The translations under genes were made by a program, and so were the position numbers. DNA of 42,893 nt, from positions 1-42,893 of the forward strand of contig MEDX01000024.1 of the NCBI GenBank assembly GCA_001724245.1. The letters run 5' to 3'. Under the pieces are notes generated by a model. The model saw only the letters and a program-made list of their open reading frames with translations. It did not search any database and had not been told where the DNA came from. Numbering within the stretch: position 1 is the stretch's first letter; the number at the start of each line of letters is the position of its first letter. Source of the stretch: Fonticula-like sp. SCN 57-25 (taxonomy: Eukaryota). Shown piece by piece: positions 1 to 42,893 of this stretch.

Positions 1-1116
1 ATCAAGGCGCTCGAGTTGAGTGAGCAGGCGGTGCCGCCAGAGCTCGTGGAGCTCGCAAACGGTACGGAAAATCTATTTGATATGTGCATTGGCGCTAACA
101 TGTGCGTTTTTGTGTATTTGATTTGGTTTTTGCCCTGCTTCGTGTTGTTTTTCAATGGTTTTTATCTATTTTTCGTGTTCTTCTTCTCTTGTTTTCCGCT
201 GTTTTCCATCCTTTTATGTGTGTTCCCCCTCTTTTCTCCCCCCACAGACTTCCGCGAACAAGTCCAGCAGGGCGCTGCCAAGCACCACGGCTCCGGCTTT
301 GGCGGCAAGGGCCTCGAGCGCATCGAGTGGGGCCGCGCGTCCGTCATCCAGAACCAGATGAAGGAATTCGTCGACGAGGAGACTGGCGAGCGGTCCGGCC
401 AGGCCGACGCCGCCGCGCGCGCAGAGGAGCTCGCTGCCAAGATCATCCGCGGCATCCAGCGCGACAAGGAAGGGTCGCCCGCGCCGACCGCCGCCGCCGC
501 CGACAATGCCGCTTTGCCCGGCACGCCGCCGGTCGAGCCCGCGTCGGGGTCTTCTGCTCCGTCTGCGCCGTCTGCGGCGCCGTCGGCTGCGGATCTTGCC
601 AAGGCGGCGGTGCTCGCCAAGCTGAATGCGATTAACCAAGAGGCGCTTCGCGAGGCGGCGACGCGCGGCAAAGGCCCGCTGCCCGCCGGCCTCGCGCGCA
701 CCGCCTCGCCCGCGCTCGCCGCCGGCGCCGCCGTCCCGCAGGGCGTTGTCGTGCAGGCGCCCGCCGGCAGCACGACCGCGCCGTTCTTTGCCGAGCTTGA
801 GATCAATGACTTTCCGCAGGCGGCGCGCTGGAAGGTCACGAGCAAGGAGAGCATCTCGCAGCTCACAGAGGACACGGGCGCGTCGCTCACCACGCGCGGC
901 ACGTTTGTGCCGCAGGGCGGCAAGCTCAAGGACGGGCAGCGGAAGCTGTTTTTGGTTATTGAGGGGTCGAGCGAGCAGATCGTGCAGCACGCGCTCGAGG
1001 AGGTGAAGCGGCTGCTGACAGAGGGTACGGTGCAGGCGATCGAGCGGGGGCAGATTCAGACGTCGCAGGCGCCGGGTGGAAAGTACCAGGTGCTCTCGCT
1101 CGAGTACAAGAGGTGA
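1..1116 (+). CDS. DDX46: DEAD-box splicing helicase Prp5/DDX46, 3' part with C-terminal KH-like domain (5'-truncated)
   Basis: Spliced read IKALELSEQAVPPEL...GSGFGGKGL...ELEINDFPQAARWKVT...RGTF...RKLFLVIEG matches the Prp5/DDX46 C-terminus. Intron 62-247 (GTACGG..CAG). Confidence 0.9.
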   Translation: MKALELSEQAVPPELVELANGTENLFDMCIGANMCVFVYLIWFLPCFVLFFNGFYLFFVFFFSCFPLFSILLCVFPLFSPPTDFREQVQQGAAKHHGSGFGGKGLERIEWGRASVIQNQMKEFVDEETGERSGQADAAARAEELAAKIIRGIQRDKEGSPAPTAAAADNAALPGTPPVEPASGSSAPSAPSAAPSAADLAKAAVLAKLNAINQEALREAATRGKGPLPAGLARTASPALAAGAAVPQGVVVQAPAGSTTAPFFAELEINDFPQAARWKVTSKESISQLTEDTGASLTTRGTFVPQGGKLKDGQRKLFLVIEGSSEQIVQHALEEVKRLLTEGTVQAIERGQIQTSQAPGGKYQVLSLEYKR

Positions 1117-1353
1117 AAATGATGAAAATAATGTACCTTGATTATAAATGCATATCTGTTTCGCAGTGAAAATTGACAATGCTCAGAGTAAAAGCATCAT
1201 ATTACATGTATGTCGTTGCTGGCCGTACCAATATACGATACTTATACCTTCATGCAGCACACATAGCACTACTATACGCTTCACGCCTTGCACAGCATTG
1301 CACAGGGACCACTTCGATCAAAGATCAACAATCGTCCACGTGGCCGATGCAGG

Positions 1354-3262
1354 ATGGACAGGTTGCATGCCGACGAGGAGGAGGACGATGAGGTGGCCGT
1401 CAGCGAGGAGGTGCGCGCGTTTACCTGCGGAAAAGGCGGTTGAATGCATGCTAATGCTGGTTGTTTGGGTGGGTAGTATCCGATGATGGGATCGGTGCCG
1501 ACGGAAGGACCGCTCGGGTACCTCGAGTCGGACGAGGAGCGCGTACGTCGAATATGAACGTGTCACGGAATCGTTGCTAATCATACCCGCCAATGCTACA
1601 GAGAAAGAGGAAACGTTCGATAAATGTGACAGTACTACTGTCATATATCGGCAGCGTTGTGTTTAGCGTGACGCTGCCTTCTCTGGCGCTTTATCTCGCG
1701 TCGTTCTCGACCGAAATGGCCGTCGGCGCCGACAACTTTTTCGGCATCGTGATGGCGGTCTTTTCGCTTGGCCAGCTCGTCACAAGTCCCTTTGTCGGCT
1801 GGTGGTGCGCGTTCCATTCAGCTCTATTCATTCTTGCTAAGCGAGCTCCATTGCAGGTTTAACCGCTCGAGCGCGCGCGCTCCATTTATCCTATGCATGC
1901 TCCTGCTGATGGGAGGCAGCCTCCTGTACGCTCTCGCCCGTGATCCGTACACGGTGCTCGCGTCTCGCTTCATTGTCGGTTGCAGCTTCAGCGTCGTGAC
2001 CGTCGCGCTCGCGTACACGTCGCTTGCGACGACCGACGCCGAGCGGCCCGCCACCGTGTCGCTTCACTCGGCAGCGCAGGCGCTCGGCTTTGTGACCGGG
2101 CCCATCATTGGCGCCGCCATGTCACTCGTGGAGTTTAACGTCGGCTTGGTCGCCGTGAACCAGTTTACTGCGCCGGGCTTTATTTCGTGCGTGTTTGGCC
2201 TTGCTGGGCTGTGCGCGCTGGCGTTCTTTGACGAGTTCCGGCCTACGGCGGCGCCGCAGGGCGGCGTCGGAAGCCCGCGGTCGTTCCCGATCAATGAATA
2301 TTTTACGCCAAAACTCGCCGACGGAGCGTTCAAGCTGTATGAAAAGTGGTCATTGGCGGTCGTAATTGTTGTCTTTTTCATCATTTCAAACGTGTTTGCC
2401 GTGTTTGAGACGGTCGCCGCGCCGTTCCTGATCGACAACTATGGATTTGGCGTCCAGGAGATTGGGTTTTTCTTTTGCGGATGCGCCGCCATCGCAGTCT
2501 GTGGTACGCCATTGATACTCTATTGCGCGTTTTTGTTATGCTACTTTTTGTCTGAACGCTTTATCAGGTCTTGTTGCTAGTCGTCCGCTAGGCCGCCGCT
2601 TCCCAACGCGAGTTCTCCTCCTGCTGAGCACGGTGCTCCTCTCCGCCGGCCCCATTGGCCTCGCCGCGCTCGGCGTCGTTCCCGTTCCCCTCGCACGCTA
2701 CCTCTGCTTCTCCGCTGTCCTGTCGGCCGGCTTTCCCCTCTCGCAGAGTTTTTGCCTTTCTTTGGCCGCGCGCATCCTCGGCCCTACCTCGCAGGTCGCG
2801 CTGATGCGCTACGTCACGTCTGCCGGCAGCCTCGCGCGCGTGCTCGGCCCGCTCTGGGGCATGGCTCTGTTTGGCCTCGACGTAAGCGGCCGCGTCGTCT
2901 ACATTTCCCTCTTTGCCGTCGCGCTCGCCGCGCCGCTCCTCGTTGCCGCCGCGTGGCGCAAACTCGCCCCGAGCGCGGTCTACTTTCCGGCTGGGCCGAC
3001 ATCGGGGGACGACACCGGGCTCGGCGACGCTCTGCCGGACGACGACGAGGAGGACCTTGACATGCAGTACTCGGAGGACGAGGAAGACGCGGTCGAGGTG
3101 GACGTTGACGACGATGCCGGCGGCACGGGATCGGCATCGTCAACATCGCTCACGAGGATGTCACCCGCGGCGAGATTCGGCAGTGGCATCAGCGCAGGGA
3201 GGAGATCGCCCGCGCCTCCGTCGCCTCTGCGCCCGTCCACATGGAGTGTCAGCGAGACATGA
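1354..3262 (+). CDS. Major facilitator superfamily transporter (MFSD8/CLN7-like) with acidic C-terminal tail
   Basis: Five exons (introns start ~1411, 1543, 1805, 2504). Many TM segments, with motifs SRFIVG, ALGFVTGPIIG and GSLARVLGP. Confidence 0.85.
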
Positions 3263-3549
3263 CGAGTTTTCAGTTTGCATTGCGTCGCCGCTGCGTCCGT
3301 CCGAGCGTCAGCGCAATGATTGCAAGTTTGCATTGGTATATGTGTACAGTATCGTTTCGTTTTACATGGCATTTGCGGGGGCTGGCTGGGGCCATACAAC
3401 CCGCGCGCTTCTTTATTGTTAATGTTAATTAATTGACCGCCTTACCCGCCGTCTGGCTTGCTCAATTAATCCCGCCCTTGGCGCGCTGACGCCAACCCCT
3501 GGCAATGAAAGGTCCAATTGCGCACAAATCGGTTCACATTGATGACGTC

Positions 3550-5274
3550 ATGTCCCGCTCGAGGCGCCGGTTTGATGTTGTGGTGCTAGGCGCGACGGGT
3601 TACACCGGCCAGTTGGTCGCGCACTACCTCGCGCAGCGGTCGGGCATGAGCTCGGTTCGGTGCGCGCGCTTAACCGCGGATGAGGCGTCTCAAACAAGTG
3701 CTAACATGCGGATTACGCTTGCAGCTGGGCCATCGCCGGCCGTAATGCAAAGACGCTCGCGGATGTACGCGACGCCTGCGCGATCCTGAATAGCGAGCAT
3801 GTGTCGCTTCCTATTCTTACTATAAACGTCTCCAACACGAGGTGCGCGCTTTCTCTCTTTTCCTTTTCTCCCTTGATTTGCTGACTGGAGGTCAATCTTT
3901 GCACAGCTCGCTTGATGAGCTTGCTCGCTCGACGAGCGTGGTGATCAACTGCGCGGGCCCCTTTGCCGTCACTGGCGAGCCTGTCATCGGCGCGTGCATT
4001 CGCCACGGCGCGCACTACCTTGATCTCACTGGCGAGTGGCCGTACTGGGACACGATTGTGCGCAAGTACGATGCCGCCGCTCGCAAGGCCGGTGTTGCGG
4101 TCGTCCCCGCCTGCGGCCTCGACTGCATCCCGAGCGACCTCGCCGTCTTCCACGCCCTCTCCAGCGGACCGTCGGGCGTTGTCTCGGACGCTTCCTCTGT
4201 CGAATTCTTCTTTGACATGGACGTCAAGCCGTCAGCGGGCACTGTTAAATCGTGCGCGATTGCTCGACTGCTTACAGTAAAACTCACGGGGCTATTACAG
4301 CATCATTGGCATTATCAAGTCGCTGTCGCTGAGCAGCAATTTGGGCACGCTTGCCGCGTGGTACGGCCCCCTTTCGCTGTCGTCCATCAAGGGCGCCGTC
4401 CAGAGGTGCGTTCATTCTGCTGTTTTTCTTTTTTTTGACGCCCCTTGCAGCGTGATGAATGCCGGCACGACCATGCCGCGCGCACTTCCGCTTCCCCACT
4501 ACAACGCCGACTGCGGCGGCTGGGCGCTTCCCTTCTTTGGCCTCGAGACGCGCGTGATCCGCCGCTCGAGCGAGCGCCTGCACGTGCAGGATGACGAGTA
4601 CCCCGTCGGCTTCTCGCTCGGCCAGTATGTCGTCGTCAGGAAGCACGCGTGGCTCGCTGTGCCGCTGTACCTTCTCGCCATGTTTGTCCTGCTGCCGCTT
4701 TTCTATGTCTTTTTGCGCACCGTTCCGTTCGCCGAGCGCATTGCCTGCGCCGCAGTCGACTTTGCCATCGCCGACGGCGGCCCGACGCTCGCGCAGCGCG
4801 AGGCGGCCACCTTTGCCGTGAACGCCGTCGTCCGCGACGCCACCGGAAAGGTACGCGCCCGCAGCGTCGCAAAGTGCGACACGGACCCGGGCTACGGCAG
4901 CACGGCCAAGTGGATCGCCGAGATTGGCCTGATGCTCGCGGCGGACGCGGCGAGCGACAGCGGCGCCGCGGTTGCGGACGCTGACGAGGAGGAGGTGGAG
5001 GAGGCGGAGGTGGCCGCGCCGGGTCAGAAGCCGGTCACGCACAAGCAGAAGCGGCTCCAGCGCAAGCAGAAGAAGGGAACTGAAGGCAAGCACGCGCACG
5101 CGGGCGAAGATGGCGTCCTGCCTCTCTCGGAAAGGGTGCGTTTGTTTTGTCAATTTTAGCATGTCAACTAACAGGATTTCGTGCTAGGCGGGTGTTACGA
5201 CGACGGCGTGCGTCGGTGGAAAGAGGCTCTTTAGCCGCCTGCCAAACCTCAGCGTGTCGACTGCGTCGGCGTAA
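3550..5274 (+). CDS. Saccharopine dehydrogenase-like oxidoreductase (SCCPDH family)
   Basis: Rossmann motif FDVVVLGATGYTG, then WAIAGRN, VVINCAGPF, HYLDLTGE, CGLDCIPSDL and DPGYGSTA. Five introns. Alternative start at 3505. Confidence 0.88.
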
Positions 5275-5348
5275 GCCGCGAAGACGGCCGGAGAAGAGGT
5301 TGAATTTGTTGTTTGTTAGCGAAATATCAAAAGTATCCCATATATACG

Positions 5349-5398
5349 TTCTTTATTGTCATCATCCTCATCAACCTCATCATCATGATCATCATCAC
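5349..5398. repeat. Imperfect (CAT)n microsatellite between convergent 3' ends
   Basis: tcatcatcctcatcaacctcatcatcatgatcatcatcac. Confidence 0.7.
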
Positions 5399-5466
5399 AA
5401 AGAAATAGTGCATGTACAAAAGTGGACACGAAAACGTCAAAGCAAAAGAGAAAAGAGCGGCGCCGA

Positions 5467-7817
5467 TCAATGCATGGTAAACTTTTTCTTCGCGGCCTTT
5501 TTCGGCGTCTTCTTCTCCTCACCGTCGCTGTCGCTGTCGCCGTCGGCAGCCGCCTTTGTCTTTCTCCTGCGCTTCGAGTGCGACAGCGCGTCCAGCACGT
5601 CCTTCATGACGTCATCATTGTGCGCGGGCGCGGCGGGCGCCTCTGCCTCCTCCTCCTCCTCTTCCTTGGGCGCGGCCGCCGCGGCCGTCCTGTCGCGCTT
5701 GCGCCTCTGCTTGAAGAGCGACTCGATTTCGAGCGCGGACGTCGCGCTCTCCTCGGGCCGCTTTTCGCCGTCGAGCGTGAGCGCGCGCGCCGCCTCGTCG
5801 TCGTCGTCGGCCTTGGCGGGCTTGGCCTTCTTCCCTTTTGCCTTTGGCGTGGCGATGGCGCCGCCCGCTGACGAAAAGCCGAGCGCGGTCATGTTGTCGT
5901 CGCGCTCGGCGCGCAACTGCGCGATGGCGGCCTCGGCGGGCGTGCTGCCGGCCGGCACCGCCGCGTCGCCGCTGCCGATAATGTCGGCAAACATGTCCTT
6001 CTTGCGCGCGATGGAGCGCTCGCGGTCGACCCAGTCTTCGCGCTTGGCCTTGTACGCGTCGACCTTGCAGTTGCGCAGCGCAATGCGGCCGTACGTCGAG
6101 TCGCGGAGAATGCCTTCGCGGGCAAGCAGCTCCTCGGCAATGGTCTCGCGCATCGCAACGTCGGCGTGAAGCCAGGCGCTGTCGAGCGTGTGGCTGCCAA
6201 ACTTGTCCTGAGCAAGCTCGCCAAAGTGGCCCTTCAAAAGAGCAATCACGCGCTGCTTGAGGGGAAGCGACGCGGCAGAGGCGAGGCACGCCTCAATGAT
6301 GCGGCTGGCCGAGGCGTCCTTGCTCCAGCGGACGAGCTCGGTGGGGGCGCACGCGGCGAGGCTGTCGGCGACGACCTTGCACTCGGCCTCGGGGAAGCGC
6401 AGAAGGGCCTGGGCAATGAGCGAGCCAACGCGGGATGGTGGGGGGACGTCCTCGCGCAGTTGCTAGATGAGGCGTCAGTAACAAGAAGAAAGACCAAAAC
6501 ACTAAAAAAAATACGTACGTCAAATGGCGTCATGTAGGCGAGGAGTCGGACGAGCTGTTTGCGCTCGTGGTTGCCCTGGGCACGAAGCGCCTTGCAGACG
6601 AGCTGCAGGAGCGACTTGTGCTGCGCATGAACGCGCCACGCTGCGACGAGCATACTGAGCACGACGAGCCCCCGCTGGTTGTTCATGAGGCTGTCAAAGT
6701 GCGGCCTGAGTTCGTCGAGGATGAGCTCGAGGTGCTGCGGCCGCTTTGCCGAGCAGATGAGCGTCGACACGACGTGGTTTGCAAAGCGGTCCGTGACGAG
6801 CTGCGCGAGCTTGCCGCGGAAAACGGCCTGGAAGATGGCGAACCAGATCTCTGGCGGCGCCATTTCGACAATCTTTTCAAGCAGGTGGCTGCCGACCTCG
6901 TGGGACGCCATGGCGGCGAGCACGCCGGCCGACTCGTCGGCGAGCTGGCCATTGATGAGCGGGCCGAGAAGGCGGGCGAGCACCATGTCCAACAGCGACT
7001 TGCGCTTCTTGCCGACGACGAGGAAGAGCTGCACGAGCGAGCACGCCTTGTGGTCGCTGCACATGCCGTCGAGCTCCTCGTCCGTCGCATCCTCAATCAT
7101 GGCGGCGGCGAGGGCGTCAAGCTCGGCGCCAAAGGAGGCGGGGAGATTGGGGTCGGCGGGTGCCGGCTTGTCCGCCTCAGCAAGCAGGCGCGACGGAAGG
7201 TCAAGCTGGCGCGTGCGCGGTGCCATCGTGTCGACGTGAAGGCCGGCAAGAACATTGACGAGCGTGCGCATCACGGGGCCGCCGGTGGGGTCAAAGCACA
7301 GATCGTGGACCGAGGCGCGGAAAGCCTTGGACATTGACAGAAGGATGTTTTCAAAGCTGTCGGGAAGGTCAGTAATACCGGCCTCCATCTCGCGCGCGAT
7401 GGCTGCGGGGCACGCGCGCAGGAACGACTGAAGGACGTGCGAGCCGTTCACGTGGACCGACAGGGCAGCGAGGTCCTTCTCGAGGAGACGGCCCATGGAG
7501 CGCAGCTGCTCATCGGTCGAGTGAGAAAGAAGCTTCTGGACAACGCGGCTGCTCGTTCCTTCGCGGAACACGCCGGGCTTGTCGGCGATCTCGCGGAGTC
7601 CGTTGCCGACAAGCGCCTCGCGCTCGTCAGCGTCTAGCTCGGCCAACTTGGCATTGTCGAGGGATTCCGCAAGAGTGGTAAGATACTTGATAGTAGCCGC
7701 GTCCACGCGGGGAGCACGAGCAATTGATTCGCTATCGCCGCTATCGCGCCCCGCGCCGCCTTCGCTGCGGCCGCCACGACCGCCTCCGCGGCCCCCTCGA
7801 TGGCCGCCACGCTGCAT
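5467..7817 (-). CDS. NOP9: Nucleolar protein 9 (Pumilio-repeat 18S rRNA processing factor)
   Basis: N-terminal RGG, PUF-like repeats (SRVVQKLL, GSHVLQSFL, GSHLLEKIV, ANHVVS, FGSHTLD) and a basic/acidic tail. One intron at ~6465-6517 joins the two ORF-track pieces. Confidence 0.85.
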
Positions 7818-7924
7818 TGTCTAGATGACCACGTGGATTAGAACGAATGGTGTGTCATCGTGCAAACTTGCCATCAGTTTGCGGTCGCTGGTTCCACGTG
7901 TGTGGCAAGTAGGTGCACGCTGCA

Positions 7925-10900
7925 ATGCCGTTCTCGTACAAGGTACGGGCGCGAGCCCCGCGCGCTTTTCTCTGCACAGGAGATGTTTCTGACGCACTGG
8001 ACCGTGTTGCTTTGCTTAGTTTTCGAATTTGTGCGGAACCGTCTACAAGCGCGGCAATCTCGTGTTCACGCCCGATGGCAACCGTCTCTTGAGTCCGGTT
8101 GGCAATCGCGTCACCCTTTTCGACCTCGTACAGTGCGTGCACGCAGACCCACCCTGCCCTGTTGCTCAGTTGCCTGATGTGTTAATAGCAACAAGACTGT
8201 TACGCTCAATTTTGAAAATCGCAACAATATCGACTGCATCGCGCTGTCACCGAACGGCGCGATCCTCGTGTCAGTCGATGAGGGTGCGACCGCCTTGATG
8301 AGCACAAAGGTCTCTTGCTCACCTTTCCCACAGAGGGTCGCGCGCTTCTTGTCAACCTGAACCGCCGCGTCGTTCTTCACCACTTCAATTTCAAGGAAAA
8401 GGTTGATCATTTGGTATTCTCGCCCGACGGCCGGTACCTTGCCGCGACGCACGGCAAGCTTGTCCAGGTGTGGCGCGCGCCCGGCCTCCACCACGAGTTT
8501 GCTCCGTTTGTCATCCACCGCACGTATGGCGGTCATCACGCCGACGTGTTGCGGATCCAGTGGTCGCCAGACAGCCAGTACGTCGTCGCGTTCTGTATAT
8601 TACAGCCTCTGACGACGACCCTTTTTTAGGTATTTCCTCGCTTCGAGCAAGGATCTGAGCTGCCGCCTGTTCTCGCTTGATCCCGAGGAGGGCTTTTCGC
8701 CGTTCACCTTCACCGGCCACAAGGACTATGTGCTGGGCGCCTTCTTCTCGCGCGACCTCAAGCACATTTTTTCGGTGAGCCGCGACGGGGGCGTGTTTGT
8801 GTGGACCCCCGTGCCGCACGGCGCCAAGCGCGCGCGCGAGGATGATGATGAGGAGCCCTCTGATGAGCCGACGAAGCGCCGCCCCGCCGGCGTGTTTGCG
8901 AATGTGACGTGGACGCTGTCGCAGCGCCACTTTGTGAACCAGCCCTTTTCCAAGGTGACGTCGGTCGACTTTCACGTGCCTTCTGGCGTGCTCGCCGTCG
9001 GCCTCTCGACGGGCCTCTTTTGCCTCTACGAGCTGCCCGACTTTGCCGCCGTGCACACGCTGAGCATCTCGCAGCAGGCGGTGTCGTCCGTCTCGTTCAA
9101 CGCCGACGGCCAGTGGCTCGCGCTCGGCGTTCGCGGCGCCGGCCAGCTCATTGTCTGGGAGTGGCAGTCGGAGAGCTACGTGTTCCGCCAGCAGGGCCAC
9201 CTCTCGTCGCCGCCGACGTGCCTCGCGTACACGACCGACGGCGCGCACGTGGCGACCGGCGGCGCCGACGCCAAGATCAAGCTGTGGAGCACGCGCGACG
9301 CTTCGGCCGTCGTGACGTGGACAGAGCACTCGGCCGAGGTGACCGACCTCGCGTTCGCCAAGGGAGGCCAGGTGCTCTTTTCGTGCTCGCTGGACGGCAC
9401 GGTGCGCGCGTTCGACCTCGTTCGCTACCGCAACTTCCGCACATTTGTCGCGCCGTCATCTGTTCAGTTCAACTGCATTGCTGTTGATCAGAGCGGTGAG
9501 ATTGTCTGCGCTGGGTCGCGCGATACGTACGACGTGTACGTCTGGAACGTCCAGAACGGGAGGCTGCTCGATGTGCTCTCGGGGCACCAGGGGCCGATCG
9601 TGAGCATTGTCTTTTCGCCGTCGGAGCCAAGCGTCATCGCCACCGGCTCGTGGGACAAGACGTGCGTCTTTTGTTGTGGCTTTTTTGGCCTTGTTTTTGA
9701 CCTATTTTTTTTTATTTCCCCTTTTACTAACCCTTTTCCCTCAGTGTTCGCTTCTGGGATGTGTTTAGCGGCGTTCGTTCGCGCGATGTTCTCGCGCACT
9801 CTTCCGACGTTCTCGGCGTTGCGTACCGCCCCGACGGCGAGCAGCTTGCCGTCGCCACGCTCGACGGCTCCATCTCGCTGTGGGACACGCGCGAGGGCAC
9901 GCAGACGGGCTCTATTGAGGGCCGCAAGGACATTTCTGGCGGCCGCAGTGCCGCCGACCGTGTGAGCGCCGCCAACAACCCGGCGTCAAAGTACTTTACG
10001 TCGCTGTGCTACTCTGCCGACGGGCGGTGCCTGCTCGCGAGCGGCGCCTCTCGCTGGGTCTGTATTTATGACGTACGTATAGCGTTTTTTGTGCCTTTTC
10101 CGTGCCATTTTCTGACCGTCGTTTTCGCAGGCCGGTACGAGGAGCCTTCTTCGCAAGTACCAGCTGAGCAAGAACCGCTCTCTTGACGGCGTCGTTGACC
10201 AGCTCAACTCGAAGCAGCTGACGGACGCCGGCCCGCTCGAGCTGATTGACGACGACGAGGACTCTGCCGACGAGGAAGAGTCGCGCATGCGCCGCAACAA
10301 GTCGCTGCCCGGCGCGCAGGGCGCCGACTTTTCGTCGCGCCGCGTTCGCCCGACGGTGCGCTCGTACGGCGTCCGCTTCTCGCCGACGAACCGCTCCTTT
10401 GCGGCGGCGGCCACTGAAGGTCTTTTGATCTACTCAATGGACGACGACCTTGTGTTTGACCCGACCGACCTTGACCTCGACGTGACGCCCGACAACGTGC
10501 GCATGCTGCTGAGCCAGGGCGACTATCTGCGCGCGCTCGTCATGGCGGTGCGTCTCAACGAGGACGAGCTCATCGCCCTCGCGTACGCCGCCACGCCCGC
10601 CGAGAGCATCGAGCTCGTTTCGCGCTCGTTCCCCGACGGCTACGTCGTCCGCCTCATCACGTTCATTGCCGCGCACTGGGACGCGTCGCCGCACGTCGAG
10701 TTCCAGCTCTTGTGGGTGCGCGCGCTGCTGCGCCTGCACGGTGCCAAGCTGCGCGCCGCGCTCGCCACAATGTCGGCCACGCTCCCGTCGCTCAGGTCGC
10801 TCCACCGCGCCATCCTCGCCAATACAGAGACGCTCACAAAGGTGACCGACGACAACGTGTACCTTACACAGTACTTGTTGATGTCGTCGCGTCGCCCGGC

Positions 10901-10931
10901 GCCCGTCCAGAGCGCCGCCGCCAACGAGTAA
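7925..10931 (+). CDS. PWP2: Periodic tryptophan protein 2 (Utp1), WD40 SSU processome subunit
   Basis: MPFSYK|FSNLCGTVYKRGN, LLSPVGNRV, VWEWQSESYV, DGTVRAFDLVRYRNFRTF, AAATEGLLIYS, FDPTDLD. Six introns. Confidence 0.95.
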
Positions 10932-11159
10932 GCAGTTAGCAGCAGCGCCTGGCGCTATCTTGTACAGTCTTTTTTTACTTTTGTCTCTCAATGTATCCAT
11001 ACTTGATATGCCACTGCTGCGTTTCCATGCATTTCCCGCCACAAACCGCGCAGTCCGGGGCAGATTCACCCACCACGTAGCACAATCCAGGGCAGATTCG
11101 TACCCGCTGACGCATAGTTTGGGGCAGATTCGCATCCAGCTGATCGCCCATCGCCGAGG

Positions 11160-12026
11160 ATGTCGCAGTCGGTCGACGAATGGCTGGCCAGCGGGGCGTC
11201 CGAGCACCTCGCGGGCCTCGTTCGCGCGTCACTAGCGTCTATTGAGGAGGCAATTGACAGATATGGGTGCGCTTGGTGGTCTCGATTCATTGCCCATACT
11301 GATGCTGCGCAGCACTGAGGACTTGGTCATCAGCTTTAATGGCGGCAAGGATTGCACCGTGCTGCTGCATCTCTACGCGGCCGTCCTTGCGCGCCGCTCG
11401 CGAGGCGACGCCCCTGGCGTGTACTCATTATCCGTTTCCTCTCTCCCTGGCGCGCTCTCGCACGACATCCCCGCCGTTTATATATTCCAGCCAGATCCCT
11501 TTGATGAGGTTGAGCGGTTTATCGCAACGAGCGCCGATCTCTACCGCCTCGGCATCACGCGCGTGAGCACCGCCGGCGTCAAGGAGGGATTCCAGGCGTT
11601 CAAGGAGATCCGGCCGAGTGTGAGCGCAATTCTCGTTGGCGTCCGCAGAACGGACCCCTTTTCCTGTGCGCAAAGCTCTTTCTCTCTGACAGTAGCTGAC
11701 CCCATCGGCATCCCGCAGCAAATTTGTCAGTTTTTTCGCCGACGGACGCCAACTGGCCGCAGTTCATGCGTGTGAACCCGATTCTCGAGTGGACGTTTAC
11801 TGACGTGTGGGGCTTTCTGCGCGGGCTGGGCGTGCCGTACTGCTCGCTTTACGACGACGGCTACACGTCGCTCGGGTCGGTGCACAACACGTTCCGCAAC
11901 CCGCACCTCGCAAATGAGAGCGTGCCGGGCGGGTACGAGCCGGCATACAAGCTCACGCAGTGTATGAGCGAGCGCGATGGGCGGGGGACGCCGCAGGCGC
12001 AGAAACCAAAGGGCAGCGGTTCATGA
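11160..12026 (+). CDS. FAD1: FAD synthase (PAPS-reductase family, Fad1-like)
   Basis: [28 protein letters not shown] and [13 protein letters not shown]. Two GTGCGC introns (11267-11312 and ~11666-11718). Confidence 0.9.
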
Positions 12027-12306
12027 CGTTGAGACTGTTAAAAGTGGCCGCCAGTACGGTACATGTGTAGAAAAGTGTTTCCATAATGGATAATTTTAAT
12101 AATAATGCATTTATGACTGCCTTATTGACACACTCATGAAAGTGTTCAGTATCACATTCTGCGGCTAATAATATGATATATTCATACAGGATAACGTGAT
12201 GAGCTATCCACGGGCACGAGAAAAAGGGTACAAAATGGCAAGGTAATCATAAAAATCATAATAATATTTGGCGAGCGCACAAATGAAACGTCTCTCCGTT
12301 TGCGTC

Positions 12307-13460
12307 TCATTCGGTTGACTCTTCCACGTCGCTGTTCGCCGCGCTACCTTCGCCGCTCAGCCAACTATTTCGACGTTCAACGTGGCCCCCATCGTTGTCG
12401 TCCTCGCCCTCACCAAAGTGGATAAGATCGTCACGCTCAAAGTGCATATCGTCACCCTCAACGTGCATAGTATCCTCGTCGTCGCTCGCCCTCGTCTCCT
12501 CCACGCGGCTCGCCCCGCCGTCGGCGTCGTGCGCGAAAAAGACGGCGTTGTCTTTCGTGAACGCGCCGGCAATGTACTCGGCGGGCGCGATGACGGCGCC
12601 GTCCATGTAGAGCTGCGACATCTGCCCGTCCTGGCGAAGGTGCACGCCGTCCTACAATTAAAAGTCAGCAACCACGTAATCACTTTCACGCCACGTACGC
12701 TGCCAAAGACCCACGGACCGCGGTACACCATGTAGACGAAGCCCTTGTTGCGTAGCCGCCTGAGGCCCATCGGGTCGAGCCGCGCCTTCACTGCGAATCG
12801 GCGAGGATCGTCAGCTGGAAAGCGTCAAGTTGACAAAAACGCACCTATGTCTCCCTTTGCCTCGAGGTGCAGTTCTTCCGCGAGGCGCGTGGCTTCGGTA
12901 AGCGCCATGCGGATGGCAACGATCATGTCGTTCTGCCACGGCGCGATGCCGCGCTCAAAGTTGGCAGGGGGGAACATCGAAAAGCCAAAGTAGTGCACGT
13001 AGGCGAGCTTGAGAGCGCTACCGCGCATGGACGACGGGTGCGCGCGCTCAGTCCAGTAGTTGCCGCTCGTCGGCGGCCACGCCATCCGCTGGGCAGGCAA
13101 TGGTCAGGGGGAGGGGATGCTGTATCAAGTGGCGTACCACCGTGATCGGCTCGTGGTCATACTGAAGAAAGTCAAAAACGCGAGTGGCTTTCATGAGCGA
13201 CGCCGCTTCCGCGTTTGTCATATTGATATTAAAGCACGCGAGGATCTCGGGCGGGCAGTAGTCTTCGGCGAGCCGCGTCAGGAGAAGATGCCTCGCTAGT
13301 ATGGGTCAGCAAACAATCGTGAAAATCAAGGTAACGAACCACTGCTGCGGACGGCAGCGGCCCATGTAGAGCAGACCTGCTGCGCGCGGTAGATGGAGCG
13401 CGTGTCCAGGAACTGAAACACGCGCTGAAGCACCTCCGCTGGCAGCGCATCGAACGACAT
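12307..13460 (-). CDS. F-box protein with uncharacterised C-terminal domain
   Basis: N-terminal F-box SFDALPAEVLQRVFQFLDTRSIYRAQQVCSTW. Four introns join several small ORF-track pieces into one open frame. Confidence 0.75.
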
Positions 13461-13759
13461 GGCGACGCGGTGGTATGCGCAGGATCGCAAACAATCCTTG
13501 GCCACGTGGATGATATGTTCTGTCTCGGTGGTCACACACGCGTCATCCCGCAGATCGGGTGCAATAAACTTTGGACAGTTGTGAATTGAGGCATAAACTG
13601 CATGGTCTAAGAGCTGTATTCGCTACTTTAACGTGCAGTGTATATAAATAGAGACAAAGAACAACAAATATCGATCGACCAGCGTCGATCTGGCAATATA
13701 TCGAATGATAAAACAATGAAGAGGATCGACTCTCTCGATCTCGCCCATGCCTTGGCTTC

Positions 13760-16700
13760 CTAAGCGCTCGCAGCGGGACGCTCGGCCGAAGTGCGGAAGA
13801 GCGTGGCAACGGGCCCCGGCATGTTGCTCTTTGCCCACACCTGCCTATCCGACGACAGCGCCTTGATCGTCTCGCGGAGCTGCGGCGTCTGCACCTGGTA
13901 CGACACCCAAAACTCAAAGTCGACCTTGTCCGTGCTGTTGTCAAACGTGAGCGTGAACGTGCTGACGTCCTCCCGCGTGCGCATGACGATCGCGCGCTGG
14001 TCGGGCTCGAGGAGCACGCGGCCCGACAGGCCCGGCGCCGTGATCTTTTCGTCGATGGACCACGCCACGAGGCCGCCGTCAAACTTGACCATCCAGACCG
14101 GCGACATGGGCGCGGTGACCGTCACAGTGACCTCGAGGGCGCCGCTGCCGGCGATGGTGCGCGAAGAAGTGACAAAGGTGGGGAGGTCAATGTCGGGCTT
14201 GGGCGGGTCGTCGGCGAGGCAGAAGCCGTCGGGGCGGAAGGAGTACTTCCAGACGGGGACGGTGCAGGGGACCCAGTTCTGAGGCGGGGAAAACTGCGAG
14301 GTGGGGATGGCGCTCGCGTGGGGGACGCCAAAGGTGATGCGCGACGAGTGCGTGTTGAGATCGTAGACGTGCAGAATGTCAACGCGCTCGGGCTGGGCGG
14401 GCGTTAGAGGAGGAGAACACGGGGAAGACAAACAGGGAAATAGGCGAATGGAGCATAAAATGATGAAAAACAAGGAACACAGTCAACAAAACATTGAAAA
14501 AGGCATCGAATATCAACCAAAGAATCGTCGTAAAGCGACACACGTATACACAACGACACATTTTTCTACACTTTAATCTCGCGTACCTTGGTATCCGAGT
14601 ACGGCTTGAGGGTCGTGAGGCCGCCGACGAGCGCCGCGCACACAACAGCGACCGCAAAGGCAATCTTGCTCTTGTGCTGCGCGCGGCCGACGAGCGGCGC
14701 GAGCGGCATCATGATGAAAAGCGCCATGAAGCCGACGATGACGCCCATGAAGGCGCCCTCGTGGGCGGTGTGGCCCATGCGGCCGGTCTGCGGGATCAAA
14801 GCAAGAATCATGCGCATCACAATCTAAACAATAGAGCGTCAGAAACAGATTGATACGCCGGGCGGGCAAGCAGATGGGTAGAGATTCGGATAGATATGCA
14901 AACAGACAGGCATTTGCACAGGTCAAGATACAAATATCATGTAAAATGGCGTACGTCGGCGTTGATGAGAAGAGGCATGAGGAGCCACACGAGGTACACG
15001 CCAATGGCGACGATGTGGCGCGCACCCGCGCTCGCATTGTCAAAGCTAGCCACACTTGTCAGCATATTTAACCACAGACACTTTCAAGGGCGCACTGCGT
15101 CAGGAGGAAGAGGCTGATCGACATGGCCACAATGAACGTGCCAGTCCACATGGTGGGCACGTAGGCAGTGCCCCACTCAATGGCCGAGAGCACGACGAGG
15201 ATCGTGAGGTGAACGCCGTTGGCGGCGAACGCGAGGATGATCTCATTCGTGAACAGGTTGGTCGGCGGAAGGCGAATCTAGAGGAGAAAAAGCATGGCAA
15301 AAATCACAACAGCGTTAGAAAAGAGCACGGTACTGCACCGCTACGTACGCGGTCGAGGAGCGAGCCGACGATGCCGGCGCCGATGGCAAAACCGAGCATG
15401 GCAAAGGCGCCAAAGTAGGCACCGGCGTAGGCGGGCGCCGAGTAAAAGGCGTTGGGCAGGACGCGCTCAGCGATAAAGCCCGCAAGAATGGTCAGCACGA
15501 ACGACAGGAGCGTCGTCAGAAGAAGGCCGAAATAGGCCGTCGGCATGGACTTGAACAGCAGAATGTTCACCTAGCGATGTATAGTCAGTAAAAACTATTA
15601 AAAAAAAGACCAAACAAGAGACAAAATCATCTTTTGGCGTACGTGGCGGCGCTCGACGTGGCGCGAAAAGGCGGAGACAAACGCGGCAAAAACGAGCACG
15701 CCGCCCGCGACGAGCGCGCCGGCGATGACGCGCGACGTCTCGAACGAGTACATGACGAGCCCCCAGCTGAGGATGTCGTAGAAAGTGGGGCGCGCCTCGG
15801 TGCCGACGCCCTCGCTGCGCTCAAACTCGGGCTGCTCGGCGAGGTTGTTGATGATGGCGCGAATGTTGCTGCCGTGCAAGGTGAGCGTGCCGTTCACGTA
15901 GTCGCTCACGGTGTCAAGCGGCGTGTGGTACGAGTAGCCGCCGTTGTAAAAGTCGAGGTCAAAGCCGGGGACGTTGTTGGACGACATGGCCTCAAAGTTG
16001 GTCGACGAGGGGAGCACGTGGAAAATGTCGCCAACCATCGCGGACGCATGGGGGGACTTCACGCCGCGGTACGCCTCGCCGAGCCACGGGTTACCGGGGC
16101 CGAGCTGCGTGAGCATGGGCACGCGCCAGCCGCCGGCAGAGTCGAGGTTGAGGTGCACGCGAACATGCTTGAACCAGGGATGGAACCTATGGGAAAGGAT
16201 GAGTAAAACGGGTTGAAATGGCGAAAAATAACCGAAAAGTAACCGAAACACGGCCACAATCAACAATAACACAACCAATTACAACGCAACCACGATATAA
16301 TCTATGCACATGTTCAGAAAACGTACTTGGAGAAAGCATATGCGCCGAGAAGACCAGTCTCTTCGGCGTCGTCAAGTAGGGCGATCACGGTGTACGGCAG
16401 CTGCTCGCTCATGAGCAGGTCACGCACAATCTCGAGGATGGTGACAACCGCCGCGCCGTTGTCGGACGCGCCGGGCGAGTACGCCACGGTGTCGTAGTGG
16501 CCAGAGATGATGAGCGCCCTGTCGGACTTGCCGGGGATCCGCGCGACCACGTTGGTCACGCCGTTGTACCACATGGCCGACGAGTCATTGTCCTGCAGGA
16601 CGGTGCCATTCAGCGAGCGAACGTCAATATCAGCCTGGCGCGTCCTGCCGCTGGCGAGGACTTCGGCGTTGATCTCCTCCAGCTTACCCTTGACCCACGC

Positions 16701-17075
16701 GGCGGTCTCGAGGCCGCTCTCCGTCATGGCGAGGCGGCCGGTGATCCCGTACAGGCGGCGGCCCTCGACCGGCGCGCCGTCGCGCTTCTCAGCAATGTCA
16801 ATAAGCTCAGCAAGGTTGGCAAGAGCGCGCTCCTCGCTGAACGAGCCAAACGAGGCGGGGGTGCCGGGAACGCTGCGCTCGATCTTGACCGCAACCGTCG
16901 CCGCGAGGATGATGACCGCGACAAACAGCGAGTACGCGCAAAACGCCGTCACAAAGCGCGGGCGCCGGGAACGGTGTGCGTCGCCGGTCTCCGAGGCGAA
17001 CGCATCCTTCTTGCCGTCGGCCGCGCCGTCCGCGCCGCTGCCCGCAGGCTCCTGCTGACCTCCACGGTTCCGCAT
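13760..17075 (-). CDS. Membrane M28 metallopeptidase (ERMP1/Pff1-like)
   Basis: SGHYDTV, GASDNGAAV, DAEETGLLGA, NLDSAG and YHTPLD zinc-ligand motifs, followed by a multi-TM region. Six introns. Confidence 0.88.
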
Positions 17076-17222
17076 CGGGTCAATTGATCGAATGCTGCCG
17101 ATTAGAAATCAAATCAGGAGAATAAGAGGAATTAGAACAAATCAGAAATCAGCAGAATAAGATTAAATAAGCGAAATAAGGTGAATCAGGACTTGCGTGC
17201 CTGACCGCAGCCGTAGCGCGTC

Positions 17223-18555
17223 ATGGTAATGTGGGGGCGCCATGCGTCGCGGGCAGGGCTGTCGGCGTCGGCCACCGCGTCGGCGAACGTGCTCTCCGCC
17301 TCATTTTATCATAACCGGTTACTTGAGCCATATGCGGCGCGGGCGTCGAGGAAGCTCGCGCTCAAGACGCTGCTGCAGTTTGGCGAGGGAATGACGGAGC
17401 GCAAGCTGCTGCAGTCGGCAAACTATGTGCGCCTCGAGCTGCCGACGCGCGTGGCACACCGCATCCGCAATATGCAAAAGCTCCCATTTGTCGTGGGCAC
17501 CAACATCCACATCATGAGCGTGTATGAGAAGCTGTGGGGGACGTTCGAGCGCCTGTCCAAGGTCAAGGAGGTGACGTCGGCCGAGGAGAACAGCGCCTTT
17601 TGCGATCTGCTTCGTGAGATCACGGTGGACCAGGAGAACGCAACGCTGGAGCTCGCGCTGGGCATGGGGAAGAGCCACGTTTATATGGGCGAGGAGGATG
17701 TCAACCTCTTTATGAACACAATGATCCGCTCGCATATCTCGCGCCGCTTCCTCGCCCTGCAGCACATCAAGCTGTCCGAGGCGCCCGCCGGCTCAGTGCG
17801 CCCAAAACAAAGCATATTTTATTGTTTTCTAACATACTTTTCTTATATTTTTTTTTCAATGATAGCTTGGCGGGTTAATTGGCGTAATATCGCCGTCGAT
17901 CAAGGCAGCCGACATTGCATCCTCCTGCGCATCGCGGGCGCGCGAGCTGAGCCGCCGGACGTACGGCCTCGCGCCTCCGATTGCCATTGAAGGCGACCTT
18001 GGTGCCGAGATGACGGGCGTCCCCGAGCACCTGCAGCACGTCATCTACGAGCTGCTCAAGAACTCTGTGCGCGCCACCGTTGAGGCCAATGCCGCCGAGC
18101 ACCTTCGCAGCCGCGCCAAGCTAAGCTCGACCACGTGCACAATGGAGGACATTGTGCGCTACTCGGACGGCGCAATGGTCGCGCTCGGCGACAAGCTGCC
18201 GCCCATCAGCGTGTGCATCGCAAAGAGCGACGACGAGATTGTCTTTCGCGTGTCGGACCGCGGCGGCGGCATGGACCACGCAAAGATCCCGAGCGTCTGG
18301 AAGTACTTTTTCACGCTGAACAGCGGGCTGCGGGAATCGAATCCAGAGCTTAGCGAGCCGCTCAGCATGCCGATTGGGCCGCTCGAGGCGAACGACGAGC
18401 CAATGGCCGCGCTTGGGTGCGGCATGCCCATCGCGAGGATGTACGCAGAGTACTTTGGCGGGACGCTCCAGCTGCACACGCTACACGGGTACGGCTGCGA
18501 CGCCTATTTTTACTCCAAGCGTCACGCCGAGGACCAGATGGAGAGCTTAATATGA
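17223..18555 (+). CDS. Mitochondrial alpha-ketoacid dehydrogenase kinase (PDK/BCKDK family)
   Basis: ELPTRVAHRI..LPF, ELLKNSVRA, RVSDRGGG, GCGMPIARMYAEYFGG. One intron at ~17796-17865. Confidence 0.9.
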
Positions 18556-18739
18556 GGGACATAATTTGAGGTTTATTTGTACCCGGCGCAGAGGGGCCGA
18601 TGGAGCCCCAAGACGCACATTTGATTATATTGATTATGTATTTTCTGCAAAACGTGTATCCGTTTCTCGCTGTTAAATGTAAAGAATGATATAGATTTAT
18701 TAATTCTCTAGTCTGTCACTGTGCAAAGGATGGTCCCGC

Positions 18740-20495
18740 TCACTTGGCGACGGCGCCGGCCTCGTGGAGGTACGTGCCGAGCACCTTGATGCCCTCGATG
18801 TAGTTACGGCGGTCGAGCTTCTCGTTGGTCGAGTGAGCGTTGTCATCCGAAGCGCCCATCGGCAGCAGGATGACCTACACAAAGCGCCGTCAGCAAAATA
18901 CACACAAAAACAAAAAGGGCGTACGCTGGTCTTAAGCTCCTCCTGGAGGGTCAGCGTAACGGGGATGCTGCCACCCTCACGGGTGTAGTCGGGCTCGGCG
19001 TTGAACACGCGCTTGATGGCACGCGACGCGGCAACTAAGTGGCCGCAAAGTAAGCATAAATCAAGATCGCCACCACACTCGATCACATACCATAGTTCCA
19101 GTTGTTGATGTCGGCGACCCACCACTTGCCATAGTGAAGGCAGTAGGCGTTGATCTTGTTCTTTGACTTGAGCTCGCCAAAGACCTTGTTGCAGTGCGCC
19201 ACAACGTGCTTGGTGACCTCCTCGGGCTCCATGTTGGGCACGGTGCGGATCGAGAACTTGCCAATGACCTTGGCGGGGATGACCGTCTTGGCGCCGGCGC
19301 CCGAGAAGGCGCCCTGCACGCCGTGCAGGCTCAGCGAGGGGAAGCGCCAGCGGCCCTGAAGCGTCGACGCAGTGTCCTCAAAGATGTTGTTCGTGCCGCT
19401 GAACGACGACTGGAAGTCGGCCATCGTAAAGTCAATGCCGTCGTACAGCTTGCGCTCATCATCTACAGCAAGAAAAATGGGCGTCAGCGCACAGCAACGC
19501 TAATCAGGCGCGTACCGGTGACGGGGGCGACCGCGTCGCACACGCCGGGGATGAGAATCTTGCCGCGAGGGTCGACGAGCGACGCCATGACGTGAATCAG
19601 GTCGGTCATGGGCTCGTGAACGGTACCGCCGTACACGCCAGAGTGAAGGTCGCGGGCGGCGCCCTCGACCTCAATGCAGTAGTACGAGACACCGCGGAGG
19701 CCGTAGGTAAGGCACGGGCGCTGGCGGCCGAGCCAGTCTATAATCGGGCATAAGCAAGGCAAGCGCAGGAAAGGGGCGCGTACAGTTGTCGCTGATGCAG
19801 ACGCAGTCGACATCCTTGAAGAACTTGTCCTTCTCGGCGCGGATAAAGTCGTCGAGGCCATCGCTGCCGCTCTCTGCAACAAAGAAATGTCAGTAAAAGC
19901 ATACAATAACTCAATAAAACGCACCCTCCATGCCCTCAAAGAGGAGGACGAGGTTAACCGGGAGCTCGAGGCCGAGCTTCTTGTGGGCGTCGAGCACCCA
20001 GATCCAGCCGAGGATGGGGCCCTTGTCATCGGTGGAGCCGCGGCCGAGCATGCGGCCCTCGGCGTCCTCCTGAAGAACAAAAGGCTCGCTGCTCCAGCCG
20101 TCCTCCTTGGCGGCCGGCTGCACGTCATAGTGGCCGTAGACGCACACGGTCGTCTTCTTGGGGTCGTTGCCGTAGCGGCCGAGCACGAGCGGGGGGAGCT
20201 CAAGGTCCTTCTCGCCGTGCTGGGGGCCAAGCTTGCGGAGCTCGGAGCTATATCAATGCGCGTCAGTCGACGTAAAACCAAGAGATGACGAGCGTAGGCG
20301 GAAAATTACGTACGTGGCACCGACGCGGTGGAGCTCGGAGACGAGCCACTCGGCCATGCGCACGCACTCGCCGCGGCGGTCCGGCTCAGAGCTCACGCTC
20401 GGGATGGCGACGGCGTCAGCGAGGAGCTTGACATACTCGTTCTGGTGCTCGTCAATGAACTTGAAGAACTGGGAAAGCGCTTCGGCGTTGGCCAT
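18740..20495 (-). CDS. CNDP2: Cytosolic non-specific dipeptidase (M20A, CNDP2/Dug1)
   Basis: [55 protein letters not shown]. Six introns. Confidence 0.93.
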
Positions 20496-20560
20496 GATGC
20501 TGGTGATCGCTAGCAGGGCTCGATGGGAACTTTGTGGAGTGACACCGAGGGAAACAATTC

Positions 20561-20607
20561 CCTAAATAGGCAATCACACCCTAAATAGGAAAACTGACCA
20601 TAAATGG
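20561..20607. promoter_or_regulatory. Three tandem CArG boxes (MADS/SRF/Mcm1-type)
   Basis: CCTAAATAGG (20561), CCTAAATAGG (20580) and CCATAAATGG (20598), each a perfect CC(A/T)6GG. Confidence 0.6.
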
Positions 20608-20709
20608 CGATTTCGAGAATGGCACTAATCTTTTTTTTTTCGCGCCAGCGGTACAATACTGCGGCAGCATTGTGAGTGAGGGCACAGGTTCTTTCGTCGT
20701 CGGTTGGTG

Positions 20710-23579
20710 ATGGAGGACGCCACTCGTGGACGAGGTGCGGCGCCCGGCCGTGGCCGCGGTGTTGCTGGTGCTGGACGTGGTGCCCCCGGTGCGGGCCGTG
20801 GACGCGGTGCCCCCGCTGATGTTGCTGCGGCCCCCGTGACGGAGACGTCGGGCCGTGGTCGCCCTGTTGGTGCGCATCTCTTAATTTGCTCTTTCCCCTT
20901 TTCCTTACGTTCTTGCGACAGCTGCCGTGGCTGCCGATGTTGCCGCGCTCCACATCTCGACCCCCACTGCCGCCCGCCCGCCGTCGGCGCGCCCCGTGGC
21001 TGAGGTTTGCACCATCTCGCCATTTTTTTCTGCTCGCTAAACACTGATTTCTCCTTTTCCCTCTTTTTTCCCGCCCATTTAGCACGCCGCGCCCGGTGGT
21101 ACCGCGCGCGACGAGAGCGGCCAGGTCACCCGTGGCGAGGTCCGCATGCGCTTCCGCGAGATGATCCCCAAGCGCCCCGATGCCAACCCGGATCTCGAGG
21201 CTCGCGTGGCCCCCCGCTCGATCGACCTGCTGTCCAACTACTTTACCCTGAACAACAGCACCCCGACGATCTACCAGTACGCGGTCTCCTTTGACCCGCC
21301 GGTGGAGTCGCGCGCCATGCGCTTCACCATGCTTGAGTCCCACAAGGGTGTCTTTGGTGCGCATTGTTCATCTTTTCTCTCGTTTTGCTTATGTTTCCCC
21401 TTTCTTTTCAGGCGAGCCCTTTGCCTTTGACGGCATGCAGCTGTTCCTTAACAAGCGCCTGCCCGACCAGATCACCTACTTTAAGACTGTGCGCAGCACC
21501 GATAACCAGGCCTTCGACATCACCGTGCAGCTCGCGCGCGAGGTCGAGGCCAAGTCGTGCTTCCAGCTGTACAACATCATCTTCCGCAAGGTGTTGCGCC
21601 TTCTCAAGCTGAAGCAGATCGGCCGCCACTACTTTAACCCCGCTCTCCCGGCGCAGATCCCCCAGCACAACATGGAGCTGTGGCCCGGCTACATCACGGC
21701 CATCGCCGAGTACGACGCCGGTGTCCTGCTCAACATTGATGTCGCCCACAAGGTGCTCCGCACGGACAACGTGCTCGACCACATTGCCCGCCTTCGCCAG
21801 AACATCCGCAACCCGAAGGACCTCCAGGAGGCCGCGCAGGACTACCTCACCGGCCAGGTTGTGCTCACGCGCTACAACAACCGCACCTACCACATTGACG
21901 GTATCGCGTGGGACCTGACCCCCAAGTCGTCCTTCAAGCTCGCCAACGGCGAGACCATCACGTACTCTGAGTACTACAAGAAGACGTACAGCCGCGAGAT
22001 CCGCGACCTCAACCAGCCGCTGCTCGTCAACAAGGCCAAGAAGATGGTCCGCCGCGGCGACAAGGGCTCCACCGTCGAGGAGACCATCTACCTCGTGCCC
22101 GAGCTCTGCTGCATGACTGGATTGTGCGCTGGAACCTGGATTGTTGCCGATAAACTGACCCTTTTTGCCCGCAGCACCGACGAGATGCGCAAGAACTTTA
22201 GCGTGATGAAGGACATTAGCCAGCACACGATCATTCCGCCGAGCACCCGCAAGGCCTCGCTCGAGCGCTTCATCAAGCAGATCTACGACAACGAGGAGAT
22301 CTCGACCGAGCTCAAGGGCTGGAAGATGGAGTTTGGCCGCCAGCTGCTGCAGCTCAAGGGCCGCGTCCTCGGCGCCGAAAAGATCATCTTCAAGAACCGC
22401 ACCGTCCCCTCGCAGAACGCCGAGTGGACGCGCGAGCTTCGCAACATTGAGCTCGTTCAGGGCATCCCGCTCCAGAACTGGGTGATCATCTACTCGGCCC
22501 GCGCCGCGCCCGCCGCCAAGAACTTTATTGCCAACCTCGCTCGCGCCGGCAGCGCCATCGGCCTCAAGTCGGGCGCCCCCGTCGACGTGCCGCTCCAGCG
22601 CGACGGCGCCGGCGACTACACTCAGGCCATCCGCGACCGCTACGTGCCCGGCCAGACGCAGCTCGTCGTGTGCATCCTGCCCGACGACCGCAAGGACCGC
22701 TACGACGCCATCAAGAAGTACTGCGTCGCCGACACTGGCATCGTTTCGCAGTGCATGCTCGCGCGCACGCTCAACAACGAAAAGATCATGCTCGCGGCGC
22801 TCACCAAGGTGGCGCTCCAGATGAACGTCAAGCTCGGCGGCCAGCTCTGGTCCGTCGAGGTGCCGCTCAAGAACTGCATGGTCATCGGTATCGACGTGTA
22901 CCACGACTCGCTCCAGAAGGGCACGTCGGTGGCCGGCTTCTGCGCCAGCATGAACAGCACGTTCACCAAGTACTACACGCGCGTTGTGTTCCAGCGCGGC
23001 TCGCAGGAGCTCATGGACGGCCTCGCGCGCTGCATGTCCGACTCGCTCAAGAAGTACTTTGAGGTCAACGGCCAGCTGCCCGAGCGCATCATCATCTTCC
23101 GTGACGGTGTCGGCGACGGCCAGATGGGCTTTGTCGTGCAGCACGAGGTCGCCCAGATCAAGCAGGTGTTTGCCGGCTTTGGCGGCGAGTACAACCCCAA
23201 GTTCTCGGTCGTCGTGGTCAAGAAGCGCATCAACTCGCGCATGATGGTCGCCGGCGACAGCAGCAACCCGCCGCCCGGCACCATCGTGTACAACGGCATC
23301 ACCGGCAAGGACACGTACGACTACTTCCTCGTCGCCCAGGCCGTCCGCCAGGGTACCGTGACCCCGACCCACTACTTTGTGGTGCACGACACGAGCGGCC
23401 TCCAGGCGATGCACCTGATCGCCCTCACCTTCAAGCTCACCCACCTGTACTACAACTGGCCCGGTACTGTCCGCGTGCCCGCCCCGTGCCAGTACGCCCA
23501 CAAGATCGCCTTCCTCATCGGCACGTCGGTCCACAAGGAGCCTCACCAGCAGCTCACCGACAAGCTCTTCTACCTGTAA
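20710..23579 (+). CDS. PIWI: PIWI-clade Argonaute (N-PAZ-MID-PIWI), slicer tetrad intact
   Basis: VLTRYNNRTY, LVPELCCMTG, KDRYDAIKK, GIDVYHD, IFRDGVGDGQ, YNWPGTVRVPAPCQYAHK and C-terminal LFYL. RG-rich first exon. Four introns. Confidence 0.95.
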
Positions 23580-24399
23580 GAAGCGGCGGCGACCGCGTCG
23601 GGTTTGTTTGTTATTTGACCAATATCAACCTTTGTTGTATGCGGCAATGCCGCGCAGGCAATGAAACAGTCCTTTAAAGTTTTTCTGGGCCACTTTTGTG
23701 TTTTTGTCTTTGTCATCCGTGCGGCATCCTTACCCCGCAGGACGTTCACGTCCTGTTCACGACCGGGCTCGGGCGGTTACGAACAATCCACCAATCGGAG
23801 ACAACCCGATTCATATTTTTGTCACGTGACCCGACCACCGGAAGTCATTTCGGGGGTACCTCGGTAATGTGCCGGCGGAATAGGGACGGTTGTGTCGCGT
23901 CCGCACGTCGGGGAAGGTCAGGATCGCTCCCCGAGTGACGGGTGTCGGGCCCGCAACCTTTCGGCTGCTCAACGTTTCTGCGATGCCGATAGAATAGGGC
24001 CCAGCCGGCGGATTATTGTGGGTGGTCCGGGCCTTATGTTGGCCGGCGAAGGATCCAAAATACAGGAATAGCAACAAATGATCGTATCGAATTAAATCAG
24101 CCAATAGCGTCTTTAATCGAACCTCAACTTGCCCAAATTAGGCTGATGTTCCGAAGGAGGTGAGCAAGATTTCCATATTTAGAGTTGCATCAGGAAGACA
24201 AAGTGGCATCAATCCGCCGCGACGCAGTCCCCATAATTGGTGAGCCTGTGTGTCTCTGCAGCGCCCTGCGGGTTCTTTCGGCCCCCCCCCTCTGTCTGCC
24301 CTTTTCTCCCACTGCCAGTCTGTCCGCTCCCCGCGCGCCGGCTTAGCCACAACGTCTACTCTTCTTTTGATCCCAGCGGTTCAGGGGCGTAGGGCGACG

Positions 24400-25458
24400 A
24401 TGGCGGATGCCCGGCGGGATGCCAACAAGCGCCTTTACCACAGGTTTCCGGTAAAAGGCCCGCAGCCTGTGGCGCCTGCCGTCACGCGGGTTGCTGAGGA
24501 GCGCCGGCCACCGCCGCCGTCCCACTCGGCCCCGCGGGCGTGCAACAACTGCAAGCACGCCCACCTCGCCTGCGATCACTCGCGGCCGTGCAAGCGCTGC
24601 GTCGGGCTCAACAAGGCCGACTCGTGCGGCGATCTCGAGCGCAAGAAGAGGGGGCGCCCGCGCCTTATTCGGCCACTGGACGTCAACGGTGAAGCGGTGG
24701 GCTCTGCTGCCTCGGGACCCGTTTTGATCGCCCCGGCGATGCCCGGCAGCATGCAGTCGTCATCGTCGCCGCCGGGGTCGCCCGACACGACCACATCGGT
24801 CCGCCCGTCGCCCGCCACCGCCGCAGACGACGTTCTTTCGCGCGCCTCGCCGGTCGAGTCGAGCGTCTACTCTGATCTGCTGTCGCTTTCCTCCTCTGTT
24901 TCGGCTTACTCCATTCCAGCGGCGCCCGCCGTGGCCGCCTTAAGTACCAACAACATGGTCGCCTTTGCCCCCTCGATGCGGTATGGCGGCAGCCCCGCCC
25001 CTCTGGGCGCCGAGTCTGCTTCTGCGCCCGGCCCCGCCGCCGAGCCCGTCGCCCCCAGCGCGTGGCTTTCGTGCAACGCGTACGGCCAGATCGTCAACAT
25101 GTCGCCCAACGTCCACGAGCTGCTCGGGGAGCGCTTCCAGCACGCCGACATTGCGTCGCTCGTGCATGAGAGGGACCGCTCAAACTTTGAGGCCATGTGG
25201 CGGGCAGCGGCTGCCGGGTCGCCGCACAAGGGCGCCGTGCACTTTCGCACGAGCCAAGGGAAAGTTGCACTCTTTGATGTGGAGGTCAGCTACGTGGCCG
25301 GTGAGGGGGTCAACATCCGCTTTGCAAAGTTTACGCACCAGGGGCTGAACCACTACCCGACATGCATAGAGCATGCGCTGCCGACCATCCTGTCGCCGAC
25401 CGCTGTGCAGTCGCCGAGGCTTTCGTGGAAGATGTCGGCACCCACGACGTGGATCTGA
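24400..25458 (+). CDS. Zn(II)2Cys6 transcription factor with C-terminal PAS-like domain (Ert1/AcuK/AcuM-like)
   Basis: CNNCKHAHLACDHSRPCKRCVGLNKADSC followed by RKKRGRP. PAS-like GQIVNMSPNVHELLG...SLVHERD. Probable 5'UTR intron at ~24240-24376. Confidence 0.85.
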   Translation: MADARRDANKRLYHRFPVKGPQPVAPAVTRVAEERRPPPPSHSAPRACNNCKHAHLACDHSRPCKRCVGLNKADSCGDLERKKRGRPRLIRPLDVNGEAVGSAASGPVLIAPAMPGSMQSSSSPPGSPDTTTSVRPSPATAADDVLSRASPVESSVYSDLLSLSSSVSAYSIPAAPAVAALSTNNMVAFAPSMRYGGSPAPLGAESASAPGPAAEPVAPSAWLSCNAYGQIVNMSPNVHELLGERFQHADIASLVHERDRSNFEAMWRAAAAGSPHKGAVHFRTSQGKVALFDVEVSYVAGEGVNIRFAKFTHQGLNHYPTCIEHALPTILSPTAVQSPRLSWKMSAPTTWI

Positions 25459-26022
25459 GGCGAGCGGAGTGGCTTTGATGATCGGGAACACCGCGCATCC
25501 AGCGCTACAAATCATATAAATAATGATCTAGTTACATGCATTGCGCTTTTGGCATTTTATGGCTGCTTTCGTCTCCCTCTTTGATATTTGACGTGATATT
25601 TTGCAAGGCATTCGTGCTCTAATTTTTGTACGGCAGCATTGTTTCGTTTTGTATTCTGTTTAGTGTTTCTCGTCTAGTGTCAAACTATTTATTGACTTAC
25701 GCCATTTCGACGACCCGGCAATGTGGCCGGGTCCACGTTAATGAACATTACAATGAACGTGGTCCCCATTGAAATCTCTATTTGCACATTACGGCCGCCA
25801 GGCCAGTTGTTATAATTTTAGTAGAAACACGGTTTTGCTGTATAAAGAGCCGCTGGACAGGTAAAGAAAGAGGCATAATGTGCAAGTTCGCTTGCCTTTT
25901 TGTGACCGTGGGCCATCTTTTTTGTTCGAACATCAGCCGAAATTACTTGCTTTCGCGGCCCTTGAGCGGCCTTTTATTGCAAACACAAAACGAAAAACAA
26001 CTGCGGCCCATTGCGTGAGCGC

Positions 26023-27734
26023 CTACACCTTGACCGTGTGGAGGAACGAGCTGAGGTCCATGAGCGCGTCGAGCTTCTCCTGCTCCGAGTTGAGCTGCGT
26101 GCGGACAAAGTGGTCGAGCGCCATGTGGAAATCGGTCGCCTTCTCCTTGCTGAAGCGCTCAAACTCGCAGGCAATGTCGCGCCTGAACGCCTTGTACTGC
26201 GCCTGCAGCTCCTTCTGGCGGTCCTGCAGCTTCTCGACGTCGGCCGACGCGGCCAGGTACTCGGCCGACGCCTCGCTAAACTTCTTGCCGAGCTTCTCGA
26301 GGCCCTCAACGGCCTTTTGCGTCGCCTTGATGCTGTTGTCAACCTCGGACAGCAGCTCGGTGCGGTTGTTGAGCAGCTGCTTGAGGGCGTCCACGCTGTT
26401 GCGGTAGTCGAGCAGGATGTCGCCGAGGTGGAAGACCTCCTCGCGCGCCTGGTGGCGGTGCGTCGTCTCCTGGGCGGCGCCAAACTCGTTCACGCGCGTC
26501 AGGATCTCGCCGACCTTGTCGCCGTTCTCAAAGCCAGAGAAGGAAGAGAAGGCGGTCGCAAGGGCCTTGCCGAGCTCTGGAAAATAGCCAAGTTAGGAAA
26601 CATAATAACTGTGGGAATGATTAAAGGAGAATAATGTTGGGAACAGCAAAGAAAGTCGGTACAAATGCAATGTTATACACGTTATGAACACAAGATAAAG
26701 GTAAAATGGGGGAAAAGGCACCAAAAGTACACAGAAAAAACAAAATGTGCACCAAGACGAGCGTAAGGCAAACGAAGAGTACCGTAAACAGGTAACAAGT
26801 ACATAATACGCAAAATACAATAGTGAGTGACGTACGGCCCCTGTGACGGATGCACCCGCCGATCTGGTCGAGGGCGATCTTAAAGTCACGCTCGGACTGG
26901 AGCACAAACATGCGGCGCTTCTCAAAGTCCATGTCGTCCTCGTCGTCGTGGAAGGCCGTCGGGCGGTACAGGCGGATGCCGTGCTCCTGCTTGAGCGCGC
27001 TGAGGAGCGCCTTGGCGCCCATCTTCCTCCCGTCGTTGCTCTCATTCTGCGGCTAAAGGAGAATCTAGCGTCAGCCATCACAAACGCGCGCCAGTCAGAT
27101 CGTACCAGGCCGCTCGTGAGGAAGGTGCGCAGCTCCTCGTCGGCGACAAAGGAGGGGCGCGACGCGACGCGAACGAGGAACCGGTCCAGCTGGCGGCGCT
27201 TCTTCTCGACGTACTCCTTGTCGGAAAGGGACGACGCGGTGGGCGCCTGCCAAAGATGGATGAGGAAAAAGCAAAAAAAAAGGGGAAAGAGCGCACGTCG
27301 GGGAGCACAGGGACAATCTCGTTCTTGTGGTTCTCCACGAGCTTCTGCTGAAGCCAGCTCAGCTGCTGGTGGGTGCGCATCACGGTCGAGCTCTTGCCCT
27401 TGCCATCCTCCTGAACAGAGAGAAGCAGAAAGAAAAAGGATAAAAAAGCAAGGGCAAAATAGCAACAACAACAAGAAGATACATAAAGAAAAAACATGAA
27501 AAAGGGGAAACGGGTCGGTTAGCGGATGTCTTTCAGGCACGCCCTGCTCGTACGCGGAACTCGGACACGATCTTGAACTGAACAGACTTGTTGTCGTCGC
27601 CGGGGAGAATGTCCGACACGGAAATAACGAGCGCGCTCTCTACCAAAACAAATAAAGCAACAGTACTGTTAGCAGGCCCGATCTGAGCGCCAAGGAAGGA
27701 AGCCGAGGGGCGCACCAACAGCCTCGGACGACAT
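26023..27734 (-). CDS. PX-BAR sorting nexin (SNX5/6- or Vps17-like)
   Basis: VMRTHQQLSWLQQKL..IVPVLP, RRQLDRFLVRV..LRTFL, and a C-terminal coiled BAR region (EFERFSKEKATDF). Five introns. Confidence 0.8.
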
Positions 27735-28018
27735 GGTGATTGCCCTGGTGTAAAAGTTGAAAGACTGAATCCAAAACAGCCGATTCAGGGGCAGACTTTA
27801 TTCTTGCCAGAATCAATGAGTATGGAATAGGGACTTTCCAAAGTTGCTCAAGAACTAATAATGTGGGAGGCACACAGGACACTATGCACAAGATGTAGTT
27901 GCGCGGTACGGTTGCTGTGGAAAGAGGAACGATGAAAATTCGGGGGTAGACTTTATTATACAACTAATTGTCAAATTCCGTGGGTCCAAATCGAAGAAGA
28001 ATGCAAAACACGAGGCAA

Positions 28019-29113
28019 CTATGACTTCGTTGGCGCGGTCCCGTCCTTTTCAAGCACCCTATCGTTCAAATAAGAGTCCCTGTGCTGCATCATTGCAACA
28101 AACGGCTCTACAAAAATCCCACTTGCCCGCTCGCACATCTCGTCACACGTGAGCACCGTCGTGATCATCGCGCCACCGAGTCTGGGAAAGGACGACTCAT
28201 ACGCGTTGGCCCTGAGCTCGCGCCCCTCCCTGTGCAGCACAATGTGCGCGCCGCCAAAGTAGGTCGGCAGGACCATGGGTCCGCCCTGAATGGAAATGAA
28301 CCGCGTCGAGCGCGAGTTCGCCGAAATCTGCGCGAGGTTCATTTCGCCAGGCAGATCTTGTAGAACAAGGACCGACCCTGGCGCCGTGTTGTTGAGCGCC
28401 CACTCGCGCACAAACGCATGGTCCTCAAACGGCCACGCGGGCTGGTCGTCGCCGCCGGACGTCTTGTTGAGCACGACGCGGCTGTAGAGCACCGTGAAGC
28501 GGGGCGAGAGCAGCTCGAGCAAACGGGCGAGGCACGGCAGGTCGATCGTGTTGATGGGCGCATGCGACCACTCGGTCGTGTGCTTGTTGTGGATGACGAC
28601 GAGCGGGCGGAGTGCAAGCGCGCGCCAGTCGAGAGAGGTCGGCCAGCCAGGGGGCAGCGGGCGGTTCTGGTACTCGGCGCGCAGCGGCGGCGGGCGCCAG
28701 CGCGACCACTCGCTGTCGGCCCAGGCGCCCCACCACATGGGGAACCCGTGGTCGCTCTGCACCACCTTGCTGTCGCCGTACGAGCGGTGGCACTCAAACC
28801 TGTCTGTGTGGTTCGGAGAAAAGTAATAGTATGACGACATGATGCCGCAGCCGAGCGTGCTACGTAGGGCGCCCGTCGACCACAGATGGTACGCGTAGGG
28901 GAGCAGCGTCGTCAGCTCAAAGCCAAACTCGCCCTTGTAGGAGAGATCAACATAGGGAAGGTCAGCGGAGGAAAGGAAAGAAGGCGAGTGATCGCGGTCG
29001 GAGAGGTTGTGCAGATCAACCGGGTCGGGCAGGAACGAAGCGAGGAAAGAGACAAAGAGAAAGTAGACAAAGAGGAGTGAGAGGAAAAAGTAGAGGCGAA
29101 CGCGGCCGCTCAT
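28019..29113 (-). CDS. Intronless type II membrane protein, putative glycosyltransferase-like
   Basis: 364 aa ORF with an N-terminal signal anchor and motifs GEFGFELTTLLPYAY, VVIHNKHTTEW and RFISIQGG. Function is inferred. Confidence 0.6.
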   Translation of the reverse strand: MSGRVRLYFFLSLLFVYFLFVSFLASFLPDPVDLHNLSDRDHSPSFLSSADLPYVDLSYKGEFGFELTTLLPYAYHLWSTGALRSTLGCGIMSSYYYFSPNHTDRFECHRSYGDSKVVQSDHGFPMWWGAWADSEWSRWRPPPLRAEYQNRPLPPGWPTSLDWRALALRPLVVIHNKHTTEWSHAPINTIDLPCLARLLELLSPRFTVLYSRVVLNKTSGGDDQPAWPFEDHAFVREWALNNTAPGSVLVLQDLPGEMNLAQISANSRSTRFISIQGGPMVLPTYFGGAHIVLHREGRELRANAYESSFPRLGGAMITTVLTCDEMCERASGIFVEPFVAMMQHRDSYLNDRVLEKDGTAPTKS

Positions 29114-30018
29114 GACGGCGGCTTGGTCTCGCTGTTGGCCGAGGCGCGCTGCTTGGCAAGAATGCTCTCAAGGAAAAGCGCGTCGATGGCCGCCTGCGCG
29201 TCGCTGTGCTTATCTGCCTCCTTCCCGAGATGCTTCTGCGCGTGGTCATCTAAGGGGCAGGGCACATGTTAACCGACGAACAGGAAAGAGGGGAAACGAA
29301 ATAAAGGGCCGCGCGTACGAAAACCGGACACGTGCATCGTCGCCTCCATGAGCGAACCAAAGAGGATGCCGGCGCCAAAGACGCGCGAGTAGTACACCAG
29401 CTGCGACATGATGCCCGCGTGCTATGCAACTTTGGCAACCCTGCCACAATGCTGTCAGATGCGGAAAAAATCTGCTCATGATCGGAAAAGGGACGAATGC
29501 AACTTTGCAACGGCGAGTGCAATACGAATAATTGAATGGTTGTGGCGGTGGTTGGACAACAAAAGGAGAGTGCAACTAAAAAATATTCGGAATTGAGTTG
29601 TTTTTGCGGTTTGGTCGTGGAATGTTGCTTTGCGTACGCGAAATGGGCCGATTTACAAGTTGTACGAAGGGCCATAACAACCACAGAGGCACGCGCACGC
29701 GCGAGGCGCCTTGTACACGACGAGCGTGTCTCACACTGTCGTCATCTGCATGTTACGCACGGCGTAACTCGCTTGTTACCTTTAAGCTTGCGCGGGTCTG
29801 CACGGGTGGGTCTAGAAAAATTGTCCATGCCGCCAGTCGGTACAAGGCAGAGCCACAGTCCATGGCAAAATTTCCTTACCAACCTAGCCCATAGCATGAC
29901 TTGTACATTGCACACTATTCGGCCTCTTTACTGAGTCATCTTTTCTTTCGCTTGCGGTGTTACACAAGCCTGGTCTCGAACTTATTGAAGCGACGATGGC
30001 CGGCTCACCCTTTGCTCG

Positions 30019-30060
30019 ACCAATCAGGACAGTCTTGTCAAAAGAATGCACCAATCAGGA
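30019..30060 (+). promoter_or_regulatory. Tandem CCAAT boxes upstream of RapGAP gene
   Basis: ACCAATCAGGA at 30019 and 30050 (31 bp apart), about 150-190 bp before the ATG at 30213. Confidence 0.55.
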
Positions 30061-30212
30061 TTCGCTTTAGACACAAACAACGCGCGGCCAAACAACGTTT
30101 TGGACGCGGTCGTCGTCGAGGTAGAGCATCCCGCAGGCGGGTGTACTTTTCTTGCCGATCGTTCAGTTCAAGCGCGAGTAGGCACGCGAAACCTACTGCA
30201 GCTCGCGTAAGG

Positions 30213-33200
30213 ATGAGCCAAACGCCACCACGGCGAAAGGCCGATGGTACGCCGGGCATTGCCGTCTTTCCTGATTGTCGGTTGTAAACTAACGTTGGGA
30301 AAAATCAGTGTCCATGACATGGGCGGGCAAAGGCCCTTCGCCCGTCGTAAGCGGCGGCATGTCGCAGGAGCTTCGAGATCGTCTCGCGCGCCGTTCGGTC
30401 GCTCTAAACGGAGATGAAAGCCCAAAGGTACGCCGCCTCTCTTTTCCTTTGGGTTGTTGACCTTTCTGTGGAATGTGTAGGCGTCCAGTTTTGCGGCGTC
30501 CGCTCCTTTGCCGCCGTCGCTTTCGCCCTCGAAAAAGCCGTCGTTCACGGAAATGTTTGACCGCCCTTCCCCCGCGGCCTCGCCCGTCCCCCCTCCCCGC
30601 GTCAAGGTCGTTTCGGCGCCGGGATCGATTGGCCCGGCACGCACGCTGAGCCGCGCCGGTAGCTCCAACTTTGCCGGAAGCAACGGCAGCGCCGCTCAGT
30701 CCGCCGTTTCGTCCTTGCAGAGGAGCCCCACAATGCACTCTTCGTCTCCCTTGTCTACGTTTGCTGCGCCGATGCCGCTCGCTGGCGCCGAGGAGGACTT
30801 TTCGCCCGCTGCACTTGAGCGCCTCATGGCTGACGCGGCCACTCTGCTGGACGGCGCGATCATGACGAGCGGCCTCTTTGAGCGTCTTCGCGAGGCCGAC
30901 CGGTCGGAAGAGCTGCTTGCGGTGGACGACGCCGAGGCGCTGCAGCTTTCGACGTCGGCCATGTCACGCAAGGTGCGCTCGGGACGGCGCGTAAGCATCG
31001 ACGGCAATGACCCGACGGCCCCCGGCGGAAAGCCTGCCAAGGCGTCGTCCACGCCGGCTCTCGACACAATACCCGCCGAAGGGGCGAGCCCCAAGAAGCG
31101 CATTGTTTCGGCGAGCAGGCCGACGTCGACGGTCCGGCCAAAGTCGGCCGCGCGCCTGACGACGGCCTTTTCGATCGAGGACATTGAAAACTACATGAAG
31201 CAGATGGCCGCAAAGCTGAGCGAGATTGCAAAGCTGTGCGCCATCAGGACACGCGACGACATTCTGAATATGCAGACAAGTTTAATTTTATTCAATTTCA
31301 AGGTACCGGAATTTCTTTTTGAATTATTGGCTAAGAACAACCGCAGGAAATCTCCTCGATTGTGCTTGTGTTTCTCGAGCGTCTCGGTGCGCAGGTGGAC
31401 ACGAACGAGCTGTGCTCGACGTCCATCCAGCTCACCTCGATGGAGAGCACCGTGTCGGTCGGTCTGGCGGCCCTCAACCTGCGCGGCGACAAGGTGCGCA
31501 AAAGCTGAATATTTGCACGTTATCTGACAAAAGGTGTAGCCCAAGTATGGCGAGGACCTCAAGCGCGCCATCATTGACCTTTTGGCGGCCACCAAGGCCG
31601 TCGCGCAAGCCTATATTGTCGCACAGTCCATCGTACGGCACATGGATATTATTTTTTCTTTCGTACTGACACATGTTCTTTTAGCAACAAAACCGCCTGT
31701 TTGTTGAAGCGCCTGGCTTTGTTGTCGAGGTGGGTCGCCTGGTCGCGCCCGCCGGCAACTCTGCCGCTCTCCAGCAACTCCACCGCATGTCATACTCGTT
31801 CTCTGCATCGGCCTCTGTCGTGTCCAACGCCGCGGCGCAGGCCCAGGCGGCCTCGGCGGCGTCTGTCGACTATGCAAACTACCGCCTCGAGCACATTGAC
31901 GAGGAGGCGACCTTTTACCGCAAGTTTTTTATTGGCACTGATCACCGCAATTATGTCGGGTTTGACGAGCGCGGGACGCCCGTGTGCGTGTCGATCAAGC
32001 GCGAGAGCGTGGCGGCTCGCGATGGCGCTGCTGAGGATGAGCAGGTCCAGTACCGCGCCATCTTTCGCACGCACGAGGGCGACATGCGCGCCGTCATCCC
32101 GGCAGAGTCCATCGCCACGGCAAAGCGCATCGGAAAAATGTCGTGGAAGGACATTGTGCGCGCGTGCAGCCCGAGCTTGAAGGCAGGCAAGTTGAGCAAT
32201 ATTGAGGATGGAAAGATTCATGATGAGCTGCTGCGATTGGACGAGCAGCGGACGATCAAGGCGTACAAGTTTGGCGTGCTGTACTGCCGCGGCGGCCAGC
32301 AGACAGAGGAAGACATGTTTGGAAATGGTGCGTGAAGTTTGTTGGTACCTGTTTCTTCTTTTTTCTACTTGCTTTGTGCTTATTCTGTGCTTATTTTCCG
32401 CATTTTTCGGTCTTGTATGCTCATTTTTTTCGCTTTTCAGAGAACGGATCTCCCGCCTTTGACCAATTTTTAAACTTTCTCGGCAAGCGAGTGCGCCTGA
32501 GCGAGCACACAAAGTTCTCTGGTGGCCTCGACACGCGCGGCACCAACACGACCGGCACGCACAGCGTGTACACCGAGTGGCGCGACTTTGAGGTGATGTT
32601 CCACGTGTCGACACTGCTGCCATTCGGCGCGACCGGCGAGGACCGCCAGCAGATTCAGCGCAAGCGCCACATTGGCAACGACATTGTCCTTATTGTCTTT
32701 ATGGACGGCAAGGGCCAGTACGACCCGCGCACCATCCGCTCGCAGTTCCTCCACACGTTCATTGTCGTGCAGCCTATCAAGCCGCTCACACCGGGCAAGC
32801 CGCGCTACCGCGTGTCCGTCGCGAGCAACGAGGACGTTCCGACGTTCGGGCCGAGCTTGCCAAAGCCGGCAGAGTTTGACCAGTCGGAAGAACTGCGCAA
32901 CTTTTTGTACTGCAAGCGTACGTTTTTGTGGTCATTATCGCTGCTTTGGCGCGCATGTGATTTTCTTTTTCTAACTTTGTGTCCCACAGTGATCAATGGT
33001 GAGAATGCCGCGTACATGGCGCCAAAGTTCCGCGACCCGCAGGCGCGCGCGCGCCGCTCAACGATCGAGTTCCTCGTCGAGTCCTTTAGCAATGCTGCCC
33101 TCCTTCAGTACGCCACTTGCACACTTTTCCTTTTTTTGCTGACACCCTTTCGCTTTGCAGAAAGGCCAAGACGCGCGAAAAGACGCTTGAGCGTCGCGAG

Positions 33201-33488
33201 GGCAAGGCGGCCGCCAAGGCTCTTGCCAAGGAGAACGCGCGCGCCGCCGCGGGAGCAAATGAGGGCGAGCCGCGCAAGACGAGCATGGGGTCCGTCCGGA
33301 GCGACAAGTCGCTGGGCGACGGCGCTTCGGCGGCGGGCATCGTGCCGAGCGACTCGGCCATCGACATTGACGAGCGCGTGCAGGTGAAAAACATTTTCCT
33401 GAGCGAGCAGCGCAAGCTGCTCATGATGTCGATCAGGAAGGCGGGGCGCGCCTTCATGGCCGACAACGCGGGAAGCGCCGCAAACTAG
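30213..33488 (+). CDS. Rap GTPase-activating protein (Rap/Ran-GAP domain)
   Basis: YKFGVLYC..QQTEEDMFGN, FLNFLG, GGLDT, EVMFHVSTLLP, QRKRHIGNDIVLIVF and INGENAA. Eight introns. Confidence 0.9.
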
Positions 33489-33857
33489 CAGGATTTTCTC
33501 AAGGATATGAAACAGCAAGCAGCAGATTCGCAGCAGCAGCAGTGGGCGGAAAGCGCCCCTTTTATATGTTTTTATCGCATTTTTGCTTGACTATTTTCTG
33601 CCAGTCGTGCGGCGCCCGCATTAATTCCCGCCGGGCATCGTACGCTTCTATATTGTCGTTGTTGTTACTGTTTCTGTTGTTGTTGATGGTCAAGCCGGCC
33701 CCTTTTTGTGAACTGTGTTCCATTGCGGCCCGCCTCCACGATGCCCGCACCCGATCTATGTACTATAATCGCAAACGCTGCAATGAATATTTTTTGCCAA
33801 TTTTTGTCCCATTTTTGACCACTTTTTACCTATTCATTGTGCCTATACAAATTCGAC

Positions 33858-34795
33858 TCAGATGCGGGCGAGGATCCAGTCGCGGTACCCGCCGATGACC
33901 TCCTCCTTACCGATCTCGTTGTGCAGCTCGTGCCGATAGTCCTCGTAGCTCTTGTATTCCTTGTCGGCCGCGGCGACCTTGCCGAAAAACTCCTTGGACG
34001 CGGCGGAGCTCGTGAGCGTGTCGACGGTGCCGTGCGCCATGAGCATCGGCTTAGTGAACTCGTCGCCGACGAGCGTCTTGCCGGTGGTCAGTACGTAGTT
34101 GGCCGACCGCAGCGAAATGTAGCCGTGCACAAGGGGGTCCTTCTTGTAGTCCACCGCAACCTGCGGGTCGCGGCTGAGGAACTCGAGATCGAGGTCGTTC
34201 GCGACAGTAACGCGGTTAATGAATGGGACGACGGCGAGCAGCTTGCCGACAGCCACCTTGACGGCGTTCGGCTCGAACCCGACGCCGACAGCGGGCGCCG
34301 ACGCGATGAGGCCGGTAAAGTCGAGGCCGCTGCGGATGGACACAACGAGCGCGTTCAGGCCACCGAGGCTGTGGCCAAACTGGAGAACGATGTCAGATCG
34401 TGGGGGATGCCAGAGAGGGGCGTACGAAAAAGATCGGGACGGATTCAAAGCCCTTGCGCGCAATGTCGTAGACAAACTTAGAGTCGGCGAGGATGACGCT
34501 CTCGTCGCCGGCGTCGCCGCGCGTGCCGCTCGAGCGACCGTGACCGCGAAGGTCAAACGCCGTCACACGGACGCCGGCCTCGCTAAAGACCGAAAACACA
34601 TGCTTGTACCGGTTGCAGTGCTCGCCCAGACTACCAGGAACAGTAAGAGATCACGTAATAATTAAGGGCGAGACAGTACCCGTGGAAAGCAAGAAGGACC
34701 GCCTTGGGCGCCTCCGCCGTCGCCCACGTTTTCACATAGATCGACGCGCCGTCCGCGGTGTGGTGGAGCTCGCCGCCGTCCAGATCGGCCGCCAT
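33858..34795 (-). CDS. Monoacylglycerol lipase / lysophospholipase (alpha/beta hydrolase)
   Basis: FHGLGEH, DLRGHGRS, nucleophile GHSLGG, HGTVD and RHELHNE. Two introns. Confidence 0.9.
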
Positions 34796-34871
34796 GACTT
34801 CGATGGGGTGGTCAAAGCCGAAAACAATCGACCCCTGAGTCGGGTACAAACCAACCTCGGCCGCGGCAGAG

Positions 34872-36334
34872 ATGGCGGGCGCGGCGGGATCGGCCCGCGT
34901 GAGCGCCCAGCTGGGCGGCGAGGGGGTGGCGTTTGCGGGGGATCTGCTGACGTGCCATGTCACTGTTGAGGGTGTCGGCGCGGCGCTTACGCTTGGGCGA
35001 GGCCTTGCCCAGGTGGTGGGCCATGCGGTGTTTGACACGTCGGTGCGTGTTTTACGCCGTGCTCGCCGAGTGCTGACAGCCGTGTTACGGTAGCTTTTAA
35101 AGGAGAGCGCCTTTGTGAATATACCGATAGATGTGCGGACGGGCGACACTCTCCGGTCGTCTGACCGGTCCGCGTGCTTCTTTGCCACCCTGCCGGTCAC
35201 GATCTTTGACAGCCTCGTCGTCCTGCCGAGCCACCAACACCAATGTACGCCTGCCATCGCCCCTCGCCTACGCTAATGCGGCACGCACAGACACATTCAA
35301 GGCGGTTCTTCCAAGCACACTACCGCCGTCGCATCGCGGCCGCGCGCTACGGATATCCTACCGCGTCGTCATCACGGTTCACCGGGATGGCGCCAAGCCC
35401 GATGTGTTGATGGCGCCGTTCCGGCTGCTTCAAGCCGTCGCGGACAACGGCGCTACGCACGTCTTTGACTTTAAGACGCCGTGCCTTTTATCGTCGCAGT
35501 CGTGCATTGCATTTTCGCAGGACGAGTACACGCAGCGGCAAAAGCTGATGCAGCTACGCCTGGCCAACCCAGCGGCCGCGGCGCGCGTCCTTCGCAGCCC
35601 GGCATCGGAGGCCCCCGATGTACACGATCTCTTGCCGACCTTCAAGCCGCTCGCCACCCTCAACAATGTCAATTATATCGTCCAGAACGCCAGCGGGCAC
35701 CGTACGCCACGGCATATTTTGATGCCTGTACTTATTATGGCCGGCAGGCGTGTACAACATTTCGGCGCCCGACGGAACAGAAGTCGCGCGTCTCCTACTG
35801 ACGCACTCGTGCGTGCGCCTTGGCGACGTCTTTTCGTGCGTTGTTGCATTCACGTACGGCGCGCCGTGCGTGCATCTGTCGGTCTTTCTCGAGAGCGCCG
35901 AGGCGGCCGCGAGCGAGGAGGTGGCCGCCCGCACGGGCGACGCCGTCGCGCGACTCGGGCGGCAGGTCGCGTCACAGCACCACGAGCTCACGCCAAACGC
36001 GCGCGAAGTGGCCGCCGTGCTCGCCGTCCCGGTCCAGGCGAGCACGTCCTTTGAGACGTCGGCCGGTGCGCCCTCTTTTTATCTTTTGCAGATTTGCTAA
36101 CACATCCTACGTGCAGTCAAGCTGTCGTGGTCCGTGCGCGTCGAGATCGCCACTGCGCGCGGGGGCGTGCTGCAGCAGACAGCGGTGCAGCCGGAGGGCG
36201 CCGTCACGCGGTTCGCGCCGTCGACGAACGCCGACATCTTTTCGTGCTCGGCGCCAATCACTGTGCTTCCGACGAGCCCAGAGAACGCGCGCATCGGGCC
36301 GTCGATGCGCGAAATTACAATTGCATCCGCCTGA
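34872..36334 (+). CDS. RGP1: RGP1-like subunit of the Ric1-Rgp1 Rab6 GEF (arrestin fold)
   Basis: VAFAGDLLTCHVTV, LPSTLPPSHRGRALRISY, SFETS..KLSWSVRVE, FSCSAPITVLP. Four introns. Confidence 0.75.
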
Positions 36335-36409
36335 GTGCGCATTGTCATCATGTAAAGTGTCATAATAGAAATTGCCAATACTCAAAACACTCTATTGTAC
36401 AAACGACAT

Positions 36410-37116
36410 CTACTCGTCGTCTTGGCTCAAATCTTCGTCGTCGTCCTCGCCATCGTCGGCGCCCACGTCGCCGGCGTCGTCGGGTATTACGCTCTCTTCC
36501 TCTGCCTTTTGTGGCTCGGCCGATGACGATGCCGACGCCACCGATGCCTTTGGCAATGACACGCGCGACATCTGCAACGTCATCACCTGCTCGTCGTCCT
36601 CCTCTTCGCTGTCGTCGTCGTCCTCCTCGCCCTCCTTGGCCCCGGTCGTTGTCTTGCGGATATACGTGCGACGCACGCGCTCGCTCATGCCGCTGACCAT
36701 GCGGTCCTCTTCGTCGGCGAGCGCCTGCAGCTGCGCGGGCGTCAACGGATCCCTGAGTTGCGCAGCAGGTTAGCACACCACATAGAAGAGCGAAACGCGT
36801 ACTTTGAGACCACGTCACGCTCCAAAAGACACTTGGCGCAGACCTTCTTGCTCTTGGCGCACGGGTCGCATACCACGTGGTACGCCTTGTTGATTGTCTT
36901 TTGTTCGCACCAGACGCACTTTTTGAGCGACGTGAGGGGCTTGTACTTGCGGTACTGCTTGCGCCACTCAAGCGTCGCGTGGCAGCGCTGGCAGAGGCCA
37001 GAGATCGGCGATGCCAGAATGGCCGCCGTCTTGGAACTCTTCGGGTTGTGCTTCCACGCAGTCTTGTTCTGGTGAGCGGGCGCTCCGCGAGTCACTCCGC
37101 CGCGACGAGAGCTCAT
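36410..37116 (-). CDS. C9orf85/DUF2039-like zinc-finger protein with acidic tail
   Basis: HQNKTAWKHN, GLCQRCHATLEWRKQYRKYKPL, CVWC..AYHVVCDPCA..VCAKC. Intron 36753-36802. Confidence 0.85.
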
Positions 37117-37240
37117 GGCGCTATGGGGATGCACACGCCACGCGAGCTCAGAATCGATGCAAACTGACAAGTTTGCCTTGCTGTCTGCTTTTACACCATT
37201 GGACCGCGATGGGAACTGCGTAGTCTGATTGGTCGGCACG

Positions 37241-37649
37241 ATGACGTGGCGGGGGATCGCGGCGGCCGTCCTGCTGCTGCTCCTGGCGGCGCATGTGGAG
37301 GCAGCAGGGGTGCGCGCGCCATGACGCATGCTGTAGCCTTGCGTCTTACACCCACTTAGAAACAACCAGAGTTTAAAACGCGTGAACATGCTTGCAAGAC
37401 CGAGTGCAGCGTTCGAGTGACTTTCGATGCCACCGCTGAGCAGCTCAACTGCCTCAAGCGCTGCATTTCAGACGAATGCTATGAGAAGGTGTACGCCGAA
37501 GACCCGGTACGCTTGGAGATCATGTTTGCTTGCGTCGCTTTTAGCTTATTTGGAGTTCTGGTCAGCTGGAGGTAGGAGAAATCGATGACCGCCTTGTAGA
37601 GTTTAAAAAGTGCTTCACCAACCTTGACCGCAACAAGGCACGCGCCTGA
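37241..37649 (+). CDS. Small secreted Cys-rich protein (DUF4787-like), absent from the ORF track
   Basis: Signal peptide MTWRGIAAAVLLLLLAAHVEA, then spliced CLKRCISDECYEKVYAEDP|LEVGEIDDRLVEFKKCF. Introns 37310-37359 and ~37507-37565. Confidence 0.75.
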
Positions 37650-37825
37650 CCGCATTTCACCACAAGCATTGTTATCTGTATTTGTATCGCAAGTCTTTTT
37701 TTGTTTAGCACGCCAATTTTAGTCATATCGCACTCTTTGTTGTTTCATCCGTGACCCGGTCAACGTCGGCCGATGATGACGCCATACCTGTCCCACAGAT
37801 CCCTGGACGCGCATCCAACCGCACG

Positions 37826-39414
37826 ATGTCTGCAGCGCGAAAGCGCATACTTTTCCTTCTCGTAGTGGCTGCCCTCTCTTTATGGTATTACTTTCCGCGG
37901 CATCGCGTCGTGCTCGTGGTCGAGGTACAAGATTGCAAGGCTGGCTGGAACGAGGCGTTTTCCTCCTTTGGCGCCCTGCCCGACCGCTTTGTCCACGTCG
38001 TAATGGTACAGTGGGCGGCCTGTGGCGGCTATACGCAGCGCCCCGCGAACCGCGTCACCACCATGCGGATGCCTGCGTCCATACGCGACACGTGGGCTAC
38101 CCGCGCGTTCATCCTGTCGCACATCAAATGCCCGCCTGGTGCCACTGTGATCTTTATGAAGGGTGACGGCCACACGCAGCAACACATTGCGTCCACCTTT
38201 TCTGACCCGGTCCACCTCACGAAACGGTACTCGGCTTCGGGAGCTGACGTGGCCGCCCTCGTCGGCTCGGTGCGCGCGACCCGCCTATCGTTGCTTGCGC
38301 TGACGTTGGACAAAAGTCGCTCAATATCGACTATTCGGAGGCCAATGTTGCACGGATGGTCGCATCGGCCGTGCCGCCCGGCTCCTGCCGATCTGTGGAC
38401 GCATTTTCACCCGAGCAGGCGGCCGTGACCGTCCTCTCGTCAGACCATCTCCTCAGCAGCCCGCCGGCGCCGCGCTCAGGATGGGCGCCGCTCCTTCTCC
38501 GTTCGGCGGTCGTATGCGCCTCTCCTGACACCGGCATTGCTGCTCCTCAGCCTCAGCTGCCCGACATCCACGCGGCCACCGAGGCGCTCGCGCGCTGGTG
38601 CGACCGGCAGGGCGGCCGCGTGTGGGCGCTCGAGGCGCCGCCGACCGGCCTGTCATTGTACTGCCGCTATGGCCGCGTCTGCCCGTCACCGCCTCCGACG
38701 CCCCCGGCGCGCCGCCGCGACTGCGCCTTGTGGCGACCAGACGAGCTCGGCACGCGAGCGACGGCGCTTTCCCGTGCGACGGCGCTCGGCCTCGCACGCG
38801 ACGCTTCTGCGCCATATCTGTTCATTGCGGTTCGCAGCGCAGCTTCGCGCGGCTATATGCGCGCCGCCGCTAGCGAGACGTGGATTGCAGAGGGCAAGGC
38901 GACGCTTGACGGCCAGTGGGCGGCCAAGTTTTTTGTCTGCGCGCGCCGTGCGGATACCGCACTGCGGGAGGAGGCGAACCGCGAAGGCGACCTCGTGCTG
39001 CTCGACTGCGACGGTGGCAGCGAGCGGCAGCGCATCTATGACTGGATCGGACAGCACGCGCCGTTCCCGATGGTAGCGAGCGTGCCGGACAGCGCGTACG
39101 TCAGCGTCGAGCGGCTTGTTGAGGGGCTCAACCTGCATGGCGGCACTACTGACGTGCTTATCGGCTTCGACGACGACTGCCGCTCGGACAACGTGGCCCT
39201 GTCGCGCGACTTTGCTCTGCTTCTCAGTGAGGTGGCAGCGGGAGGCGACACTGTGGGCTCGCTGATTGCGCGCTACGCGGGGCACACGGAGGGCGGGCGA
39301 CAGGTGCCGGTCGCCCAGAGAGGATGCCCTGTGGGTGACAACGCAATCGCGTTCGATGTCGCGGACCTTCGACACGCTCACCGATATCAGCATGACGCGG
39401 CGGCTCGCTGCTAA
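37826..39414 (+). CDS. Type II membrane protein with degenerate GT31 (beta-1,3-galactosyltransferase-like) C-terminal domain
   Basis: Signal anchor, then LFIAVRSA..MRAAASETW..KFFV..LREEANREGDLVLLD. Phase-0 intron 38270-38316 joins the two ORFs. Confidence 0.65.
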
Positions 39415-39848
39415 TACAGCCCTTTGTATCTTAGCCTCTTTCCTACACATCAAATATAGATCGCCATGATCATGCACATCGTCCTCTGCCCGCCCCAAAC
39501 TCTGTACCTGCATTGAAGACAATGTCTAGACTCGAAAACGATTGGCTTGCTCCAGTGGATCGCACCAATGGAAAGCCAGATCGCCTATTGCGTGAGCCAA
39601 TCGTATAATTTACTGGCTTCTTTTCCAACCTTGAAAGCATCAGCGACATTGTTTGCACGTTGCGGCAAGTGAAGACGTCGGCAGGCCGACCATCGGATTC
39701 GATTTTTGGAGGAACCCGGCGTAGTCGAGCGGGTAGAGAAAGAGCGGTTATACCGGTTTGTGGCTGGGGAGCTCTTGCTGGACGCCTTGAAAGTACATTT
39801 TTTGTAGCTTGGAATTCCTCTTTACGGCTGGTTCGGTCAAGGGCAAAA

Positions 39849-40609
39849 TGACGTTTTCGCCGCCCACGAGCGCCCTTGATTTTAGCGAGCGCTTTGAGCG
39901 CGTCGCGGCAGAGGTAATGCCTCTTGATGCTTTTTTTCCAAAACTGGCCAGCAGCAGCTCGAGCGTGACGGACCGGAGAAAGGTCCGTGGCTCGCGACCA
40001 ATGACGCAGGAGGAGCGTCGAAGCGCAACGTTGGCCGCGTGCGTCCGCTCGCGAAAAAATGCCGCCGTGACGCGCAATGTTTTTGTGGAAATTGTCAAGC
40101 CCGCCCCTCTTATTGACGCGTTCCTTCGGACGTGCACTGCTCATGAGCGAGCGCGCGTTGGCCGCATTGCTTTTACCCTTCTTGTCAAGGTCGGCCTCAT
40201 CGACTGCCCGTACGCCGATGAGCTGATGCTGGACTCGTATGCGCGCGAGGCGGTGCGCCCCGGCCCCGACGGGCGGCTTCAAATTCGCGACTTTGAGATT
40301 CTCCCCATCCACGCGGCCGGTCTGGAGAGCGCGAGCAATTTGCGCAATGGCCAGAAGGACCTCTTCCTTCGGCAGATCGCGTGCGTCCGCCTCAACGATC
40401 CCGGAGGTGACCGCGGCCGCTACAACTTTACCCTCGGCGCCCTGGAGGAGCACGTGCCCGAGGTGAGGCGCGCCATCACATACGGGCTGCACGTTGTCCG
40501 CGGCTGCAAGCTTTCCGTTGACAACGAGGTTTTCAGCCTCCACGATTTTGAGCGGGAGATGCTCGCTGACGCGACGCCAGTGTGCGCGCCCAGGAATGTC
40601 CTGTTGTAG
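39849..40609 (+). CDS. Hypothetical protein (5' end uncertain)
   Basis: About 253-codon ORF with the host-like GC3 bias. No recognisable domain. Confidence 0.5.
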
Positions 40610-40931
40610 CGAGCGCGGGTCGCCCACCAACAACGCACTCGGTACAAGCATTCTCACTCTAGATAGCATTGCATCTTTTTATCCTGGTCTCTTCGCCACC
40701 GGCGCGTGGCCGCCTTATTGACCTTTCATATCCCACACACGTTTCTGCGACCCTATAATATTGCAATATTTTTTTGAATACATGTTGCCTACCGCCATTC
40801 CATTCCGCCACTTGTCCATTTTAAAACGCGCTAGTGCCTTGTAAGAGCGGCACTTTGTCTGTGCTTTGCATTTCACTTGCGTTTCCCGCGCAAGAGCCCA
40901 CTTGCAGCAGTTTACACGCTCAGTTTGCACC

Positions 40932-42693
40932 ATGTCGGCCGCCTGGCTGGTCACGTGTGTTCGGCGGACGGGGCGGCTGGCCGCCACCCGCGCGGTGAGC
41001 ACGCTGGCAGGCGCCGGTGCGCCGCTTTTACCTGTGCATGTCTATGTCGCTAACCGCACTGTGCCACCTAGATGCCCAGCATTTGTCGGCCAAGTACAAT
41101 GTCACGGTCGATGACGCATGCAACATCCCGCAATCGCTTCTGGCCAAGGTGGGCCGTGATCTGCACCGCCAGCCTCGGCATCCGCTCAACACGATCAAGG
41201 TGCTCATTGAGACTGCGCTGCAGAAGCACGCAAAGCTAGAGGCTGAGTCGCCGTACAAGGTGTTTGACGCGCTCCCGCCGTTCGTGTCGACAAAGGACAA
41301 CTTTGACGATCTCCTGACGCCGGCCGATCACGTCAGCCGGCGGCCCACCGACACGTACTACGCCAACCGCGGCACGGTGCTGCGCACGCACACGTCCGCG
41401 CACCAGTCGCAGCTCTACCGCGCCCGAGAGGTGCGAATCCTTGCCGCGCACACTTGCCCTAATGATGATGTTCAGAGGTCGTTTGTCGTGGCCGCCGACG
41501 TGTACCGCCGCGACGAGATCGACAGCTCGCACTACCCGGCCTTCCACCAAATGGAGGGCGTCCGCCTCTTTGACGCCGAAAAGGTACATGCTGGCGGCCT
41601 GCGGCGGGACCGCATCGGCGACACTGGCCCCCACGAAGAGTCCGTCTTTCGTTCCTGTGAATCATACTCATGTGTGCGTATAGGCAAGCGGCCATTCAGC
41701 CGGCACACTCGGTGCAAATTGCGTCTTTTGTGGAGCGTCACCTCAAGAACACTTTGAATTTTTTGCTGGAAGAGCTCTTTCACGGTCGCTACCCTGTACG
41801 TCTCTTTTGTTCGGTACCCGCTGGCGTGTTTTGTATATGCGTGGGCATTTGCTGTGTATGTATTGAGTGAATACTTGTGTGTGTATGTGTGTACGTTTAT
41901 ATATGTGTTTGTGTGTCTGCGCACTTGCTTTGTGTGTATATTCTGCTCTATTTCCTTCCCTTCCCTCGCCCCGTATCTAATCCTCTCGCCAGATCCGCTG
42001 GATCGATGCCGAGTTCCCCTTCACACGCAGCTCGTGGGAAGTCGAAATCGAGCACGCGCCCGGCGAGTGGATGGAAGTCCTCGGCTGCGGCGTCATCCAG
42101 CAGCAGATCCTCGACCACAACGGCTGTGAGGACCAGGTGGGCTGGGCATTTGGCCTCGGCCTCGAGCGCCTCGCTATGCTCCTCTTTGAGATCCCCGACA
42201 TCCGCCTCTTCTGGAGCGAGGTGCGTCGCCTTGTACTGCTGACACTTGGCTGACTTTTCGTATCAGGACCCGCGGTTCATCAGCCAGTTTGAGGAGGGAA
42301 AGATCGTCAAGTTTGCCCCGTACTCGCGCTTCCCCGCCTGCTACAAGGACATTACCTTTTGGCACCCGCCGCAAGGCATCCACGAGAACGACTTTTTCGA
42401 GCTCGTGCGTTCCGTCGGCGGCGACCTCGTCGAGAACGTCAAGCTGGTACGCCTTTAAGCGCTTGCCTGCCATTGCTAAGCGTGTGACAGATTGACAGGT
42501 TTGAGCACAAGACAAAGGGCGTCAGCACTTGCTACCGCATCCTCTACCGCTCCATGGACAGGTGCGCGGCGGTTCACAAGCGTATCCTTTCTAACTAGCA
42601 TTGAATAGGTCGCTCACGAATGAGGAGATTAATGTGCTGCAGCAGGCCGTCCGCGACAAGGCAAGCGCCGAGCTCGCCTGCGTGCTTCGCTAG
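40932..42693 (+). CDS. FARS2: Mitochondrial phenylalanyl-tRNA synthetase
   Basis: [59 protein letters not shown] and an FDX-ACB tail. Seven introns. Confidence 0.95.
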
Positions 42694-42838
42694 ATAAAAA
42701 AGAATGATACTATAACATCACCATTTTTGATATTTGCAATACAGTCTGTCCCATACACCAATAAATGCTTCTTCCCACGCCAAAAGGGGGATCGATCAGT
42801 TTGCAGTTTGCAGTATTATTGGTGGCCGGGCTCTAAAG

Positions 42839-42893
42839 ATGCTCGCGAGCCAGGCACCGCGCCTTGCGGTCGGTGCGCCGCGCGCGCGTGTTG
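42839..42893 (+). CDS. Possible first exon of the next gene (3'-truncated)
   Basis: ATG preceded by the TCAGTTTGCA motif and followed by a GTGCGC donor-like site. Confidence 0.3.
   Translation, partial: MLASQAPRLAVGAPRARV

Follow-up and report, generated by a model that had tools for sequence, protein, structure and literature searches.

The window, that is, the whole 43-kb stretch of DNA analyzed, had a G+C content of 59.5% and contained 22 gene models, including those for PWP2, an M20 dipeptidase (CNDP2-like), PIWI, and an organellar-type PheRS. Introns were present in 19 of the 22 models. A total of 70 GT-AG coding introns, about 3.2 per gene, were predicted from the DNA sequence (Table 1), in line with the "roughly 70" of the initial annotation. 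The introns were short, with a median length of 53 nt, T-rich, and had a lower G+C content than the exons (44% vs. 64%; exon GC 0.639). They ended in CAG (38), TAG (31), or AAG (1). Of the 70 introns, 48 contained a CTRAY motif in their final 50 nt; in most introns, this branch motif lay 10–20 nt 5' of the intron end. The DNA of the window is nuclear and belongs to a GC-rich, gene-dense, and intron-rich eukaryote; the introns are ordinary U2-type GT-AG introns with a lineage-specific 5' consensus, G/GURCGY (slash, splice site).

Table 1. Coding introns of the window. The donor starts at the first coordinate on the plus strand and at the second on the minus strand. R, intron required; SF, stop or frameshift if retained; G, junction gapless against homologues; O, open in frame if retained; NH, outside the homology check.
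Gene	Intron	Strand	Donor	Length (nt)	Basis and remarks
KH_12-domain gene, 3' part	62..247	+	GTACGG	186	O; motif and composition only
Transporter-like 1354-3262	1411..1476	+	GTGCGC	66	SF
Transporter-like 1354-3262	1543..1601	+	GTACGT	59	SF
Transporter-like 1354-3262	1805..1856	+	GTGCGC	52	SF
Transporter-like 1354-3262	2504..2567	+	GTACGC	64	SF; in-frame alternative acceptor 2591
Gene 3550-5274	3660..3724	+	GTGCGC	65	SF
Gene 3550-5274	3842..3906	+	GTGCGC	65	SF
Gene 3550-5274	4252..4300	+	GTGCGC	49	SF
Gene 3550-5274	4406..4450	+	GTGCGT	45	O; motif and composition only
Gene 3550-5274	5136..5187	+	GTGCGT	52	SF
NOP9-like PUF gene (Pfam PUF_NOP9)	6463..6518	-	GTACGT	56	SF
PWP2	7943..8019	+	GTACGG	77	R; G (6 homologues)
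PWP2	8133..8188	+	GTGCGT	56	R; G
PWP2	8284..8333	+	GTGCGA	50	R; G
PWP2	8578..8629	+	GTACGT	52	R; G
PWP2	9662..9744	+	GTGCGT	83	G with acceptor 9744
PWP2	10073..10130	+	GTACGT	58	R; G
PAPS_reduct-domain gene	11267..11312	+	GTGCGC	46	SF
PAPS_reduct-domain gene	11666..11730	+	GTGCGC	65	SF
Gene 13460-12307	12652..12698	-	GTACGT	47	SF
Gene 13460-12307	12791..12844	-	GTGCGT	54	SF
Gene 13460-12307	13089..13137	-	GTACGC	49	SF
Gene 13460-12307	13296..13339	-	GTTCGT	44	R
M28 peptidase	14393..14586	-	GTACGC	194	SF
M28 peptidase	14824..14954	-	GTACGC	131	SF
M28 peptidase	15046..15095	-	GTGCGC	50	SF
M28 peptidase	15278..15348	-	GTACGT	71	SF
M28 peptidase	15571..15642	-	GTACGC	72	SF
M28 peptidase	16187..16326	-	GTACGT	140	SF
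HATPase_c gene	17796..17865	+	GTGCGC	70	SF
CNDP2-like	18875..18924	-	GTACGC	50	G (8 of 9 homologues)
CNDP2-like	19035..19090	-	GTATGT	56	G; exception, +4 T
CNDP2-like	19463..19515	-	GTACGC	53	G
CNDP2-like	19738..19783	-	GTACGC	46	G
CNDP2-like	19874..19924	-	GTGCGT	51	G
CNDP2-like	20248..20313	-	GTACGT	66	R; G (9 homologues)
PIWI	20870..20921	+	GTGCGC	52	R; NH (unconserved N-terminal region)
PIWI	21005..21082	+	GTTTGC	78	NH; exception, +4 T
PIWI	21357..21411	+	GTGCGC	55	G
PIWI	22124..22174	+	GTGCGC	51	O
Vps5-like	26577..26835	-	GTACGT	259	SF
Vps5-like	27053..27105	-	GTACGA	53	SF
Vps5-like	27247..27296	-	GTGCGC	50	SF
Vps5-like	27411..27553	-	GTACGA	143	SF
Vps5-like	27640..27715	-	GTGCGC	76	SF
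Rap-GAP, upstream exon	30247..30308	+	GTACGC	62	ATG 30213 frame open only without intron
Rap-GAP, upstream exon	30428..30480	+	GTACGC	53	Frame open only without intron
Rap-GAP	31303..31346	+	GTACCG	44	R; +5 C
Rap-GAP	31494..31539	+	GTGCGC	46	SF
Rap-GAP	31633..31684	+	GTACGG	52	SF
Rap-GAP	32328..32440	+	GTGCGT	113	SF
Rap-GAP	32918..32989	+	GTACGT	72	O; motif, branch site, composition only
Rap-GAP	33108..33160	+	GTACGC	53	SF
Hydrolase_4 gene	34380..34425	-	GTACGC	46	SF
Hydrolase_4 gene	34631..34679	-	GTACTG	49	R; sole GT at boundary; +5 T
Rgp1	35043..35093	+	GTGCGT	51	ATG 34872 frame open only without intron
Rgp1	35245..35290	+	GTACGC	46	Frame open only without intron
Rgp1	35702..35747	+	GTACGC	46	SF
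Rgp1	36066..36116	+	GTGCGC	51	SF
Gene 37116-36410	36753..36802	-	GTACGC	50	SF
DUF4787 gene	37310..37359	+	GTGCGC	50	SF
DUF4787 gene	37507..37565	+	GTACGC	59	SF
Gene 37826-39414	38270..38316	+	GTGCGC	47	SF; AAG acceptor; in-frame alternative acceptor 38343
PheRS	41017..41071	+	GTGCGC	55	R; NH (presequence)
PheRS	41431..41475	+	GTGCGA	45	O
PheRS	41640..41683	+	GTCCGT	44	R; +3 C
PheRS	41796..41992	+	GTACGT	197	Junction consistent with homologues
PheRS	42221..42266	+	GTGCGT	46	G
PheRS	42447..42490	+	GTACGC	44	G
PheRS	42562..42608	+	GTGCGC	47	G

The fourth base of the donor was almost invariant: C in 68 introns and T in 2, with neither A nor G at this position, which bears out the near-universal +4 C and the lack of +4 A reported in the initial annotation. 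Position +5 was nearly as uniform (G 68, C 1, T 1), while +3 was divided between A (36) and G (31; T 2, C 1), and +6 was the most variable (C 38, T 23, G 5, A 4). The hexamers GTGCGC, GTACGC, GTACGT, and GTGCGT (GT[AG]CG[CT]), earlier named as the main donors, accounted for 57 of the 70. The only two donors without +4 C were the exceptions already noticed, GTATGT at 19090 (minus strand, CNDP2-like) and GTTTGC at 21005 (plus strand, PIWI). All eight donors first cited as examples were of the kind claimed for them (GTGCGC at 1411, 11267, 22124, 37310, and 38270; GTGCGT at 4406), except that the full GTRCGY pattern held at six: at 62 (GTACGG) and 41431 (GTGCGA), the sixth base was not a pyrimidine. 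The sequence GTRAG occurred in 93 copies on both strands of the window, and none of them was located at an intron start.

Splice junctions were checked by gapless alignment of the spliced proteins to homologues. In this way, 19 donors were verified (PWP2, 6 of 6; CNDP2-like, 6 of 6; PheRS, 5 of 7; PIWI, 2 of 4); 18 of them had +4 C, and the remaining one was GTATGT, the sole GT at its exon boundary. For the PWP2 intron starting at 9662, acceptor 9768 was rejected, leaving a nine-residue gap against homologues. At the CNDP2-like donor 18924, the ninth homologue had a divergent tail. Among the introns that could be read through in frame, two were supported by homologues: the 17 residues that would be encoded by the PIWI intron at 22124 were missing from all nine aligned homologues, and the 15 residues of the PheRS intron at 41431 were missing from six full-length homologues. 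The positions of the PIWI introns at 21357 and 22124 coincided with intron positions in relative L007. The PIWI intron at 21005 was required because stops were present in all three frames; the only other in-frame GT (GTGGCT, 20996) did not have +4 C either.

Retention would break the reading frame in 65 introns, 63 of which had +4 C. At three sites (13339, 31303, and 41640), the motif helped in choosing the donor among in-frame alternatives. GTTCGT at 13339 was preferred on motif over GTGGTT at 13342, and the Rap-GAP donor at 31303 was preferred on branch site and motif over GTTTAA at 31280 with acceptor 31335. In PheRS, the donor at 41640 lay within a variable region, the frame being set by the conserved downstream exon. 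The stop-free in-frame introns at 62, 4406, and 32918 were called from motif, branch site, and composition only. The Rap-GAP introns at 30247 and 30428 were placed by the open reading frame, not by homology. A later exon of Rgp1 matched the 415-position Pfam profile from position 297 onward, so further exons were to be expected upstream. With all ambiguous sites counted against the motif, +4 C still made up more than 90% of donors.

Base composition, considered at the outset as a possible source of +4 C, does not explain it: intron bodies contained 24% C and 41% T (0.244 and 0.408), giving a binomial p of 3e-39 for the excess of C, and the C:T ratio at +4 (68:2) greatly exceeded that at +6 (38:23; Fisher p = 2e-7) as well as that of the intron body (p = 4e-26). 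A dynamic-programming gene finder that was blind to the donor and given only GT and AG picked GTRCG in 34 of 64 introns and, after overlap resolution, in at least 31 of 61 (among the 12 commonest hexamers), against a background of 303 of 4,798 GT sites (6.3%; p = 2e-21). The GT(A/G)CG(C/T) start is therefore a real, selected splice signal in nearly all introns of the window, and C at +4 is maintained by selection, not by composition.

This signal was not avoided in exons, since 52 sense-strand copies of GTRCGY were found in 30.4 kb of coding sequence, compared with 48.6 ± 4.6 expected from synonymous shuffles. These unused copies were about as numerous as the real GTRCGY donors (57). Because GTRCGY is equally frequent inside coding exons, it is insufficient alone to define an intron, and recognition must combine the donor with the T-richness of the intron body, the branch site, and the small intron size, in a process of intron definition.

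Donors of this kind have been described before. A +4 C is known from Mamiellales algae, Mastigamoeba balamuthi, and Thecamonas trahens, as described in a preprint (Roy & Bowser 2022, bioRxiv 10.1101/2022.06.08.495308), and the near-fixation of +4 C, at first regarded as unusual, has a precedent in Ostreococcus, for which an earlier paper gives the consensus GTGCGTG for introns outside chromosome 2 (Irimia & Roy 2008). The donors of the window are a further case of the described "+4 pyrimidine/+4C" class of transformed donors, while the window is a good match to none of the three lineages. In the closest genomic relative found, 0 of 7 donors had +4 C, indicating that the trait is lineage-specific.

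As for the mechanism, snRNA genes were not found in the window by Rfam searches (gathering threshold and E ≤ 1), and METTL16, SNRNP27K, and U1C, whose loss or alteration the initial annotation had put forward beside a G opposite +4 in U1 or U6, were not among its 22 gene models. By analogy with known lineages, U1 may retain its standard ACUUAC pairing sequence, as in two of the three known +4 C lineages. Position +4 would then be unpaired at the U1 stage, like +4 U in budding yeast. Discrimination in favor of C would come later, after hand-off to U6 and the tri-snRNP, where +4 lies opposite the ACAGA box of U6, at its central A, and opposite the surrounding tri-snRNP proteins. We consider the chances of this mechanism about even. 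One concrete version, an altered m6A state of that central A (METTL16), appears improbable. The counterpoint is that +4 C pairs with neither standard U1 nor standard U6, which leaves 97% C and 0% A without a simple physical explanation.

Such proportions would be accounted for more economically by a U1 with G opposite +4, like the ACGUAC of M. balamuthi, which pairs with +4 C. M. balamuthi is the only intron-rich +4 C lineage described so far, and the window is likewise intron-rich. Standard U1 is reported in five Mamiellales and T. trahens despite their +4 C (Roy & Bowser 2022), so that +4 C does occur without a changed U1. Taken as a whole, the explanation comprising the consensus, its class, and, as its less certain part, a standard U1 with selection of C after hand-off to U6 is, in our judgment, somewhat more likely than not to be correct.

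An association within the donor also bears on U1 pairing. G at position -1 accompanied 23 of the 31 donors with +3 G and 14 of the 36 with +3 A (Fisher p = 0.006, one among three such tests); compensation of this type is expected if U1 pairing in the usual register still matters.

The window has a G+C content of 59.5% over 42,893 bases and carries tightly packed eukaryotic genes on both strands: 22 gene models and the beginning of a 23rd, with one gene about every 1.9 kb, about 3.2 introns per gene, and 19 of the 22 genes interrupted. Exons are broken by short T-rich stretches that contain stop codons or shift the frame. The compositional contrast is very large (63.9% G+C in exons against 43.7% in introns, where T makes up 41%), and the G+C fraction at third codon positions of long open reading frames is about 0.8. 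To name domains, the largest exon per gene was run against Pfam. The domains recognised include PUF_NOP9, PAPS_reduct, Peptidase_M28, HATPase_c, M20_dimer, Vps5, Rap-GAP_dimer, Hydrolase_4, Rgp1, DUF4787, and tRNA-synt_2d; Zn_clus with PAS_3 was a weak match, and a PIWI/PAZ domain match was obtained for the PIWI gene. PWP2 and the CNDP2-like gene are so called after named matches together with alignment to unnamed representatives. The first gene is presumably the C-terminus of DDX46/Prp5, judging by sequence motifs.

The PIWI-clade gene is complete and lies head to head with the CNDP2-like gene; its product has an RG-rich N-terminus, and its homologues contain Piwi_N, PAZ, and Piwi domains. 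The protein is 47% identical to animal PIWIs and 53–62% identical to unnamed environmental proteins. PWP2 was nearest to fungi (49–55% identity), and the matches of the PheRS exon were mixed in taxonomy. The designation of this PheRS as organellar-type is based, first, on match names such as "phenylalanyl-tRNA synthetase alpha subunit, mitochondrial" and, second, on the single-chain architecture, with PF03147 in homologues and a presequence-like N-terminal stretch in the window gene.

All 70 reconstructed introns began with GT and ended with AG. At +4, where near-universal C had been claimed in the initial annotation, C occurred in 68 donors and T in two, with no G; this preference is statistically overwhelming within the window. 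The two donors without +4 C were GTATGT and GTTTGC, exactly those named there, and A at this position, said to be absent, was present in 0 of 70 donors. Position +5 was nearly as uniform (A 0, C 1, G 68, T 1), while +3 (A 36, C 1, G 31, T 2) and +6 (A 4, C 38, G 5, T 23) were variable; G preceded the intron at −1 in 39 of 70 cases. The commonest hexamer was GTGCGC (20), followed by GTACGC (17), GTACGT (11), GTGCGT (9), GTACGG (3), GTGCGA (2), and GTACGA (2). GTTCGT, GTCCGT, GTACCG, GTACTG, GTATGT, and GTTTGC were found once each; thus, donors deviating at +3 or +5 kept C at +4. Within this single 43-kb window, each of the 19 genes with introns follows the preference for +4 C with +5 G.

Intron lengths ranged from 44 to 259 nt (median 53, mean 68), typically 45–75 nt. 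The 3′ trinucleotides were CAG (38), TAG (31), and AAG (1). A CTRAY motif, marking predicted branch points, was found within the final 50 nt of 48 of the 70 introns, mostly 10–22 nt from the 3′ end. The extended U12-type donor [AG]TATCC was found in none of the 70 introns. By their ends, frame restoration, and branch motif, the introns are assigned to the U2-type GT-AG class of the major spliceosome. G at −1 accompanied +3 G in 23 of 31 donors and +3 A in 14 of 36 (Fisher p = 0.006; one of three pairwise tests); covariation was not significant between +3 and +6 (p = 0.59) or between −1 and +6 (p = 0.12). The coupling may reflect compensation of a seesaw kind in the pairing with U1 and, as a small sign, suggests that this pairing is conventional.

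Position +4 is the point at which recognition of the intron is handed over from U1 to U6, and C at +4 pairs with neither standard U1 (ACUUAC) nor standard U6 (ACAGA). On the cis side, the window demonstrates a selected GURCGY donor in an intron-definition architecture. On the trans side, U1 would be standard and C at +4 would be selected at the U6/tri-snRNP stage; we give this reading roughly an even chance because two of the three known +4 C lineages have standard U1. Its more specific version, in which the central A of ACAGA would carry an altered m6A state, is rather improbable. What is left by this reading and by a co-evolved U1 would fall to causes not yet imagined.

A co-evolved U1 with G opposite +4 (ACGUAC for ACUUAC), as in Mastigamoeba balamuthi, is possible, but we lean against it. 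With such a U1, GUACGU would pair perfectly and GUGCGY with a G–U wobble at +3, so that C at +4 would be selected by Watson–Crick pairing. This would be the most economical account of the absence of +4 A from the 70 donors, which is hard to reconcile with the standard U opposite +4; a purine at +3 is what U in U1 tolerates, and the coupling between −1 and +3 suggests that the strength of U1 pairing matters. The commonest donor of the window, GTGCGC, is also the preferred donor of M. balamuthi, for which the candidate U1 is ACGUAC (Roy & Bowser 2022), and M. balamuthi, intron-rich like the window, provides a precedent for intron-rich genomes (PMC8136499). However, the two described +4 C lineages with standard U1 speak against this explanation. 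Furthermore, G would allow +4 U by wobble, yet +4 U was found in only two of 70 donors while +6 takes both C and U, and more than half of the donors have +6 C, which is unpaired with either U1 variant.

We found no snRNA genes in the window with Rfam, either at the gathering threshold or at E ≤ 1, and neither METTL16, SNRNP27K, nor other named splicing factors were among its 22 gene models. The initial annotation had proposed a compensatory change in U1 or U6, or a loss or alteration of METTL16, SNRNP27K, or U1C; these mechanisms appear reasonable and are partly anticipated in print. Recent work links the identity of +4 to U6 m6A (METTL16) and to splicing flexibility, and 5′ splice-site preference has been tied to METTL16 and SNRNP27K (Parker et al. 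2023, eLife, PMC10581693). The terms SS+4C, cytosine, GUACGU, and GUGCG are absent from the main text of that paper.

The window is an instance of a rare, already described class of transformed donors with +4 C. A literature search of main texts returned nothing on a GTRCGY-like consensus beyond Irimia & Roy 2008 and Roy & Bowser 2022. The former describes, for Ostreococcus lucimarinus introns off chromosome 2, an "atypical consensus GTGCGTG" with a GACTGACG branch site and poses complementary snRNA changes as a question (PMC2483917). The latter, using a U1 search model relaxed at the pairing positions, reports GUUUGUU donors with U1 AACAAAC in Entamoeba, and preferred GUGCGC with U1 ACGUAC in M. 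balamuthi, where pairing is Watson–Crick at +4 and wobble at +3 and +6 C is unpaired (bioRxiv 10.1101/2022.06.08.495308). Standard U1 is reported in the same text for five Mamiellales ("GYGCGY" donors) and for the apusomonad Thecamonas trahens, which shows a "preference for C at the 4th intronic position"; the passages on these two lineages offer no explanation of +4 C. Massive intron loss is stated there for five of six "transformed" lineages, T. trahens included. It does not hold for the window, whose intron richness matches only that of Mastigamoeba among the transformed lineages as described.

The genome of M. balamuthi has 3.4 introns per gene and 60.7% G+C (Zarsky et al. 2021, PMC8136499), close to the window, with which it also shares the favoured GTGCGC and the unpaired C at +6. 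By the published values, the window differs in being denser (about 1.9 against 3.5 kb per gene) and in its introns, which average 68 nt compared with 137 nt. Among named sequences, its PIWI and PWP2 proteins are most closely related to those of animals and fungi and not to those of Amoebozoa, and its PheRS is a single chain of organellar type that carries a presequence at the N-terminus. Such an enzyme would be unexpected in M. balamuthi, whose organelles are hydrogenosome-like and genome-less.

The Mamiellales (Ostreococcus, Micromonas, Bathycoccus), as described, share with the window +4 C and +5 G near fixation, a CTGAC-type branch motif (ACTGAC there), a GC-rich compact genome, and U2-type GT-AG introns. 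However, they are intron-poor and have mostly G at +3, whereas A and G are about equal at +3 in the window and 19 of its 22 genes have introns. The window does not belong to a green alga because its PIWI-clade protein is close to animal PIWIs (47% identity), its PWP2 is nearest to fungi, and its introns are many. Thecamonas trahens is a free-living lineage beside the opisthokonts, a placement that agrees with window proteins whose affinities are partly animal and partly fungal. It resembles the window in +4 C and in common canonical branch motifs and differs in its "massive intron loss", as compared by text description. The GUAUGU donors of Saccharomycotina differ from those of the window by +4 U, a base able to pair with the middle A of the ACAGA box, as C is not; they are alike in having a +4 pyrimidine nearly everywhere without a complementary U1 change (Roy & Bowser 2022), and the METTL16 work provides a framework for +4 being read at the U6 ACAGA box (PMC10581693). 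Entamoeba, as reported, also has a near-universal atypical donor across a lineage and proves that the pairing sequence of U1 can co-evolve, but its motif has U at both +3 and +4, and its genomes are AT-rich and intron-poor.

None of the three described +4 C lineages matches the window neatly. Its source can be placed broadly as an aerobic protist with a GC-rich, compact genome, probably close to the opisthokonts; it may prove to be one of the described species, whose donors would then be known already. It is unlikely, though worth considering, that the window represents a fourth, undescribed +4 C lineage. This would be an intron-rich, aerobic protist close to the opisthokonts in which GURCGY was fixed independently in thousands of introns, together with a co-evolved core snRNA. 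The snRNA change could then be a U1 G opposite +4, a change in the U6 ACAGA box, or one in its m6A. If true, this would be the second independent co-evolution of a core snRNA and splice sites in an intron-rich genome, where all introns must follow. Lineages with near-constant +4 C are rare natural experiments, with three described and one having a matching U1 change; the interest of the window lies in its being intron-rich and, possibly, a fourth independent case. Its 97% +4 C, 0% +4 A, and a hexamer equally common in exons sharpen the question of what reads C at +4.

Related loci were sought by a metagenome scan with the window PIWI protein, which gave 11 loci; PIWI introns were present only in L007, L008, and L010/L011. 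Locus L007 (31.6% G+C, 64% identity) had seven introns with donors GTAATC, GTATTT, GTATAT, GTATGC, GTTAGT, GTATAC, and GTTTTT, none with +4 C. L008 had a single intron with donor GTTTTT. Loci L010/L011 (54–55% G+C, 46% identity) had GTATGA, GTACAC, and GTACAG; the two +4 C donors of L010, GTACAC and GTACAG, both had A at +5. No GTRCG donors were found in the PIWI introns of these loci. GURCGY is therefore not shared with the nearest reachable genomic relatives and arose within the window's own lineage. Introns of L007:1744-4659 stand at the positions of window introns 21357 and 22124, with donors GTAATC and GTATAC; intron positions were conserved while the donor consensus changed. A +4 T, present in L007 (sampled by seven introns of a single gene) and in both exceptions of the window, would tentatively fit an ancestral GUAU-like donor.

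Intron bodies (+7 to −4) were composed of A 0.154, C 0.244, G 0.193, and T 0.408 (G+C 0.437). The ratio of C to T was 68:2 at +4, against 38:23 at +6 (Fisher p = 2e-7) and about 0.6:1 in the body (p = 4e-26). These contrasts contradict the possibility, admitted in the initial annotation, that +4 C merely tracks intron base composition. A composition or mutation bias could also act on a spliceosome that needs only GURYGY, with GC-biased mutation or gene conversion driving Y to C and R to G and +4 C itself free of selection. The genome is GC-rich, the departures from a GUAUGU-like ancestor would all be transitions, the two exceptions of the window have T at +4, and L007, the closest genomic relative found, uses GTAT-type donors at 31.6% G+C. 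This explanation is nevertheless very unlikely, since the intron bodies are T-rich and a bias that leaves +3 (A 36 : G 31) and +6 near parity could not fix +4. With C:T at +4 far above that at +6 and in the body and +3 near parity, C at +4 is specifically maintained.

The introns were reconstructed with a dynamic-programming gene finder combining a three-periodic coding model from long open frames with a flat T-rich intron model. Its only splice signals were GT and AG, positions +3 to +6 being ignored (donor-blind). The first donor-blind pass gave 34 of 64 introns beginning with GT[AG]CG (genes scoring ≥30) and, with strand overlaps resolved, at least 31 of 61 as counted from the 12 commonest hexamers. 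As background, 303 of 4,798 GT dinucleotides on both strands (6.3%) precede [AG]CG, and +4 C follows in 31%; the enrichment without knowledge of the motif was thus about eightfold (binomial p = 2e-21 for 31 of 61). The GTRCG share rose on self-training of the gene finder. Discordant predictions were each read in three-frame displays, and the final models were curated with the motif known. All 19 spliced models are open. Retention would lead to a stop codon or frameshift for 65 of the 70 introns, 63 of which have +4 C, and the +4 C share remains above 90% with every doubtful site counted against it.

A circular consensus, arising from the choice of GTRCG by eye or by a self-trained model, is highly improbable. 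The final curation and three in-frame choices did make use of the motif, and roughly one in two picks of the donor-blind finder fell on another GT. However, these other picks were mostly errors of two sorts: false introns bridging neighbouring genes, and donors slid by a few bases because the coding model took the GC-rich motif for exon. The finder still chose GTRCG at eight times the chance rate, and GTATGT and GTTTGC survived a 10-log-unit penalty on other donors, with no alternative available at either site, so true exceptions are visible to the method. Moreover, 19 donors were set by gapless homologue alignment independently of the motif, 18 with +4 C and one with +4 T. The +4 C pattern is neither compositional nor an annotation artefact. 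Individual sites, including rejected candidates, are listed in the table.

For these alignments, spliced translations were built from coordinates and aligned to homologues. All six junctions of PWP2 were gapless, as were all six of the M20/CNDP2-like gene, the GTATGT exception among them. Five of the seven PheRS junctions were confirmed, the remaining two lying in the presequence and a variable loop; the 15 residues of the in-frame PheRS intron at 41431 were missing from six full-length homologues. Two of the four PIWI junctions were confirmed, the in-frame intron at 22124 included, and the other two are in the unconserved RG-rich N-terminus. Four introns were added by upstream start codons, in Rgp1 and Rap-GAP; those of Rgp1 are backed by Pfam, since a later exon matches the profile only from position 297 of 415.

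Coordinates of genes, introns, rejected predictions, and other features of the window
Feature	Position	Observation
Gene end	1116	KH_12 (Pfam)
Gene	1354	presumably a transporter, by sequence motifs
Gene	3550	presumably saccharopine-dehydrogenase-like, by sequence motifs
PIWI-clade gene	20710-23579	complete
Start of 23rd gene	42838	
Region without gene model	23600-24240	UTRs, UTR introns, or small genes possible
Region without gene model	25460-26020	same
Region without gene model	29115-30212	same
Region without gene model	39415-40000	same
ORF	39473-40678 (−)	overlaps plus-strand model at 40001-40609
Exception donor, M20/CNDP2-like	19090 (−)	GTATGT
Exception donor, PIWI	21005	GTTTGC
In-frame intron without stop	62-247	multiple of three; placed solely by motif, branch site, and composition
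In-frame intron without stop	4406-4450	multiple of three; placed solely by motif, branch site, and composition
In-frame intron without stop	32918-32989	multiple of three; placed solely by motif, branch site, and composition
In-frame intron without stop, PIWI	22124-22174	multiple of three; missed by finder because in frame and stop-free
In-frame intron without stop, PheRS	41431-41475	multiple of three; missed by finder because in frame and stop-free
Donor	13339	motif decided between two in-frame donors
Donor	31303	motif decided between two in-frame donors
Donor	41640	frame-fixed, in variable region
Added intron, Rgp1	35043	upstream start codon
Added intron, Rgp1	35245	upstream start codon
Added intron, Rap-GAP	30247	upstream start codon
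Added intron, Rap-GAP	30428	upstream start codon
Intron	38270-38316	best-fitting acceptor AAG, 12 nt past CTGAC; sole non-YAG acceptor of 70
Alternative acceptor to 38270-38316	38343	GAG, in frame; could be an alternative 3′ splice site
In-frame acceptor pair	2567/2591	could be alternative 3′ splice sites
Candidate 5′ intron, M28 peptidase gene	17095-17192 (−)	GTCCTG (+4 C, +5 T); dispensable given a downstream ATG and so not counted
False intron merging genes	1113-1352	across stop codon to next start
False intron merging genes	25449-25860	across stop codon to next start
False intron merging genes	28148/28136-27745	across stop codon to next start
False intron merging genes	40580-40907	across stop codon to next start
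False intron merging genes	41644-41992	across stop codon to next start
False intron merging genes	12319-11952	
False intron merging genes	18743-18472	
False intron merging genes	12019-12189	
False intron merging genes	20594-20510	
Slid donor	1419	true donor 1411
Slid donor	1811	true donor 1805
Slid donor	2501 or 2466	true donor 2504
Slid donor	3801 or 3765	true donor 3842
Slid donor	4231	true donor 4252
Slid donor	8590	true donor 8578
Slid donor	10058	true donor 10073
Rejected intron	1615	40 nt; gene-finder invention, removed on reading frames
Rejected acceptor, PWP2	9768	nine-residue gap; acceptor 9744 gapless with same donor
Rfam mir-9461 match, Vps5-like 143-nt intron	27384-27466 (−)	28.9 bits against gathering 84, E = 0.025; probably chance

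The recent spread of a single introner-like family with its own GTRCGY, whose uniformity would then reflect common descent, is scarcely credible: introner invasions are reported in Micromonas, a +4 C lineage (Roy & Bowser 2022), and the window introns are short and alike in length, but the longest match in an all-against-all blastn of the 70 introns was 15 exact bases or 28 at 86%, the matches were T-rich low-complexity runs, and two PIWI introns share their positions with the 64%-identical relative, where the donors differ, and are therefore old.

GTRCGY occurred 52 times on the sense strand of the 30.4 kb of coding sequence, where synonymous shuffling expects 48.6 ± 4.6; no avoidance of the hexamer was seen there. 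True GTRCGY donors numbered 57 against these 52 unused exonic copies. Since the hexamer is not avoided in exons, it cannot mark an intron by itself, which raises the question of how a coding-like donor is told from the unused copies. The donor hexamer is GC-rich and, standing at the border of exon and intron, is compositionally exon-like. Downstream of true donors, G+C falls from about 64% to about 44% with T at 41%, and the intron is short, with CTRAY and a YAG end. These features form an intron-definition pattern and would probably be used in recognition; the sequence suggests that donor discrimination depends largely on the T-rich body and the branch site.

Such genomes are mis-annotated by gene finders whose training donors were of the GTAAGT type, and also by ORF callers of the prokaryote style; for the ORF callers, this is evident from two database proteins that match the window and carry translated introns. 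Prokaryote-style callers translate through in-frame introns free of stop codons. One of these proteins (P0002) is 100% identical to the unspliced translation of the window PIWI exon and contains a translated intron. The other (P0242), from another public assembly, is 98% identical to the PheRS exon and is an ORF call running through introns.

Follow-up and report, generated by a model that had tools for sequence, protein, structure and literature searches.

The window, a stretch of 42,893 nucleotides taken from a metagenome assembly, contained an Argonaute gene on the forward strand at 20710-23579, with its start ATG at 20710, its stop TAA at 23577-23579, five exons and an 877-aa product free of internal stop codons; the coordinates given to the gene in an earlier note on this DNA were exact. 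The gene is separated from a divergently read M20 dipeptidase gene by an intergenic region that is a putative promoter shared by both, and is followed downstream by an open reading frame (ORF) with a Zn2Cys6-like motif (Table 1). The neighbouring genes on the contig were ordinary eukaryotic housekeeping genes, among them PWP2/Utp1, and a Rap1GAP-type gene was also present (149 bits to human Rap1GAP). Scanning the whole window for Rfam families and tRNAs found nothing.

Table 1. Features of the Argonaute (PIWI) gene and of its surroundings. Nucleotide coordinates are those of the window and residue numbers those of the spliced 877-aa model.
Feature	Residue	Coordinates	Strand	Description
PWP2/Utp1 gene		8020..10925	+	At least 6 coding segments; basis of host placement
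Divergent intergenic region		20496..20709	.	214 bp, between M20 dipeptidase gene (-, ATG read at ~20495) and PIWI gene
Exon 1		20710..20869	+	Start codon and RG-rich N-terminus; phase 1 end after '..RPV'
Intron 1		20870..20921	+	52 nt, GTGCGC..CAG; donor 8-mer GTGCGCAT, same as intron 3 donor
Exon 2		20922..21004	+	83 nt, predicted; Ala/Pro-rich linker
Intron 2		21005..21082	+	78 nt, GTTTGC..TAG
Exon 3		21083..21356	+	End of disordered region, then start of Piwi_N (Pfam match 21266-21352)
Intron 3		21357..21411	+	55 nt, GTGCGC..CAG
Exon 4		21412..22123	+	N domain, ArgoL1 (21618-21758), most of PAZ
Intron 4		22124..22174	+	51 nt, in frame, GTGCGC..CAG; CTGAC branch-like site
Exon 5		22175..23579	+	Linker 2, MID, PIWI domain (Pfam Piwi 22662-23531), DEDH codons, MID pocket residues, stop codon
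GIDV	D650	22893-22895	+	DEDH tetrad
QEL	E688	23007-23009	+	DEDH tetrad
RDG	D720	23103-23105	+	DEDH tetrad
YAHK	H852	23499-23501	+	DEDH tetrad
Zn2Cys6-like ORF		24244..25458	+	Downstream of PIWI gene; six-cysteine motif ~24535-24651; weak PAS-like region

All four introns of the PIWI gene were GT-AG. Exon 2 was included in the gene model because the frame between exons 1 and 3 requires it. The junction formed by splicing of intron 3 (..FG/EPFAFDG) agreed residue for residue with intronless relatives, and the junction at intron 4 (PELCCMTGF/TDE), which is crossed by the Pfam PAZ span (21792-22229), was identical in the intronless relatives P0002 and L001. Introns 1, 3 and 4 were common to relatives: relative L002 had introns at the same positions as introns 3 and 4, and relative L001 had the same phase-1 junction after 'PV', together with an RG-rich first exon. 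The GC3 of the coding sequence was 0.895, which ranked second among 24 high-GC3 ORFs of the window (range 0.72-0.91); the strong bias to C/G-ending codons that the earlier note had pointed out was thus real, but just mildly above the local norm.

Exon 1 encoded 7 GRG motifs and 9 RG within 53 residues. Across the six frames of the window GRG occurred 84 times in 85,786 codon positions, and every other 53-residue stretch in those frames had at most 3 GRG. Relative L002 also had an RG-rich upstream exon, so that the window, L001 and L002, the three genomic loci that take in upstream sequence, all had an RG-rich first exon. The N-termini of P0002 and P0004, which are gene-finder calls, had no RG motifs, and at least some such calls were truncated. 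The RG-repeat N-terminus proposed earlier was therefore borne out, with the RG-rich exon kept in L001 and L002, and the GRG repeats did lie in the first exon as had been claimed, this exon being the first of five. Because relatives have the RG-rich first exon as well as three of the intron positions, the PIWI gene was taken to be inherited and under selection.

Pfam matches to the 877-aa protein were Piwi (4.6e-89), PAZ (2.2e-30) and ArgoL1 (7.6e-6), with no match to ArgoMid or ArgoL2. The PIWI-type N-terminal domain Piwi_N (PF23278) scored 28.9 bits, above its cut-off of 27, and the AGO-type ArgoN remained under its Pfam cut-off. All four sequence contexts of the DEDH tetrad were intact, as had been noticed previously, and D650, E688, D720 and H852 aligned with the tetrad residues of animal PIWIs, from which slicer competence is predicted. 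The tetrad was kept in 16 other aligned sequences, save for relative P0007, which was truncated before the histidine. The MID pocket residues Y586, K590, Q602 and K629 were conserved across the environmental clade described below, as was the C-terminus, whose ending (...DKLFYL) agreed with animal PIWIs and upheld the earlier description of it as being of the PIWI clade.

In the PDB, phmmer matched 46 distinct chains at E<=1e-10. Scores were 441-681 bits for animal PIWIs of full length (Ephydatia Piwi-A, MIWI, MILI, Siwi and Drosophila Piwi) vs 122-141 bits for human AGO1-4, which, together with the Piwi_N and ArgoN scores, supported the protein as one of the PIWI and not of the AGO clade. The identity of the 877-aa protein to animal PIWIL1 was 47%. 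Of 8000 candidates scored in a homologue search, 335 proteins reached E<=1e-20, and the best 120 of the 335 were examined. After the protein itself, the matches among these best 120 were headed by 8 environmental proteins with 53-62% identity; all organism-named proteins in the same set were animal PIWIs (at most 48% identity), with no PIWI from a named fungus, a ciliate or an amoebozoan among those best 120 of 335. A search of the ESM Atlas with the MID-PIWI exon returned generic Piwi-domain clusters only. Sequences L003-L008 (46% identical) were considered as relatives of the host, i.e., the organism that carried the contig, and were rejected, as they were cnidarian PIWI transcripts.

A maximum likelihood (ML) tree was built with 40 rows and 851 columns (LG+C20+F+G4); only PIWI-type sequences were included, and it is unrooted because it has neither an AGO nor a non-opisthokont PIWI outgroup. 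The window clade comprised 10 environmental rows (53-63% identity; support 100/100), with a EukProt transcript as its sister (99/98). Animal sequences formed two clades, one PIWIL1-like (19 rows, 100/99) and one PIWIL2-like (10 rows, 100/100). The window clade was nested in neither of the two animal paralogue clades and joined at the node between both in this unrooted, PIWI-only tree, with a stem length of 0.44. The genomes of the window clade ranged in GC from 0.32 to 0.60, and pieces of the PIWI gene turned up in bioreactor-, wastewater-, aquatic- and soil-labelled runs. Two organism-labelled run sets contained identical pieces of the gene.

The high identity to animal PIWIs, and the lack of a named-fungus PIWI among the best 120 of 335 matches, would agree with horizontal transfer of the gene from an early animal, which we consider improbable: the clade falls in neither of the animal paralogue clades, its stem is long, and its at least 10 members, 53-63% identical and from genomes with GC 0.32-0.60, have host-style introns in common. 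Given the position, depth, spread and introns of the clade, any such transfer would have to be very old and to predate the diversification of the sampled animals.

It is very improbable that the locus is an artefact in the form of animal DNA or of a chimera in the metagenome assembly. The contig does come from a metagenome assembly, and cnidarian PIWI transcripts such as L003-L008 do occur in metagenome collections, but the composition of the contig was uniform, GC3 and intron style were alike in the PIWI and PWP2 genes, the closest relatives of the PIWI protein were non-animal, and only the 214-bp intergenic region lies between the PIWI gene and a housekeeping gene. Moreover, a DNA run of an independent study held 69% of the sampled words, and near-identical contigs spanned the gene. 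Introns of PWP2 were in the style of those of the PIWI gene (GTGCGT, GTACGT, TACTAAC/CTGAC), and this resemblance, the housekeeping neighbours and the PWP2 trees supported the earlier view of a microbial, non-animal eukaryote as the host.

The cysteines of ORF 24244-25458 (CNNCKHAHLACDHSRPCKRCVGLNKADSC) were spaced C-x2-C-x6-C-x5-C-x2-C-x8-C, in agreement with the Zn2Cys6 (PF00172) spacing rule of C-x2-C-x6-C-x5-12-C-x2-C-x6-8-C, but Zn_clus reached 19.1 of the 21 bits that Pfam requires (E 0.0015), and PAS_3 reached 18.1 of the required 25.6 bits. What had been called a neighbouring fungal-type Zn2Cys6 gene therefore has the six-cysteine motif and falls short of the domain cut-off; Zn2Cys6 domains are in any case not exclusive to fungi.

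Placement of the host was based on the single gene PWP2, with a gene model for the trees built from tblastn segments. All 111 named proteins (111/111) among the best 120 PWP2 matches were fungal, and yeast and Chaetomium PWP2 (374 and 363 bits, respectively) outscored human PWP2 (319 bits). The host branched beside aphelid + Fungi (96 SH-aLRT), and a full ML search gave the same placement; in the free ML trees Holozoa were monophyletic and apart from the host. The jakobid Stygiella fell inside the fungal clade in the tree with 96 SH-aLRT, and the resolution of the PWP2 tree is therefore limited. The identity of the host PWP2 to those of fungi was 50-54%, and identities between fungal phyla were mostly 59-76%, with Coemansia down to 55%. 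Dikarya were ruled out as the host, both by a Basidiomycota clade that excluded it (95 SH-aLRT, in a tree of raw stop-to-stop ORFs with a spurious end branch of 3.4) and by the equally low PWP2 identity to all fungal phyla. A homologue search with NOP9 gave 3 matches, the protein itself and two plants (23-26% identity), and was uninformative for the host.

A unicellular holozoan host, ichthyosporean-like or of another lineage, instead of one on the fungal side, would add the gene to the pre-metazoan Piwi cases reported in 2025; we regard such a host as rather unlikely. Grouping the host with holozoans was not rejected by a quick AU test (p 0.49), nor was regrafting it as sister to animals (delta lnL 17.2, p-AU 0.159), so that the PWP2 tests give no firm grounds against a place beside animals. 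The Rap1GAP-type gene on the contig points in the same direction, as such genes occur more often in animals and amoebae than in Dikarya. Two ichthyosporeans, Ichthyophonus hoferi and Chromosphaera perkinsii, are also described as having Piwi-like proteins with RG N-termini (PMC12147562). Against a holozoan host stand the free PWP2 trees and the higher scores of the yeast and Chaetomium proteins, and specific holozoan positions were rejected at 0.05: as sister to Monosiga (p-AU 0.020) and as sister to Corallochytrium (p-AU 0.043). Corallochytrium itself was ruled out as the host, as its PWP2 was 41% identical and placed elsewhere. A constrained PWP2 tree from an incomplete search was marginally rejected (delta lnL 13.9, p-AU 0.048). 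A deep branch sister to aphelid + Fungi is the best placement of the host and, resting on one gene with marginal significance, not a secure one; the microbes of the window clade are probably on the fungal side of opisthokonts.

The best explanation of the locus, which we hold to be likely, is an intact nuclear PIWI gene of animal type in an uncultured, GC-rich microbial eukaryote, encoding by homology a guide-RNA slicer. By analogy with characterised PIWIs, the MID pocket (Y586, K590, Q602, K629 and the C-terminal carboxylate) would hold a 5'-phosphorylated small guide RNA, PAZ would anchor the 3' end of the guide, and the DEDH centre (D650, E688, D720 and H852) would cut complementary RNA. 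GRG motifs of animal PIWIs are symmetrically dimethylated by PRMT5 and bound by extended Tudor domains. The N-terminal GRG repeats of the present protein are of this methylation and docking type, and probably recruit partner proteins. Silencing of transposons or other repeats, guided by RNA, would be the likely role.

Membership in the PIWI clade alone does not imply piRNAs, because PIWI-clade proteins of ciliates and amoebae use Dicer-dependent small RNAs and act with Dicer-made siRNAs (PMC12477606). The present protein may accordingly be PIWI by descent and AGO-like in action, using Dicer-dependent siRNAs with neither piRNA-like biogenesis nor a Tudor scaffold, a possibility that we take seriously and do not favour. 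That behaviour is the one known for non-animal PIWI-clade proteins (PMC12477606), and no Tudor, Hen1 or Zucchini/PLD6 gene was found among the scanned ORFs of the window, which is one contig. On the other hand, the GRG-rich exon was kept across genomes with GC from 0.32 to 0.60, which points to selected, sDMA-Tudor-like docking, and with its 47% identity to animal PIWIL1 the present protein is far nearer to animal PIWIs than those of ciliates and amoebozoans are known to be.

A broader reading goes beyond the intact slicer gene: an animal-type PIWI module, made up of the slicer and the methylation/Tudor tail, would have been present in the ancestor of animals and fungi, would survive in a widespread uncultured lineage that branches off basally on the fungal side, and would run a piRNA-like, Dicer-independent genome defence there. 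We put it forward tentatively, as a doubtful proposal. If it were true, the piRNA pathway would not be an invention of holozoans or animals, and its absence from fungi would be a secondary loss.

The usual view of PIWI proteins and piRNAs is that of a system of the animal germline. The PIWI gene reported here is real and a new member of a family already known, and where it occurs is moderately surprising: its similarity to animal PIWIL1 is nearly that between animal paralogues, yet it occurs in free-living microbes. This suggests that the animal-type PIWI is older than animals. If the placement of the host holds, this type of PIWI, together with the tail for Tudor docking, is at least as old as the opisthokont ancestor, and the lineage would allow the role of PIWI before the germline to be studied in a unicellular organism.

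The closest known systems are the animal PIWIs of the PIWIL1/Piwi-A type (Ephydatia fluviatilis Piwi-A 7kx7, mouse MIWI and silkworm Siwi 5guh), with which the protein aligned over its full length (E ~2e-203). The Piwi_N-PAZ-MID-PIWI order, the DEDH tetrad, the MID pocket, the YAHK motif, the (F/Y)(F/Y)L C-terminus and the N-terminal RG/GRG were alike. Unlike them, the protein has a microbial host and lies outside both animal paralogue clades, has TGF at the PAZ-L2 junction where six aligned animal sequences have TGL, and was represented on the contig by one gene copy, with no ping-pong pair seen there.

Argonautes of the fungal AGO clade (Neurospora QDE-2 2yhb and Kluyveromyces Ago 4f1n) share the superfamily and the PIWI domain but differ in clade, and scored 73-78 bits vs ~680 for animal PIWIs. 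Tetrahymena Twi1p and the Dictyostelium Agn proteins are non-animal PIWI-clade Argonautes, and the present protein resembles such ciliate and amoeba PIWIs in belonging to the PIWI clade outside animals. The PIWI clade is held to have disappeared from plants and fungi (PMC12477606). A literature search that covered main texts and few subscription journals returned no report of Holomycota or early-diverging fungi with a gene of the PIWI clade.

The ichthyosporean proteins of I. hoferi and C. perkinsii, published in 2025, are described as Piwi-like; they have a PAZ and a Piwi domain, carry RG motifs at the N-terminus, and were proposed as sister to animal PIWIs (PMC12147562). By that published description they are likewise PIWI-clade proteins of non-animal opisthokonts with RG N-termini, whereas PWP2 trees grouped the present host with the fungal side. 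The word 'undescribed' that the earlier note used for its proposed piRNA-like pathway is narrowed accordingly: RG-motif Piwi-like proteins were already on record for two ichthyosporeans (PMC12147562), and what would be new is a fungal-side host, by a one-gene placement.

Read by hand and with predicted splicing, the DNA of the PIWI gene formed one complete gene (table below). All four predicted introns (52, 78, 55 and 51 nt) had GT..AG borders, with GTGCGC as the donor in three and GTTTGC in one, and splicing left 877 open codons (GC3 0.895). Exon 2 is required in the model: without it, the conserved body would not follow in frame from the RG exon. In alignment with intronless relatives, the junction at intron 3 (..FG/EPFAFDG..) was consistent and that at intron 4 (PELCCMTGF/TDE) matched residue for residue.

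Features of the window and of one related contig, with positions
Feature	Positions	Strand	Basis
PIWI gene	20710-23579	+	read by hand, predicted splicing
PIWI exon 1	20710-20869	+	predicted model
PIWI exon 2	20922-21004	+	predicted model
PIWI exon 3	21083-21356	+	predicted model
PIWI exon 4	21412-22123	+	predicted model
PIWI exon 5	22175-23579	+	predicted model
PWP2/Utp1 gene	8020-10925	+
Interval between PIWI and M20 dipeptidase start codons	20496-20709
Zn2Cys6-like ORF	24244-25458	+
Rap1GAP-type Rap-GAP gene	32227-33387	+	Pfam Rap_GAP 5.9e-58
Thiamine-diphosphate enzyme gene (locus L011)	5904-6983

Pfam matched Piwi (4.6e-89), PAZ (2.2e-30) and ArgoL1 in the predicted protein, and Piwi_N scored above the cut-off in exon 3; in the same scan the AGO-type ArgoN was below the cut-off, and ArgoMid and ArgoL2 were absent. 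When the read-through protein (721 aa) was compared with all PDB chains, solved animal PIWIs aligned over its full span, with 580-681 bits for Ephydatia Piwi-A and mouse PIWIL1 and PIWIL2, 532 for Siwi and 441 for Drosophila Piwi, against 122-141 bits for human AGO1-4; fungal QDE-2 and KpAGO reached 73-78 bits. The animal-like PIWI claimed in the earlier note was thus confirmed, and the DEDH tetrad was found in the contexts named there (GIDV D650, QEL E688, RDG D720, YAHK H852). The PIWI-type C-terminus (..LFYL), also claimed, was conserved across the alignment of window relatives and animal PIWIs, as were Y586, K590, Q602 and K629, which we take, from AGO and PIWI structures, to bind the 5' phosphate in MID. 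The GRG repeats described for the first exon numbered seven within residues 1-53; elsewhere in the window a stretch of 53 residues held at most three, and the total was 84 GRG in 85,786 codon positions (six frames). The gene adds a new member to an already known family.

In the homologue search with the window PIWI, 335 of 8000 scored candidates had E ≤ 1e-20; the best 120 of these 335 comprised the window protein itself, then eight environmental proteins (53-62% identical), then animal PIWIs (≤48%), and organism-named matches among the best 120 were all animal. The metagenome scan returned 11 loci. Identity to the window PIWI was 61% for L001 (GC 0.59) and 62-64% for L002 and L009 (GC 0.32-0.33, with introns); L010 and L011 (GC 0.54-0.55, with introns) had an N-terminus like that of the relative P0004 and are therefore members of the window clade. 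The PIWI gene of L002 (1-5585) had at least seven introns, more than the window gene, and L009 was likewise intron-richer, so that with these AT-rich, intron-rich loci the window clade covers genomes of widely differing composition and intron density. The intronless contigs L003-L008 (46% identity, MTGRARGRSRGRA N-terminus) were rejected as microbial relatives; they nested among hydrozoan and scyphozoan PIWIs (Cladonema, Sanderia), and are cnidarian transcripts or DNA within environmental data sets. On the 52-kb contig of L011, the PIWI gene was followed by a thiamine-diphosphate enzyme gene, by eye a putative 2-hydroxyacyl-CoA lyase/oxalyl-CoA decarboxylase-like one; the PIWI surroundings of window and L011 shared no gene order.

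The PIWI tree (40 rows, 851 columns, LG+C20+F+G4; ultrafast bootstrap/SH-aLRT) was unrooted, without an AGO or non-opisthokont PIWI outgroup. It separated an animal PIWIL2-like clade (10 rows, 100/100), an animal PIWIL1-like clade (19 rows, 100/99) and the window clade (10 rows, 100/100), which lay inside neither animal clade and had one EukProt transcript as its sister (99/98). This topology would be expected, and is not proof, if the window clade were the outgroup of animal PIWIs.

Exon 1 of L001 read MADSAGRGRGRGRG...GRGRGRG, ended in phase 1 directly after 'PV' as in the window, and joined the main ORF in frame when spliced (predicted). With a similar upstream exon in L002, the RG exon was present in all three genomic loci with upstream DNA. 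An RGRARG motif lay close to the N-terminus of the relative P0244, and the sister EukProt transcript had four GRG motifs within its first 100 residues. As called by gene finders, several relatives, P0002 and P0004 among them, started without RG motifs; for P0003, the call at L001, that start was a truncation. Introns also occupied the positions of window introns 3 and 4 in L002. By sequence comparison, the window PIWI gene is inherited and selected.

Sequencing runs with the labels bioreactor, wastewater, aquatic, soil and 'fungus metagenome' contained near-identical pieces of this metagenome contig, as did two coded run sets labelled by organism. The remaining genes of the window were ordinary eukaryotic ones (KH-domain protein, MFS transporter, NOP9, PWP2, M28 peptidase, HATPase_c-domain protein, M20 dipeptidase, Vps5, Rap-GAP, Rgp1, S33 hydrolase, mitochondrial PheRS). 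The PWP2 introns (GTGCGT twice, GTACGT; TACTAAC/CTGAC branch-like sites, with a canonical TACTAAC box in one) resembled the PIWI introns in style, which argues against a chimera. Start codons of the divergent PIWI and M20 (CNDP/Dug1-like) genes were ~214 bp apart, and the two may share a putative promoter. The Rap-GAP scored 149 bits with human Rap1GAP vs 43-53 bits with tuberin/TSC2 GAP domains; the Rap1GAP type is typical for animals and amoebae, not Dikarya, and fits a protist-like gene content.

The fungal-type Zn2Cys6 neighbour named in the earlier note had the six-cysteine spacing, but Pfam Zn_clus (19.1 bits) fell below its cut-off of 21. Zn2Cys6 domains are known outside fungi too, and for both reasons the neighbour weighs little in the host argument. 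Some 170 residues past the motif lay a weak match to the PAS fold (PAS_3, 18.1 bits, below cut-off); the ORF could be a putative zinc-cluster plus PAS sensor-regulator.

Named PWP2 matches among the best 120 were fungal in 111 of 111 (48-55% identity), with 374 bits for yeast and 363 for Chaetomium vs 319 for human. Residues 1-37 were 86% identical to Calcarisporiella, and the whole protein ≤54%. In a 47-row tree (quick search, LG+C20), the window was sister to Amoeboaphelidium plus all Fungi (96 SH-aLRT), with Monosiga, sponge, fish, nematode and also Corallochytrium elsewhere; a 24-row tree (full search, LG+F+G4) gave the same position, adjoined by monophyletic Holozoa. Window PWP2 was equally distant from every fungal phylum (49-54% identity; among phyla mostly 59-76%), and its sequence suggests a host either outside the sampled fungal phyla or fast-evolving. 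The jakobid Stygiella incarcerata (EukProt) fell inside the Fungi plus aphelid clade of the 47-row tree, a long-branch artefact that calls for caution on single-gene host placement.

The main alternative is a non-animal holozoan host. Grouping the window with holozoans was not rejected by a quick AU test (p = 0.49), nor was regrafting it as sister to animals (17.2 lnL cost, p-AU = 0.159); p-AU was 0.020 with Monosiga, 0.043 with Corallochytrium, 0.036 with an MMETSP protist, 0.006 with the aphelid, 0.050 with chytrids, 0.009 with blastoclads and 0.0009 with two further representatives. A constrained tree, its search incomplete, was 13.9 lnL worse (p-AU = 0.048). The fungal-side placement by PWP2 is not secure; a deep holomycotan host is the favoured reading, with about even chances.

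A literature search of incomplete coverage found no report of a PIWI-clade gene in Holomycota. Of interest are the host, how large and widespread the environmental clade is, and the conservation of the RG exon. By close homology to solved PIWIs, MID and PAZ would bind a 5'-phosphorylated guide RNA, the DEDH centre would slice complementary RNA, and the conserved GRG tail would be available to Tudor proteins and to symmetric dimethylation. Its guides would be either piRNA-like (Dicer-independent, 2'-O-methylated) or siRNA-like, as with ciliate and amoebozoan PIWIs in a 2025 review-type analysis, which describes the PIWI clade as apparently lost from plants and fungi (PMC12477606). Richter et al. 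found no Piwi in choanoflagellates (PMC6040629). Two ichthyosporeans have Piwi-like proteins with RG motifs, argued in a 2025 paper to be a possible sister to animal PIWIs (PMC12147562).
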